Source: Candidatus Latescibacterota bacterium (GTDB taxonomy: Bacteria > Latescibacterota > UBA2968 > UBA8231). From it: a stretch of DNA of 64,000 bases. Below, piece by piece: positions 1 to 64,000 of this stretch (its first letter is position 1; the number at the start of each line of letters is the position of its first letter). The notes beneath the pieces are model-generated. The model was not told the origin of the DNA. It searched no databases and saw nothing but the letters and a program-made list of their open reading frames with translations. The DNA lies in assembly GCA_965208105.1 (NCBI GenBank), contig OZ242318.1:2080001-2144000 (forward strand), in the 5' to 3' direction. The translations under genes were made by a program, and so were the position numbers.

Positions 1-447
1 GATCACCGGGCGTGGATCTGGCAGCGCCCCTACGAAGAGCCGGCCGAGACGCCGGACGCGGAGTTTCCCTTCTGGCTCAACACCGGCCGCGTCCTCGAGC
101 ACTGGCACACTGGGTCGATGACCCGGCGCGTGCCCACCCTGCACCGCTCGATGCCCAGCGGCTACGTCGAGCTGAATCCGGCCGATGCCCGCCGTCTGGG
201 GGTACTGGACGGAGAGGTCGTCCGGCTCGTGTCCCGCCGCGGCCAGCTGGAGCTGCCAGCGCAACTGAACGGCCGCGGGCAACCGCCGCCAGGCCAGGTG
301 TTCGTGCCGTTCTTTGACGAAGCGCTGCTCATCAACGAGTTGACGCTGGATGCCTTCTGTCCCATCTCGAAGCAACCGGACTACAAGAAGTGCGCCGTGC
401 GCGTCGAACGCCTGTCACCTGTGGAGAGGGGTCGTGGCGAAGGGTAG
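1..447 (+). CDS. napA: Periplasmic nitrate reductase catalytic subunit, C-terminal part (runs off window start)
   Basis: Open frame from base 1: FWLNTGRVLEHWHTGSMTRRVP...LTLDAFCPISKQPDYKKCAV, the NapA molybdopterin-binding C-terminus. Confidence 0.9.
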   Translation, partial: DHRAWIWQRPYEEPAETPDAEFPFWLNTGRVLEHWHTGSMTRRVPTLHRSMPSGYVELNPADARRLGVLDGEVVRLVSRRGQLELPAQLNGRGQPPPGQVFVPFFDEALLINELTLDAFCPISKQPDYKKCAVRVERLSPVERGRGEG

Positions 448-1138
448 CAAGTCTCGCGGGTCGAAGATTCTAGGCGCCGTGGTGCTCATGCTCGTCGCCA
501 TCTTCGGCGGGGGCGAGGTGCTGCGCGGCCGCGGCGATGGGGGTCAGCCGCATCAGCGGGACCCGACCCACGGCGTGGGCATCCTCGCCGTGATTCGCGC
601 CGGCGATGCCGCCCCGCGCACCGATCCCCATGCCACCAGCCTGAGTCCGCAGATGCCCGTCGCTCCCGGCGTGCCGGAACGGACCCTTTCGGCCTACTAC
701 GAGCGCCGTGCCTATCCAGGAGCTCCCCCTACCGTTCCCCACCCCGTCGACCCAGAGACCAACCGCACGCAGGCCTGCAACGTCTGTCACGCAAAGGGTG
801 GGTTCACTCCCAAGTTCAACGCCTACGTTCCGGTGACCCCCCATCCGGAGTTGGGCAACTGTCTGCAGTGCCATGTCCAGGGGGCGGTTCCGGCCGCCTC
901 CTTCGTGCGCGACGAATGGCTCAGCGTGCGCCCCCCGGCGTTGCAGCGGCCCGCGCTGCCCGGAGGCCCACCACCCATGCCGCACGGCCTGCAGCTGCGC
1001 CAAAGGTGCCTTTCCTGCCACGCTGGACCGGCGGCGGTGGCCGCAGTGCGCACCAGCCATCCGGAGCGCGTCAACTGTCAGCAGTGTCACGTGCCGCGGC
1101 GTACGCAGCGCCTGTTTCGCCGCACGGGGATGGAGTGA
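434..1138 (+). CDS. NapB-like tetraheme cytochrome c with N-terminal membrane anchor
   Basis: GTG start after GGAGAGGGG; hydrophobic N-terminus; RAYPGAPPTVPH and CxxCH x4 (CNVCH, CLQCH, CLSCH, CQQCH); looks like a duplicated NapB diheme unit. Confidence 0.8.
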   Translation: MAKGSKSRGSKILGAVVLMLVAIFGGGEVLRGRGDGGQPHQRDPTHGVGILAVIRAGDAAPRTDPHATSLSPQMPVAPGVPERTLSAYYERRAYPGAPPTVPHPVDPETNRTQACNVCHAKGGFTPKFNAYVPVTPHPELGNCLQCHVQGAVPAASFVRDEWLSVRPPALQRPALPGGPPPMPHGLQLRQRCLSCHAGPAAVAAVRTSHPERVNCQQCHVPRRTQRLFRRTGME

Positions 1139-1141
1139 ACG

Positions 1142-1738
1142 ATGCGCAACGCCTGGACGATCATAGGAGCGTTGTTGCTGGCCGCCTGTGGCGACAGCGG
1201 CGGTCAGGCGCCGGCACCACCGGCCTCGCTCGAGACCAACCAGCAGCGCTCGCGGCAGCTGCACATCCTCGCTGCGGTCGATGTCCAGGAATACACCGGC
1301 CCTGGGGGCAAACCGTTCCGCGTGGCACAACGACGGGGACGCATCACCCAGTATCCCTGCGGTGCGTGCCACGATAGGCCCGTCGTGGAGGAGAGGCCCG
1401 GCGGCCTCTCGCGGCGCTGGTCGCACCTCGACGTTCACCTCGAGCACGCTGCGGCCCTGCACTGCGCAACCTGCCATCGCTACGAAGACCTCAAAGACCT
1501 GCGTCTCATCGACGGCGAGCCAATCGACTTCGACCACAGCTACCTCGTCTGCGCCCAGTGCCACTCGCAGAGGGCGCGCGATTGGGCCGGCGGCGCCCAC
1601 GGCAAGCGCCTGGGCGGCTGGCGCGGAGAGCGGGTCATCGAAAACTGCACCGGTTGCCACGATCCCCACGATCCGGCCTTCCCCCGGCGCATGCCGTCGA
1701 CCTACCCGCAGGTGCCACGCACGGGAGGGAGACGATGA
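1142..1738 (+). CDS. Tetraheme cytochrome c lipoprotein
   Basis: Lipobox LLAAC; CGACH, CATCH, CAQCH, CTGCH. Confidence 0.85.
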   Translation: MRNAWTIIGALLLAACGDSGGQAPAPPASLETNQQRSRQLHILAAVDVQEYTGPGGKPFRVAQRRGRITQYPCGACHDRPVVEERPGGLSRRWSHLDVHLEHAAALHCATCHRYEDLKDLRLIDGEPIDFDHSYLVCAQCHSQRARDWAGGAHGKRLGGWRGERVIENCTGCHDPHDPAFPRRMPSTYPQVPRTGGRR

Positions 1739-2784
1739 AGAGACGCTTTCGCTTCGCCAACCTGCGGCGTCTGATGGCGCGTTTTAAAGCGCCCTCTACC
1801 GAGGAAGTCGCTGGCTGTGGCACTGGATGCGAGTGTGCTGGCGAAAGCCGCCGGCATTCGGTCATGGACAAGCCGGTCGGCAGGCGCCGCGCCTTACGCA
1901 TGCTCTTCAGTGGCAGCACCGCCGCCGTTTCAGCGACCGCCGCAGCAGTGAGCGCAACGCAATCAGAAGAGGAGAAGGACGAGAAACTGCTGCAATGGGA
2001 GGAGCGGCTGAAGGGAAACTTCCGCCTCATGTCGGATGGCGAGAAGGCCGAGACCATCGAGCGACTGGAGGAACTGGCGCGGCTTAGGCACGGATTGGAC
2101 GTACACATCAAAGCCGACGCCGCGATCCCCGGCGTGCTTTATGGCTACGCCTTCAACATCTCCAGCTGCAAGGGCTACCGCAATTGCGTCGATGCCTGCG
2201 TGCGCGAAAACAACCTCGATCGGCGAACTGGGACGCAGTACATCCGCATCTTCGAGATGGAAGGCGGGCAGGTCACCTTTGAAGACGGCGACGCCGAGTA
2301 TTTTCACCAAGTTCCGGCGGAGGGCCACTTCTACATGGGCACCCAGTGCTTCCAGTGCGCCAATCCGCCCTGTGTCCCCGTCTGTCCCGTCGGGGCGACC
2401 TGGCAGGAGCCGGACGGCATCACCGTCGTCGACTACGACTGGTGCATCGGCTGTCGCTACTGCGAGGCCGCCTGTCCGTACTGGGCGCGCCGTTTCAACT
2501 GGAGCGAACCGGAGGTGCCGGCCGAACAGATCAACCGCAACCAACACTACCTGGGAAACCGGCTGCGACCGCGCGGTGCGGTGGAAAAGTGCACCTTCTG
2601 TATCCAGCGCTCGCGACAGGGCCAGTTGCCGGCCTGCGCGGAAGCCTGCCCCACGGGGGCTCGCGTGTTCGGCAACCTGCTCGACCCCAACAGCGAGATC
2701 CGCTATGTGCTGGAGAACAAGCGCGTCTTCCGTCTCAAGGAGGACCTCGGCACGGAGCCGAAGTTCTGGTACTATATGGACTAG
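1735..2784 (+). CDS. 4Fe-4S ferredoxin-type subunit, NrfC/DsrO family
   Basis: ATGA overlap with the upstream gene; twin-arginine-like GRRRAL; CKGYRNC, CFQCANPPCVPVCP, CIGCRYCEAACP, KCTFC...CAEACP. Confidence 0.85.
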   Translation: MKRRFRFANLRRLMARFKAPSTEEVAGCGTGCECAGESRRHSVMDKPVGRRRALRMLFSGSTAAVSATAAAVSATQSEEEKDEKLLQWEERLKGNFRLMSDGEKAETIERLEELARLRHGLDVHIKADAAIPGVLYGYAFNISSCKGYRNCVDACVRENNLDRRTGTQYIRIFEMEGGQVTFEDGDAEYFHQVPAEGHFYMGTQCFQCANPPCVPVCPVGATWQEPDGITVVDYDWCIGCRYCEAACPYWARRFNWSEPEVPAEQINRNQHYLGNRLRPRGAVEKCTFCIQRSRQGQLPACAEACPTGARVFGNLLDPNSEIRYVLENKRVFRLKEDLGTEPKFWYYMD

Positions 2785-2878
2785 AAGTGGGCGAATTACC
2801 ATCCAGAATCCCGAGCAAGCTCACCTTATTCGGAAAATTGGGTGAGCCTTGGGCGGCATCTAGATTCAAGGGGGTCAG

Positions 2879-4108
2879 GTGAAGCTTCTGACCTTCCTGC
2901 GCGATGCCCTGGAAGTGGCGACGACGGGCGGTCGCGGCTATCACACCTGGATGGGTGCGCTCACCTTCGCGATCCTCCTCGGGGCGTACGCCTATTCGGT
3001 GCAGCTGCGCGACGGTCTTGTGGTCACCGGTATGAGCGACCACGTCAGCTGGGGCCTTTACATTGGCAACTTCACCTTCCTCGTCGGCCTGGCGGCAGCG
3101 GCCGTGATGCTGGTATTGCCGGCGTACGTGCTGCACGATATCGACTTCTCCCGCGCCGTGCTCATCGGCAAAGGCGTCGCCGTAGCGGCGCTGACCATGT
3201 GCCTGTGCTTCGTCGTCGTGGATGTGGGCAGACCCGATAACTTGTGGCATCTGGTGCCCGTGCTGGGCTATTTCAACTGGCCGCGGTCGCTGCTGGCATG
3301 GGATATCCTCGTCCTCAGCGGCTACCTCGCGCTCAACCTGCTGGTCCCGCTCTACATCCTCTATGAACACTATCGCGGGCGCGAGCCGGACGAACGGCGC
3401 TACGTTCCATTCGTCTACCTGTCGGTCCTCTGGGCTATCAGCATCCACATCGTCACCGCCTTCTTGCTGGCTGGTCTGCCGGCGCGCCCTTTCTGGCATT
3501 CCGCGCTTCTGGGTCCGCGCTTCCTCGCCTCAGCGTTCGCCGCCGGCCCGGCTTTTATCCTCGTGACGCTGCACCTCATCCGCACGACCACGGGCTACCG
3601 CATCGCCGACCAGACGCTGTCCAAGCTGGCGCTGATCACCACTGTGGCTGCTCAGGTGAATCTCGTCATGCTTGGGTCGGAGATCTTCACCGAGTTCTAC
3701 TTCCCCACGCATCATTCCGCCAGCGCCCGCTACCTGTTCTTCGGACTGCACGGCCACGCCAGCCTGGTATCCTGGATCTGGACGGCGCTAGGCCTCAACC
3801 TGCTGGCCACCTTGTCGCTGACGCTGCACCCGCTGCGGCGCAACCCGCGCATCCTCTATCCCGCTTGCACGGTCCTGTTCGTCGCGGTGTGGATGGAGAA
3901 GGGGATCGGGCTCATCATTCCGGGGTTCGTGCCGTCGCCGCTGGGTGAGATGGTCGAGTACTGGCCCACGTGGGTGGAGTTGGCCGTCACCGCCGGCATT
4001 TGGGCCCTCGGACTGTTTGTCTTTACCACCCTAGTGCGGGTGGCGCTGGCCGTGGAAACCGGCGCCATGCGCTACCTGGATCCAGAAGCCGAAAGAGGCC
4101 GTCCATGA
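2879..4108 (+). CDS. NrfD/PsrC/DsrP-family quinol-interacting membrane subunit
   Basis: Many TM helices; WGLYIGNFTFLVGLAAAA, DVGRP, EYWPTWVE motifs. Confidence 0.85.
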   Translation: MKLLTFLRDALEVATTGGRGYHTWMGALTFAILLGAYAYSVQLRDGLVVTGMSDHVSWGLYIGNFTFLVGLAAAAVMLVLPAYVLHDIDFSRAVLIGKGVAVAALTMCLCFVVVDVGRPDNLWHLVPVLGYFNWPRSLLAWDILVLSGYLALNLLVPLYILYEHYRGREPDERRYVPFVYLSVLWAISIHIVTAFLLAGLPARPFWHSALLGPRFLASAFAAGPAFILVTLHLIRTTTGYRIADQTLSKLALITTVAAQVNLVMLGSEIFTEFYFPTHHSASARYLFFGLHGHASLVSWIWTALGLNLLATLSLTLHPLRRNPRILYPACTVLFVAVWMEKGIGLIIPGFVPSPLGEMVEYWPTWVELAVTAGIWALGLFVFTTLVRVALAVETGAMRYLDPEAERGRP

Positions 4109-5253
4109 ATCGGAGCCTGATCGTCTTTGTCCTCGTCATGGGGGCCACTACCGTCACTGCCGCCGACGTTTCAGTGGGCGGCCAAGTTCGCAGCCGCTGG
4201 GAATTGCGAGAAAAAAGCGACGCTGGCAGGGACAACCACACTGCAATGCGCACGCGCCTGCACCTAAGAGCCCAGCACGAAAGCGGCCTGCATGCCTTCG
4301 TGCAATGGCAGGACGTGCGCATTTGGGGAGAGGAGACGCACACGCTGGGTGACTTCAGCGGGGATCACTTGGACCTGCACCACGGGTACGTGCAGTTTGA
4401 CGAGTTGGCCTGCCGATCTTCGCCTAGGTCGCCAGGAGATCAGCCTGGGAGGACAGCGCCTGGTCGGCGCCGTGACTGGACGCAAAAAGGCCGCCCCTTC
4501 GACGCAGCGCGGGTGACTTGGCGCTATGCCGGGTCTTCCATCGACTTGCTGGCAGCGCGCCTCGGCGACGCGACGGCAGGGCCATCGATGCTTCCTTTTT
4601 CGGCGTCTACGCATCTCCGGCGCCGCTGGGAGACAGCCAGGTCTATCTGCTGTTCAACTCCGTCGATTCCGGCACAGACCAACTCACCCTCGGTGCGGGC
4701 CGCGCCAGCCAAGCGGCGGGGTTTACCTATCGTTTGGAAGGAGCGCACCAGACGGGCAGGCGGACTGATTCCGACATGGCCGCCGTCTTCGCTGCGGCGC
4801 GCGCTGGACGCGTGCTCGGCAGGATGCAAGTCGAGATGTGGAACGACTACCTGTCGGGCGACGACGATCTGGACGATGACGAGATCAAGGTCTTCGACAC
4901 CCTTTTCGCCACCAACCACAAGTTTTACGGGTACGTGGATTTCTTCCTGAATATCCCCGAGGACACGGCGGGCCGGGGGTTGCAAGACCCTGGCGATGAA
5001 GGTGAAGACAACGCCGCTCCCTAGATGGACCACAGCCGTCGATCTGCACTCCTTCCGCCTAGCGCAGAAAAGTGGCCTAGGCGAAACCCGTCTGGGAGAG
5101 GAGGTGGACCTTACGATCGGTGCCGACTACCGAGGCGTTGCCCGCTTCACTGGAGGTTTGTCCTACGTGCAGTTCGGAGAGAGTCTCAATGAGATCGATC
5201 CCCTTTCGGACGATGCCCTGTTCGTCTACGCCATGACCGACGTGCGTTTCTGA
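4105..5253 (+). pseudogene. Alginate-export-family outer-membrane beta-barrel, multiply frameshifted
   Basis: Signal peptide, GQVRSRWELR, RTRL, QDVRIWGEE, then SGDD...FDTLFATNHKFYGYVDFF and LGEEVDL...DVRF spread across different frames. Confidence 0.75.
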
Positions 5254-5312
5254 TAACATCCTCGACCAACAATATGGAGTCATCTCATATGGTAGGAAAG
5301 GAGGGGATCAAT

Positions 5313-5540
5313 TTGATTATCGGACTTCCCAAAGAGATCAAAAATCACGAATACCGGGTAACGCTGACACCTCATGGGACAGCAAGCCTAGTCCGGGAAG
5401 GACATGAGGTCCTCGTTCAGGGTGGAGCAGGAGTCGGTAGCGGCTTTCCAGACGACCAATACCTGGGTGAGGGCGCGCGGGTCATCGACGGCCTAGAAAG
5501 AGTGGATACAATCCAACCCAACTCAGGAGGAGAAAGATGA
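5313..5540 (+). pseudogene. ald: Alanine dehydrogenase N-terminal fragment
   Basis: IIGLPKEIKNHEYRV...GHEVLVQGGAGVGSGFPDDQY, truncated after about 60 aa. Confidence 0.75.
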
Positions 5541-5660
5541 CCAGTACCTGATTGATCGCTGTGATCTTTGTCGGGCTGATGAGTGGCCCCGCCTTCGCGG
5601 CCGACGATCCCAGCATTTAGGGGACGACCCGGGCTGACGTGCAAGAGGCCGTGAAAGGGA

Positions 5661-5786
5661 ACCGGTCTTCATGCGGCTACCCGGAATCCGCCATTCGTGG
5701 GCATCAATGTCGATCTCGTCCCACCTCGCACCTCGAGCCTCTCCGCTGCGCGCCGCAGTCAGGACGAGGAACTGAAGGCACAATTT
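5661..5786 (-). pseudogene. P4-type tyrosine integrase internal fragment
   Basis: LQFLVLTAARSGEARGARWDEID...WRIPGSRMKTG (box I Arg region). Confidence 0.8.
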
Positions 5787-5918
5787 CACCGATGAAGATG
5801 CCCCGGACTCCTCGACGGTTCCCTGGGCCTTGGCGCTTTCCCGGTAGGGTTGCGCAGGGCCCGGTCCGGCATATTGCATCAGTTACGGGATTTTACGAAA
5901 CAGGAAGGAAACTACTGA

Positions 5919-5946
5919 AACGGGAAGGATGGTGCCGAGGGCCGGA
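5919..5946 (-). repeat. att-like site: tRNA-Leu 3'-end remnant (copy 1)
   Basis: Minus strand TCCGGCCCTCGGCACCA resembles the 3' end of tRNA-Leu(CAA); 25/27 identical to 55563-55589. Confidence 0.7.
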
Positions 5947-6199
5947 GGAAAACCAACAACGTAGGCCAATAATTTACTAAATGATACAAATCCACCTTGC
6001 CGACTTTTCCCACAATTTTACCCACTAAATTGTCCTAATTTCCCGGATGCAAAGCGCCATTTTGCACAGCTTAGAAAATCCTAAAACCGCTATGTTTACA
6101 TATTGGAACTGTCCCACTAATATTTCGTCTAAGGATGTCCTAATCATTGCAACAAGTGGTCGTTTTACCCTCGAATGTGGAGTTACCCCGGTTTGGTGG

Positions 6200-6360
6200 G
6201 AGAAGTGGACCCCATTCTTTGGACAGCCAGGCAGCCTGATTAAGGTGGATTCCTTGTGGTTGATTTGCTGCCCTGTCCTGCTTTTTCCTGGTTTCTCTGA
6301 GGCCACCTTTCCGACTTGGCTGGAGGGCCGTTTTGCTGGTTGACGGGATAGACCACCCGG
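6200..6360 (-). mobile_element. Isolated copy of the IS3-family right end
   Basis: Diverged direct repeat of about 7043-7206, starting at the terminal IR-like GTGGACCCCATTCTTTGGACA. Confidence 0.7.
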
Positions 6361-6448
6361 GCTTCAGCACAGCGCGGTAGCTATCCGCGCCCTCCATGTG
6401 GCTTATTCATTGGGGCTCCCGGCCTTCATTGCGATTTATTCTCTCGAG

Positions 6449-7018
6449 TCAAAAGCGGAGCTTGGCAACCGCGGACAAGCCGCCGTGGGACATAGGAGAC
6501 AAGCCAACGGATACGCGGCTATCTTCAGGGGGCCTGCGGGAATATTCAGACATAATCATAGCTCCTGCAATGTGGCCGACGAGAAGAGACGGCCACAACT
6601 CCTCGTTGCTGATCGTCAACGCCACAGCCGTTCCGAAGCCAGCCCAGCCGCCCGCCAATGCGTATAGGAATCGATCCGTTTTGTCTACGCTGCTTATGCC
6701 AAAGGACACTCCGGTCGAATATCCGATCAGAGTGCCCAATGCATATTCAGTTTCTATCCACTGACTAGGGTCGTTCTCGCCTAGGTTCCCTAGTCCAGCC
6801 CCAAGCATTGCGCCAAAGATCCCGAAAACAGATCCGGCAATCAACTTCACTGCAACTCGGTGGTGAGCGCTCGTCATTAGGCTGTCTATCTCATCGCCTT
6901 CAGCCTGCGCATTGTGGGGAGCTGCAAGCAGCATAATTGCCGTGAGAAGGTATTTAGTGCCTGAGACCACGATCCGCCTTCTTTCTGCTTTGCAAAATAG
7001 ACATAGCTTCTGTCCCAT
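6449..7018 (-). CDS. Exported glycine-rich membrane/outer-membrane protein
   Basis: Signal-like segment, GxxxG helices, C-terminal LSAVAKLRF. Confidence 0.55.
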   Translation of the reverse strand: MGQKLCLFCKAERRRIVVSGTKYLLTAIMLLAAPHNAQAEGDEIDSLMTSAHHRVAVKLIAGSVFGIFGAMLGAGLGNLGENDPSQWIETEYALGTLIGYSTGVSFGISSVDKTDRFLYALAGGWAGFGTAVALTISNEELWPSLLVGHIAGAMIMSEYSRRPPEDSRVSVGLSPMSHGGLSAVAKLRF

Positions 7019-7042
7019 TTAATTCGATTTTCTATCAGGACA

Positions 7043-8435
7043 CATAGGTAGACCCCAATCTTTGGACAGCCTGGCAGCCTGATTAAGGCGGATTCATCGA
7101 GGTTGATTTACTCCCCTGTCCTGCTTTTTCCTTGTTTCTCTGACGTGTCCTTTCCGACCTGGCTGGAGGGCCGTTTTGCTGGTTGACCACCGGGATAGAC
7201 CACCTGGCCTGAGGCAAGGGTCCACAGCGTTTCTTCCGCGTTCATGCCGCTTTGCGCCCTGTGTAGGCCTCCATCGGCGTCCGGTTCCCCGCCAGGCTGG
7301 AATGAGGTCGATCTTCGTTGTAATACCGCAGCCAGTTCGCGATGGTCTGACGCGCCTGACGCCCATCCTCGAATTCGTGCAGATAAACACACTCGTATTT
7401 GAGAGAGCGCCACAAACGCTCGATGAAGACGTTGTCCCTCCATCGGCCCTTGCCGTCCATGGAGATCTCTACCTCGGCCTGCTCGAGGATCTCGATAAAA
7501 TCGCGGCTCGTAACCTGGCTGCCCTGGTCGGTGTTGAAGATCTCCGGTCGGCCGTAGCGCTCCAGCGCCTCCTGCAGAGCCTCCGGCAAATGGAGCTGTC
7601 CTGGGTGTTGGACAGCCGCCACGCAAGCACCGTGCGCGTCGCCCAGTCCATGACCGCCACCAGGTAAAGGAAGCTCTCGCCGAATCGGAATGTAGGTCAC
7701 GTCCGCACACCACACCTGGTTCGGCCGCTCGATTTTCAGATGGCGAAGACGATACGGATAGACCTGATGGGATCCATCCGGCGAGGAGGTCTGCGGCCGG
7801 CGGTAGATGGCCGTCAGTCCCATCTGTCGCATCAGGCGGCGTACCCGCTTGCGGCCCACTGGGTGCCCTTGGCGCCGAAGATGACGGACCATCTGCCGGG
7901 ACCCAACCCACGGCGTGGCCAGAAACTGCTCATCGATGCAGCGCATCAACTGCCGGTTGAAGGAACTTTCCCCGCAACCCGAGTAGTAATAGGTGGATCG
8001 AGACAGGGCGACCAAGGCGCACTGGCGCACGACAGGGAGCCGGGGATGATTCGGATCGATCATCGCTTCCCTCCGGTCTCGGCTCAACGACCCAAGGCGC
8101 GAGACAAAAAATCGTTCTCGACGATCAGTTGGCCGATCTTGGCGTGCAGCGCCTTGATTTCCGTCTCATGGTCTGCGCTGCCCCGAGAGGTCTTGCGGGC
8201 GAACACCTCGGGCAGGCTCTCCCTGGCCTGCCGCTTCCATTGCGCAATCATGTTGGGATGCAGGTGATGCTTGGAAGCGAGCTCGGCCATCGTCTGGTCG
8301 CCGACCAGCGCCTCCAAGGCGACTTTGGCCTTGAATTGGGCGGAGAAGCTAGGTCGTTTTCCCATGTCACCCTTCCTTCCGTAGAGGGGTTGGACCCACC
8401 TAACATAACTGTCCGATTTCCGGGGTCCACCTCTA
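7043..8435 (-). mobile_element. IS3-family insertion sequence, probably inactive
   Basis: orfA 8084-8366 (FKAKVALEAL HTH) and orfB 7242-8087 (WCADVTY, NTDQGSQ, IERLWRSLKYE) with compensating frameshifts; imperfect terminal IRs AGGTRGACCCC...GGACA. Confidence 0.85.
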
Positions 8436-8860
8436 AGCGACACCACTTACAACGTTTTGGAAGTGGTGGAAAAAAGTGTGGATATTATATGGAAATGGGG
8501 GAATTATGGCCCTGAATACGATTTCAGGGCAGAAGTGGTCAATGTTTCCGATTTGGTTCTGACGGACCTTAAGATTTGTCTCTGCTTGTATAGAAAAACA
8601 GGAAAATCATGGCGTGCACTATCGAACGTCCCCGGACACGCTATCGATACGGGCACCCATCCCGACCGAGAATAGTCCACCCAGGGGAAACTATAACAAT
8701 CAGGGAAACATTCGATGTTCAGGATACGCCCTCAAATGAACAGCCCTTGTTCCCGGCCTACACATTTGAGTTCTCATACAGCATTGTCCCCCCTACAACA
8801 ATCAAAGCCACAAGCTGGGGAACCCTAAAATCGAGAAAGGTGGCCCCCTATGTCTACTGA
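8436..8860 (+). pseudogene. 5'-truncated, frameshifted secreted protein (paralog of 41586-42146) ending in the SWG tail
   Basis: LEVVEKSV...AEVVNVSD...LYRKTGK / PGETITI aligns with LELVEGSM...ARLVNKTN...LFRTDGK / PGETLPF; ends TTIKATSWGTLK. Confidence 0.6.
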
Positions 8861-9590
8861 AACTCTGGATGCAGGGCGTCTATACTTCGGAGACTGGCTG
8901 CAGGTCATGCGAGAAGATATTGCATCGGAAACTGTTGATCTCATCTACCTGGACCCCCCCCTTCAATTCCAAGCGTCTCTATAACGCCTATATCGGCGGT
9001 GCTCAATGGGTAGCTTTCACTGATACGTGGAGGTGGAGCGAAGCCATAGGCGACTTTGAAGAGATGGCTTCCCGCGTTGACATGGCCGACCTGATGGAAA
9101 GCTTGCGGACTATTTTGGGAGAAGGCCCCAATCTTGCCTATTTGTCCTACATGGCGAATCGGCTGTATGAATGCCGCCGCGTGCTCAAGGATACGGGCAG
9201 CATTTATCTCCATTGCGACCCCACCTTTTCGCACTATCTCAAGATAGTAATGGACAGGATTTTTGGGTGCGAGAATTTCAAGCGAGAAGTTGTGTGGAGC
9301 AACGAGGATCAGTCAGGCTTTAAATCCCTCGCCTCGAATTGGGTCAGGGGACACGATACACTGCTCTTCTATGCCAGGTCAAGAAAAAGCCTGAAATTTC
9401 ACAAACAATATAGGCCTCTGGACGAAAAGACAATAAAGCGATACGACAAAGTGGATGAGAAAGGCAAGAGATTTAAAATTTACAGAAACAAAGATGGGTC
9501 TGAAAGATGGGTCTGAAAGATGGGTTTACTTGAATGAAGATCGCGGCGCACCCATAGGGAGTGTGTGGTCTGATGTTCCTGGCTTTCAAA
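8850..9590 (+). pseudogene. N4/N6 DNA methyltransferase (beta type), frameshifted and truncated
   Basis: LYFGDWL...VDLIYLDPPF(+1 at C8 tract)NSKRLY, RVLKDTGSIYLHCD; a 13-bp duplication near 9490 breaks ...KDGSERWVYLNEDRGAPIGSVWSDV. Confidence 0.85.
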
Positions 9591-9897
9591 AGGAAAATAA
9601 TACAGGGGAGTATATTGGTTAGGGAATTATAAACTGTTGCCATTAATTTCCAACCTTGCTCCCGAGAGGAATCCCTCCCTGGGTTTCGGAAGTGTTCAAA
9701 CCCAAGTGCCCGGCAAGCGTCCAGGACGGACCTTCTCAACCGCCAATCGCTTTCTTACCATTCTTGCCTTTATCCCTACCTAGACCTTATGTATTGACGG
9801 GTATATGAAAGACCTCCTCCGATTTCGGTTTTCGGGGGTTATCTTTGGGAAAACTCAGTTCACCCAAAGACCTATCCCCAGCGAAAAGGAGGAGGCC

Positions 9898-11037
9898 ATG
9901 CGTAAATCTACGAAATTCGTCGCCTTGGACATACATAAAGATTCGATCACCGTCGCTCTTACCGGTGAGGGCCTCCAAGGGCCAAAGCTGTATGGAACGA
10001 TACCGTCTACGGGCGCTGCGTTGTCCAAGCTGGCGGGCCAACTGGCCCGTGGTGGGACCTCGTTGCGGTTTTGCTACGAGGCCGGACCCTGCGGCTACGG
10101 CGTCTACCGTCAGCTCACAGCCCTGGGGCACGCCTGCACGGTGGTGGCGCCCTCGCTGATCCCGCGTCGGCCGGGCGACCGCATCAAGACCGACCGCCGC
10201 GATGCTGTGTCTCTGGTGCGGCTTTTCCAACACGGCGAGTTGACCCCCGTGTGGGTGCCCGACGAAGCGCAGGAGGCGATGCGCGATCTGGAGCGCTGCC
10301 GGGAAGACTTCAAGCACGCCGAGCGCCGCGTGCGCCAGCGGCTGAACAGCTTCTTGCAGCGCCACGGCCGGATCTACTCCGGGCGCAGTCGCTGGACCCA
10401 AGCCCACTTTCGCTGGCTGGAGACCCAGCGCTTCGATCATCCGGCCCAGCAGATCGTCTTTCAGGAATACGTGGACGCGGTACAGGAAGCCCAAGGTCGG
10501 ATCCAGGGGTTGGACCAGGCCCTGCAGCAGGCGCTGGAGGGATGGTCTTTGGAAGGGGAGACGCGGGCTATGAGGGCGCTGCGCGGGGTAGACACGCTCA
10601 CCGCGGTTACGACCCTGGCCGAGCTGGGGGACCTCACCCGCTTTGACTCGCCGCGCCAACTGATGGCCTTCGTCGGTCTGGTCCCCAGCGAGCATTCCAG
10701 CGGCTCCCGCCAAAAGCGAGGGGCGATCACCAAGGCGGGCAACGCCCACGTGCGGCGCGTGCTGGTGGAAGCGGCCTGGTGCTATCGCTTTCCCGCCCGC
10801 AAGACGGCCGCCTTGCAACGACGCGCCGAACAGACCGCACCCGCCATACAGGCCATCGCCTGGAAGGCACAGAAACGCCTGTGTGGACGCTATCGACGGC
10901 TGAGTGGGCGAGGGATGCCGAAGAACAAGGTGTGCTGCGCGATCGCGCGGGAGCTTTTGGGTTTCATCTGGGCCATCGCCTGGGAGCAGAAACGCCCCGG
11001 CCGCCTCGTGGCCAGGAGACCTCGGATCGCCGCCTGA
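9898..11037 (+). CDS. IS110-family DEDD transposase/recombinase, apparently intact
   Basis: GGAGG RBS; ALDIHK, YEAGPCG, KTDRRDA, GLVPSEHSSG, ITKAGN. Confidence 0.92.
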   Translation: MRKSTKFVALDIHKDSITVALTGEGLQGPKLYGTIPSTGAALSKLAGQLARGGTSLRFCYEAGPCGYGVYRQLTALGHACTVVAPSLIPRRPGDRIKTDRRDAVSLVRLFQHGELTPVWVPDEAQEAMRDLERCREDFKHAERRVRQRLNSFLQRHGRIYSGRSRWTQAHFRWLETQRFDHPAQQIVFQEYVDAVQEAQGRIQGLDQALQQALEGWSLEGETRAMRALRGVDTLTAVTTLAELGDLTRFDSPRQLMAFVGLVPSEHSSGSRQKRGAITKAGNAHVRRVLVEAAWCYRFPARKTAALQRRAEQTAPAIQAIAWKAQKRLCGRYRRLSGRGMPKNKVCCAIARELLGFIWAIAWEQKRPGRLVARRPRIAA

Positions 11038-11039
11038 TA

Positions 11040-11315
11040 AGCTCATCGTCTCAGAAGCCGGCATAGGACCTTTGCTCATGTAAATCGAAACGGGACAGAA
11101 GGGACCGGTCAGGAGAATCCTCGAAGACACTATGAGGCGCCTTTTCAGGCTGACCCTCGACCCTAGATTGAGGCCGCTCCGCGACGCACCCAGGACAGGC
11201 GGTAGCCAACCCGCGAATATCAGTCGGATCAACCGTCGCTACAGCGTCCCTTCTGTTGCCGAACAAACTATGCAAAGATAACACCCGAAACGACCACCCC
11301 GGAGAGGGTTGACAA
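11040..11315 (+). ncRNA. Putative bridge/seek RNA of the IS110 element
   Basis: Non-coding stretch between transposase stop and right IR, where IS1111-type elements encode their guide RNA; boundaries approximate. Confidence 0.55.
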
Positions 11316-11362
11316 CCGTCAATACATATCAGTGTTGTGTCCTGCAAATAACTTCAATAATT

Positions 11363-11562
11363 GGAGGGCGCTGAAAGCGTCCATTCTCTCTAGTATTTCA
11401 AAAATTCGGCGCCGCGAAATAATGCAAGGAATTTCCAGGACGCAACACTAGTCTCGAATTTAGAGGCAAAGTCCCCTTTTTTTCGTACTGGACAGACGGA
11501 CTGTAGTGCCTTTGGCCAGGCCCCGATAGCGTACCTTGCGATGGCCCCAAAGGTGCTTGATG
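11363..11562 (-). mobile_element. IS5-family 3' remnant
   Basis: IKHLWGHRKVRYRGLAK fragment; IS5-like end GGAGGGCGCTGAA at 11363. Confidence 0.55.
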
Positions 11563-12006
11563 ACCCCACTTCCACGCTACTACGCACCCATCCGCCACCC
11601 TCTCGTCGGTCCCCTTCCCGGTGTCTCCGGTTATAGGACCTACCCTGCTCCGGCGGTTTCGCGCCGGGACGAGGAGGGCTTCTCCAGTTGCTCGGCATGT
11701 CCTTGCCATCATGCCGTCGCTGCCACCCCGCCGAAGTAAAGCAGCCGTCTCATTCAGCCTTCGGCTGCCCATGCTGCCTTCGCCGTACGGTTGTCGGCTC
11801 GGCCTTCGGGGCTTCGCATTTTCGGGGCCATCTCTGCGTTCACTTTCGTTACGGCCCGATGACTCGCAGTCTCCCCAGGGAGACTCTGTCGATAGGCTTC
11901 AGGATGTTGGTTTCCCGCCACCCTGCTATCCAAGCTACGGGGCCGCTGACTCCTACCCCGGCAGGACTGTCCTCCTGGTGAACATGCCAGCCTTCGCTGG
12001 ACACAC
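11563..12006 (-). mobile_element. Group II intron 5' part (about domains I-III), 3'-truncated, inserted in another intron
   Basis: Starts GTGTGTCCAGCGAAGG (GUGYG consensus) immediately after domain V of the outer intron; ends in a domain III-like GTAGTAGCGTGGAAGTGGGG. Confidence 0.7.
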
Positions 12007-12473
12007 AACCGGACATGTGACTCTCGGCGCATTCGGCTCTCCCCATATCCACTCCTATATGTGGCACCTAATCTCCCGTCCACTGGTGCAGCTCCAATTG
12101 CATCCCTCGTACCCGGGACACGGGCACTTCGAGGTCGGGCCACGGTGCGCCCATGTTCATCAGCGACCTCCATGGTATTTGTCGTTGCTGGGAATACGCT
12201 GTTGGGTCCTTCGCCATGTGACCGGCTTCCCCGGCCTCGAACTACTACGACCCCTCCGCCACCTCCCCTCGGTATCGACTTGCGACGAGCCTTCCCGCCG
12301 GTCCGCTCGCGAAGCGGGTGGAGGTGGGGCCGCAGGGAAGGTTCCCACGTTAACTGTCCTACCGTTCGACAGGGGAGGTACCCAACTATGCCTCTGCGGT
12401 ATCGCCACGGCTACGCCGAAGGCTTTCACCGTGGCCTCCCTACCGGCGACCTTTACCCGGCACAGGAGTTCCC
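12007..12473 (-). mobile_element. Group II intron with deleted RT ORF
   Basis: Domain V GAGCCGAATGCGCCGAGAGTCACATGTCCGGTT (12007-12039); domain I-III-like motifs (AACGTGGGAACC, GTCGTAGTAGTTCGAG); 30-aa RT N-terminal stub MNMGAPWP...MQLELHQW at 12068-12160. Confidence 0.8.
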
Positions 12474-13013
12474 AGCACCATTCAAGTCACCGCACAGGGG
12501 GCGACCTCGACAAAGGCCTGCGGGATGCCGCCCCAGCCGACGTAGAGGGAGAGTTTCTGCTTCTCCTCGGGGTCGGCAGCCGGTGGTTTTCGGCAGGGCT
12601 CTCGCCCTTCAGAGGGTTGGGTGCGGGTCCCCGAGGTTCGGATGTTCCTCCTCGCTCGGGAGAAATATCTCCTGATTCGCCAGTTCGTCCGCCGTCTCGT
12701 GATTCGCTCCGTTCGCCCTCGCGCGGTAATACACTTTGGCCGCCCTCTCCTGCGCCCTCACCACCATCGGCACCAGCTGGCCGTCCTTCTCCAGCTCCCG
12801 GCACATCTTCGGTCGGGCCTCCTTCCACTGCTGCAGGGCCTTCCAGCCCCGCCCGATCAGCTTCTCCCTCGTGTCTTCTTGCTCGTTCATCTCTCTCCTC
12901 CCGCCTGGTAGTGGTCGTTTCAATCCACGCCCCCGCACGGGGGGCGACTTGACGAAGCTGACGGTTGATGGACTGATTGACGTTTCAATCCACGCCCCCG
13001 CACGGGGGGCGAC
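12474..13013 (-). CRISPR. Type I-C mini-array: two perfect 32-bp repeats, one degenerate terminal repeat, spacers of 33 bp and 411 bp
   Basis: GTCGCCCCCCGTGCGGGGGCGTGGATTGAAAC at 12982-13013 and 12917-12948; 22/32 match (15/16 in its 5' half) at 12474-12505. Confidence 0.85.
12609..12890 (-). CDS. Small TnpV-like mobile-element protein located inside the CRISPR array
   Basis: RBS AGGAGAGAG then ATG; 93 aa WKEARPKMCRELEKDGQL...A.EL.N.EIFLP.E; family assignment from memory. Confidence 0.55.
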   Translation of the reverse strand: MNEQEDTREKLIGRGWKALQQWKEARPKMCRELEKDGQLVPMVVRAQERAAKVYYRARANGANHETADELANQEIFLPSEEEHPNLGDPHPTL

Positions 13014-13198
13014 TGTTGCAAGTTAATTCCTTGCGTACCAACACAAAAATTGCGCCACTGCGCGAACCACCAACTGGTGTTTTAGTTTCGCTAGCTACCG
13101 GCACTATCGTGACTCGAATCCCTTTAAGTTCCAATAAGTTATATAGTGCGCGGACCTCCCCGTGTTTACCTGACCGCTTGTGGTTCGCACCAGCCTTC
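13014..13198 (-). promoter_or_regulatory. CRISPR leader
   Basis: More AT-rich non-coding segment between cas2 and the first repeat, with GCGAACC...GGTTCGCG motifs typical of I-C leaders. Confidence 0.75.
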
Positions 13199-13489
13199 TC
13201 ACACAATCAATGTTCCGTTCAAGTCGGTGGCCGGCTTGGCACCGATGTGCTCTACACGTCGCTTCCCATTAGCACCGAGAAAATAATACCTGAGACTGTC
13301 GGTTTCCGGATTGATGATCGCCTCAAGTTGGACCTTCAAGGCGGCCCATTGCGCCGGCTCCACCTCAATCTCGAACACTGAAAACTGCACTCTTTGTCCA
13401 AAATCGCGACAGGTCTTAGCGACACGTCGTAAACGACGTGCGCCGCCATCGGATGTCGTCGAGACATCGTACGTAACGAGAACCATCAT
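13199..13489 (-). CDS. cas2: CRISPR-associated Cas2
   Basis: MMVLVTYDV...RLRRVAKTC...GQRVQFSVFE...DSLRYY. Confidence 0.95.
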   Translation of the reverse strand: MMVLVTYDVSTTSDGGARRLRRVAKTCRDFGQRVQFSVFEIEVEPAQWAALKVQLEAIINPETDSLRYYFLGANGKRRVEHIGAKPATDLNGTLIV

Positions 13490-13551
13490 GGTTGTTTGTT
13501 TTTTCTTCCTCGCGGATACGGCTGTCGTTTAAGAGGGTATGTTGAGTAGCC

Positions 13552-14586
13552 TTATTTCCATAACCACGGCGGGTGGGCGTCTAAGTCACCTCGAAGATGC
13601 CGAGCCAGCAATTGCGCTTGGAGATATGGAACCAAGCCGAGTGGTGCCTGCTCCCCAAGAAAAGGATGACGGCGCCCTACACGCTTTCGCTCCTGCCAAG
13701 CACTGAGAACGGTCTTGCGAGCGGCATCGCTCATTGAAACGCTGCCGCCTTCTCGGATTTGGAAGTCTTTAGCGCGTACTTGCCGACGATTGACTAGCGA
13801 TAGCGCGAGCCGGTCAGCCAAGACTGGCCGTAGCTCTTCCATAAGGTCTAACGCCAGACTCGGACGGCCGGGACGATCTCTATGAAAGAAACCCACGGCC
13901 GGATCCAAGCCTACGCTCTCGGCGGCAGAGTTGCAGTCGTGGACGAGAAGGGTATAGAGAAATGAGAGCAGGGCATTCACAGGGTCACGTGGTGGCCGAC
14001 GGTTGCGGCCAGCAAATGCCATCTCTGGTTCGGGTACGCGGATCAGGAGACCAAAGACCGAAAAATAGAGCCGTGCGGCCTCGCCTTCAAAACCTCGTAG
14101 CCTGTCAATACTGTCTTGGCCGTCGCTGATGCGTTGCACAATCTGCCGCAGACGATTCGTCGCGACGGACATAGCTTCGCAGCTAGAAGACTCAAGTTCG
14201 TCGCCATAGTCACGCTGTGCTCTTTGCAGGACGCTTCTCTGATTAGCGATCTTGCCGACGAGAATGCTGCGGACGATTTCTTCCGGTGTGTCGCTGGCTC
14301 CATACTGTGCACGACGCAGCAGTACATTGCCAGAAACTGGTCCCTCGACTCGGGCTTGGAATCGGCCGAATCGACTTAGGAGTACTAAAACGATGCCACC
14401 GGCAGCACATGCTTGGATCAGAGGTGGAGATATATAGATGCTGCCGAACACCACCACGGACCCAAGCATGTGGAATGGCACCCTCACACGTTCCTCGCCC
14501 TCTACTTCCGCGACCAGATTCTCGCCGTCCTTGGTCAGACGTGCTTCAGGCGTAGTAACGTATAGCGTATTGAGCAATCGCCTCAT
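13552..14586 (-). CDS. cas1: CRISPR-associated Cas1 (I-C)
   Basis: MRRLLNTLYVT, LRGFEGEAA, RRPPRDPVNALLSFLY, LALDLMEELR. Confidence 0.95.
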   Translation of the reverse strand: MRRLLNTLYVTTPEARLTKDGENLVAEVEGEERVRVPFHMLGSVVVFGSIYISPPLIQACAAGGIVLVLLSRFGRFQARVEGPVSGNVLLRRAQYGASDTPEEIVRSILVGKIANQRSVLQRAQRDYGDELESSSCEAMSVATNRLRQIVQRISDGQDSIDRLRGFEGEAARLYFSVFGLLIRVPEPEMAFAGRNRRPPRDPVNALLSFLYTLLVHDCNSAAESVGLDPAVGFFHRDRPGRPSLALDLMEELRPVLADRLALSLVNRRQVRAKDFQIREGGSVSMSDAARKTVLSAWQERKRVGRRHPFLGEQAPLGLVPYLQAQLLARHLRGDLDAHPPWLWK

Positions 14587-14588
14587 GG

Positions 14589-15311
14589 TTATTCTCCAGG
14601 CTCGACAAGATGCGATGCTAGAGTACGCGTTCGCCAAGCGAGAACCGAACGCTCCATTGCCTTCGGGCGACACTGGTCGAGCAGAGAACAGCCACGGCAC
14701 TTGGCCGCTTCATATTCGGCTGGGGGAGTGCAGCCTTGTGCAAAGAGTGCGGCAACCTGCTCGACGGTCGTCTCGGTCAGGGCGCGGAGTGCGGCGTCAA
14801 AAGACACTTCTTTCCGCCGCTTGGTTTGGCTGTAGTAAAAGGCCCCCATCGGCACCTCTGTACCGGTCAATTCTTCAAGGCACAGTGCCTGAGCGCAGAG
14901 TTGCACCTCGTCGGCTCGATGCACTTTGGCCTTGCCGCGTTTGAACTCGACCGGGAACGGGGTCGTGCCTGTCCGGCTTTCGCGGAATTCAACCATATCG
15001 GCGACGCCTGTAAGATTGAGCCGGATGCTGTAGATCGGGAGTGACATCACCTGACGCACACTCGCCTTGCGCCGGTGCCCTGCCTCGTCAATGACTTGAT
15101 GTAGCACCCGACCTTCGGCGGTAAACCGATTTTCCTCCCAAAGCCGTTCTAATTGGATCAGAGCGCATTGTCTCATACAGTACACCGCATGTTGCAGAGC
15201 CGACACGGGTATTGACTCCATTCTATGCTCTGATCCACGCACCTGCACAGGAGGAGCTCGCCCGGACTGTGTTTCACTCATCGTCATATCCACTCTGTTT
15301 GTTTCATTCAA
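14589..15311 (-). CDS. cas4: CRISPR-associated Cas4 (start may be 15221)
   Basis: ALQHAVYCMRQ, GVADMVE, PVEFKRG, QLCAQALCLEE, CRGCSLLDQC. Confidence 0.93.
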   Translation of the reverse strand: MNETNRVDMTMSETQSGRAPPVQVRGSEHRMESIPVSALQHAVYCMRQCALIQLERLWEENRFTAEGRVLHQVIDEAGHRRKASVRQVMSLPIYSIRLNLTGVADMVEFRESRTGTTPFPVEFKRGKAKVHRADEVQLCAQALCLEELTGTEVPMGAFYYSQTKRRKEVSFDAALRALTETTVEQVAALFAQGCTPPAEYEAAKCRGCSLLDQCRPKAMERSVLAWRTRTLASHLVEPGE

Positions 15312-15329
15312 TGTCCCGCACGAAGGCAG

Positions 15330-16274
15330 TTATGAGATCACCTCGATGGCCTCGACATTTGCTGGTATATCGTCTAAGTCGAGTTTCACGCGATAATCGG
15401 CAAAACTGCGAGCAGGCGGCAGGATGCTTTCGCTGCCATTCGTTTCTGTACGCTTCACACTTACCCTCTCAAAAAGCCTATGCGCGGGCGCGTTGCCCAA
15501 GGCACTAGCGTGCTTAAAGGCAATGAGCCGACGGGCAACCATTTCGCCGCGAGCAGCCGAATGGTCGTGCTCAAACATTTGCGTCAGGGAATCCCAGAGA
15601 ACATCGAGATCATCCGGTGAAAAGCCGGTGCGCTCGGCGAGCTTGGCGGATACAAAACCGTGCGCCCTATATAGCCCGTAGGGCACAATGTGTTTGCGGC
15701 CCATGGTGCGGTGCTCGATTCGCTCGTCGCCCTCGTTTGCGTCGTTGGTCTTTCCGCGCTCCTCCTTTTCCTTCTCGTTAGTCGCTGCCATGCGCGTAAT
15801 GGACACTTCGAGTGGTACGATCGGATCAATGGACCGCGCAAAGGTCAGCTGTACTGGGCCGCGTACTTGGCCACAGTTGATACCCATGCCCATTACCGCA
15901 CCGAAGACGCGCACATCAAAGAAATTGTTGCACATGAACCTACGCAGGGAGTCCATTTCCGCGTCGTTTTTTGGGCTTAGTTTCTTGCTGCTCTCGACAT
16001 TCTTGTCATTAGGACGCACAACTTGATACGCCTTTCGGTGTTGCTCGTTGAGCACAGCACCTTCTTGGACGTAGATCGCATAGCCGGACTCGTCGCCTTT
16101 TGCCAGCTCAACGAAATTGCGTATTTTGCGCTTGAGGCAAACATCCGTAACCAAACCGTGGTTGGTTTCCGGGTCGAGGCGCGGGAGGTTTCCCGCATCC
16201 GGATCGCCGTTGGGATTGCCGTTGTTGACGTCGAACAGATAGACGAAATCATAGCGGTGGTTAAGTGCAATCAT
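15330..16274 (-). CDS. cas7: Cas7/Csd2 (I-C)
   Basis: NGNPNGDPDAGNLPR, TDVCLKRKIRN, FFDVRVFGAV, HDHSAARG. Confidence 0.95.
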   Translation of the reverse strand: MIALNHRYDFVYLFDVNNGNPNGDPDAGNLPRLDPETNHGLVTDVCLKRKIRNFVELAKGDESGYAIYVQEGAVLNEQHRKAYQVVRPNDKNVESSKKLSPKNDAEMDSLRRFMCNNFFDVRVFGAVMGMGINCGQVRGPVQLTFARSIDPIVPLEVSITRMAATNEKEKEERGKTNDANEGDERIEHRTMGRKHIVPYGLYRAHGFVSAKLAERTGFSPDDLDVLWDSLTQMFEHDHSAARGEMVARRLIAFKHASALGNAPAHRLFERVSVKRTETNGSESILPPARSFADYRVKLDLDDIPANVEAIEVIS

Positions 16275-18082
16275 TCTTCGTTCTCCTTTTCTTCTTTTTT
16301 GGTGAAGAAAGCGTTTTTCTGGTGGTAGTAGCCAATGGCGAAGAGTGCTTGACGCTCCATCGTAAGCGTTGGCACAAACAGCTTCTCGGGTGTGGAGCAT
16401 TCGTAAATTTGGGTGATGTCCCGGTCAAGGCGAATCTCCGCCCCTCGACTTTTTGGGTCCTTCCGAAGTTTGGCCAAGTGGTTCATGGCGTTGCGTTGCA
16501 AGATAGGAAATACAGAACGCGGCGTGGCCGAAGCCGCCCCATAGTACTTATCGCGTATCGTGGCGTTGACATTGCCACCGAGAGCTTGCCTTTGCGCGTG
16601 CTCAAAGCAAGAAAATAGCCGACCAAGCAAGTAGCCAGGATCGACGTTTGTAGGATCAAGAGACACGAGATCATCCTCCTTTGTTGAGTTTCCAGCCGTG
16701 CGCCGATCGCGGCAAACCACGGCTTTGAGTAAGGCTACGCGCAGGTCCGTTATGGCTTTGTCTGACCGCAGGCGCATGAGAATCGTAGATAACAAGGTCT
16801 GCGGATAGGAACGACCCGTCAGGATGGCGCGCAGCATCTCCCCAGCGAGTTGGGGAGGGATATGTTCGTATGGGTTTTTCACCTTCGTCGTGGCGACCTC
16901 ACGTAGGCAGCGCCGAACGCTCGGCTGCTCTTGGCGTGGCGGCGGGTCAATACGCATATCCCGATAGTGCCAGAGGATATGCTCTGCAATCGTCGCAAAG
17001 TCGTCCTCCAGCCAGAAGCGAATCGAAATACGAGCTGCATTGGGGGCCAATCCCAACACATAAAAGCGCACACCTTGGGGCAAATCTGGACGGATTTCCT
17101 CCATGGGGCGGCCTCTTTTTATTTTTTCGAGGATAGTCTTGATGGCCTGCTCGCTTATTTCGTCGTCTGCGTCATTAGCGTCATTGACGGCGAAGGAAAA
17201 AATGGCCTCGCATTGCGCCTCGGCTTCTGCATCCGAGGCAACAGCCCAGAATACAGTCGAGGCGTCGCCGAGTTGGACTTTGTTTTCGTTGGTACGGAGA
17301 AAGTGGTTGAGCACAGTTGTATAGGCGGCGGCAGCATCCTCACTTACAGGCGCATTATCGCCCTGTTTATGCCCATACGACTCAAAGGCATCTAGATTGA
17401 AAGAGACGATGGACGCGCCGGCAGACTGTGCGCCACGCACCCCCTTGATCGAGGGATGCAAACGGGCGATAGGGGATAGATCTCCGGTCACCAAGCAGAC
17501 GGCTTGGCCCGACTCGTGATCCTGATTCATCTGCGAGGACCAGAGTTGACGTGCGGCCTCGCGGTCATGTATGAAGTTGTGCTCTCCCTTCAACCGGAAC
17601 ACCACATTGGCCCCCTTCATTTCATCTGGCCAGCCGAGGGCGTCGAAGTACTCTGGCTTCCACCATTGCAGGAAACGATAACAAGCCACAAGTCCTGCGT
17701 CGCTATCGTTTTGTAGGGCAAGGTGCCTGTTCTGAAAAGCCTCGTACTGGTTTTTCACCCGCTCGGCACGTCGCTCTCTGGTGTCTGGGTCCTCGCCTTC
17801 CAAGTCTTCCATAGCACCAAGCGCATACGACGCCTTGTCCCAGAGGAAGCTCGGCAACAGCGTTTTACCCGCCCGCTTTTCTGGTCGCGGAACTGAGTAT
17901 CGCGGGGCTACAGGTTTCTTCCCTGAGTGGTCTCGTAGGTCCATAGGCTGACCGTCGGGCTGGCCATCGGCTTTCAGGACGACGCAATAGTCGATCCCCT
18001 GGTCGGAATAGCCGATGGGCGGTACTTTGTCCTCTTTCTCGAGCCGGTGATAGGCTCGCTCAAGAGAAACTAGAATGCTCAT
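16271..18082 (-). CDS. cas8c: Cas8c/Csd1
   Basis: LWDKASYALG, CLVTG...RLHPSIKGV, SFNLDAFESYG, YLLGRLF, FAIGYYHQ. Confidence 0.95.
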   Translation of the reverse strand: MSILVSLERAYHRLEKEDKVPPIGYSDQGIDYCVVLKADGQPDGQPMDLRDHSGKKPVAPRYSVPRPEKRAGKTLLPSFLWDKASYALGAMEDLEGEDPDTRERRAERVKNQYEAFQNRHLALQNDSDAGLVACYRFLQWWKPEYFDALGWPDEMKGANVVFRLKGEHNFIHDREAARQLWSSQMNQDHESGQAVCLVTGDLSPIARLHPSIKGVRGAQSAGASIVSFNLDAFESYGHKQGDNAPVSEDAAAAYTTVLNHFLRTNENKVQLGDASTVFWAVASDAEAEAQCEAIFSFAVNDANDADDEISEQAIKTILEKIKRGRPMEEIRPDLPQGVRFYVLGLAPNAARISIRFWLEDDFATIAEHILWHYRDMRIDPPPRQEQPSVRRCLREVATTKVKNPYEHIPPQLAGEMLRAILTGRSYPQTLLSTILMRLRSDKAITDLRVALLKAVVCRDRRTAGNSTKEDDLVSLDPTNVDPGYLLGRLFSCFEHAQRQALGGNVNATIRDKYYGAASATPRSVFPILQRNAMNHLAKLRKDPKSRGAEIRLDRDITQIYECSTPEKLFVPTLTMERQALFAIGYYHQKNAFFTKKEEKENEE

Positions 18083-18738
18083 CGCAATACCTCCGGCGAA
18101 CTGGGAGAGGGAATTTCGACAACGCCCTGTTTCATCTCGGCCCAAAAGAAGAGCGGCTGTCGCTCGTTTGCGTGGTCAACATCCAAGAGCATCCAGCCCA
18201 AGTCGCGGCTTTCATCAATTGCCGGCGGCAGGTCGTCGTTCTCAATGAGTGTGTAGTCTGCGACAAATTCTCTCGTTCCGAGACAGGGCTGGTGAAAGCA
18301 CTGCCCGTTCCTAGCTCGGCGATTGAAGATGTCGAGATGCTTGCCCACGTTATCGCTTTCACTCGCTTCGTCCGTTAGGTCAAAGTGCGCTTCAATAGCG
18401 TAATCTACCTCGACTAGAACGGTGGCGGAGCGTTGCTGGCGATCATCCTCAATCTTGGTGTACAGGGTTTCAATGGATCCCTTGTTTTTTGCTGTGCGGA
18501 CGGTCCCCGTGGGAATTTTCTTACCGACTTCGTTGCGCCGAATTGACTGGAACTGAATTGGTTTGAGGACGTGAATACGGTCAATGCGCCAGACGATAGC
18601 CGGCTTCCAGTGAATGGCCTCCAAGATGCCGCGTGCCGCCGAAGGTGTCATTACGTCGTAAGACACTCGCTCGACCTTCATTTCCGGCCGAGTGAAACAG
18701 GCGTATCTGCCTCCCACCCGCAGACGTACTCCAAACAT
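18079..18738 (-). CDS. cas5: Cas5c/Cas5d
   Basis: ACFTRPEMKVERVSYDVMTPSAARGILEAIHWKP, LGTREF, DLGWML. Confidence 0.95.
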   Translation of the reverse strand: MFGVRLRVGGRYACFTRPEMKVERVSYDVMTPSAARGILEAIHWKPAIVWRIDRIHVLKPIQFQSIRRNEVGKKIPTGTVRTAKNKGSIETLYTKIEDDRQQRSATVLVEVDYAIEAHFDLTDEASESDNVGKHLDIFNRRARNGQCFHQPCLGTREFVADYTLIENDDLPPAIDESRDLGWMLLDVDHANERQPLFFWAEMKQGVVEIPSPSSPEVLR

Positions 18739-18801
18739 GGACTAACTCCTTTAATACGGTAATATGGTATTTCGATGCCTCCCGCAGGGAGGCCCTCATC
18801 A

Positions 18802-21023
18802 TTATATCAGCATCGCTTCACTGCCGATCGCATCCGCATCTTCCCAAAGAAGGCCAACATCTTCTCGATAAAGGCTCTTAGTTAGAAGAACGGCAAATTG
18901 ATCGCCGAGGCGTTCTCGTTCCGCAAAATTTACGTGAATATTTTTTACAAGTTGTTCCCGGAAGCGAGGAAAAACTTGCACAATATAAGGCTGGAGCCGC
19001 CGTGCCGCCGTGCCACCCTGCCCAGCCGTTTAGAATCAGCGAGATCACGAACGGCCTTACACGCTTCCTCTTCTCGGGCAACGATCACCGGCTCAAGTCC
19101 GCTCTGGATCAGACGAAACGTCTCGCCAACCTCTCGGAAGGAGAAAGAAGTGCCGTGCTTACTCATCTTGAACTTTTTCAAGAACTCATCGCCAAGCCCT
19201 TCTCCTTTGCGCCAGTACACCTCTTGGAAGTAGTCTTCCATAGCCTCCGGTGACAGCAGGTCATCGTGGCGACCCGTGATGCGCTCCATATCTCCGGCGA
19301 GTTGGCTCAACTCAGCCGGACTGGAATGTTCCGCTGGCCGGAACACGGTAACGATACTGTCTGCAATATCTCGTCGTCCCTCCCTATTGCACCGCCCGGC
19401 GGCTTGAGCAATCGAGTCAAGCCCTGCTTCGGCCCGCCAAACCCTCGGAAAGTCCAGATCAACACCCGCCTCAACCAGCGAGGTAGCAATCAACCGGCAC
19501 GGCCTTCCTGCCTTTAACCGCTGACGCACATCCGCAAGAATGCGGCGGCGATGCGCTGCGTATTGCCGCGTACTCAGATGCACTACGCCATCAATGTCTG
19601 CTTCACACGCTTGCCGAAAGAGGTCCAAGGCGTGTTTCCGACTGTTGACAATAACCATGCCTTGCGCCGTTTGCGCGAGGGTATCGCATAGGCTCTCGTC
19701 GGTGAGTATGCCCTCGTTGGAGATAGTGACGCGAGCGAGCTTCTGGTGCAAGAGCGGCGGGTCAGGTGCGAGTTCGTGGACTTGGACGAAGCCCCCTTTG
19801 AATTCAGGTGCCTTGAGTGCCGGTTGGGTCGCGGTGCAGAGTACGATGGATGAGCCATAGTTGCGAGCCAGTTCCTCGAGGACGGCAACCGATGGCCGCA
19901 GCAAGTGCAGCGGGATGGTCTGCGCTTCGTCGAGGACGATGACCGCACGAGCTAGATTGTGCAGCTTACGGCATCGCGATGGCCGATGGGAGAACAGGCT
20001 TTCAAAGAGTTGGACATTGGTGGTCGCGACGATGGGAGCGGCCCAGTCCTCCATGGCGAGCCGCAATTTTTCGGCACCCTCCCGCTGTGTGAATTTGGTT
20101 TCGTCAATCGCCGAATGGTGTTCGAGGGCGACACCCTCCCCCAGCACATCGCGGAAAATCTCCGCAGTCTGATCAATCACTGAAGTAAAGGGAATCGCAT
20201 AAACGATGCGATCAAGCCCGTGTGCTTTGGCATGATCAAGAGCAAAGGCGAGGGAAGTCAGCGTCTTGCCGCCGCCGGTCGGGACATTGAGCGAGAACAA
20301 GCCCGGAGGGTATTCTGCTTGAGTCCGAACATGCTCCAGAATTTCGCGGCGCAGGCGATTGACCTTACCTATGCTGGCAAGTCCGGTGAAGTGATTATTG
20401 AGTCTATCACATAGCTTATCAACTATTTCGGGAACCACGGGCCAGTCACGGTCAATGGTCTCACCTTTTGCGACAGCGTAAAAGCGTTCGGTGTCGCGGA
20501 AGTCTGCATCAACAAGACACGAGAAGATCATCCGCGTCAGGAAGGAAAGCGAAAATGCTCCGCGATCAGGAGTTATGGTAAAATTTTTTGGGAAGAGACC
20601 GGATACGTCAGGCTCAATTTCTGCCCTCCAGTCTAAAGCAAGGGGATCGAGTGTCTTCTTTAGCCGTTCATCAAGCGAATCAAGCGTGCCGGTATTGCTG
20701 TGCATATCTGGGAGGCCAGCGTGGTGTCCGGCGATGGCATAAGCAATGAGTTGCCCCATTGCCCGATCCTTATTGGTTTCTGCCAAAGTATTTACCAATT
20801 TTGCTCCGGCAGTCGCGTGATCAACCACAGGGCCGCCGTGTAGGCGCTTTTGGAATGCTTCTGTGTACTTGCCAAGATCGTGCAAAAGCCCAGCCAAGCC
20901 CACGGCCTTACCGGCTCCAAACTTGGCACCTAGTGCCTCCGCCTCGGCCTGAACCTTAACTAGGTGCTCCTTTAGTGGCTGCCATTTTTTTTGGTGACAT
21001 TTTAGGGAATGTGCATAGTACAT
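18802..21023 (-). pseudogene. cas3: Cas3 HD nuclease-helicase, frameshifted near the C-terminus
   Basis: YAHS, HDLGK, PTGGGKT, DEAQ, QAAGRCNR; removing one copy of an 8-bp duplication at 18996-19011 restores ...ARRLQPYIVQV...LYREDVGLLWED...MLI stop at 18802. Confidence 0.9.
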
Positions 21024-21193
21024 TCTATGTCCTTATTCATCCTATTCAAGACTATTGACCTGCCCCCACGAATGGTGCCAACTACTTGTATCTTCCAAAT
21101 GGGCTGAAGAGGCTTGCCTCTTGGGCAGGAAGTCCTACGGCGCCGGAGGAAGGTCCAGTAGGACTGATCTTCCAACCTTTACATCATGCACTG

Positions 21194-22330
21194 TTACTCG
21201 AAGGGTTGTAATGTGCCATTTTTTACAATCAGCACCTTCGGCTCATAAATTGCATCCCCGTTGGGGTCAAAAGAGAACTTGCCCAAGATGGTGTCGAGGT
21301 CTCTGAGGGCCGCGAGGGCGTCTCGAATTGAAATTGAATCGATTGATGGGGCCTTCTCCATGGCCGCGGCTAAAATATGAACCGAGGCATACGAAAACGC
21401 AGCGAAGGCGTTCGGCTCGGTGCCGAAAGTCGCTTTATAATTCTCAATAAAGGCTCGATTTCCGGGGGTTTTATCCGTTGGGAGCCACCCTGTAAAGGTG
21501 ATTGCGCCTTCAGCGGCGGCACCTGCCGCTTGCACCTCGAGGTCGGTCAATGAACTGACAATAAAAGGAATGGAGATGCCCAGTTGGCGCCCTTGAGTCA
21601 GGATTTTTGGTTTTTCGGGGGGCAAGGCGGAGACGAAGACCACATCGGGATTCACCTCCTTGATCCGAGTTAATTGGGCCGAGAAGTCGGCGTCGCCACT
21701 TTGGAAGGATTCCGTCGTGAGCACCTCAATATTGTTGGCAGTGAATACTTCCCGCAGGGTCTGGTCGCGATCAGTGGAGAAGAGATCGGTTTCGTCATAC
21801 ATCGTCGCCACCTGTTGATAGCCGAGGGATTCCTGCGTTGCCTTGACTCCTCTGGGAATCACCACATCCGTCGTGAGCGGAATGCGAAAGACGAAGTCGC
21901 CAATCGCGCTCAGTCCGCTGGCCCCAGATGTCGGGCTGATGGCCACGACTTGATGGTCTTGCGCAATCGGAAACGCGGCCTGTGTCGCACTGGAGGACGC
22001 GGGGCCGAGAATGACGGACACGCCCTTTTGGTGGATCAGTTGATTGAAAGCATCTATCGCACCCTCTGGGGTGCTGGCATCATCTTCCATGATGAACTTC
22101 AGGGGTGTCTGCCTGAATTGTGCGGTGTTGACTTCCGCGAGAGCGAGGTTAAAGCCTTGTTGCATGAGTTGGCCTGTAGCAGCCAAGTGTCCAGTTAGAG
22201 GCAAAACGACTCCGATGGCAATCTCGCCGCTCTTATCGGTGGCAGGATCGGTGGTTGGCGGCGTTCGCTCACAGGCGTAAAAACCTATGAGCACGGTGAT
22301 GATTGCCGCAACTAATGCGAAGATTTTCAC
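21194..22330 (-). CDS. Branched-chain amino acid ABC-type substrate-binding (lipo)protein, orphan
   Basis: IAIGVVLPLTG, ILGPASS, DFVFRI, FSFDPNGD; no permease nearby. Confidence 0.85.
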   Translation of the reverse strand: MKIFALVAAIITVLIGFYACERTPPTTDPATDKSGEIAIGVVLPLTGHLAATGQLMQQGFNLALAEVNTAQFRQTPLKFIMEDDASTPEGAIDAFNQLIHQKGVSVILGPASSSATQAAFPIAQDHQVVAISPTSGASGLSAIGDFVFRIPLTTDVVIPRGVKATQESLGYQQVATMYDETDLFSTDRDQTLREVFTANNIEVLTTESFQSGDADFSAQLTRIKEVNPDVVFVSALPPEKPKILTQGRQLGISIPFIVSSLTDLEVQAAGAAAEGAITFTGWLPTDKTPGNRAFIENYKATFGTEPNAFAAFSYASVHILAAAMEKAPSIDSISIRDALAALRDLDTILGKFSFDPNGDAIYEPKVLIVKNGTLQPFE

Positions 22331-22410
22331 TGGTTATTCCCTTGTGATCTTGAAGCGCCTACGCCTTCCCGAGGACCTCAGATATATCCGCCTCCGGGCC
22401 GCCGCACACC

Positions 22411-23712
22411 TCAACGGAATTCAAATTCTTCCTTGTGAACACGACGCGCCGGCACGCCCCGTTTTCTCAACCCGCCGGAGACGGCGGTGACCATCGGCCG
22501 CGGACCGCAGAGGTAATAGCTCCAGTCCCCAAGCGCTCCGCCAAGGTCGGTCTCGATCGTGTCAGCGTCGATCCGTGCGCCGGCGTCGGAGTCGACCAGC
22601 GCGATGGTTACGCTGTCCAGTTCAGCCGAGAGCGACTTCAGTTCGTCGAAGAAAAGCGCCTCCCTGGCCGCACGTACGCAGTAGTAAAGCCGGACAGTCT
22701 TGCCGTGCCCCGGTTCCATCGTGCGCAGTACGGACAAAAAGGGCGTGATCCCTATGCCCCCTGCGACCCATATCTGCTTGTCGGAACCCTTCAGCGGATT
22801 GAACCGTCCATAGGGTCCCTCGACAGCGACATCGGCACCCGCCGCCAGATGGTCGCGCACCCGGCGGGTGTAGTCCCCTAGCACCTTCATGGTGATGCGA
22901 AGTCTGTCTTCCTTCGCCCCGGACGAGATGGTGAAGGGATGCGCTTCCCTGAAACCAGCCGCGTCAATAGTGATGAAGACGAATTGCCCCGGCTCGAAGG
23001 AAAACATCCCATCCTTCGGTTGCAGCACCACTTCGGTCGCACGGTCCAGCCTGTGGACCGCAGCCAGGGTGAAGTGGTGTTTCTCTTTCAGCGGATGAAG
23101 GAACTGCTTGTATAAATAGGCCGCCAATCCGGCCAGCAGCAGCACCGCGAGAACCACTCCGGGAGCGGAGAATAGCGCGATCTCTTCGCCGTCGTAGAGC
23201 ACCAGGAAGACGTGGACGCTGACGACGAAGAAAAACACGCCCATAAACCGGTGAGTCGTGATCCAGCGATGATAGGGAATTTTGCGGTTCAGGGTGAGGA
23301 GAATCAGGAGGGTGAAGCCGATCATCGCGATCAGGCCGAATAGGTCGATGGGCAAGTCTTCCTCTTCATCCAGAGACCCGTTTTCACCGGATACGGCACC
23401 GGTCGCGGCCACTTCTTCCTCCGGCCCGCCGGGGACGGTCGCGAAGTGGGCGATGAAAAGCAGCAGGGCGGCGACGCCAAGATACTTGTGCAGCTTGTAC
23501 ATCCGGTCGAGACCACCAAAGGATGTCTCTACTGCACGTGGGCGCGCCGAAAGAAACAGGCCCAGCGCCATGCAGATCACCGAACAGGAACCGACGAAAT
23601 AGGAAAACTGGGCGGCAAACGGCATGGCCGCCGCTATCACGTGAAACCAGTACAGCGCGGAGTATCCGGCAAACAGCGCCGCGACGCCCCACACACCTTT
23701 TCGCAGATTCAT
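22411..23712 (-). CDS. Ferric-reductase-like transmembrane domain fused to a ferredoxin-NADP reductase domain
   Basis: GGLDRMYKLHKYLG, THRFMG, HPFTISS, EGPYGRF, AGGIGITPF, CGP, EEFEFR. Confidence 0.88.
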   Translation of the reverse strand: MNLRKGVWGVAALFAGYSALYWFHVIAAAMPFAAQFSYFVGSCSVICMALGLFLSARPRAVETSFGGLDRMYKLHKYLGVAALLLFIAHFATVPGGPEEEVAATGAVSGENGSLDEEEDLPIDLFGLIAMIGFTLLILLTLNRKIPYHRWITTHRFMGVFFFVVSVHVFLVLYDGEEIALFSAPGVVLAVLLLAGLAAYLYKQFLHPLKEKHHFTLAAVHRLDRATEVVLQPKDGMFSFEPGQFVFITIDAAGFREAHPFTISSGAKEDRLRITMKVLGDYTRRVRDHLAAGADVAVEGPYGRFNPLKGSDKQIWVAGGIGITPFLSVLRTMEPGHGKTVRLYYCVRAAREALFFDELKSLSAELDSVTIALVDSDAGARIDADTIETDLGGALGDWSYYLCGPRPMVTAVSGGLRKRGVPARRVHKEEFEFR

Positions 23713-23933
23713 GTAGTCACCGTGAGTCCCTTGTTCATTAACCCTGCCTCTCAGGAAATCAGAGAGGTAATCCAAAGAAGATGCAGACCAGGATTATCGG
23801 CTTGTTTTTGATAGTATTACGTACCCCGGTTTGCAACCTTCAGCGCAATGGATTAGTCCAGCGAGGGGTGAATGCTGTTCTACTGGGGATCTCGGATCAT
23901 TTCCATGGGATTTTGCGATTTCGCTCCTCCCTT

Positions 23934-24188
23934 TTAGCTCATTTCTTCAGAGGGAGTCATTCCCGTCTCAGGTCCGGGTTGTACCAGAATTGGACGGCCA
24001 ATGAGGGTGTCTAACCGATAATTCACGTTGTCGATGCGGGTATTGAAGTCACCGCTCAGGTGGTCAAGGCGCTGATGGATGCCGTCGATTCGACCATTTA
24101 AGCTACGGCTCAGCACAACGTACATGAACCACTGAAAAATCAGAAAAACCACCAAAAAGACTGGGATAACCAGGATTTCATCACTCAT
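23934..24188 (-). CDS. Small single-TM coiled-coil protein
   Basis: N-terminal TM followed by RID/RLD heptads; AGGAG RBS. Confidence 0.65.
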   Translation of the reverse strand: MSDEILVIPVFLVVFLIFQWFMYVVLSRSLNGRIDGIHQRLDHLSGDFNTRIDNVNYRLDTLIGRPILVQPGPETGMTPSEEMS

Positions 24189-24209
24189 GATGTTGTTCTC
24201 CTTTCTCCA

Positions 24210-24332
24210 TTAGATTTGTCCCTCCAGGTGCCGATCAACGCCCTCATTGATTCGATCGATCTTTCCGTCTAGGTCTTTCCAAATGAACAGCGTCCACCCC
24301 GCCACAATGGCTGGGGTCAGATAGGCCTCCAT
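24210..24332 (-). CDS. 40-aa single-TM protein, paralog of 34992-35282 (not in the ORF track)
   Basis: MEAYLTPAIVAGWTLFIWKDLDGKIDRINEGVDRHLEGQI shares YLTP, W and RHLE. Confidence 0.55.
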   Translation of the reverse strand: MEAYLTPAIVAGWTLFIWKDLDGKIDRINEGVDRHLEGQI

Positions 24333-24360
24333 TTCGCGGTCATTTCTACGGACCTTATCC

Positions 24361-26178
24361 CTATTCGGTTCCCGTCAGTTGGATCTGGAGACTCCGGGTC
24401 CCTTCGATATACAGACCGATTTCCTCCTCCGTGGAAATCGCTGCCACCGTGTTATCGGGGAAATCCGTTGGCCCTGGGTCACCAAGGGAACCCGGCGGCG
24501 CCGTGACACCACCGTCAGTAACGCCCCCCTCGTCCAGAAGATCGGGGGATGCGGAAAACCTCAGGCGCGCCTTCAAGATGATGTTCTCATCGGGTTGGTT
24601 CAGGCGGGAGAAGACCTCCTCCAGCGTTTCTTCTCCATCTCCGAGGTTCACCAATTCAAACGGACCGCCGCCGAAAAACCCTCCGTCCTCATTTCCCAGG
24701 GTGGCGGCGGAAGCCACCTCGAGCTCGTACCGACCCGGAGGGATCGTATCCGGTAGGGCGAGTTCCAGCCCGATTTCCCGGTCGATACGCCGGCCCACGC
24801 GCAACGAGACCGAAAGGGGCAGCGTGCTTCCCAGGCCGGCCACGGTGTCTGCGGTGACCTCCACCACCTGGGCGAAGCGAGGTTCCGGAATCATTTCCAG
24901 GTGGACCTCCGCCTCGCTGACCTCCACGGCGTAGTCGTTCCTCGTCATCAGTTCAGATAGCGCGAACGACAAATCGCCGGAGGCCGCGCCGACCAAGGAG
25001 AAAAGTCTTCCCTCCGGTTCCGCGTAGAGGCGGGTGCGGGCAAGCACCGAGTCGGTGCCGGAAAAGGAGATATTCGTTGTAATCTGGACGCTATGGTTCG
25101 GTTCGTTCTCGATCCGGTTGGTCAAGGGATTGAATACGGCAGTCAGGAGAAGACTGGCTGTGAAATACGAGTCGAGGCCGAAGGTGGGCATCCGGTGGGT
25201 CAGTTCGAGCTCGCTTCCGGAGGCGAAGGTGTATTTGCTCAAAATGGGCACCAGTTCGGGCTCCTCGCCGAGCACGCCGCTCACGGCGGGCAGGTGGTCC
25301 TCGGTCAGGATGCCCTGCACCGTCGGGTTCAAGGTCGCAAACTTGAAGGGAGCGTAAATGTTGGAGACCTCTCCGAGCACCTTGCCTTCGATAATGGGAA
25401 GCGCAGTGGATCCCAGGCTGGACAGAGGATGTCCGAACCCATATACCCGGTCGCCGGCGATGTAGGATATGGTCCCGAGTGCCGCGGAGGTGGTTTCACC
25501 GAGCAGCAGGCCGACCACCAGCGGCCGGCCGGCCTCAAAGCTTTCCTGGCGGTCGAGAGTAAGGCCGGCCGAGAGGGCCTCCCCAAAGGGGAACGAGCCC
25601 CCTCCGTTCACCGGTTGCAGACCGTTGGCTCCAGTGCTCACCAGGGGGATTTCCAGTGGAGTGACCCTGCCGCCGTCCCACGTGGCCGCGGGTTTGGCCA
25701 CCGGCACCGTTCCCCGGGAGCCGATCACCCATTCTATAGGGGTAGCAAAGCTGTAGTAAGGCGGCTTGTCCTGAGCATTGAATGCATAGGCGATGGCGCC
25801 AAGAGTGCCCTTTTCGCTAAAGACTGGGGAACCACTCATGCCCCGGGCGATGCCTCCGAGTTGGATCAGCACCGGGTCCGAGGATTCCACCATGATAATG
25901 GGCATGGGCGGCAGAAAATCGTCGACCACCTGGACAAAGAGCATTTCCAGATCGGCGAGCTGGCCGTTGGCGAACTCGGTGCGCAGGTACAGGGGAGTCC
26001 CTGGGGCCATGGCGCGTACCGAGTCGATCGGAACGACCGCCGAGAGATCCCAAGGCATCAGTTCACCGCTGGGACGCAATATCGGATCTTTCGGCGCGAC
26101 CGGTGTCGAATCCTCGTCGTCTTTTCCGCAGGACCAAAGGCAAATCACGAACGCGAGCAGGGCCCATCGAATCGTCAT
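24361..26178 (-). CDS. SpoIVB/peptidase S55-like lipoprotein
   Basis: Lipobox LWSC; GGIARGMSGSPV, TPIE, YGFGHP. Confidence 0.85.
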   Translation of the reverse strand: MTIRWALLAFVICLWSCGKDDEDSTPVAPKDPILRPSGELMPWDLSAVVPIDSVRAMAPGTPLYLRTEFANGQLADLEMLFVQVVDDFLPPMPIIMVESSDPVLIQLGGIARGMSGSPVFSEKGTLGAIAYAFNAQDKPPYYSFATPIEWVIGSRGTVPVAKPAATWDGGRVTPLEIPLVSTGANGLQPVNGGGSFPFGEALSAGLTLDRQESFEAGRPLVVGLLLGETTSAALGTISYIAGDRVYGFGHPLSSLGSTALPIIEGKVLGEVSNIYAPFKFATLNPTVQGILTEDHLPAVSGVLGEEPELVPILSKYTFASGSELELTHRMPTFGLDSYFTASLLLTAVFNPLTNRIENEPNHSVQITTNISFSGTDSVLARTRLYAEPEGRLFSLVGAASGDLSFALSELMTRNDYAVEVSEAEVHLEMIPEPRFAQVVEVTADTVAGLGSTLPLSVSLRVGRRIDREIGLELALPDTIPPGRYELEVASAATLGNEDGGFFGGGPFELVNLGDGEETLEEVFSRLNQPDENIILKARLRFSASPDLLDEGGVTDGGVTAPPGSLGDPGPTDFPDNTVAAISTEEEIGLYIEGTRSLQIQLTGTE

Positions 26179-26933
26179 GTCCGTTTTTCCTGTTTTCTCA
26201 TGAGGTTATGTCAGGCAGATTCGGAATGATACGTTAGGGGCTTAAATCTTTCAGCATCTGCAATATTTCAAGCCTGGCCCTACCTTCTTCCACGCCAAGT
26301 CTATTGTTTTCGGAATTTCCTACTTTGAGGTATTGACAACGAAAAAGAGGAGCGGAATGAATAAGATTACTCGCAAGCATCAATATAGAGAGCCAAAGCC
26401 CGAGCAACTTCTTCTTTCTCCACGAGAGGCGAAGCGTATTCTTGATCTGCCACCACTATCCCCAGCAAGTGATCCTTCAAACGCTGCTTTGTCTCCCAAT
26501 CCAGGCAAAGGATTAGCTTCATCAATGCCAGTGAAGTAGCAACGCTAAATTCGGGGTCTCGTAAGGGCCTATCATCGTTTCTTGGGTCCACGGTTTTCCT
26601 ACTCCTTCTTTCATTATGGATGGCCCAGCCAGGCGCGGAGTGCATCCCCATAGAATTTACACTCCGCGGAGAGAATGGCCTGGCTGGTGGGAATGGATGG
26701 GGCCTGCGACACCCCCAAGAAACTCCCCCGAGTCCTTTTCGCGCCGCATTGCTGGTCCCATCCCTATTCAAAAAGGATATCAAGCATTGCCTGAATTACT
26801 TACGGCTGAAGCCGTGCGGAAGAGAGCGGTAGGCCAACTAGTGCGCTGTTAATGAGTCGGCATTGAGTTTTAGACCTTGGCCAGTGATACCACGAAGAAA
26901 GAAAAATTACAAGTCTGAATACTTAACAGCGCA

Positions 26934-27197
26934 CTAGAGATTAAACCCGATCCGTCTTTTGCTGTCCAAAAGAGAATTGACTGCCTCGATAAGCGCCTCA
27001 ACAACCTCATTTTGTTTATCAATTCTTTCCTCCAAGACTTCAACGCGGGACGCAAGGCCGCCGGGCTCCCACCCATCTAGCTTCTTCAGCCGTTCAATGG
27101 CTTCGGTGATCAGCTTTACGTCTTCGGGAGTTTTGCTCTTGTAATCCCATTGCAGTCTTTCCTGAAGCCTCTCTATTTCCTTGTCAAATTGCCCCAT
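26934..27197 (-). CDS. Small coiled-coil hypothetical protein
   Basis: 87-aa ORF with heptad pattern, ends RRIGFNL. Confidence 0.5.
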   Translation of the reverse strand: MGQFDKEIERLQERLQWDYKSKTPEDVKLITEAIERLKKLDGWEPGGLASRVEVLEERIDKQNEVVEALIEAVNSLLDSKRRIGFNL

Positions 27198-27206
27198 TTT
27201 TATTGA

Positions 27207-27686
27207 TTAGCCAGAAACCAGAATCGCTATCTCCACATTCTCGGTTTCTTCAGAGTAGCCTAACAGGAAAGCAAGATCCAGCAAGTACAGGTTGGGATCG
27301 CTTATAACGATAACCCCATCGGATACGGCAATTATCGGAGTCAGCCATTCATCTGCCTCTTCTGAAAACGCTACGTCCGCCAGTAAGAGATAGCCCACTG
27401 GGACATAGGCTGCTTGTCCTGAAGTCAACTCTACCTTGATATAGAGACCCAGAAAGCTTTCCGGCGTTATCCTTGGGTCTGCTATGCTGATATTGCCATT
27501 CAGATCATAGGCAGACGTAGACAGAGTTATTTCGATCAGAACTCCATCCCTGGGTGGTCCGGTTGCGCCTCTTGGACCTGTCTCCCCTTGCGGACCTTGG
27601 GGGCCAATTGGCCCCGCAGGTCCTTCGGGGCCTTCGCAGGCTACTACTCCCAAAGCAAAGCAAACTAAGAGAATGATATTGCGCAT
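27207..27686 (-). CDS. Collagen-like lipoprotein
   Basis: RBS GGAAGGAAG; lipobox VVAC followed by nine Gly-X-Y triplets. Confidence 0.8.
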   Translation of the reverse strand: MRNIILLVCFALGVVACEGPEGPAGPIGPQGPQGETGPRGATGPPRDGVLIEITLSTSAYDLNGNISIADPRITPESFLGLYIKVELTSGQAAYVPVGYLLLADVAFSEEADEWLTPIIAVSDGVIVISDPNLYLLDLAFLLGYSEETENVEIAILVSG

Positions 27687-27793
27687 GGTTCTTCCTTCCT
27701 TGGAGTGGGAGACATCGGAAAGATATCCGGCAAGTGCACTTGTTTTCAATCTTGGCGAGCCCCCCGATGAATGGTAGGGCGGCTTCTTTTTAG

Positions 27794-28036
27794 TTAGGGG
27801 CCTGCGGTGCGCCACGTCCCAACTACAGGATGGGGACGAGATTGTGTGACGCACCGCCCGACTAGCCCCCAATCCACCATATGGCCCCTGTGACCGTGAA
27901 TAAGTAACTGCGGAGGACATGCGGGGAACCATTGCCCCCGCTTCATGTTCACTTTAGGATTTCCGTGTTCCTTGCACTCGCATTGATAGACGCCCGATTG
28001 CTGGAAGGTTTGCCAAGTAGACGCATCGCGACCCAT
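27794..28036 (-). CDS. YjzC-like small zinc-ribbon protein
   Basis: SGVYQCEC...GQWFPAC...VDWGLV. Confidence 0.45.
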   Translation of the reverse strand: MGRDASTWQTFQQSGVYQCECKEHGNPKVNMKRGQWFPACPPQLLIHGHRGHMVDWGLVGRCVTQSRPHPVVGTWRTAGP

Positions 28037-28062
28037 GTTATTTCCTTTGAATGGCAGGCCGG

Positions 28063-28287
28063 CTATCCCACCAGTAACCATATAACGAAGGCGAAAATTG
28101 CTACTACCATAGCTATTCCAGGCAGAAATATGATCCACACGGCGATATAATCAACGATGTCCCTTATGCTTCCTTTTTTCCCTGGGCCCCTTTGCTCGTC
28201 CAAATACCTAAGAATAGTGATAGCCGCGATGGCAACTAGTGGCCCAACGAGCAGGACCCAAGCAGCGATTTCACCAAGAACGTCCAT
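28063..28287 (-). CDS. Small two-TM membrane protein
   Basis: Two hydrophobic helices separated by a charged loop. Confidence 0.55.
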   Translation of the reverse strand: MDVLGEIAAWVLLVGPLVAIAAITILRYLDEQRGPGKKGSIRDIVDYIAVWIIFLPGIAMVVAIFAFVIWLLVG

Positions 28288-29711
28288 TCAATAGATTTTA
28301 TTCATATTGGGCTTCAAGAAGACACTACCTTAGGTGAAAGCCAGCCCATCCCCGTTTAGGGTGTAATGGCCCAGTGTTCCGGAGTCTTCGGTCAAATCAA
28401 CGAAGGCCTGCGACGCCTCCTCCGGCACCCAGGAAGGGCGCAACTGCTTGGGCCTTTTATGCGGGACCTACCTCCATTGGTCCCAGTAGATGAAGATTTG
28501 ATAGAGAATGATTTTCGGGACCATGGCGTGGCGCACGCTCCCTTGCACTCGAACCCGCTTCCAGTCGTATCCAGCGCCCACCCAGGGCAAAACTTCAAGC
28601 CCGCCTTGTTCCCCTTCCCATTCATACCACCTGTATTGTTGCATTACTTCATGGATTAGGCCAAGGTCCATATATAAAACAGTCCCTGCCCGATCTTCTC
28701 TCCTGGATAGCGTAAGGCACTGAGCTTCAGGTTATTCACATCCACTCAATTTCCTGAAATTCCCATTGCCTGCTCCATCCCCTCAGGTTCTTATGGCCAT
28801 AGGAGCGATAAAGTCCCGCATTGCCCCCTATTTGATCGAACAGGGGAACGTCGGTCCCTTTCATCCCTCCATGCCGACTCTTTAACAGCGCACTAGTTGC
28901 CTCCCCCTTGGCGCTCTTCGCGCCTCTCTTTTCTTCTCCTGAAAAAATCAAACCCTAGTCCGAGGATCAGCACGGCAACCCCAATCAGCAGCAATACCGC
29001 AATGTAGTCCCACAAAGGCTCCATACCTACGACCTATCCACCTTCATCTGCCACAGTTCATGGCGTAGCTGTCTGACCCAATGCAGAATCAGAAAGATGA
29101 CGACCAATAGGGCCAAATAGAACAGGCACTTGATCGACGCGCCAATCTTGAAAAACCATTCCAGAAATTCCGGTGGGTTTTAAATTTCCTTGTTTCCTTC
29201 AATACACCTCCATCGTCTTTGGCCAGCGCTGTAAAGCCGGTAGGGGAAGGCAATCGATGGGCTCGGCAGGCCATTGCTTTGCCCATCCCCCGCGCGAATG
29301 GTTCTTTGCCACCTTGGAAGGTGACCTTCTTGATCGCTATCCCTTCCGCTCTCAGGCCTAGGCTCGCATTGCCCTTTTCCGTTGTGCTGAGTGTATTGAG
29401 GGTTGATACAACCTCCCTCGCCGCCCCTTCACCAAAGACCAGGGGAACTCCAATGTTCGGCGATCCACGTACCTGGAGGGAATCGATAGTGTAAATTGGA
29501 ATCCCCTTGATATTCCTTCTGGTTAATTTACATGTTCTTGAATGATATTTTTATGGAAATTGGCCTTGGTTTGGTGGTATTTTGGTGGAAATGCGAGAAT
29601 TCATCTATTTTTGGTTGTCGGGTCCAGGCGACGGGGCATCCCTGCTGCGGCGGAAGCGCTATTTGACGGTGGGACCCCCAAGGATCAGGATCCTCACTCA
29701 GGAGGAGAGCC

Positions 29712-32078
29712 ATGAGGCCGGCTGAAGAATTGGAACGAGAAAACAGGGCGTTGCGGGAGCGTCTGGCCCAATCTATCGAGGTCAGCCTGCGCATCAACGA
29801 GAGTCTCGATTTCAACACCGTACTGCAAGGGGTCCTGGACTCGGCCCGGTCGCTGACGGGGGCCCGGTATGGGGTGATTACGGTGGGAGACGGTTCGGGG
29901 CAACCGGAGGACTTCCTCTCCTCGGGGTTGACGGCCGGGGAGGCGGACCAACTGTGGGACCTGCCCGACGGCCCGCGCCTGTTCGAGTATCTCGGCGGCC
30001 TTTCAACACCGCTGCGGCTGGCGGACCTTCTGGTCCACCTCTCCTCGTTGGGCCTTCCCGACCATTTCCCTCTCGTGGCGGTGACCCCGAAGTTCTCCTT
30101 CCTTGGCGCTCCGATTCTCCACCAAGGCCAGCGGGTGGGGAACATCTACCTGGGCAAGAAGGAAGCGGGCGAGGAGTTCACCGAGGCCCATGAGGAGACC
30201 CTGGTCCTGTTCGCCGCGCAAGCCGCCATGGTCCTATCCAACGCCCGCAGATACCGGGATGAGCAGCGGACCCGAATGGATCTGGAGACGCTGATAAACA
30301 CCTCACCGGTGGGGGTGATCCTCTGGGACGTGAGGACCGGCAGGCCGGTTTCGTTCAACCGGGAAGTCCGAAGGATCGTCGACGGCCTGCGCAATCCGGA
30401 CCAGTCGCCCGGAGATCTCCTCCAGATTTTGACCTTGCGGCGCGGAGACGGGCGAGAGGTCTCCGTTGCCCAGACGCTGAGCGACTGTGAAACCGTGCGG
30501 GTCGAGGAGATCGTCCTGCGGGTGCCCGACGGCCGGTCGGTCACAGTGCTTCTCAATGCGACGCCGATCCGCTCGGAGGAGAACGGCGAGGTGGAGTCGG
30601 CGGTGATGACGCTGCAGGACATGACCCCTCTGATGGAGGTAGAGCGCCTGCGGGCCGAGTTTCTCGCCATGGTGAGCCACGAGTTGCGCGCCCCTCTGAC
30701 CTCCATCAAGGGTTCCACGGCCACGGTGTTGGGCGACCCCTCTACCCTGAGCGCGGCCGAGATGATTCAGTTCTTTCGCCTCATCAACCGTCAGGCCGAC
30801 CATATGAGTGGCCTGATCAAGGACCTGCTGGACGTGGGCCGCATCGAGACGGGCACCTTGCAGATCGATCCAACCCCCACCTCGGTGGCCGGCCTGGTGG
30901 ACCAGGCCCGCAACACCTTTTTGGGTGGGGTGAAATCAGGAAACCTTCGGATCGAACTGGCGGTCGATCTTCCCCGGGTGATGGCGGACAGGGGGCGCAT
31001 CGTCCAGGTGTTGGGCAACCTGCTGTCCAACGCGTTCCGGCACTCTCCCCAATGGGGGGCACCCGTCCTGGTTTCGGCGGTGGAGGAGGAGGTTCACGTG
31101 GCGGTATCCGTTACGGACCGGGGCCGGGGAGTTTCGGCCGAGCAGTTGCCGCACCTGTTTCGCAGGTTCCCCCGCTTCAACGGGGAAGACGGGGAGGGGA
31201 AGTGGGGGGCAGGCCTGGGCTTGGCCATCTGCAAAGGCATCGTGGAATCCCACGGGGGCCGAATCTGGGCCGAAAGCGAAGGGGAGGGCCGGGGGACGCG
31301 CATCACCTTCACCCTCCCCATCGTCGAGGAAGCCGCCATGGTCGTTGCGGGGGAAGCCGAATCCGGCTCCCCTCGCCGACAGGGCGGGAAGAGGCCGACC
31401 CCCATCCTGGTGGTGGACGATGACCCGCAGACCCTGCTGAGCGCGCGGGATACCTTGTCGAAAGCGGGGTACCAGACGGTGGCCACCGGCGATCCGGCGG
31501 AGGTACCCCTCCTTCTGGAGGAGCACCGTCCCCACCTGGTGCTTTTGGACCTGATGCTGCCCGAGGTCGACGGCATCGAGCTGATGCGGCAGATGTTCGA
31601 AATAACCACCTTGCCGGTCCTCATCCTGTCCGCCTATAGCCAGGAAGAGGTGATGGTCCGGGCCCTCGACGCCGGGGCGGCGGATTACGTGGTCAAGCCC
31701 TTCTCTCCGAATGAACTGACGGCCCGGATCCGGGCAGCCCTGCGCCGGGGCGCCTCACGAACCGAGCCGACCGAACCCTGCCTCTTGGGAGATCTGGCCA
31801 TAGACTACGTGGGACGGCGGGTGACGGTGGGAGGGCGGCGGGCGCGGTTGACCAACATCGAGTACCGGTTGCTGGTGGAGCTATCGGTCCATCTCGGCAG
31901 TGTAGTGACCTACCGGGAGCTGCTGCAGCGGGTCTGGAGGGGGAAGGCCCCGTCCGACCTGCGGTCGCTGCGCTCCGCGGTGAAGAGCCTACGCCGCAAG
32001 CTGGGCGACGACGCCCAGAAACCCGCCTACCTCTTCAACGAAGCTCGGGTCGGCTATCGGTTGGGAGGGGCTGAATAG
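29712..32078 (+). CDS. Cytoplasmic hybrid kinase-regulator: GAF-PAS-HisKA-HATPase-REC-OmpR winged helix
   Basis: SHELRAPLTSIKG, NLLSNA, GAGLGLAI, LVVDDD/LLDLMLP/KPF, LTNIEYRLL...GYRL. Confidence 0.92.
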   Translation: MRPAEELERENRALRERLAQSIEVSLRINESLDFNTVLQGVLDSARSLTGARYGVITVGDGSGQPEDFLSSGLTAGEADQLWDLPDGPRLFEYLGGLSTPLRLADLLVHLSSLGLPDHFPLVAVTPKFSFLGAPILHQGQRVGNIYLGKKEAGEEFTEAHEETLVLFAAQAAMVLSNARRYRDEQRTRMDLETLINTSPVGVILWDVRTGRPVSFNREVRRIVDGLRNPDQSPGDLLQILTLRRGDGREVSVAQTLSDCETVRVEEIVLRVPDGRSVTVLLNATPIRSEENGEVESAVMTLQDMTPLMEVERLRAEFLAMVSHELRAPLTSIKGSTATVLGDPSTLSAAEMIQFFRLINRQADHMSGLIKDLLDVGRIETGTLQIDPTPTSVAGLVDQARNTFLGGVKSGNLRIELAVDLPRVMADRGRIVQVLGNLLSNAFRHSPQWGAPVLVSAVEEEVHVAVSVTDRGRGVSAEQLPHLFRRFPRFNGEDGEGKWGAGLGLAICKGIVESHGGRIWAESEGEGRGTRITFTLPIVEEAAMVVAGEAESGSPRRQGGKRPTPILVVDDDPQTLLSARDTLSKAGYQTVATGDPAEVPLLLEEHRPHLVLLDLMLPEVDGIELMRQMFEITTLPVLILSAYSQEEVMVRALDAGAADYVVKPFSPNELTARIRAALRRGASRTEPTEPCLLGDLAIDYVGRRVTVGGRRARLTNIEYRLLVELSVHLGSVVTYRELLQRVWRGKAPSDLRSLRSAVKSLRRKLGDDAQKPAYLFNEARVGYRLGGAE

Positions 32079-32879
32079 GAAAAATCTGCGGGCAGGCGAC
32101 CCCTCGTCACCCGCTCACCCATCCGGTCGAATGATCGGAAAATCCACCGCTGTCCCGATGGCCGGAAAGGAGGATCGAGGCCGCTTCGATCTGGGCGAAA
32201 TGGCCCAAGCTCCGAAGGCTCACCAAGTTCATTGGAGACCCATAAAACGCCTTCGGTGCCGATCATCTTCCCCCAGGTCCCCTTTGGCTGTTTCGAATCC
32301 AGGTTAACCAGGCATCCTCTCCAATGACCGTCTTCCTGTCCTGAATCGCACCGCCCTCCTACGACCCCGTACCGGGCTCCCTTCAGCATCCGGGTGGGGC
32401 ATCTGGACCGCAGTATACCCCCACTTCAAAGATGTACAGGCCGACCTCGCTCCATCGAGAAGGCCCACCGGCAGCGCAAGGTTTTCTCGTTCGAGCTCCT
32501 TGGCCGGCCTCCATTAGCTCCTCTTGGCCGAGGGTCCTGCCCTTAGGGGCTCCACCCTCGGATAGGGATTCGGAGGCCACCTGGAATACCCCATCGTGTG
32601 GAAGGGGCAATTCTAAACAGGCGGATTTAAATTTTCCACCAAAACACCATCAAAATAAAGCTAATTCCACCAATATTTCACTTAAAGATATGTATCTTAG
32701 ATTGACGATAATTTCTGGCTACGCCCAAGAGATTAGACCTTGAGGAAGAAGCTGGAGACCTGGAAGAGCCCCATTCCCCTTTCGGTCCATATCATGTGCG
32801 CCGGGGAGGGCAAAATGGGGGATTTGTGGCCTGGGTCGAACGAGTTGATCCGAAAAACATACGGAGGATGAAAATCACC

Positions 32880-33458
32880 ATGAAATCAATCCCCATCCTG
32901 ATGGTCATGCTTCTTTCCCTCGCCGTGGAAGTCCTCGCCCGAGATTCTGAACTGGTGGGACGATGGGAGACACGCACTGAGGAGGAGGCCGGAATCCTTT
33001 CAAGTATTATGAGCCTGGGGCCGGACGGCGCATACAAGCTCGAGCTGTTTGCCCAAGATGAAACCGGCGGTGCGCTCCCTCACACTATCGAGGTCCTCGA
33101 TGGTCGGGTATTCACCGGCGAATGGAATACCACAGACAGCCTGCTCGTCATCCACATTGAACTGACCCCGGATGTAGCCATGTTTTTTGCTTTGGTGGTA
33201 GCCGGTCTGCAGATGGATCTCACTGGCGAGGAGGTCAGTCCGGAGGAATTGCAGGAATTGGCGGCCCAGGTCGAGGCCGACCTGCGGAGTTTCATCGAGG
33301 AGACGGGTAGCAGTCTGGTGCCCTTCATGGAAATCACCTACGAGCTTTCAGGCGATACGCTCGTTTTCCATGACGAGGACGGCCCTACCATCTGGCATCG
33401 ACTATCGCGGACGGCGGTTCAGAGGGCAAGCTGGGGCCAAATCAAGGCGGATTGGTAG
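32880..33458 (+). CDS. Secreted lipocalin-like protein with SWG tail
   Basis: Signal peptide, LVGRW, YELSGDTL, ends TAVQRASWGQIKADW. Confidence 0.75.
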   Translation: MKSIPILMVMLLSLAVEVLARDSELVGRWETRTEEEAGILSSIMSLGPDGAYKLELFAQDETGGALPHTIEVLDGRVFTGEWNTTDSLLVIHIELTPDVAMFFALVVAGLQMDLTGEEVSPEELQELAAQVEADLRSFIEETGSSLVPFMEITYELSGDTLVFHDEDGPTIWHRLSRTAVQRASWGQIKADW

Positions 33459-34081
33459 GAAAAAGGCATGCAAGGGTCCCATTCGAAGTGCTCCGGTAGG
33501 GCCGATTTGGTGGGCCTCCTAACCGTCGGTCGCGCTGAGGGTCGCGGTCCGGAGCACGGCAATCTCTGATGGTCAATGTGTTCAAGCCTCGCTTCTGTCT
33601 GCGTTGCCAAAGGGATATTACTTACTCGCACGGCAACGCAAAGTATTGCACTCGGTGTAGACCAATAATAAAGCTGGAACAGGTGTGGAAAAATCGATCC
33701 CTCAAGAGGCCAAAGAAACAAGAGTGAACATTTGAAAACCAGGGGTGGTTTTGAGGGGACTCCCAAAGCTGAATCACCTTGGATGTGAGGGTGGAGGTAT
33801 TTTGCTTATTCCGTTTACAATTCTCTGGTTGATCGAGGCCATGGCCATATTGACCAGAAATGGCATGTATACGAGGAAAATCTGCTCGAGAAGGCAAGGT
33901 GCGATCCAAGCAAGCATGCCCTGATGATCGACCTGAAGCCAAATAGCGAAGAAATTGACATGTATCGGATTCGGAATGTATGAGGAGATTCCGATGAATT
34001 CTGGAATCCAATACTGCTTGAATGGTAACAGCCTTCAGGGCCGCTTTCTTTTGGCTCAAGGACAGAAAAGGAGGGGATGAT

Positions 34082-34660
34082 ATGTGCACCATTCTGTTAC
34101 TTTTGTTTTTACCTCTGAGCGCCGCCTGGGCTCAGGCAGGGTTTATCGGCACCTGGACGGGAGTAGTTGACACGGAAGACGTGGGGGTGGATGAGGTGGA
34201 AATCCAGTTCAAGGAAGATGGCGTTCTGGTCTACATCCAGAAGGTCACATTGGACGACGAGGGTTCCGAGCCGGTCGAACTGGCTCTGGAAGGCACCGGC
34301 ACTTGGCGCACCGCCGGCGAGAATATCTGGTTGGAAGTAACCGAGATCGTCCTCGACGACCACACTCTGGCTCTGTTGACCGAGTTCGCCAAAGGCATAG
34401 CTCGAGCTGTGGCCGACATCCTGGGCATCTCAGACGAGGATTATCCGGCTTTCGAGGCGGACGCTGTGGCGGAGTTCATGGCTGAGTTTGAGCAAACGGC
34501 AGAGGGAGTGACCGCCTCCGGGACCTTTGCCGTGGAAGGCCATACCCTGACCCTGGAAATGACCGACGAGGAGGGGAGCCACTACACCTTCGAACTCCAA
34601 CGAAAGTTGACGGCCGTCAGGAAAATCAGTTGGGGCCAGATCAAATTATCGAGGAATTGA
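34082..34660 (+). CDS. Secreted lipocalin-like protein with SWG tail
   Basis: GGAGG RBS, signal AWA-Q, FIGTW, FAVEGHTL, ends TAVRKISWGQIKLSRN. Confidence 0.75.
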   Translation: MCTILLLLFLPLSAAWAQAGFIGTWTGVVDTEDVGVDEVEIQFKEDGVLVYIQKVTLDDEGSEPVELALEGTGTWRTAGENIWLEVTEIVLDDHTLALLTEFAKGIARAVADILGISDEDYPAFEADAVAEFMAEFEQTAEGVTASGTFAVEGHTLTLEMTDEEGSHYTFELQRKLTAVRKISWGQIKLSRN

Positions 34661-34991
34661 ATTATACAAGCTATGAAACCAAGCGGACTGTGGTGGACGT
34701 GCTGGCAAGTGGTTTGACCGGAGGAATCATCACGTCTCGCACCGTGAAAGGCACCTGGAAGGTGCCCAAGTAATGCATAAAGCAGCACATCTCAACAGAT
34801 GGGGCTAGTCGAGCGGCGCGTCACGTAATCTCGAATCCTCGTCTCCATTGACGGGAATTGTGGCTTGCCGAAGACCCCTTATGTCGCGTCCCGGTAGGGC
34901 GATATCCTTGCAGCGCCACCTATAACGCAAATCCTGGCGGGAGCGACCGGGACGCTTTAACAACCCTACCTATTTTCAAGGAGGAAATCCA

Positions 34992-35282
34992 ATGGACGTG
35001 ATTCCCTATCTAACCCCCGTCCTCGTCCTGGCCGTCGGTCTTTTTCTGTGGCAAGTGATGGGAAGACGGATGGACGACATCAGTGCCGGTCTGAATACAC
35101 GACTCGACGATATCAGCACTGGGCTGAACAAGCGCCACGACGATACTACCCGGTATTTGCAAGACTTGCGCTCCGATATGCAGGATTTGCGAACCGAGCT
35201 GCATGGCCTGCACTCCAACCATACGCGGCATCTGGAATCCCATATACAACAGCTCGAACGAAGAAAGGAAACAGGGGGTTAA
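34992..35282 (+). CDS. Small single-TM coiled-coil protein
   Basis: GGAGG RBS; YLTP-TM, 11-aa repeat RMDDISAGLNT/RLDDISTGLNK, RHLE. Confidence 0.7.
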   Translation: MDVIPYLTPVLVLAVGLFLWQVMGRRMDDISAGLNTRLDDISTGLNKRHDDTTRYLQDLRSDMQDLRTELHGLHSNHTRHLESHIQQLERRKETGG

Positions 35283-35589
35283 TGAAAGGGTAGGGTATAG
35301 TCGCGGCGGTGCGAGAAGGCCTATCAGGTGTCCTATTTGCGCACTCGCACCGCCAGGCGTCCCAATTCAGATGAAAGGTATTGCTGGTCTCATCGGCTTG
35401 GTGTTGAGCGTCACCTGGAGGGGCACCCGTGAAAACGATCATCGAACTCATTTTGCTGTGGACCTTGCCTGCGGCCGTCATCAGGAATGAAGTGGTATTA
35501 AGTAGGAAGAACTACCATCTCACTCCGGCCCGCCTGACGGGAGGGTGCGGGTAGCAATCCGGACGAGAATGACATCGGTAACGAACAAC

Positions 35590-35900
35590 ATGGCGGGTCC
35601 GCCGATACCCAAGCGCGGAAGCGAGCTGGCCATCGGCTGGATGCAACGGGCTCTGGAGGCCACGGGCGGGACCGCCCGCCATCACAGACATGCTGATGGA
35701 GGACATCGGCACCGGATCGGGTGCCCTGGCCGAAATCCCGCGCTGCACCATGGAGTACCGGCAAGATGGGGGAGAGGCGCCCGGGTCGTGGTCAAGCTGT
35801 GCAGTTCGGACAGGAGAAACGCCCATGTCGCCAGATTGTTCGACATGTACAGGCGGGAGTACGGCTGTTTCCGCCTGCTTGCGCCTCACATTCCAATCCG
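35590..35900 (+). pseudogene. Phosphotransferase (APH/ecdysteroid-kinase-like) N-terminal fragment
   Basis: EDIGTGSG...APGS/VVKL...MYRREYGCFRLLAP across frameshifts. Confidence 0.5.
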
Positions 35901-36381
35901 TCTGGGTGGGACCGCAAATAGGCGCAACCAACGAAGGAGGGCTTCGGTGGTCACAAAACTCTCTCAATGAACATGAGGACGTGGGAAATCCCGAGATCTA
36001 CACCAAGACCCGAATGAGATACTGCTATCCAAGTGTGAACGAAGACGCCTGGGATGCGTTCAAGGAGAAATTTCTCTTCGAGGACGTAAACGACGAGGAC
36101 AAGTGGTACAACTTCTCCGGCTACGGACTTCAAATCTATGACCATGCTTCAGAAGAGTGTGATTGGCCCAACTGGAGCAAAAACAGCAAGAAGGACCATG
36201 CCAAAATAGCTGTGTGGGGGGAGGATCTCGGGGCCAATCCCGACGACAAGGTGGCCAAGTGGATCAAAGTGGCGACCGAAACTCCTGTAACCGGGCGTCA
36301 TCTTACCAAAACGGATTTTCTTCTGGAGAGGAATACCGGGTGGCCCTATCCGGGCGTCGGGAACGACGGGGACCCTGACAA

Positions 36382-37317
36382 TTGAAAGCCGCGGGGTTGG
36401 TACTCGTGCTGGTCGGGGGGCTGGCCGCCTCCCGACCAGCGGTCGCCGGATGGTATGTCGGCATGGACAATATCCTGTTCAGGCCCTACGACGGCAGGAT
36501 GCTCTGGTCTCATACGGATCTTCCTCTGGAGTGCGATCAGTGGTTCCCAGGCCACCTGGAGCTCAACGACAGCCATTGCCGCCCGAAAAGCGACATCTAC
36601 GTCAATCATCCAGAGAGTTTTCACTCGAACAGCCTGTTCCACGGCCTCCACGCGGGGTATCGATGGAGCCACTTCCGCCTCGAGCTCGAGTACTATTTCC
36701 GCGAACACCATGCCTACGAAAGGATGGCTCCGTTCCACCGGGCCGGGACCCACATAGACGTATTGGGGTACGACGACGAGGACCATCCGTGGAGGCGGGG
36801 TCTTTCGCAGGAGCTCTACTTCTCCGTCGAACGCATCGCCGAGGTCTGGGCGCATTGCAGCTTTTTAAACGTCTACTACAATTTCGAGGGGCTCCCAGGG
36901 CCTTTGCTGCCGTATGTCGGCATGGGCGCCGGATGGGCCTACCAGCACGTATACTACTGGGGACTGCTTCAACGCAGCCACGACGAGGAAGCCATCGAGA
37001 GCCTGGGCGAGCCGGCGGCTGCCGCCGGCACCCTGACAATGACCTACAATGACCTGTATGATCACAACTGGGCCTACCAGTTCGTCTTGGGCATGGACTG
37101 GAACATGCGTCCGAAAGTACAACTGGGCCTGAAGGTCGGCCTTATGGATATTCCAGGAGAATTCTCCGACAGCGCATCGTTTCGGCTGCTCCGGTCCCAC
37201 GAATCCCTCCGGGAGCCAGGGGCCCGGCCCGAGTACGAAGAGCCCATCCAGTACACTCTGCAGTTGAACGAATGGCGGACCTGGCGCTTTGCTCTCAACG
37301 TGAAAGCCCTATTTTGA
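36382..37317 (+). CDS. Opacity/OmpA-like outer-membrane beta-barrel
   Basis: Signal, GWYVG, FRLELEY, NVYYNF, PYVGMGAG, AYQFVLG, terminal F. Confidence 0.75.
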   Translation: MKAAGLVLVLVGGLAASRPAVAGWYVGMDNILFRPYDGRMLWSHTDLPLECDQWFPGHLELNDSHCRPKSDIYVNHPESFHSNSLFHGLHAGYRWSHFRLELEYYFREHHAYERMAPFHRAGTHIDVLGYDDEDHPWRRGLSQELYFSVERIAEVWAHCSFLNVYYNFEGLPGPLLPYVGMGAGWAYQHVYYWGLLQRSHDEEAIESLGEPAAAAGTLTMTYNDLYDHNWAYQFVLGMDWNMRPKVQLGLKVGLMDIPGEFSDSASFRLLRSHESLREPGARPEYEEPIQYTLQLNEWRTWRFALNVKALF

Positions 37318-37686
37318 AAAGAATGTCCTGTACCAATCTTCATCTCCATTGGCCAATGGAGATAGCGCCATGACGGAACAAACCGTAACGGGCGGAGCAC
37401 AAGCAGCCGGGAGCATTCGCACCCTTCGGCCTCGGCACGCATCGGTGCCTGGGCAGCGGTTTCGCGGAGACTCAAATCGCCTTGACGCTCCTGACCATCG
37501 TACGCGATGTGGAAGTCGCGTTGTCCCCGCCTGGCTACAAACTGAAGACGAAACATACGCCCACCCCCGCACCCGGACCTCGTTCAGGTTCCGCGTCAAG
37601 GACCGCGAAGCGGACCCGGACAAATCCTGGCGGAATGGCAGCAGGGCGCACAATGCACACAATGTACACGAAAGGAAGGAGGGGAG

Positions 37687-38160
37687 ATGAAAGTCCATTT
37701 CAGACCGGTTGAAATCAGGCGGATGGCGCTCCTGATGGGGTTTCTCGCCGTGTACGGATGCGGCGAAGACGAATCGGCACTTGAGCCGTCTCCCCCCGAG
37801 GTCAATGTGGTGGTCGCTGACGGGCGCGACTGGGGCGACGACCCCTACGTCGTGAACTCGGCCGCCATCGACGGGCACCTGCTGACCATCGTAGTCTCAT
37901 TCAGTGGCGGCTGCCGGAGGCATGACTTCACTCTGGTGATCTCGGAAACGTTCAGGGAATCTAATCCGGTGCAGCTTCCTGCTGTGCTCGCTCATGATGC
38001 GAACGGGGACACCTGCGAGGCGTATCCGACCGAATCCCGCGTTTTCGACCTCGCCCCGGTCAGGACGCGCTATCAGCAGTTCTACGGACCCGGTCCGGGC
38101 CAAGTCGCTCTGCACATCGCGGGCGTTTCCGGCGACGACCTCCTCTACGAATTCGACTAA
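37687..38160 (+). CDS. Lipoprotein, NigD C-terminal-like
   Basis: Lipobox VYGC; SFSGGC..HDF.L...ESNPVQ...HDANGDTCEA. Confidence 0.7.
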   Translation: MKVHFRPVEIRRMALLMGFLAVYGCGEDESALEPSPPEVNVVVADGRDWGDDPYVVNSAAIDGHLLTIVVSFSGGCRRHDFTLVISETFRESNPVQLPAVLAHDANGDTCEAYPTESRVFDLAPVRTRYQQFYGPGPGQVALHIAGVSGDDLLYEFD

Positions 38161-38450
38161 CGGGCCAGACGCGGAGGCGCATGGGGAAAACTCCTGCACG
38201 AGTTCCCCATTCTCATGAGCGCATTATCACCTATATCCTTCCCACTCAACGGTTAAGAGGAATCATCACGGCTCGCACCGTGAAAGTCACCAAGAAGGCG
38301 CCCAAGTGATGCATCATAGGAAGGGGCTTCGTGCTGCCATCACTTTCGCAAAAATCTCAGGAGTTGACCGCGGTTGACCCTCACGTTCCGGGGTTCAGAG
38401 GAAAATACGCCAGGTGACTGGTATTGCTCGTGGGGGAGGCCGAGGAAGCC

Positions 38451-41400
38451 ATGAGAAATTTTACACCCATCCTATCCCTTGTGCTCTGGTCATTGAGTTG
38501 GCCTGCGTTCTCCTTGGCCGAAAACCCGCACTTCCACCAGCCGCTCGATCCGGAGAGGCTCGAGCGGCTTCTGCAACACGCTGCGGCCAAGCCTGCTCTC
38601 CAGGATGCAGGAGAACCACGCACCGTGCGAATGATCTACTTCCTGTCCGATCCGCAGGGCTTCCGGCAGGAAGTGGTGGACCGAATGAAGACAACGATCC
38701 GGGAGGTACAGCGCATTTTTGCCGATCAGATACGGGCGCACGGATTTGAGGAAACTACATTCCGTTATGAGAAGGATGCACAGGACGAGCCCATGGTTCA
38801 CCTCATATATGGGACCGGAGGCCATTACGACCCTTGGCGCGCCCTTGGACGTATTCATCAGGAATTCGATCTCAACGCGAACGTCTATTTCATCGTCCTT
38901 GGCAGCGAGGAAGATCTTCCATCTCGAAACACCATAGGAGGACTGGGACAGCAGTATACAAGGACCGGGGGCTGGGCGATGTTGAGGCAGGATCTCTTCC
39001 CCGATTTCGTTGCCTCGGCGGCCCATGAACTGGGGCACGCTTTCGGATTGAAGCACAATTTCAATGACGGGGAGTACATCATGTCCTATGGCCCCGGACA
39101 AAACAGGTTATCCGAGCTCAGCGCAGGCCACCTGGCCGTACACCCCTATTTCAACCCGGCCAGTCCCACGGACCAAGAATGGTACACCGAGTTGCCCACG
39201 GGGCAAGTTGTTTCCTCGCGTACCTACCCGACAGATGCGACAAGCGTCCCCATCCGGCTCGAGTTCAGCGACCCGGACGGTCTTCAGCAGGTATCTCTAT
39301 TGGTTACCACGCCGGAATCCCACTTTTCCGCGGGCTTTTTCGAATTGAAGACAGGCCGCCTGCTGAGGGGCGCGACGGAGGCCGTCGTCGACTTCGAGTA
39401 TGACGGGATCATTCCATCGGACAGGGACTCTACGAGTCTCTCCGCCCTCCTCACGCACAGGATAGAGTTCGAGGTCGTGGACATGCTCGGAAATATCGGC
39501 AGGATAGGCCTGTCGCTGCTGCATGAGTCGACCCACAAGCTCGTCATCCCCCTGGACCGGCGGGAAAGGATCGGAGCCTATGGGGTGACCTATTCTCCCG
39601 ATGGCAAAATTCTTGCCTCAGGGCTGGAGAACCAGACCGTTGCCTTGTGGAACGCCGAGACCGGGGAACATCTGACCACACTAGCGAGGTATGAAGGGAT
39701 GGTCTGGTCCCTGGCCTTTTCCCCTGATGGGACGGTTCTCGCCACGGGGACCTGGGAAGGCACCATCAAGCTATGGGACACGGCGACGTGGACGGAGATC
39801 GTCACCCTACGGCATGGAGGCGAGGCAGGTCGGATCTATTCCCTGGCCTTTTCCCCCGATGGCAGGACCCTCGCCTCCGCGTTGACGGATGAATGGACGA
39901 GTCCGGCCAACACGATCAAGCTGTGGGAGGTGTCCACATGGGCCGAGGTCGCCGAGCTGAAAGGGCATGAGTATGGTGTCAGGACCGTAGCGTTCTCGCC
40001 GGATGGAGGGACCCTGGCCTCAGGTGCTTTCGACGGCACGATCAGGCTGTGGGACGTGGCCACAGGAGCGCAGGTCGGATATATCCCCTATGAGGCCGCG
40101 GTCACTTCCGTGGCCTTCTCGCCGGATGGAAAAACCCTCGTTTCGGGAGCTTTCAACAACATGGTCGCCTTCTGGGACGTTGAGCAGAGGACCTTCAAGG
40201 CTCAGTTCGAGGTAGCCAGACAGAATCTCCTGCGCTATGTCTCCTTCACCTCCGATGGCGGGAAAGTCGTCTCCGCGACACAGGGAGGGGCCATCGAGCT
40301 CTGGGAGGCGGATCTGCAGGCCGGGAGAATAGAGAGAGTCGCGGCCTTTCAGGCGGCCAGCGGCGACCAGCTGTACAACACTTCGGGGGCATTTTCTCCC
40401 GACGGCACGATCCTGGCCACGGCCCTGGGCAATTGGGGACAGGGGGATTACACCATCATCCTGTGGGACCTGTCCCCTTACGTCACCCCCGTTGTTCACG
40501 TGGCCGACTTCAACCTCAAGGCGGCGGTTCGAGAAGTCCTGGGCAAGTCCGATTTCGGCCCCCTCTTCAGGGAAGACATGGAGCGGTTGACCACACTCGA
40601 CCTGAGGAACCGGGAGATTCGCGATCTCCTCGGTCTCGAGTGGGCCACGCGACTGACGCGCCTCGATCTCAGGGGCAATCCTCTGAACACATCTGCCCTC
40701 AGCGCCTATATTCCAGCTCTGGAAGCCAGGGGCGTAGAGGTTTTGTTCCCACCTACCCCGCTGGTGGTGGCCAAGCTCTCGGACGACGGCCAGCAGGCAC
40801 GGTCGGGCCGTCGAGTTCAGGATCCTCTTGTCGTCGAGGTGCTTGATCAGAACGGGCGGCTCCTGCCGGGAGTGGTCGTGGAGTTTTCGGTTACCGAGGG
40901 GGAGGGCTCCCTTTCGGCATCCACTGACACCACCGACGCCATGGGCCGCGCCTCCACGGTCCTGACCATCGGGGAGGGGACAGGTACCCTCACCGTGGCG
41001 GTGAGGGTGAACGGCCTTGACCCGGAAGTCTTCACCGTCACGGCTTTTCCCATGGGAGACTTCAATGGCGACGGAGTAACCAGTTATGACGACTTCTTCC
41101 TCTTTGCCAAGGCGTTCGGCAGCAGCGACCCCCGCTTCGACCTGGACGGAAATGGCAAGGTGGGTATTTCCGACTTCTTTATCTTTGCCGATCATTTTGA
41201 GCAAGGACCCCGGTCGAAGCTTGTTGCCCTTGCGCGGGAGTTGATCGGTCTGCCTGAGTCAGCTACTCTGCACCAGAACACACCCAATCCATTCAACAGC
41301 CAGACCGTGATTTCCTGGTTCCAGCCGGTGCCGGGGACGGCGCGCCTTGAGGTGTTTTCCCTTGCAGGCCAAAGGATAGCGGTGCTAAGTAGGGGAATCC

Positions 41401-41534
41401 GAAAGGCAGGCACTCACCGGTTGCCCTGGGACGGCCGGGATGATCAGGGACGCCCGGTTGCTACCGGCGTCTATTTGTGTCGCCTGGTGACCGTCGATGG
41501 GGTGCAGACGCGCAAGCTGTCCCTGCTACGGTAA
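38451..41534 (+). CDS. Secreted multidomain protein: metzincin protease, WD40 propeller, LRR, Big-1 Ig, dockerin/EF-hand, T9SS-A/FlgD CTD
   Basis: HELGHAFGLKH...IMSY; about seven AFSPDG..LA..S...I.LWD units; LDLRNREIRDLLGLE; GDFNGDG/DLDGNG; LHQNTPNPFNSQTVI...WDGRDDQG...GVYLCRL. Confidence 0.9.
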   Translation: MRNFTPILSLVLWSLSWPAFSLAENPHFHQPLDPERLERLLQHAAAKPALQDAGEPRTVRMIYFLSDPQGFRQEVVDRMKTTIREVQRIFADQIRAHGFEETTFRYEKDAQDEPMVHLIYGTGGHYDPWRALGRIHQEFDLNANVYFIVLGSEEDLPSRNTIGGLGQQYTRTGGWAMLRQDLFPDFVASAAHELGHAFGLKHNFNDGEYIMSYGPGQNRLSELSAGHLAVHPYFNPASPTDQEWYTELPTGQVVSSRTYPTDATSVPIRLEFSDPDGLQQVSLLVTTPESHFSAGFFELKTGRLLRGATEAVVDFEYDGIIPSDRDSTSLSALLTHRIEFEVVDMLGNIGRIGLSLLHESTHKLVIPLDRRERIGAYGVTYSPDGKILASGLENQTVALWNAETGEHLTTLARYEGMVWSLAFSPDGTVLATGTWEGTIKLWDTATWTEIVTLRHGGEAGRIYSLAFSPDGRTLASALTDEWTSPANTIKLWEVSTWAEVAELKGHEYGVRTVAFSPDGGTLASGAFDGTIRLWDVATGAQVGYIPYEAAVTSVAFSPDGKTLVSGAFNNMVAFWDVEQRTFKAQFEVARQNLLRYVSFTSDGGKVVSATQGGAIELWEADLQAGRIERVAAFQAASGDQLYNTSGAFSPDGTILATALGNWGQGDYTIILWDLSPYVTPVVHVADFNLKAAVREVLGKSDFGPLFREDMERLTTLDLRNREIRDLLGLEWATRLTRLDLRGNPLNTSALSAYIPALEARGVEVLFPPTPLVVAKLSDDGQQARSGRRVQDPLVVEVLDQNGRLLPGVVVEFSVTEGEGSLSASTDTTDAMGRASTVLTIGEGTGTLTVAVRVNGLDPEVFTVTAFPMGDFNGDGVTSYDDFFLFAKAFGSSDPRFDLDGNGKVGISDFFIFADHFEQGPRSKLVALARELIGLPESATLHQNTPNPFNSQTVISWFQPVPGTARLEVFSLAGQRIAVLSRGIRKAGTHRLPWDGRDDQGRPVATGVYLCRLVTVDGVQTRKLSLLR

Positions 41535-41585
41535 AATCGATAACCTTTGGAAGTTTAACGATCCCTGCTTGAAGAGGAAGGGCTT

Positions 41586-42146
41586 GTGAGTTTCCGAGGA
41601 AGAGCAGCCATACTACCTCAACAAGGGGAAAGAGGACCTGATAGGTTCCTGAACCAGCTCTGGAGCCGGCTTTTCAGTATGTTGCTGATTGTAGGGTTCA
41701 TCGGGATTTTGGTAGGGTCTCTGCCCGGCCAGGAATTACACAAAGACCATGTATTGGGAGACCTGGAGCTCGTGGAAGGCAGTATGCGGCTCGAATATAC
41801 AGGGTACACGAATGGGAATCACCGATTTTTCTGCTCTGCGCGGCTGGTCAACAAAACCAATGCGGTCGTTCAATGGGTCCGCGGAACTTTGATTTTATTC
41901 AGAACAGATGGGAAGAAGATGTGGTCCGAGGTCTGGGTAAACGAACCCGTCGACCAGGAACTTGCTCCAGGAGAGACCCTGCCATTCCATCTGGATTTTT
42001 CTGTCCCCCCGGAGGCGGTCGGGAGAGGGGGCATTCCCACTCCCCTGAAGTACTCTACCGTTTTCTGGTTTTGGCCTGTGCGATGGGTGAACCCCACATC
42101 CGTTGCCTCCACCAGTTGGGGAAGGCTGAAAGGAGCGGTCAAGTGA
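41586..42146 (+). CDS. Secreted FxLYD-like Ig-fold protein with SWG tail (start may be 41679)
   Basis: Hydrophobic signal; LAPGET; ends TSVASTSWGRLKGAVK. Confidence 0.7.
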   Translation: MSFRGRAAILPQQGERGPDRFLNQLWSRLFSMLLIVGFIGILVGSLPGQELHKDHVLGDLELVEGSMRLEYTGYTNGNHRFFCSARLVNKTNAVVQWVRGTLILFRTDGKKMWSEVWVNEPVDQELAPGETLPFHLDFSVPPEAVGRGGIPTPLKYSTVFWFWPVRWVNPTSVASTSWGRLKGAVK

Positions 42147-42256
42147 TGATGAGTTTGAATTGCCGAATGATGATATTGACGGCTTCGGTCCTTATAGTGT
42201 GGAAACTGTCCCGGAGCGAACCTTATGTACTCTTGGTTTTCTTGTTCTTCATGTGG

Positions 42257-42898
42257 GGTAGTGTCTCAGTTTGAAATTGGCCTATGGGTTAGGCAATAGC
42301 AAAGTGGCAAAGACCTTTACTATTTTCTTATTCCTGGTTTCTTGGAACAGCGTCCAAGGAGAGGAATGGAACGGCCTAAACGTGGCCCCAGAGGATAGAT
42401 GCAGTCGGTATGACCGCAGAGACTATCCGTATCCACAATCAATTGAGCTTGCCCTCATTGAGCGCGACGGCCTTATTTCTCGCTACACAGGGCGGGTTTT
42501 CGCATCGCGTGATTCGTCAAATATAGAGCATATCGTAGCCACCAGTGAGGCCCATGATTCGGGCCTATGTGCCGCCTCCGATTCGACGAAGAGGGCATTT
42601 AGTCGCGACTTGCTCAACTTGGCACTGGCCAGTCCACAATTAAACCGCTATGAAAAGAGAGATAAAGACGCGGCTGACTGGCTTCCGCCTCTAAATCAAT
42701 GCTGGTTCGTCCAGACCATCATAGCGGTGAAACAGAAGTACATGTTGACCGTATACGAAGCGGAGCGTGACGCATTGCAAGCCGTCTTGGACGAGTGCTC
42801 CGCCACCACTACAAGCTTTAATAGCTGGGGTCGCCTAAAAGCATGGTTCAGACGCTTGATGCCAAACCCATAGGCCAATTTCAAACTGAGACACTACC
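42257..42898. mobile_element. Non-autonomous IS1-end cassette
   Basis: Perfect 34-bp IRs GGTAGTGTCTCAGTTTGAAATTGGCCTATGGGTT; first 22 bp identical to the IS1-family end at 57466. Confidence 0.85.
42271..42873 (+). CDS. Secreted HNH (DUF1524-like) nuclease with SWG tail (start may be 42304)
   Basis: IEHIVATSEAHDSG, NLALA...LNRYEKRDKDAADWLP, VKQKY; ends TTTSFNSWGRLKAWF. Confidence 0.8.
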   Translation: MKLAYGLGNSKVAKTFTIFLFLVSWNSVQGEEWNGLNVAPEDRCSRYDRRDYPYPQSIELALIERDGLISRYTGRVFASRDSSNIEHIVATSEAHDSGLCAASDSTKRAFSRDLLNLALASPQLNRYEKRDKDAADWLPPLNQCWFVQTIIAVKQKYMLTVYEAERDALQAVLDECSATTTSFNSWGRLKAWFRRLMPNP

Positions 42899-42934
42899 AG
42901 GAAGAATGTCTCCCACCCAAGGAAGGATGAATTT

Positions 42935-43657
42935 ATGATCAGACGTTGTTTTATTTTCGTCGTATTTGTAGCAATCACGCCGCTTTTCGCCCACCAGATG
43001 GAAGATGTAGTTTACCTGAAGAATGGAAGCATCGTTCGGGGCACTATCGTCGAGGAGGTTCAGGGCAGATCGCTGAAGATCCAGATGCAAGACGGCAGCG
43101 TATTCGCATATGAGGAACACGAGATCGCCAGAATCGGAAGGAAGCCTGCGGCGAGGACGGTAGAGGGGGACAATGGGATCGAAATCGGCACGTTATTCGG
43201 GTTCTTTGATCTCTCTGGAGGTGGAGGAACTATGATTGGAGCGCCAGGTGGAGGGTTAATAGGTGATTTGATTGGAGTCCCCTCACTTTACGTTATGTGG
43301 TTTTCGGATAAGAAGCTGTCCCTTGGGCCGGAATTCAATCTTATTCGTATGTCAGACAGAGGAAATTTAACTTCCCTATATTTGGGGGGTCGAATTTCAG
43401 TTTTCCGCAAAACCAATGCGGTGTCCGGTGCCTACATGTCGGGACAGGTTGCTCTACGTCACCTGAGGGTTGAAAACTCTGTGGGTCTGGACGATTCCGA
43501 CACCGATTTCTCCATGGGAGCCGGTCTGGGTTATCAGTGGCGCATTAGATCTGCATTTGTCCTAGGGATGGAAGGCCGGTATGGACGATGGTTTGAGGAA
43601 CAGGTTAATGTATTCTCGCTCCTTCTCAGGATGAGTACCCGGCTTGGAGGAAGGTAG
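42935..43657 (+). CDS. Outer-membrane beta-barrel protein
   Basis: Signal, EDVVYLKNGSIVRGTIVE N-domain, GAGLGYQW...EGRY strands. Confidence 0.7.
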   Translation: MIRRCFIFVVFVAITPLFAHQMEDVVYLKNGSIVRGTIVEEVQGRSLKIQMQDGSVFAYEEHEIARIGRKPAARTVEGDNGIEIGTLFGFFDLSGGGGTMIGAPGGGLIGDLIGVPSLYVMWFSDKKLSLGPEFNLIRMSDRGNLTSLYLGGRISVFRKTNAVSGAYMSGQVALRHLRVENSVGLDDSDTDFSMGAGLGYQWRIRSAFVLGMEGRYGRWFEEQVNVFSLLLRMSTRLGGR

Positions 43658-43675
43658 ACAATTTCAAATCGTCCC

Positions 43676-46375
43676 ATGGCCAATCTCCGCGAAGAAACCC
43701 TGAACACCCATCTTGCCCTGCTGCTCGACCAGTATGACGGGATCTCCGCGACCGCGGAGCGCCGTTCCGGACAACAAGCGATTGACATAACGGTGACTCA
43801 CGAGCACGCGACCGCCGCTATACCCATCTTCATAGAAGCCAAAGTGGGCGATTCCCCGTCCAAGCGCCGGGCGGCCGAGAAGCAGGCGCGTAAACGATTA
43901 TCTCCCCGGCCACGTGCGCTCGCTTGGGGCCTTTGTTATCCGGTCCACCTGCAGGACGGCTCGATCTCGGCTCGAGCTACCCAAAAGGCTCTCGCCAAAG
44001 CAGAGATTGCCTTCGCGCCCGTGTCGCGCTTGCCTCAGACCCTTTCCTGGCGCAAAGGCACGGTTGCCGACCTGGCCGACGAGCTGCTGAACTCCGAATT
44101 GTCCCAAAAGCACGTGGCCGATGCCATTGAGTACACCGTCCACAAGGCGGCGGAGATACTCTTCAGCGCCGGATCGGCTCCCGCCCTCGCCGAGGCCCTG
44201 GCCCTCCCCAAAACGTCTAAGGAGCTTCGCGCAGCGGCTCTCATCGCGTCGCTGATGTTGTCCAACGCGGCCCTGCTCCACCACCGTCTGCGGCTCGTGG
44301 AGCATCTCAGCCATATCGTTTCCCTTAAAGAAACCCTCCTGCATCCTCCGATCTTCGATCAAGAGGACATGGCGCCGAAGGCCCTCCAGGCGGCCTGGGA
44401 GGCCATACTCCGCATTGACTACCATCCTGTCTTTGTCCCGGCTCTGGCCGTTTTGAAGGTCCTGGCCGACGAGCTGGCTTCGTTGCGCTTCGACCATGCC
44501 GGCCCGCTCTATCACCGGCTGCTGGCCTCCGCCAAATACGACGGTTCCTTCTATACGAACAATGTGTCGGCGCTACTGCTGGCAAGGCTGGCGCTCAACG
44601 AAGGCGCGGCCGAATGGCAGGACGCCAACGCGATAGCCAAGCTCAAGGTGATCGACCCGGCCTGCGGCACGGGGACGCTGCTGATGGCGGCAATGCACAC
44701 CATGCGCGACCGCCACCAGCGCACTGCGGAGACGGATCTCGACCTGCTGCACCTGGCCCTGGTGGAAGACGTGCTGCATGGTTTCGACATCAATCGCCAC
44801 GGCATTCAGCTGGCCGCCTGCAATTTGACCCTGGGAAATCCTCGGGTCGATTATTCGCGTATGAACCTGTTTACGATGAAACACGGCCCCCTGCCCGACG
44901 ACGGGACCACCAAAGCCGGGTCCCTGGAGCTGCTAGCGACGGCCAGAGACGAAACAGACGTGGCCAGCCTCACGTCACCGCTGCCGACGACAGGTGCTCT
45001 GGGCGCGGAGCACATCGAGGCGGGAGGGGCGGGACCGACCGAAAAGCTCCTCGGGGAGTTCGACCTGGTCATTATGAATCCGCCCTTCACCCGGAACGAT
45101 ATCCGCAACCGCCAATACGACAAACGCGCTCGCCGAGCTGTCCAAAAGCGGGAAATTCAAATCGCCCAATCCGTCAAAACCTGGGAAAACGAACTGGCGT
45201 TCAAGGCTATCGACCAGACGAGTGTGAGGACATTTTTCTCCCCCCTGGCTGACGTACTGTTAAAGGAAAAAGGCGCTGGACTGGCGGAGGTTGTACCGAC
45301 GACGGCTTTGACCAGCTCCTCGGGCATTCCGGAGAGGCAATTCCTTGCCCATCGCTTTCAGATCGAGACCATCGTCACCAGCCATGACCCGACGTGCATC
45401 AACTTCTCGGAGAACACGAGCATCCACGAATCGCTGATGATCGCTCGGCGCCCAGAAGCCGAACGCAAGCCCACGCGGTTTATTTCGCTCGCCCGGATGC
45501 CCCGTGACGCCCACGAGGCGCTGCAGCTTGCCGATGTAATCAATGGAGACCAGCCGCTCGACGATTGGGGCACCCAACATCAGTGGCCGTGGCCGCGCAT
45601 TCGCGAAGGCGACTGGAGCGCCGCGCAATTCTATGATGGAACGCTCGCTCATGCCGTCCGCGACCTTGAAGCCCTGGCCGGAACAACGCTCAGGGCGGCC
45701 GGGGAGCTATGCCATATCGAGCCGGAAGGGCGGAGAGTTCGCGATGCTTTCCAGCGCGATCCGCCCAAAAACGCGCCATGGACTGCGCCTATTCTTTGGG
45801 ATCACTCGACGGATATTCAGGTGTCGATGGAAGCTGAACCTGACGTTGTGGGTGCTCCCAAGCCCGGCAAGGAGGACTACGCGCGGGGGAGGCTCACCGG
45901 GAAAGCCAGCCGGTTGCTGGTCGCTAGCCGGCTACGAACGAACCTGGTGCGTATCGCGGCGTGTTACGCGGCAGTGCCTCTGCTGGGTTCGGCCTGGGTT
46001 CCGGTGCGGCCCATAGCGCCGGATCTCACCTTTGAGCAAGCCCTCTGCGCATGGTGGAATTCCACGCCTGGCATTCTCACACTGCTACATTGCCGGGCCA
46101 AAGCTCTGGACTATCCACGGTACGCCCTCGAATCGCTCCGCTCCTTGCTCGTCCCGGATCCAAAGCGTGTCGATCTCGCGCCCCTAATGGACGCCTTCGC
46201 CCAAACTCGCGCGGAAACGCTACTGCCCTGGCCGCACATGCACGAATGCCCGGCCCGCGCCGTCCTCGATCAGGCCACCGCGCAGGTCCTTGGCATCGAC
46301 GGCCGCCTGGTCGCCAGCTGGCGTGAGCGTATCGCCGGCGAACCCACGGTATGCAATCGCCGGCCCTTAAAATAA
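43676..46375 (+). CDS. Fused restriction-modification protein (type IIG/IIC-like, N6-adenine MTase)
   Basis: N-terminal IDI...IEAK PD-(D/E)xK-like motif; GSFYT, DPACGTGTLL, MNPPF; C-terminal TRD-like region. Confidence 0.85.
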   Translation: MANLREETLNTHLALLLDQYDGISATAERRSGQQAIDITVTHEHATAAIPIFIEAKVGDSPSKRRAAEKQARKRLSPRPRALAWGLCYPVHLQDGSISARATQKALAKAEIAFAPVSRLPQTLSWRKGTVADLADELLNSELSQKHVADAIEYTVHKAAEILFSAGSAPALAEALALPKTSKELRAAALIASLMLSNAALLHHRLRLVEHLSHIVSLKETLLHPPIFDQEDMAPKALQAAWEAILRIDYHPVFVPALAVLKVLADELASLRFDHAGPLYHRLLASAKYDGSFYTNNVSALLLARLALNEGAAEWQDANAIAKLKVIDPACGTGTLLMAAMHTMRDRHQRTAETDLDLLHLALVEDVLHGFDINRHGIQLAACNLTLGNPRVDYSRMNLFTMKHGPLPDDGTTKAGSLELLATARDETDVASLTSPLPTTGALGAEHIEAGGAGPTEKLLGEFDLVIMNPPFTRNDIRNRQYDKRARRAVQKREIQIAQSVKTWENELAFKAIDQTSVRTFFSPLADVLLKEKGAGLAEVVPTTALTSSSGIPERQFLAHRFQIETIVTSHDPTCINFSENTSIHESLMIARRPEAERKPTRFISLARMPRDAHEALQLADVINGDQPLDDWGTQHQWPWPRIREGDWSAAQFYDGTLAHAVRDLEALAGTTLRAAGELCHIEPEGRRVRDAFQRDPPKNAPWTAPILWDHSTDIQVSMEAEPDVVGAPKPGKEDYARGRLTGKASRLLVASRLRTNLVRIAACYAAVPLLGSAWVPVRPIAPDLTFEQALCAWWNSTPGILTLLHCRAKALDYPRYALESLRSLLVPDPKRVDLAPLMDAFAQTRAETLLPWPHMHECPARAVLDQATAQVLGIDGRLVASWRERIAGEPTVCNRRPLK

Positions 46376-46496
46376 ATTGACACAGCCCACTGATGGTTAA
46401 TTATATTGGGTGCGATATTGGAAGGAGGAACATGTCAGGCAGGGTGGCGGTGGCCGGAAGCTATGCTTGGAGTGCTTGGATCATAGAGGTTGAATC

Positions 46497-46871
46497 ATGC
46501 CAAATTATTGGTTGGTAAGTGCTACTTTAGACCGAGAACCGTACGCACAATTATGGGTCCCTAATGGAGTATGGATGGTGTGGTATAGTGAAAATGAAGG
46601 CATTGACTTTTACAAAATGGCTAAAAGGATAAGGCCGGGAGATCGTTTTGCCCTAAAAAGTCAAAATATCCATGAGGAGGTGTTGATCATTCAGCATCTA
46701 GGTATAGTTAAGGAAATATTGACGGTAGAATCCTATATGGCCGCATTTGCCGTAGATTGGCTTCAGGAAAATTTAAATCGCGCCATTCCAATCAAAGGAA
46801 TTCAGAGTTCCTGGAGACTGTATGGCATTCCAGAGGGTCACCCTCGAATCCAGGAAATTTTCCATCTTTAG
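46497..46871 (+). CDS. AT-rich hypothetical protein, EVE/PUA-like defence-associated domain suspected
   Basis: NYWLV...IRPGDRFALK...LGIV...VDW pattern; AGAGG RBS. Confidence 0.5.
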   Translation: MPNYWLVSATLDREPYAQLWVPNGVWMVWYSENEGIDFYKMAKRIRPGDRFALKSQNIHEEVLIIQHLGIVKEILTVESYMAAFAVDWLQENLNRAIPIKGIQSSWRLYGIPEGHPRIQEIFHL

Positions 46872-47435
46872 GAAAATGCGGTGGTCACATGGCCTCTCCT
46901 TTCATCCCAGCATCAATTATTGCATCGACATAAATTTCCATATTCCCTCTCCCACATAATTCCCAAAAAACGCGGCCCGGATGTATCTAAGGCCGTGTTT
47001 TTGCAGCTGAAGATTCCTGATTTGGGGTCCGCAAGCTACGGGGAAGGTTCCAAAGGCTACTAAGAGGCCATAATCAGATCTACCTGGGGAGATTTTTTAC
47101 AGCGAATTCATCTCAGAGGACTTTAACACCCCGGTCCCCCGGCAATGATGCGACGGGTAGGATTAGGAACCGTGTTTCCCGTATTGCTCCAGGCCCATGC
47201 GGATCAGCCGCATGGCTGTTCTCGACATCGAGCGATCTTCCTCCTTGGCAATCTTGACAATCCGATTATAGGTCTCCGTCTCGATCATGAGATACAACTT
47301 TTTGGTTTTGGATTCCTCTTTGGATTGGTCCATCGGTCCCTCCAGTAGAAAATCTTCCGAAAGCGATTCGGCGTTGCTCGTCAGTGCAGGCGCAACCTGC
47401 AGACCAGGGCCCTAGATAATGGCCCTGGTCTCTAC

Positions 47436-48012
47436 TCAAAGTTGCTGGAACAACTGCCGAAGCAGCATATTAGAGGCATACCGCTCGAAGGCGCGCCTGC
47501 GGTATTCAATCCGGCTCTGTAGCCTACTGCTCGGGGTGCTGCGACACCAGGCCCTCGTGATAAAGCCTTGCCCGCAGGAAACTCCCGATCTCGGCGGCGG
47601 GCAGCTCCCACTCGTCGTCCCACAAGGCCACGTACTGGCGCTTGAAGTCGTGGTAGTAGCGGAACACGAAGCGATGGATGCCCACTTCACCTTCCTCGTC
47701 AAAAACGGCAGCCTCCTTGCCGATGGGGTCGCGCAGGTCCTCGTCCATCGGCAGGTCCTGGTCGAGAATGTAGTCAAGCAAGAGCGTCAGGGCGAGTTGC
47801 GACGGCCCCGATCCGCTGTATCCCCACTTGAACCCGGTGGGCGAATGGTTCGCAGACTTTCTGGGATGGCTTGGGGTCCAGGACCTCTCCGTTGGGCCGC
47901 AGGACCTCGACCTCGGGCATACCCTGCCCCTTGACTTCGACCCTGCGGCCTGGCACAGCCACCAGAAGCACCGCAGCGGGCTTTCTACGGTCGTCTGCTC
48001 CGCTCTTCTCAT
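47436..48012 (-). pseudogene. DUF6166-like mobile-element protein, frameshifted
   Basis: NHSPTGFKWGYSGSGPSQLALTLL...YHDFK; N- and C-terminal parts in other frames. Confidence 0.7.
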
Positions 48013-48823
48013 TTCACCTCCTAGTTGAGTGTGGACGTTCCCATCAGGGCGCACAGCCTCTCGCCCTGCCTCACCTTCCCCTCCCAGTGCTCCGCGTGTC
48101 TATCCCAGAGTGCGGCCAGCGCCTCCTGGTAGGCTTTGTCGTCTCCCAGGGCTCTTTTGTTTCTGGCTCGACGGGGCTTCTCTGCGACAGAAGGCAGCCT
48201 GCCTGCGCCTCAGCGCCATATCTGGCCTCTTCCTCATACGACTAACCTCCCTGAGGTGCGCTTGCGCGCCACTCTGGCAGGACCTCGCGCACAACCAGCC
48301 CATAGCGCCTCTCGCAATCCTTTTGCAACACAAACCCCTAGCTGCGCTTACTTCGCCGCACAACCCTATTCGGAGCATCCAGCGAAGCCTGGAAGCACTC
48401 AGCGTCCTTACGAGCCAGGGCCGCCGCATGAGGGTTTCTGCGCGCATGAGCCTCCGCGTAGGGCCCAGCCAGCTCCGCGCCAGCCGCTCCATCTGCTGGT
48501 CGTCCTTGGCCCGTCTCGCGAAAGCTGTCCGCATAGGTCTCTTCCTTTCTGCCGGTAAGGACCCGGCGTAGCGTCATCAGTGCGGTTGCGGTCCGCAGAC
48601 TCAGGGCCCTGGGGTAGTGGCTTTGGTTTCTGCTAAAGCGGAGGTAGCCTGAGCGTCTCCAGCTTATCCATCAGCCGTCGAAGCTCCTCCTGGGTCTGGT
48701 AGTATTCGCCATCCGGTCTCAGGTTGTGGGTCTGCAGGGTAACGAGCACAGGGTTATCCAGGCTCTCGATCCCCTCGCGCTACTCCTTCGCCCTGCGCCG
48801 CACAGCGCTCAGCCTCATTCTCA

Positions 48824-49477
48824 TCATGTCCTCGACCCTTTCTTCGAGTTGTTGTAGGACCACACGGCCTTGCCGGTCCTGGCGCAGAAGCGCAGCCCAT
48901 GCCCCGGACAGCGGATCACGCCATGCTCGTCCGGCTCGATCTCCGATAGGTCCACGGCCCAATGGGGGCATATCTTCGTCCGCAGATCCAGCTGAGCGTC
49001 CTGGTATTCCTCCCGGAGCATCCCCCCAGCCTCGATTCCTGCGATGGGCAGCCCGGCCACGGTCTCAGATATGTCCGCTTCATCTTTCGTATCCAGGTCC
49101 TCCGCTCGAACTTCGACAGCCAAGCCAGGATTTTCCGGTTCTGCTTGGGGTAGTGGTCCGGCTCGCTGCGATACAGGCACAGGTCCTCATATCTTGGTCT
49201 CCTCGCCCTCGGGGACGATCAGCCGTCCCATCAGGGGCGCATGGTAGCAGGCCGTCGGAATAGGCTTTCCGTTGCTGCCGTTGGCCTCCACCCTCGATTT
49301 CAGCGCCTGCGGCTCCGTCAGAAACCGATAGTCCACATGGTAGTGGATCGGCGGAAAGTCCTGGCTCTCGTCCGTGTGAAACGAACCCATCACCGGCCAC
49401 CAGTGCGGGTTGTAATTCGCGCCCGGCGTCCAGATGGCCCGCACACACAGGACCTCGACCTTATCTTCTATCTCCAC
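48824..49477 (-). pseudogene. Rieske-like Cys/His protein split by an in-frame TGA
   Basis: HYHVDYRF in the 5' half; CPH...CPGHGLRF...TG in the 3' half; both ORFs share one frame. Confidence 0.6.
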
Positions 49478-49922
49478 GACTCCCCCCTTTCCACGGCAGC
49501 ACCGGATTGATCTCCTGGCAGTGAAAGCACTCCACGCCTCTGCCTCCGTCCCTGGCAGCCCGTATCCCCGCCAGCGACACGTCGAACCAGCGCATACAGC
49601 CTTTCACGCACTGGAACTTGTTCAGGAACGCCTCTTGCGAGGTCTCCCACACGATGACCTCGATGCTGCCCCTCGGCCTCGCCAGTAGCTCATCCCGGCC
49701 TACCGCGTCGTCGAACTGCGTCATGAACAGAATCAGCGTATCCGGCGTAGGGGCCTGGTAATACACGCCTTCGATACTCCCCGAGATGATCGAGTAATGC
49801 ACCGAAGGACACCACACGCCCGCCGCCTCCATCGAGAGCGCTCCAGGGCAATGCTGATTGTCGCAGTCAGCCCCGGTCCGGATCATCTGCTCTGTGATCG
49901 TGAAGGTGATGTGATTGCTCAA
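49461..49922 (-). CDS. Hypothetical protein, DxxxCPxA paralog 1
   Basis: GGAGG RBS; IRTG...D...CPGA...FD; extra C-terminal CxxxC/CxxC. Confidence 0.65.
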   Translation of the reverse strand: MSNHITFTITEQMIRTGADCDNQHCPGALSMEAAGVWCPSVHYSIISGSIEGVYYQAPTPDTLILFMTQFDDAVGRDELLARPRGSIEVIVWETSQEAFLNKFQCVKGCMRWFDVSLAGIRAARDGGRGVECFHCQEINPVLPWKGGSRGDRR

Positions 49923-50329
49923 GCGGCCACCTCCTTTCCCTGGCGGGGTGTAACTACATTCAGCTTCCGATTCAGCGGCAGCCGCACCGTCGCCACCTTG
50001 TAGGTCGATGGGGCTCCTTGGCTGTCAAACTGGTCGGCCCAACCGATGCCCACGATTCGATGGCAGGTCTCCCCCACCCAGATCACCCGGCCCATCTGCG
50101 CCTGTTCCGTAGCCACGGAAAAATTGCCCTCGCTCCCTGGGTTTGATTGCAGGATGCGTATCCACCGCTCCACCCTCGACAACTGATCGAGCAGGAACGA
50201 TGCCTTCTCGCCCGCGTGCGCCGCCAGATCCATGTCTCCCTGGCGTCGGTGGCGCCGATACTCTCGGAGCACTCGAGCTCGCTCCCCCCGGTAGTAGCGC
50301 CGCAATGGATGTGCCTCTCGTAGCTCCAT
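49919..50329 (-). CDS. Hypothetical phage/plasmid-like protein
   Basis: AAGGAG RBS; stop overlaps next start. Confidence 0.6.
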   Translation of the reverse strand: MELREAHPLRRYYRGERARVLREYRRHRRQGDMDLAAHAGEKASFLLDQLSRVERWIRILQSNPGSEGNFSVATEQAQMGRVIWVGETCHRIVGIGWADQFDSQGAPSTYKVATVRLPLNRKLNVVTPRQGKEVAA

Positions 50330-50428
50330 AGCCTATCTCCTTGTGTGATTGTGTGCGACGGGACGTGAACCCCGGCAGAAGGCTTAACCGCAGAGGAGCC
50401 ATATACGACTCTCTGCGGCCCCTCACCG

Positions 50429-51109
50429 TTACCACAGTATCTTCGCTAAGTGCTGCTCCCTCGACCTCTCCGCGATCTCCACCACCGTCAGGCCCTCCTT
50501 CTCCACCCGGTCGGCCACAGCGGCCCACCACGAGTAGAAATCCAGAAGGTTCATGTCCTGCTCCGGCGTCCGCCCGAATGCATGACGCGAACCGAACATC
50601 ATATCCCCACCCTCGCAGCCCCACAGATGGGCATTGCGCCTGGCCCACTCCATCAACTGAAGGTCGGTTTCCAGGCCCAAGTCCCGCGCCATTGCATACG
50701 AACCCCGGTGATAGCTGGCGTCCGTGTGCGTCTGCGTATCCCGCAGCACTCGCGGCCGCTTCGGATTGTCGCAAGGGAAATCAGGCAGCTCGAAGGCCCA
50801 ATCATGCACCCCGCCGCACTCCTCGATCTCCTCCAGGGTAGACAGGAAGTAGTAGCCCGCATGACAAGCCACCGTTCCGCACAGCGCCTCGAAGCGCAGG
50901 AAGTAGCGGTTGATGGTCCCCGTGCTCATGTCCACTTCTGCGTCCGGATTCCTCTCGTGCATGTCTTTGAATCGCGCCGCGACACGGCGGATCGCCGCAA
51001 CTCCTGGACGGAAACAAGCCATGCAAACCCGCTCCTCCTTGCCCTCGCACTCGACCTTCACCACGGTCTGGCAAGGTCTCAGTATCTCGCACCTGCTACA
51101 CAACAACAT
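50429..51109 (-). CDS. Hypothetical phage-like protein with N-terminal zinc finger
   Basis: GAGGAG RBS; CxxC...CxxC; CGTVACHAG. Confidence 0.65.
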   Translation of the reverse strand: MLLCSRCEILRPCQTVVKVECEGKEERVCMACFRPGVAAIRRVAARFKDMHERNPDAEVDMSTGTINRYFLRFEALCGTVACHAGYYFLSTLEEIEECGGVHDWAFELPDFPCDNPKRPRVLRDTQTHTDASYHRGSYAMARDLGLETDLQLMEWARRNAHLWGCEGGDMMFGSRHAFGRTPEQDMNLLDFYSWWAAVADRVEKEGLTVVEIAERSREQHLAKILW

Positions 51110-51162
51110 GTCTTCTCCTCGATGTGAAGCTGGGGACGGCTACCCACCGCCCCCGGCAGTTT

Positions 51163-51504
51163 CTACGGATGGAACAGCCGCGCCAGGCCCAAGCGCCGGA
51201 ATGCCTGCTCCACCTCAGAATTGAGCAGTGTATCAATCCCCAGCCAGTAGCCCAGCCCCGAAGTCCACTCGTGCAGCTTCTCCAGCGTTTTCGCGAACTC
51301 CTCCGGGGTCTCGCACTCCTGAACCTCAAGGTCCCCCTCCTGGAACTTCACGACCTTCAAGGCCATAGGGTTGGCCCACTGCCCGAAGTAGCTGGCATCC
51401 TGCGTTGTGTCGATCTGTGCATAGCCCTTGGAGACATGACACGCGCCGAAGTCGAAGCGGTAGCGGTCCCCGTGCGGCTCCAAGTGCTGCCGTGTGATCT
51501 TCAT
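51163..51504 (-). CDS. Conserved plasmid/phage hypothetical protein
   Basis: DRYRFDF...GYAQIDTTQDASYFGQWANP...EGD, recalled from conjugative elements; ATGA coupling. Confidence 0.7.
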   Translation of the reverse strand: MKITRQHLEPHGDRYRFDFGACHVSKGYAQIDTTQDASYFGQWANPMALKVVKFQEGDLEVQECETPEEFAKTLEKLHEWTSGLGYWLGIDTLLNSEVEQAFRRLGLARLFHP

Positions 51505-51956
51505 GCCTCCCCCTCCTCGACACGAGCAAGGAAGTCCTTGTCTGTCTCGATGTGCTCAGGGTAGTCCTCGTCGAACTCGAAGGGCCGGAACACCAGTCGC
51601 GCCTTGATCGGCATCACGGGTTTCACCTCCGAGACAGGGACCCCGCGTTCAGGGTGATAGTCGTCGAAATTGCGAATCCAGGCCCGCAGCTCAGCCGGGA
51701 GCAGGAATGTTGCTATGGTCTCTCGGTTGTATGGGGTGGGAATGTTGAAGTAGATATGGAGGCGCTCCCCACCCACAACCACATTTGATGCGCCTAACGG
51801 TTCGGCCACTCGAAAGGTAGCCCGCGCCGTTGGGCACTCGCCGCTGTCGCACTGAACCCCGTGCTTGATGTCGGATTGCTCAATGCTGATGTCGAGAGAA
51901 CGCGGTATCTTGCGCCGCACTTCTCGATGCACCTGGAGATAAGGGCCATTGCTCAT
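51501..51956 (-). CDS. Hypothetical protein, DxxxCPxA paralog 2
   Basis: GAGGAGGAG RBS; DIKHG...D...CPTA...LP..L..W.RNFD. Confidence 0.7.
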   Translation of the reverse strand: MSNGPYLQVHREVRRKIPRSLDISIEQSDIKHGVQCDSGECPTARATFRVAEPLGASNVVVGGERLHIYFNIPTPYNRETIATFLLPAELRAWIRNFDDYHPERGVPVSEVKPVMPIKARLVFRPFEFDEDYPEHIETDKDFLARVEEGEA

Positions 51957-52050
51957 TACTCCTCCTCGTGATGGGTAATAGCGGGGCTTGGGGTACCGGC
52001 TCTGCGCTTTACCCGGCGAGACTGCCCCGACAGTCTCGCCGTCCCCTCAG

Positions 52051-52440
52051 CTACACTACTGGCTCGGGTTCCTCCGGCGACAAATCCCTGAAGGCGACAA
52101 GGTGATAGTTCGATTTCGGAAGCTGTGCCTTGATCGGCTTCACCTGCTGACAGTGATCGAAATTCCTCACCCATTTCCTCAGCACCGCAGGGAGCACGTA
52201 GCACACTCTCAGCCTGTGCCTCGGCTCCACTCCGTCAAAGCCGAACATGACGCTGATGGAGCCCACTGAGACGGTAACGGTGCGGGATTCCAGAATTCTC
52301 ATGGTCCGCAATGCTGCCAGGGCTGTGGGGCATTCACGGCAATCCGCCGTGACTCCGGCGTTGATGTCGTGTAGCTCGATGCTGATCTCAAGCTGCTTCG
52401 GCAGCTCGCTGAACAGCTTTTCGGATGGTGTAGGTTGCAC
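52051..52440 (-). CDS. Hypothetical protein, DxxxCPxA paralog 3
   Basis: GAGGAGG RBS; DINAG...D...CPTA...LP..L..W.RNFD. Confidence 0.7.
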   Translation of the reverse strand: MQPTPSEKLFSELPKQLEISIELHDINAGVTADCRECPTALAALRTMRILESRTVTVSVGSISVMFGFDGVEPRHRLRVCYVLPAVLRKWVRNFDHCQQVKPIKAQLPKSNYHLVAFRDLSPEEPEPVV

Positions 52441-52496
52441 TGTGGTTCCTCCTCGACACGAATTGAGGGAGGAGACCGAAGTCTCCTCCCTCGGGG

Positions 52497-52970
52497 TTAG
52501 ATGTGGATGCTGATGTGGTCGTAGAGCAGCTTATAGGCTCGTTCGCTCAGGAAGTGCTTGTCTGCCGTGTTGGCCTCGGCCCAACCTTTCTCGGCCTTCA
52601 GATCCAACACGATCCGCACCGGCGATTTGCCCACCTTCAGCGAGACCTTGAAATCCAAGGCGATGGGCTCAAGGTCAAACTTCCGGATACTCCCGTTGTT
52701 CCACTCTGCAGCGGAGATGCTGCTGATGACGTTGCACTCCGTCAGCGGCTTGTCTATAGCCTCCTGCAAGGCTCCATCGACGTGATCGGCGTCAACGATC
52801 TCTCCTACCTGCTCCCAATCGAGATACTTGGTCGTGTTGAATACATCAGCACGATACAGGGTGATTTCCCCTGCGACCCAACCCTCGATCAAGGCAAGGT
52901 CCTCGAAGTAGTCGATAGCCTGACAAGCGTCCTCGGTGGTCATAGGCGCTTGGGCCTGCTTTGTGGTCAT
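52497..52970 (-). CDS. Hypothetical phage-like protein
   Basis: AGGAGG RBS; followed by a UUCG hairpin. Confidence 0.6.
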   Translation of the reverse strand: MTTKQAQAPMTTEDACQAIDYFEDLALIEGWVAGEITLYRADVFNTTKYLDWEQVGEIVDADHVDGALQEAIDKPLTECNVISSISAAEWNNGSIRKFDLEPIALDFKVSLKVGKSPVRIVLDLKAEKGWAEANTADKHFLSERAYKLLYDHISIHI

Positions 52971-53146
52971 GTGGCGTTCCCTCCTACTATGAACAAGCGA
53001 TTGTAGAGCAGGGCTAAGGCCCACACGACGGGGAAGTAGAACACCGTCATGGGGAGTAGCCACCGCTCCCGGTAGAAGCCCACCGCGACTACCGCAAGGC
53101 GCAGCGGCAGGACCACGGTCAAGGCGAAAATGGCCGAGTGAGGCAT
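52967..53146 (-). CDS. 59-aa two-TM protein, first gene of the operon (not in the ORF track)
   Basis: AGGAG RBS; MPHSAIFALTVVLPLRLAVVAVGFY...VFYFPVVWALALLY; ATGA overlap with next gene. Confidence 0.6.
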   Translation of the reverse strand: MPHSAIFALTVVLPLRLAVVAVGFYRERWLLPMTVFYFPVVWALALLYNRLFIVGGNAT

Positions 53147-53203
53147 GGTCTATCTCTCCTGTTTCAGGGGCTGCAGCCTAAGGAATGGTTAACGTTATGC
53201 CAC

Positions 53204-53232
53204 ATAATACCACATTTAGCCACGTTTTGCAA
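53204..53232 (-). promoter_or_regulatory. Sigma70-type promoter of the phage-like operon
   Basis: TTGCAA-17 bp-TATTAT with extended -10 TG, about 60 bp before the first start codon. Confidence 0.7.
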
Positions 53233-55344
53233 GGACAATGTTTGGTGCGTGGCAGGAGGGGTTGAACGGGGGTGAAGCGGTAGGGTTTCGTTCGCTAATC
53301 TAACGAGGCATCAGGAGTGCAGGGGCAGGTAGCTTTCTGCAACTTGTGAGGGACCGATTTGTAAAGGGAAGCGGGGGCCTTGCTCGGACGGCGGTGCGGC
53401 GTGGAACTCTCCTGTCCTGCTCTAAACCTCGCGGCCGTGTCGCATGCCATACATTACTCGCGCCCATTTCGGCATCCCTGGGCGAGGGGTGATCGACGGC
53501 CGCTCAGGACGCCTCGACGCCCGCCAAATGACCCAACGAGGCACCGCTTGCGCACCGCAGAGCGGAAGGGGGGTCCGAGGTCGAAGAGAACTCCTGTCTG
53601 GCTCGCTATTCGTGGGGCCGGATTTCCACCAATGTCAACCTTTTTCCACCAAATCCCACCTACAAGGCGACCCCAGGAGTCTCGCACAGGGTGGAAGTAG
53701 GTCTTGCGTCCGACGCTGATACACGCACAGATTTTGCCCCCTGGACCAAAACGCTGTCCAGGAGCTTGCGGATTTGGCTTTGGAACTCCTCATAATAGGG
53801 GTTATCGATACTACTAAAGGGAGAAAAAACAATGGTTTACGGAGCAATTAGGCAAGCATCGGGCAGCTCCTCGGGGCCGATGGACGGCGCACTGAATCCC
53901 AGCCGACGCCCGTTACCCCGTGGGTCATGGCTGATCACTTCCCATAGCCCCGATTAAAGGAAGTGATCGACCAAACCAGCGGCGGCGGCAGCCCGCACGA
54001 CCCGCACGAAATGAACGCACGCCCATCGACGGCGGCCGTGGGGGGGGGGTATCCCCAGATTCGCGCCGGCGCAGCCGCCGCGGAGTCCTAAGAGCCTCTT
54101 GCACAAGGGGATACGGAAATTTTTCAGCCAGGCGAAAATTTTTTTTTGGGGTAGAGAATTGCAGGTTTGGCCGGTTGGGCCGGAGGGCGGGTTTGGACCG
54201 TATCCCACCACTTCCCACCAAAATCAACCACGGAATTGGGGGGTATTTTCACCGGAGGGCCGAAAAGGCCGGATTTTCGACTCGAAGTAGGCTCGGATCT
54301 GGTCGCGGCGCTTCGATTTCAGCAAAATTCCGCCGAGATTGCAGTTTCACCCGCGCCAATCCGGGCAGGCAATTTTCGCCACGGTCGCGGAGGTATTCGA
54401 CAGATGATTTTGGGGCCACAAGCACCTCAAAAACCTCCTCGACACTCCGGCGATCCGGGCCGAGTTTTACCTGCCAGGTCGAGGAGGTTTTCGACAGAGG
54501 AGAGAGGGCAGTGGCCACCGTGGCTGGCACGGAGGCCGAGAGCTATCCGCAACCTAACAGGCAAGGCGGCACGGACTGGCGTAGGAGCTAGACTGATTCC
54601 GCCGAGAGGGGGCCCTTCACCGCGCTGCAGGGGTCTGCAACCCTGGAGTGTCCACTGACCACAAAAACTCCCTCTCCCCATGCAAGAGTTCTCTACATGA
54701 CTCCTTCCGACCAGAAAGGTAAATATCATTCCTTTCTGACCGTCCAGGTTGAATCGCCGTTGCTGTTGATGCTCCAGCAGGCAGAGTGGATAGCCATGGC
54801 TCATGGACAAATGGCGGAGTATCTGGATGGACCCGGCGACGACCCAACGCAGCGCTGATGCGATAGAGACGACCGGCCGTTAGGATCAGGGGATGACCCT
54901 CACCTGCACCTTCTCCAGCGAATCTGGAAGCGGCTTTCCATTGAGATGGTCTTCGAATAAAGTTATGAGAGTGCTTGTCAGCATGTGGACGCGGGGCAGA
55001 TTGTCCAGCGAGTCGTAACGCCCAATAAGCACCGCCGTAACACCTGATGCCTTCATGAAGAAGATGGACACGTCTTGGGCCGGGAACCGCCACCATTCTT
55101 CGGCATACTTGTGCGCGTCTTTCCGATCGCCCTAATTATCCTGATGACGTCCGCTTGTTGTTGAATGGAAAGCAAATTTTGATGCTTTGAAACATTCGCA
55201 GCGTCACGGATCAATCCCGTCACCAATAAGGTACCAGGCTTGGCGCGGTAAGGCTGGTACCTTTATGAAGTTCCGCTCATCGTCCGTGGGATATTTCAGT
55301 CCTTTCTTGGTGGTCCGATCGAAGGCGACCTTGTTGTCGGCGAT

Positions 55345-55422
55345 CATGAACAGCGTCCCGCCGTCTCCGTAGGGGCCCGGTTTTGAGATTGATTTCACCT
55401 TTGCTGCCGTCAGCTTTTCCAT
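55345..55422 (-). pseudogene. P4-type integrase N-terminal (arm-binding) stub
   Basis: MEKLTAAKVKSISKPGPYGDGGTLF, then unrelated sequence. Confidence 0.75.
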
Positions 55423-55562
55423 AATTTATCCTCACGGTTTAACCGACGGAATAGTAAAGGATATAACGGAATCGTCGGAAAACCGCAGACCAAACGGAGA
55501 TCGACAACTTGTTTATGGGAAAGAAGTTAAGAGCACTAAAGGGAACAGAAGGGAATCGAGAG

Positions 55563-55589
55563 AACGGGCAGGATGGTGCCGAGGGTCGG
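55563..55589 (-). repeat. att-like site: tRNA-Leu 3'-end remnant (copy 2)
   Basis: Minus strand CCGACCCTCGGCACCA, about 150 bp upstream of the integrase ATG. Confidence 0.7.
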
Positions 55590-55689
55590 TGGCAAACACG
55601 CGGGCGAGCAGGGCCACCCGTACCAGGCGATGGGCGCTGGGTGGAGCGCTCAAAGCGCGGTCCGCCACCGTCGATTCGGCTACCGTTTG

Positions 55690-56160
55690 GGCGGGCACGG
55701 CGTTTTGAGCGCGATGGAAAGCTGTTGCGAATTGAGGAGGCGCAGGCGCCCGGCGGACAGAGACGGTCGGGCCACGTAGCAGCATAAGCGTTCGAGCCCA
55801 CGCCGGTCCGGGCCTGCGGTCCGCGTAGCTGCATGCAGGGATAACCCCTTCGAAGCGAAGCACATGGGCGCCGTTCGCACACCGGTGGCCGGATCTTTCA
55901 AGGCGCGTAGCAAGCGCTAGCCGCCGCGTGCCCCGGTGGCGATTGTCCCCCGCACCGAGGCTGCCGTGAGGGCAGCCAGCACGGGCTCCTCACCGACGAG
56001 CCGATCGGCTTGAGTTGTCGTCAAGCAGGCCGCGTTTCGTGCACAAGCGGAGGATGCGGCGCACACTCAACTCCACGATCTGCTGCACAGCTTGGTCGGA
56101 CAACGGCGGGGCCGGAACGAAAACCGGAGCTTCCTCCCCGTCCGAAATAGACCCGCCCCT
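55690..56160 (-). pseudogene. IS91-family (Y2) transposase fragment
   Basis: GLSLHAAT...RRGLERLCCYVARP...LKTP, plus FVPAPPLSDQAVQQIVE in another frame. Confidence 0.7.
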
Positions 56161-56186
56161 TCGCTCCCTGAGTGCCCGCTTCCCGC

Positions 56187-57314
56187 CTATCGCGGGGATG
56201 GGTGCCCGCCGCCATATTCGCGATCCAGATCGCGATAGATCGTGTGCACATGATCCACGGGATTGCCGCCCCTGCTGCCTCCCCGCGCGTCATTCGCATA
56301 TTCGATGATGATGGACGGCCCCTGGATGGAATAAGACATATCGCTTCCAGCCACAATGGGGCCGCTCCAGGCGAACCAGGTCTCATCAAGCGCCTCAAAA
56401 AACCGCTCACCCTGCGCTCGGGCATGGCTCCGTGGCATGATCTCGAACCACTGCGAGGCCAGAGCCAGGAGCTTGTCCTTCTGCACCTCATCCAGCGAGT
56501 TGCCGCGGATCCCGATCGGCTCCGGGACGACCCCATCCTGCCCCGCCCCCACCCGCAGGGCCCCGCGCTGCTCGCTGATCACAGCCAAGGTCCGTTGCGC
56601 CGCCGTCAGGCTGTGGACTAACTCATGCGCAAGGTCGGTCGCTCCGGCCATCGGTCGCCTTTCCACACCCGCGACGAAGAACGCCTGCGGAAAGGTGCCG
56701 ATGAAGCTGGGCGACATCGAATAGGCGGCGCCCTCCAACGTCAGGTTCAAGGCAATATGATGCCCATCGAGTTGCACCGCCCATCGGGATGTGACCGACG
56801 GCTCGCCAAAAACGGAGACACGACAGGCCTCGATCCCGACTCCCGCATTGATCTTGCCGTCGATACGGGCGCGGAGATCATCTCCCAGCATCGTGTCTCG
56901 TATCTTGTGGTAGCCGGTCTCACTGAGCACGGCCGCAAGCAGGTCCGAGAAGGCGCGAAGCTGAGCCTCGTTCAGATCGCCCAGGGCAAGGCCCCCCATC
57001 TCCCCACGAGCCGGGGCATTGCTCCACCGGGTTCTTTCAGCACTCGTCAGACGATAGTGCGCCGACCGTCTCTGCCCGTCATTGAGCGACCGAAGGAAAC
57101 GGTTGGCCGCACGCACCCTATGCGCCGGCGAGTGATCCGACCGGGGTGGCCGGTAGGTGCCCAGAAGGGCACCGGCCCGAGAGGCATAACCCGAGGGAGG
57201 GAGGGCGGTGTCCGCGTCGGCGCTCTCGGTTTTGCCTTTTCCGGTAGAGTTGCTGGCCGCGATGGTGAGTGCGAAGCACGGGCAGAGAAAAATCGCTACA
57301 AATAACTGTCTCAT
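56187..57314 (-). CDS. Secreted DUF3500-family protein
   Basis: Signal; WSNAP, LSETGY.K, FGEP...W...GHHIALN, TWFAWSG, HVHTIYRD...YG. Confidence 0.8.
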   Translation of the reverse strand: MRQLFVAIFLCPCFALTIAASNSTGKGKTESADADTALPPSGYASRAGALLGTYRPPRSDHSPAHRVRAANRFLRSLNDGQRRSAHYRLTSAERTRWSNAPARGEMGGLALGDLNEAQLRAFSDLLAAVLSETGYHKIRDTMLGDDLRARIDGKINAGVGIEACRVSVFGEPSVTSRWAVQLDGHHIALNLTLEGAAYSMSPSFIGTFPQAFFVAGVERRPMAGATDLAHELVHSLTAAQRTLAVISEQRGALRVGAGQDGVVPEPIGIRGNSLDEVQKDKLLALASQWFEIMPRSHARAQGERFFEALDETWFAWSGPIVAGSDMSYSIQGPSIIIEYANDARGGSRGGNPVDHVHTIYRDLDREYGGGHPSPR

Positions 57315-57474
57315 TACCCCTCCGGTCGGGCTCGAGCCCTGGTGGCCGAGGCCTTGGGCGACGTGTCGGACCATCTTTCTGGCCTCCGCTAGAAAATGGA
57401 ATTATGTACGTGAGTAACTGGACTTTTGCAAAATGAGGATTTCCTGCTGATAAGTCCAGGTTTTCGGTAGTGTC

Positions 57475-58353
57475 TCAGTTTGAAATTCGGCGCTTGTAAG
57501 TTTTTGGGCGCTTGGGTTTGGGTGCCTTGGCATCTATCAAGCTGATGATCCATCCCATATTGCGCGGGGAGGAGCTGAGTCCAGCCTCCATCGCGGGCGT
57601 CACCCTGAGCGTTTTGTGAATCCGGCAGAAATTGTAGTGCAGAAAATACAGGCTCAGCATATGCAGGTGATTGTCCAGCTTCTTACTAAACGCGTTGGTC
57701 AGCCTGGTAAAGCGACGCATGCCCATCCTCATACTCAGGTTGTGGCGCTCCACATGCGACGTACTGATGGCTGCTTTGTCCGGCTGGCCCTGAATCCGCC
57801 GCTTTCGGGTGCCAGTGCATCGAGATGGGCTGTACCGCTTCTCCTCTTTCGGCGGGTCCTGGAAAAGCTTAATTAGCTGGGCGAAATCTACTGTATCCCC
57901 AAAGGCCTCCTCGACCGCTTCCAGATAGCTATGTAGTCCGTCCGTGGTAAGCTGGACCCTGCCCAATAAACGGCTGCGCAGGTCCAGCATGAAATCCCTG
58001 GCCGTATCCAGCGACCTGTCTCCAATGAGGTAGCACAGGATCATCTTGCTGTCAGAGTCCAGGGCCGTCCAGGTCCAGACATCGCCCGACCCACCAGGGG
58101 CATTTTTGGCCGTCTCGACGTTTTTGTCTTTGGCGTAGCAGAAGGACCAAATCTCATCACACTGCACCCGTTTGGCCTGGATGCCGCGCACCATCTCATC
58201 ATGGTATTCGGCGCATGCCCAACCAGCGTCTACCAGGAGCTTTGTGACTGTGTTGATGGATACGTCAGCCGTGCGGCTGATGGAGCGCATGGACATCCCC
58301 TCGACCAGCATATTGAGGATCATCACGCGCTTGGATAGGGGCAACTGATTCAT
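57475..58353 (-). CDS. IS1-family DDE transposase, single ORF
   Basis: HTH N-terminus; QCDEIWSF, LTTDG, VERHNL.MR...RRFTRLTNAFSKK, YNF. Confidence 0.9.
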   Translation of the reverse strand: MNQLPLSKRVMILNMLVEGMSMRSISRTADVSINTVTKLLVDAGWACAEYHDEMVRGIQAKRVQCDEIWSFCYAKDKNVETAKNAPGGSGDVWTWTALDSDSKMILCYLIGDRSLDTARDFMLDLRSRLLGRVQLTTDGLHSYLEAVEEAFGDTVDFAQLIKLFQDPPKEEKRYSPSRCTGTRKRRIQGQPDKAAISTSHVERHNLSMRMGMRRFTRLTNAFSKKLDNHLHMLSLYFLHYNFCRIHKTLRVTPAMEAGLSSSPRNMGWIISLIDAKAPKPKRPKTYKRRISN

Positions 58354-58420
58354 GCCCCTAATATAGGAAAGGAATAGGAAAGGAACCGCTATTTGTCAAG
58401 CATTTATTTCATTTTATTTT

Positions 58421-58987
58421 CTATATTGGGTTAGATCTTCCAATCATCAAATCAGCGGCAGAGTATTCAAACTCGCTGTTCAGCATTCGAACTTGGAGCG
58501 TTTTTTCCTTTTTCTCATTTGGTTCTGATACCGTCAACTGGGCTGCCAGTTCTATGATCCTATCTAATTCTGTTTCACTAACAAACTTTGAAACTGCCGT
58601 CTCAATATCTGTGTCGCTATGAGTCAAATCCACTAATTTTTGCAATACCTTTTTAAGTTCGGAAGAGTAAAATCGAACCTCCTCGCTTAGGTTCCTAGGT
58701 TGATGTATGTGCATATTAACCTCAAACCCACAAGCAACAACAAATGAAAAAAACGTAAAAAGTGACAACTTATCGCTAGTTGCGTCCTCAATCTTTGAAA
58801 TCTGGCTTGGACTAACTCCAAGCCTTTCAGCAAGGCTGGCCTCGTCCAAATTCTTTAAATTGCGCATCTGGAATAGTATGGAACTGAAGTGCTTCTTCGC
58901 ACAGGTGTTCTTAAATTCTTGAACGAAGCTCTCATCGTCCGAAAGTTCTTCGATCATCTCCATAACCGAAGAAAATGATTTACCCAT
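58421..58987 (-). CDS. XRE-family HTH protein (HigA-like antitoxin)
   Basis: LAERLGVSPSQISKIE; overlaps the upstream toxin-like gene. Confidence 0.75.
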   Translation of the reverse strand: MGKSFSSVMEMIEELSDDESFVQEFKNTCAKKHFSSILFQMRNLKNLDEASLAERLGVSPSQISKIEDATSDKLSLFTFFSFVVACGFEVNMHIHQPRNLSEEVRFYSSELKKVLQKLVDLTHSDTDIETAVSKFVSETELDRIIELAAQLTVSEPNEKKEKTLQVRMLNSEFEYSAADLMIGRSNPI

Positions 58988-59360
58988 TGTTTTCTTCCTC
59001 TCGTTTCCGGTTTAGCTTTTTGACAAAGGAGCGAGCCTCTGCGATGTCTCTTCTTTTTTGAGTACTCTTATCTCCAATTGTGATCTGCCATAAAATTTCT
59101 TTTTCCAATTCGAGAAATGCGTAAAGTCTGACTGGAGCCGCCACTCTTCCACTTCCCCTACCATCAAAAGCTATAACTCCCTTGCCCTCAGGGCGAATCC
59201 CCTTTTTTTTCGTAATTTCCAGGGAATTTTTGCCCAATATTAGAAGATCAAAGAACTTTCGAAAATTCTCTAAGGCTTGTATGGCCTCGAATCTATGCTT
59301 TTTAATAACTTTTTTATACCGTGACTCGAACTGGTCGGACACCTCTATTCGCCAAGCCAT
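58980..59360 (-). CDS. RelE/HigB-like toxin
   Basis: Basic 126-aa protein W.IEVSDQF...RLY...IGDKSTQ.RDI..A, upstream of the HTH gene. Confidence 0.6.
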   Translation of the reverse strand: MAWRIEVSDQFESRYKKVIKKHRFEAIQALENFRKFFDLLILGKNSLEITKKKGIRPEGKGVIAFDGRGSGRVAAPVRLYAFLELEKEILWQITIGDKSTQKRRDIAEARSFVKKLNRKREEENNG

Positions 59361-59383
59361 ATCTTATCAGGTTATTGACGGTA

Positions 59384-59620
59384 CTAATCAGTGGATGCCT
59401 GTGAATCCCATCTAGCCATGGCTGCCTGTCTCGCAATCTCTGAGCGTCTTTTGGGAGATCTTTTCGCTTGGGCAATCGTAGCACCCCGCTTGCCTCCTTT
59501 GACCTTGTTCGGTTGCTTATATCCCTCATCTTCAATCTCGCCAGTTGCGATCTTTGCAACATGCACAGCACAGCCCACTACATCGCCAGGCCTACGTTCT
59601 CCTTTGGGTCCCTTGGGCAT
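59384..59620 (-). CDS. Small basic protein recalled as IS1-associated
   Basis: MPKGPKGERRP.DV.G.AV.VAKIATGE...KGG...RRSEIA..AA.ARW. Confidence 0.7.
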   Translation of the reverse strand: MPKGPKGERRPGDVVGCAVHVAKIATGEIEDEGYKQPNKVKGGKRGATIAQAKRSPKRRSEIARQAAMARWDSQASTD

Positions 59621-60027
59621 AAGAGCTTTCTCCCTTCGCCTGATCTAACCCAATGATGTGATTTATTTTGATGTGGACAAGGACATCCCGCGCAGATTGT
59701 TGATCTGTGGTTCAGATTAGGATGTCCAGGCAATATTAATGGACGGAGGTTACAACTTTATTGGACGCCGCAAGTATTACTTTGTTTCTCTACAACCCAT
59801 TGTGCACTCAAGCCAATAAATTTCAATATGTTGCGCATGGCCTTAATTTCAATGACTAATATACGAAAATTTTCCGCGATTTGTCAACAGCAGTAAACAT
59901 ATTCTTAATTCCTTTAGAATTCAAACTGCGACACTGCCAGGTTTTCGGTAACAGATTTGCCGCCCGAGTAAATTGGCGAGGCAGGGTCTCCCCGCCTTGC
60001 GCGTCCCCTGACACGGTGAAAGGGTTC

Positions 60028-60501
60028 ATGCCGGGTATTGTTGCCTTTCCTACGATCGTCGAGGAAGCCGTGGACGAGTTCGGCTGGATGTTCGCCAACA
60101 CCCCGGAGCGCTGGCACTTTGCCGAATATCTGACCGGGCTGATGGTCGCCGAGCGCAAGAACGTTTCGGCGATCAACGCCGAGTTTGCCCATACCATCAA
60201 TCCATCCTGCCTGAACCGCTGGATCACCCAGATGCCGTGGGGCGTGGGACAACCCAACGACCATCGTTTGGCCTGGTTGCAGGGTCATTGACCCGCTGTT
60301 CAGCGCGGGGGTGATCGCCAATTACGTGTGTTCGTCAGGGGAACATGATCCTTTGGAGTTTCGCCATTTTCGCAAGCGGTAAGAGGGCGTCGAAGGCGAG
60401 TCGGCTAAGCCCTTCAAGAATCACACGGACCTGTTCAAGGAATTGATAGACTGGGTGATGGAGCGAAAGATTCCGAGTGATTTCGCCTTTGACTGCTACT
60501 T
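60028..60501 (+). pseudogene. IS701-family transposase remnant, cut by the IS5 insertion
   Basis: HFAEYLTGL...KNVSAI...LNRWIT, later FAFDCYF abutting the IS5 IR. Confidence 0.7.
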
Positions 60502-61373
60502 TAGAAGTTATCTCAAAAATAGGACTATATTTTTTGGCCACACTTAATTATAGAAAGGAGGAGACCGTAACCAAGGAGGCCCACGTTGGATCTTACCGAC
60601 GAGCAGTGGAACGTGCTTGGACCTTTGATCAAGGAGCCCCCGCGCCGTGCGGATGTCCGGGGCCGCCCGCAGGTGCCGCCTCGACCGATCATAGACGCTA
60701 TCTTGTGGGTGCTGCGCACGGGGGCGCCGTGGGCCGATCTGCCGGCTCGTTATCCGCCCTATCAGACCTGTCATCGCCGTTTCCAACAATGGGCGCGCGA
60801 CGGGACGTTGGAGCGGCTCTTGCGCGCGTTGGCCGAGGACCTGCGCGAGCGCGGTGGGATTGACCTCAACGAGTCTTTCATCGACGGGACGTTCGCGCCC
60901 GCCAAAAAAGGGGGCGGCAGGTGGGAAAAACCCGTCGGGGCAAGGGCACCAAGATCATGGCCATTGCAGACGGCGCTGGTCTTCCTGTCGCCCTGTGCAC
61001 GGAAAGCGCTTCGCCCCACGAAGTGACCCTCGTCGAGAGAACGCTCGATGCCCGCTTCCTCGGCGAAGAGCCCCAGCGGCTGATCGGTGACAAAGCCTAT
61101 GACAGCGATCGGCTGGACGCCCATCTCAGGCATCAGCGTGGCATCGAACTCATCGCGCCGAATATCCGCAACGCCGCACGTCGCGCGCCACGACAGAATG
61201 GCCGTCCCCTGCGCCGCTATCGACGGCGATGGAAGGTCGAACGCCTCTTTGCATGGCTTCAAAACTTCCGCCGCTTGGTTGTGCGTTACGAATACCACGT
61301 CGAGAACTTCCTCGGTTTCCTCAGGCTTGGTTGCGTCGTCATACTCCTTCGACGCTTTTTGAGATAACTTCTA
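60502..61373 (+). mobile_element. IS5-family (IS427-like) element, apparently intact
   Basis: 17-bp IR TAGAAGTTATCTCAAAA including terminal TA; orfA 60586-61026 and orfB 60921-61367 joined at an A6G5 frameshift site; [20 protein letters not shown]. Confidence 0.9.
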
Positions 61374-61904
61374 TGCACCCTCCCCCAGGGGACCACTGCC
61401 CACATGCGCCTTCAGCCCGAAATGCCAATTCTTCCCTTTCCTCGTTGAGCCCATCTAAGGGTCCCCTCGCCGAGCAGCAACCCGCGCTCGGACAAAATCT
61501 TTTCTGTAGGCCGAAACAAGGCTGAGGTCAACCCATGGCGCTCGAGAAAGTGTGGCGAAACTTGCAGATCGTGGTCTCATCCGGAATGTGGTCCGGATCT
61601 CCCCCCAAGCGACGCATCGATTCCACGTCATACAGACTATCTTCCATCGCCGGTCAGGTCCTGCACTTTGATGGGCGTTTTTATCACTCCGCCCGTGCCT
61701 CCCGTTGTTGTCGGAGGCCTCGGCCTCCTGGCCTTTCAGCACCATCAGGGTAGAAGCCAGACCCACCTGCTCACTGAAAGTCTGAATTTCGTTGCGTAGT
61801 CGATCGCTGGGTTGTATTATGCGCATGATAGCGTGAACTCCTTCCTGCCCATCGTGGGCACCAAAGGTTATGGGATTATTCTCTTGGAAGGTACTTCACG
61901 CGGT

Positions 61905-62647
61905 CACTTTTTGCAGAAAATCTCCAGCGCAACCGTCCGGGAAGTGCGCCGACGGGGCATGGCCGTCAACCCGAAGCGCATCCAGCGTATCATGCAAGAG
62001 GAAAAGTTCCAGTCCTGGTCAAACGCTATGTGCGTACTACCTATTCAGCCCGGGGTCTGGCTCCCTATCCCGACCTGATCAAAAGGCTCATCCCCAGCCA
62101 TCCCAACCAGATTTGGTGTGGCGACATCACCTACATTCGGCTGCCCTCCGAGTGGGGCTATCTGGCCGTTTTGTTGGATCTGTTTACCTGCGGCATTCGC
62201 GGCTGGCACCTGGGCCGCAGCTTGACCGAAGAGCTGGTCTATGTCGCTCTGGAACAGGCCCTGGCGCACCATCAGGCGCCGCAGATCTATCACTCCGACC
62301 AGGGTATCCAGTATCTGGCCAACGGCTACGTGAACCGGCTCCAGCCCCAGCAAGTACGGATCAATCTAGCCGCCAAAGGCCGCCCTACGGAGAATGCCTT
62401 TGCCGAGCGCCTCATTCGTACCCTCAAAGGAGAGGAGGTTTATCTCAACGAGTATCGGTCCTTCCAGGAAGCCGATCAGCACATCGGCTAATTTCTGGAA
62501 GAGGTCTACATGAACAAGCGAATCCATTCTGCTCTGGCGTATCGGACGCCGGCTGAATTCGAGGCCCAGTTTAATGCCCGGGGTTAGTTATAATTCCGGG
62601 TCAACTCCATTCCACTAAATGTGTCTAGCTATATGGGGGCACTTCAA
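61905..62647 (+). pseudogene. IS3-family orfB remnant with right end
   Basis: WCGDITYI, HSDQG.QY, NAFAERLIRTLK.EEV; internal TAA at 62489; IR-like TGTCT...GGGGCACTTCA. Confidence 0.8.
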
Positions 62648-63036
62648 CTTCCGCTGGAGGTGTCTCATCCCAATGAACACGGTCCGCAGCCCTATCAATT
62701 ATTTCCAGAGAATGGCTGTATCTTATGTTCTTTGCCACGGAAGTCCAGGCCTACCCATGTGGATCTATGGCTCCCCTTGCTTACCAATTTTCCATCTGCT
62801 ACAAACCATTCGCCTGCACCGATAGATTCAAGCTCTTGGTAGTACCCATAGGCGCTGCGGTAGGTGCGGTCCTCATGAAGCGTGATGCCGGAGATCACGA
62901 CGCTTTGTGAGTTGAGTTCATCTTTACGAACCCATAGTCCAACACCTGATCTTCCAGGTTTCTTTCTTTTTGTGAAGACCAGGGGTCTTATCCGCAAGCA
63001 ATCAAACCCCATAAGCTCCAATTTGCTACGAAAAAT

Positions 63037-63486
63037 ATGATGAATTTCACAGCAAGTCCTCCTCTTAAAATATACAGGTGCCCCAACCGGGGAGAAATTG
63101 GGGCACCTGCACAGAGAGATTTACGGGCACTCTTTACAACAATATCGACCGTTCTGGCCCAATCGCCGCCGTCAGCCGATGGAAAAGCCGAATATTATGC
63201 ACAGAATGGCGAGATAGAAGCCAATGCCCGCTACCGTCGCCCATACTACGTTCAAACGCTCTTGGGGGGTACGCATAATGGGGTCTCCTTCTTTGTGGTA
63301 CGCAGGTTGCCCAATGCCCGTCTTGCCAACCAAGGACCATTATCCCCCTGGTCGGCGGGGCTTATCCAACTCGCTGAGAATCAGAAATGTGGATTGGGCG
63401 AGAAAGAAGGAGAGGAAAGTTTGTGCTTGACAAAGCTCCAAACTATCCGTAACTTGGCAGGAATTCATACTAAACCCTCCGTCTAA
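63037..63486 (+). CDS. Hypothetical protein, weakly PemK/MazF-like
   Basis: PNRGEI...RRP...CGL...S pattern; followed by a terminator. Confidence 0.35.
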   Translation: MMNFTASPPLKIYRCPNRGEIGAPAQRDLRALFTTISTVLAQSPPSADGKAEYYAQNGEIEANARYRRPYYVQTLLGGTHNGVSFFVVRRLPNARLANQGPLSPWSAGLIQLAENQKCGLGEKEGEESLCLTKLQTIRNLAGIHTKPSV

Positions 63487-63500
63487 GGGTTAAGTATTCG

Positions 63501-63537
63501 GGCTGGAGGCGCTTTGCCCGCGCTTCCAGCCTTCTTT
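63501..63537 (+). terminator. Rho-independent terminator
   Basis: GGCTGGAGGCGC-loop-GCGCTTCCAGCC followed by TTCTTT. Confidence 0.55.
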
Positions 63538-63759
63538 GTACCCAAGGTAGTATCTGCGCTGGCGCAGGTCAAGTTCTTTTTGGGTACTTTAGCATTTTAA
63601 TAGAACCGGGGCGCCCAACTCCCCAATAGAGCGCCTCGCACAAAGGGCCTAGCAGTCGCGCTCAATGAGGGCAAGCTCAATTGATTGTAGATACGGATAG
63701 TCTCAGCGGTCATACGGACTGCGTCTATCCTCTGGGGCCACGATTAAGCCGTTCCATTC

Positions 63760-64000
63760 CTCATCCAATGGATCACCAAACGCGGCCGATCCGCCCGGGT
63801 GGGTCTGGAAGCCACCGGGGTCTACAGCTTGGAGGTGGCCTTGGCCCTGGACCGCCATCCCCGGACCGAGGTGATGGTCGTCAATCCCAGGGCGATCAAA
63901 AACTATGCAGGCGCTCGTCTGCAGCGCGCCAAGACCGACCCCGTCGACGCCCAACTGATCCTTGATTTTGTCCAGCGCATGGACTTTGTACCCTGGCAAC
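63760..64000 (+). pseudogene. Second IS110-family transposase, 5'-truncated, runs off window
   Basis: VGLEATGVY...VVNPRAIKNYA...KTDPVDA. Confidence 0.8.

Follow-up and report, generated by a model that had tools for sequence, protein, structure and literature searches.

A short C-terminal tail on unrelated exported proteins of a Candidatus Latescibacterota bacterium as a candidate localisation or docking tag

Exported proteins of a Candidatus Latescibacterota bacterium share a C-terminal tail of about 16 conserved residues with the consensus P-T-A-V-E-x-x-[ST]-W-G-x-[ILV]-K-x-x-[FYL]-[RK], after which 0-12 more residues follow, often basic ones. It is found on about 30 proteins in this bacterium and on hundreds of others across two little-known phyla, and it is confined to the C-termini of proteins with signal-peptide-like N-termini. 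The tail behaves like a previously undescribed short C-terminal tag, and we lean, with some reserve, towards its being a portable localisation or docking tag that acts at the peptide level. A sequence-only reading of a stretch of 64,000 nucleotides (contig OZ242318.1; hereafter the window) had noted five such tails; this observation was confirmed and proved far larger than first noted, and the interpretation attached to it was partly supported.

A six-frame scan of the window revealed five matches to S-W-G-x-[ILVM]-K (8813-8830, 33429-33446, 34628-34645, 42114-42131, and 42823-42840), every one on the plus strand, and the ends of their open reading frames (8860, 33458, 34660, 42146, and 42873) as well as their sequences agreed with those first given. 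All five display T-x-[VIT] six residues upstream, and their distances to the stop are 3, 4, 4, 9, and 10 residues, which matches the original range of 3-10. The first gene (8412..8860, plus strand) is frameshifted, its 5' half (8412-8603) and 3' half (8609-8860) lying in different frames, and its paralog L017 aligns to it as two pieces in frames 3 and 2 (tblastn, E 2e-20); the 3' half had earlier been taken for a mere fragment. Its tail, T-T-I-K-A-T-S-W-G-T-L-K (8795-8830), is followed by nine residues. The gene at 32796..33458 (plus strand) encodes an exported protein of no confident family, 220 aa from the longest start, with a likelier start near 32868 (MKITMKSIPILMVMLLSLAVEVLA) and the tail T-A-V-Q-R-A-S-W-G-Q-I-K at 33411-33446, then three residues. 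An exported lipocalin-like protein (34022..34660, plus strand; likelier start near 34082) ends in T-A-V-R-K-I-S-W-G-Q-I-K (34610-34645) and four further residues; its Lipocalin_4 Pfam match is weak and below the cut-off (E 3.7e-4), and a paralog, L002, lies at genome positions 594435-595082. The exported protein at 41586..42146 (plus strand) has no Pfam match and belongs to the same family as 8412-8860 and L017 (28% identity to the latter, E 5e-8, blastp); its tail, T-S-V-A-S-T-S-W-G-R-L-K, is located at 42096-42131 and precedes four residues. Finally, an exported protein with a GmrSD_C (HNH-type nuclease) domain (42271..42873, plus strand; PF07510, E 2e-7, 31.4 bits against a cut-off of 23) carries T-T-T-S-F-N-S-W-G-R-L-K at 42805-42840, then ten residues. 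A Cys is found three residues upstream of the motif in this protein.

Three unrelated folds had been proposed for these carriers; the GmrSD_C assignment stands above its cut-off, while the lipocalin-like one falls below and the family called Ig-like has no Pfam match. Unrelatedness is amply shown elsewhere in the genome, where the carriers form 17 sequence clusters, at least 15 of them unrelated, with domains that include FGE-sulfatase, PD40, sCache, CBM96, HmuY, CBM9, lamin-tail, GmrSD_C, and the weak lipocalin-like match. The tail begins only 2-5 residues past the folded domain.

Across the 4.85 Mb genome, S-W-G-x-[ILVM]-K occurs 37 times in six frames; 31 of these 6-mers lie at most 13 codons before a stop, and for 28 of the 31 the frame is 52 codons or longer. 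In total, 30 tail ORFs were found, against a chance expectation of 0.7. A proxy proteome of 3281 non-overlapping ORFs gave 21 matches where 0.68 are expected from composition; of the 21, 20 fall in the last 15 residues before the C-terminus, a zone holding 4.8% of residues. An N-terminal hydrophobic segment, defined as a 12-mer with a Kyte-Doolittle value of at least 2.0 in the first 70 residues and used as a heuristic stand-in for a signal peptide, was seen in 22 of 23 tail ORFs of the proxy set and in 745 of 3258 others (Fisher p 1.8e-13). Both enrichments anticipated by the sequence-only reading, at C-termini and in signal-peptide proteins, were thereby borne out.

The tail is under selection at the peptide level. 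All 137 aligned tails have W and K, and T, V, and G are each conserved in at least 90% of them. The Ser of 28 tails is encoded by both codon families (AGY 19, TCN 9), and third codon positions are free (0.08-0.66 bits) whereas the first and second positions of W, G, and K reach 2 bits; selection therefore acts on the peptide rather than the DNA, and a DNA-level repeat is ruled out. The stop codons of the tail ORFs follow ordinary usage (TGA 21, TAA 5, TAG 4), a second in-frame stop lies within 36 codons downstream in 24 of 30, and no in-frame extension past the stop was seen, which rules out a longer domain hidden by read-through.

No Pfam or NCBIfam model covers the tail. Among 94 tail proteins, no Pfam family matches more than seven and no NCBIfam 20.0 family more than five at E ≤ 0.1; none of the sorting-signal models fits, and the tail regions of the window proteins lack any NCBIfam match at E ≤ 1. 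Literature listings and the opening parts of abstracts, including a term look-up in 10.1101/2023.06.07.544157, yielded nothing on the motif.

AlphaFold2 models of two carriers suggest a loose, flexible appendage. In the CBM9-like carrier c1, the tail was modelled at a pLDDT of about 48-50 and the core above 90; in an FGE carrier, whose model is mediocre (mean pLDDT 65, 7 sequences), the tail reached 30-35. In both, it is unpacked on the core and without packed strands, low confidence being no proof of disorder, and the c1 model shows a one-turn helix across W-G-x-I-K. No transmembrane helix was detected in the tail, as the sequence-only reading had stated: no 12-mer in the last 25 residues exceeds a Kyte-Doolittle value of 1.15, and the median is 0.26.

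The tail is an alternative to the lipobox, the T9SS CTD, and a C-terminal PKD domain. The genome displays 47 T9SS CTD matches, 45 above the cut-off (TIGR04183, 72 positions), and none falls within any of the 30 tail ORFs, in line with the mutual exclusivity put forward as a check. One of the 47 lies in the window, on a 1036-aa protein without the tail (38424..41534, plus strand) that combines WD40 and dockerin regions with a type A CTD (30.1 bits against a cut-off of 23). Lipobox-like N-termini occur in 0 of 28, 5 of 94, and 0 of 120 tail proteins in three sets, compared with 109 of 756 other ORFs with an N-terminal hydrophobic segment. Tags are also exchanged inside domain families. The sCache domain is found with the tail in three proteins and with a T9SS CTD in one 901-aa protein. 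The tail or a variant is present in 120 of 120 best homologs of c1, and the c1-like proteins of a tail-free family (f10) bear a C-terminal PKD domain. A lipobox is present in one of the four nearest FGE homologs from tail-free families, and a second has a dockerin-like repeat at its N-terminus. Such cases are few, comprising one Cache protein, one family (f10), and four FGE homologs; together with the at least 15 unrelated carrier clusters, this tag-swapping means that the tail is portable.

Of the known systems, the T9SS CTD (TIGR04183/Por_Secre_tail) is similar in being C-terminal, lacking a transmembrane helix, occurring on Sec-exported proteins of the same organisms, and having many unrelated passengers, with the same Cache domain bearing either. 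However, the CTD is a folded Ig-like beta-sandwich with a 72-position model and the tail, as first noted, is far shorter, its 16 residues being modelled as unstructured; the two share no sequence likeness and are never on the same protein here (0/30). Sortase-type signals (LPXTG, PEP-CTERM, GlyGly-CTERM, PGF-CTERM, and MYXO-CTERM) are likewise short C-terminal motifs on unrelated exported proteins, in tens per genome, patchy across lineages, and with basic residues after the motif; each of them was found before its enzyme, which came later via phylogenetic profiling. In these signals, a transmembrane helix must separate the motif from the basic cluster, and a membrane enzyme cleaves them, whereas the tail has no hydrophobic stretch, and its linker of 2-5 residues contrasts with the long linkers of most of them. 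Dockerins, Ca-binding repeat domains some 60-70 residues long with cohesin partners, resemble the tail in being an added module by which exported enzymes and binding domains of many kinds could be docked onto a scaffold, but the tail is far shorter. An outer-membrane beta-signal, with an aromatic last residue of a beta-barrel, does not correspond either; the carriers are soluble domains, and the extreme C-terminal residue of tail proteins varies (R, K, N, W, P, F, E, and others).

Beyond this genome, the DNA pattern T-A-V-x3-[ST]-W-G-x-I-K gave at least 121 matches with one genome searched per GTDB species, and in 117 of the 121 matches listed, a stop lies 3-13 codons past the K. Within the window's phylum, for which related records are mostly Latescibacterota, the tail profile was detected in 92 of 168 genomes; in a second phylum, Eisenbacteria by record, 53 of the 81 genomes sampled have it. 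Latescibacterota, named in the sequence-only reading as a source of similar tails, fits the matching records, while Poribacteria, also named there, is absent among the 80 records listed of at least 120.

Neither the neighbourhoods nor the profiles examined revealed a receptor, partner, or processing enzyme for the tail, and none of PorU, the c4 lipoprotein, and T9SS cargo matches it phyletically. A portable secretion, anchoring, or docking tag with a cognate receptor or processing enzyme had been proposed; portability holds. T9SS presence is not a sufficient cause, since, in the window's phylum, all 168 genomes have CTD cargo and 92 the tail. PorU is missing from the tail-free families f2, f3, and f4 (0/56 together) and present in f10 (12/13), f13 (1/1), and f14 (4/5), which are tail-free as well; three genomes of the second phylum without the tail also have it. 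Canonical PorU/PorV was accordingly rejected as the partner, and PorU is at most necessary, not sufficient. As T9SS cargo is universal and PorU occurs in tail-free families, a dedicated machine has no phyletic support. The commonest carrier, c1, lies in an operon with c3 (about 900 aa, no Pfam match), the lipoprotein c4, and the CTD protein c0. The c4 and tail profiles agree in 157 of 168 genomes; however, the tail-free families f10 and f13 have c4 as well, and both c4 and c1 went undetected in five genomes outside the window's phylum that carry the tail, so the c1/c4 operon was rejected as a universal partner; in the ESM Atlas, c4 retrieved unnamed lipoprotein clusters only. Neighbours common to the tail loci of both phyla were limited to CTD and FG-GAP proteins. 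In this genome, a 365-443 aa protein without Pfam match and a hybrid kinase recur beside tail genes, and no link of either to the tail was seen. The kinase is represented in the window by a hybrid histidine kinase/response regulator (29712..32078, plus strand); a paralog at 3147801-3150212 of the genome also adjoins tail genes, and a Pfam scan of this paralog, rather than of the window copy, gave the domain string GAF-PAS-HisKA-HATPase-REC-Trans_reg_C. A PMT_2 glycosyltransferase domain occurs in one of three scanned TPR neighbours, and the G000 homolog has TPR matches only; this neighbour was rejected as partner for its inconsistency across loci.

According to the reading that we favour, the tag is joined by a very short linker to unrelated soluble domains exported via Sec. 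After export, a conserved envelope component would read the tag and hold the protein at, or hand it to, a defined place. This destination may most likely be the outer membrane or cell surface, since many carriers have domains typical of surface or extracellular proteins (CBM9, CBM96, HmuY-like, lamin-tail, nuclease) and since the T9SS otherwise exports the same Cache domain. The conserved Trp, Gly, and Lys together with the T-x-V strand suggest that a protein recognises the tag by its sequence, and non-covalent docking appears rather more probable than cleavage or covalent attachment via Lys.

Two alternatives can each be regarded as improbable to a similar degree. One holds that the motif is a post-translational modification site, such as a Trp-Lys cross-link, a Lys linkage to peptidoglycan or a glycolipid, or Thr/Ser glycosylation. 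Radical SAM enzymes make Lys-Trp cross-links, and the invariance of W and K in all aligned tails, the high conservation of T, V, and G, and the PMT_2 domain in one of the three TPR neighbours are consistent with it, but no co-occurring modifying enzyme was found. Lpp is joined to peptidoglycan through a Lys, linked by an L,D-transpeptidase, that is its last residue, whereas the K of the tail is followed by 3-12 residues in 30 of 30 tails of this genome and by 3-17 overall. W and K are spaced i, i+4. A modification could itself belong to a sorting mechanism, and in this respect the two readings overlap.

According to the other, the tail binds membrane, lipopolysaccharide, or peptidoglycan directly, which would predict the lack of a phyletically matching partner, as found. 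PBP5, MinD, and FtsA have C-terminal amphipathic anchors, and these share with the tail a short C-terminal peptide with Trp, aliphatic residues, Lys/Arg (27% of residues downstream of the K in this genome), and a predicted short helix, as modelled over W-G-x-I-K in c1. Against this, the helical hydrophobic moment of S-W-G-x-I-K-x-x-x equals the background, with medians of 0.33, 0.37, and 0.32 in three sets of tails and 0.33 in 3315 background C-terminal 9-mers (90th percentile 0.60), so that a generic amphipathic anchor was rejected, and the hydrophobicity near the C-terminus is low. Generic anchors also keep amphipathicity, while the tail keeps its sequence (the upstream T-A-V-E strand, W-G, and K) over two phyla and dozens of families.

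Still less probable is that a periplasmic chaperone or protease, instead of a localisation system, recognises the tail, either as a signal for degradation or quality control or as a peptide for autoinhibition or oligomerisation. C-terminal peptides are indeed what PDZ domains and tail-specific proteases recognise, and both models leave the tail exposed and flexible, but a degron is hard to motivate on at least 30 diverse, constitutively encoded proteins with conservation in two phyla, and hard to square with the alternation against lipobox, CTD, and PKD; moreover, PDZ-type recognition takes the last 4-5 residues, the variable part of the tail. Origin by chance, translation of a DNA repeat, or a longer C-terminal domain truncated or read through at stops can practically be dismissed on the match counts, codon usage, and stop usage given above, and no point in its support was found.

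As a bolder and tentative possibility, one we would not put at even chances, the tail could be the signal of a new envelope-sorting pathway in FCB-group candidate phyla, in which a dedicated receptor or enzyme would read the unstructured 16-residue peptide and deliver Sec-exported folded proteins to the surface, or fix them covalently via Lys, beside the T9SS and lipoprotein routes, with the PKD domain of f10 as a replacement. LPXTG, PEP-CTERM, GlyGly-CTERM, MYXO-CTERM, and the T9SS CTD are signals that each led to a sorting machine, and the tail displays the hallmarks that precede such a finding, namely tens of copies per genome, unrelated passengers, patchy phyly, and exclusivity with other anchors; unlike them, it has neither a membrane helix nor a folded domain. 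In two uncultured phyla with essentially unstudied envelopes (Latescibacterota-like and Eisenbacteria-like), it marks a sub-proteome of binding modules, FGE-like enzymes, propellers, Cache sensors, and a nuclease. The clean presence and absence of the tail across both phyla makes a partner search by phylogenetic profiling feasible, and the tail profile would allow better annotation of thousands of "hypothetical" proteins.

A six-frame scan of the window revealed exactly five matches to S-W-G-x-[ILVM]-K and no more, all on the + strand, with a stop 3-10 residues downstream and T-x-[VIT] six residues upstream, in agreement with the five tails quoted in the sequence-only reading. In the 4.85 Mb single-contig genome from which the window comes (G000; the window spans bases 2,080,001-2,144,000), the 6-mer was found 37 times in six frames; 31 of these matches lie at most 13 codons upstream of a stop, 28 of them in frames that stay open for 52 codons or more. 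With these matches as the basis of a profile, and with a strict regular expression added, 30 tail ORFs plus about three divergent candidates were obtained. In a set of 3281 non-overlapping ORFs used as a proxy for the proteome, 21 matches were observed compared with 0.68 expected from composition. The expected enrichment at C-termini was evident here, 20 of the 21 matches falling within the last 21 residues, positions that make up only 4.8% of all residues, and so was that in proteins with signal-peptide-like N-termini, as judged by N-terminal hydrophobic segments, a heuristic distinct from a signal-peptide predictor (22 of 23 tail ORFs vs. 745 of 3258 others; p 1.8e-13).

One tail gene of the window is frameshifted (5' half 8412-8603, 3' half 8609-8860, + strand); it is homologous to locus L017 and to the window gene 41586-42146, and is directly followed by an ORF at 8869-9516. 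Two tail remnants were seen elsewhere in G000, namely a 16-codon frame with a perfect tail at its end (793073-793114) and a 58-aa fragment (L020, 2397901-2398077) near-identical to the terminal part of L021. The two remnants and the frameshifted gene of the window point to a turnover of tail genes.

Stripped of their tails, the 30 carriers of G000 fall into 17 sequence clusters. According to Pfam, they include a cluster of seven FGE-sulfatase proteins, four PD40 propellers, three proteins with a single or double Cache domain, and carriers with CBM96, HmuY, CBM9_1, lamin-tail and GmrSD_C domains, as well as a lipocalin-like protein with a weak match, while several clusters revealed no Pfam match; the proposal that the tail sits on unrelated carriers thus stands. 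None of the 30 carriers has the C-terminal domain (CTD) of type IX secretion (T9SS) cargo, against 47 CTD matches genome-wide, so that tail and CTD are mutually exclusive in G000, and in no tail protein do the last 25 residues reach the hydrophobicity that a membrane helix needs, both as anticipated. Lipobox-like N-termini were found in none of 28 tail proteins of G000, in 5 of 94 from other genomes and in none of 120 homologs of the CBM9-like carrier c1, compared with 109 of 756 other G000 ORFs with N-terminal hydrophobic segments.

Some carriers recur in characteristic surroundings. A repeated cassette of G000 (2198122-2214583 and 3152142-3155446, L148) consists of a PD40 propeller gene, an FGE-sulfatase tail gene and a gene for a 362-443-aa protein without signal peptide or Pfam match, of which there are four paralogs; seven tail genes lie inside 17 kb. 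Paralogous hybrid kinase/regulator genes adjoin small exported tail proteins of the lipocalin-like type (window 29712-32078; G000 3147801-3150212), the latter displaying a GAF-PAS-HisKA-HATPase-REC-Trans_reg_C architecture with no transmembrane segment noted, and a 240-aa paralog (G000 1065790-1066512) lies near a Cache tail gene.

Within domain families, the tail is exchanged with other termini. Three tail proteins share a Cache domain that is present in two copies in a 901-aa protein ending in a T9SS CTD. Five of the six FGE paralogs in G000 carry the tail and the sixth a lipobox. The four closest FGE homologs inspected in the tail-free families f2 and f4 of the same phylum end right after the domain, one of them having a lipobox and another an N-terminal dockerin-like repeat. 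The tail or a variant of it was found in all of the best 120 of 261 homologs of c1; in the tail-free family f10, c1-type proteins (L149-L158; 3-8 copies per genome) bear a C-terminal PKD domain at the exact position of the tail.

Selection acts on the tail as a peptide. The serine codons of 28 tails are both AGY (19) and TCN (9), third codon positions hold almost no information while positions 1 and 2 of the W, G and K codons never vary, the stop codons show ordinary usage, and no long in-frame extension beyond the tail stop was found. Across all tail sets, the consensus is P-T-A-V-E-x-x-[ST]-W-G-[RQ]-[ILV]-K-[AS]-[ST]-[FYL]-[RK]. In G168, a genome titled Eisenbacteria, a Cys precedes the T of T-A-V-E by 2-6 residues in most tails (L164-L183), a feature shared by several loci titled "uncultured bacterium" and by the window gene 42271-42873.

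An AlphaFold2 model of a CBM9-like carrier (L008, 56-row alignment) showed a confident beta-sandwich with CBM9 entry 1i82 as its best PDB match (E 3e-12); its tail has a pLDDT of about 48-50 and is unpacked, with a single helical turn over W-G-x-I-K. For an FGE carrier, AlphaFold2 gave a weaker model (7 rows, mean pLDDT 65), whose tail has a pLDDT of 30-35 and lacks secondary structure. The tail's helical hydrophobic moment is at background level.

The possibility of an already characterised domain was contradicted by Pfam and NCBIfam scans, in which no match covered the tail in the window proteins; in a set of 94 complete tail-bearing proteins taken from other genomes, the best Pfam family matched at most seven and the best NCBIfam family at most five, though all 94 share the tail. 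Literature searches on the motif in variant spellings, and on protein sorting in these phyla, yielded nothing relevant at the level of listings and the openings of abstracts. A term look-up in a preprint of 2023 that deals with new C-terminal sorting signals (10.1101/2023.06.07.544157) gave no match. The motif is apparently undescribed.

A 19-column tail profile (A1; E 1e-3 or better) matched 92 of the 168 genomes of the window's phylum. By family, f1 (75/75), f5 (3/3), f6 (3/3), f7 (1/1), f8 (1/1), f9 (2/2), f11 (1/1) and f12 (5/6) were positive, and f2 (0/31), f3 (0/3), f4 (0/22), f10 (0/13), f13 (0/1) and f14 (0/5) negative, f2-f4 belonging to the same class as the window. The DNA pattern T-A-V-x3-[ST]-W-G-x-I-K, run over one genome per GTDB species, gave at least 120 loci. 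In 117 of 121 listed matches a stop follows 3-13 codons after K; two others are clearly non-terminal, and two enter masked sequence or run off the sequence end. Titles among the listed loci are mostly Latescibacterota, with Gemmatimonadota, Eisenbacteria, Handelsmanbacteria and Coatesbacteria besides, and none of the 80 titles from the at least 120 listed loci names Poribacteria. Such titles are depositors' labels and cannot serve to count phyla, since two loci titled as other phyla lie in genomes whose match coordinates equal those of f1 members; the labels Gemmatimonadetes and Handelsmanbacteria conflict with the GTDB-based grouping, which places these genomes in the window's own family. A broader profile from 137 tails (A5; E 1e-4 or better) matched 53 of 81 sampled genomes of the phylum of G168, or 52 of 80 without G187, which is flagged as unpublished; a single genome has as many as 29 matches. 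The tail is certainly present in a second phylum; a Coatesbacteria-titled genome had three matches.

Half of the listed pattern matches are c1, which lies in a recurrent operon of the order c3, c1, c4, c0 (L026-L145, e.g., L050:21-6497 and L084:1380-5377; in G000 at 3858451-3877356 and 4586321-4599145), with TPR, FG-GAP and PPIase genes nearby. Protein c3 (about 900-1000 aa), which begins with a signal peptide and often ends in an aromatic residue, has no Pfam match and at least eight full-length paralogs in G000; c4, a lipoprotein of about 265 aa, is conserved and likewise without Pfam match, and c0 (about 650 aa) combines discoidin with a CTD-like end finishing V-A-Y. Many G000 paralogs of c3 and c0 occur without c1. 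The operon has the look of an uncharacterised system for capture or transport at the outer membrane. In the window's phylum, c4 follows the tail closely: all 92 genomes with the tail have it, and f2, f3, f4 and f14 lack it. It is also found in the tail-free f10 (10/13) and f13, and both c1 and c4 are missing from G168 and three tail-rich relatives, so c4 was rejected as a general tail reader. No non-tail neighbour common to the tail loci of both phyla was found. T9SS cargo is universal in the window's phylum, and canonical PorU is absent from f2-f4 but present in the tail-free f10, f13 and f14, as well as in genomes of the second phylum that lack the tail. In place of canonical PorU, f2-f4 have only a PorU-like protein of about 1900-2000 aa, also present in G000 as a second copy (3099186-3103979); 5-25 CTD proteins are nevertheless encoded in each.

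That the tail is a modification site seems unlikely, direct binding of lipid or wall by the tail is doubtful in like measure, and a degron or similar function we consider very improbable. Chance or artefact is excluded. The motif is real, C-terminal, portable and widespread, and its best reading, which we judge somewhat probable, is that of a tag for localisation or docking that an envelope component would read.
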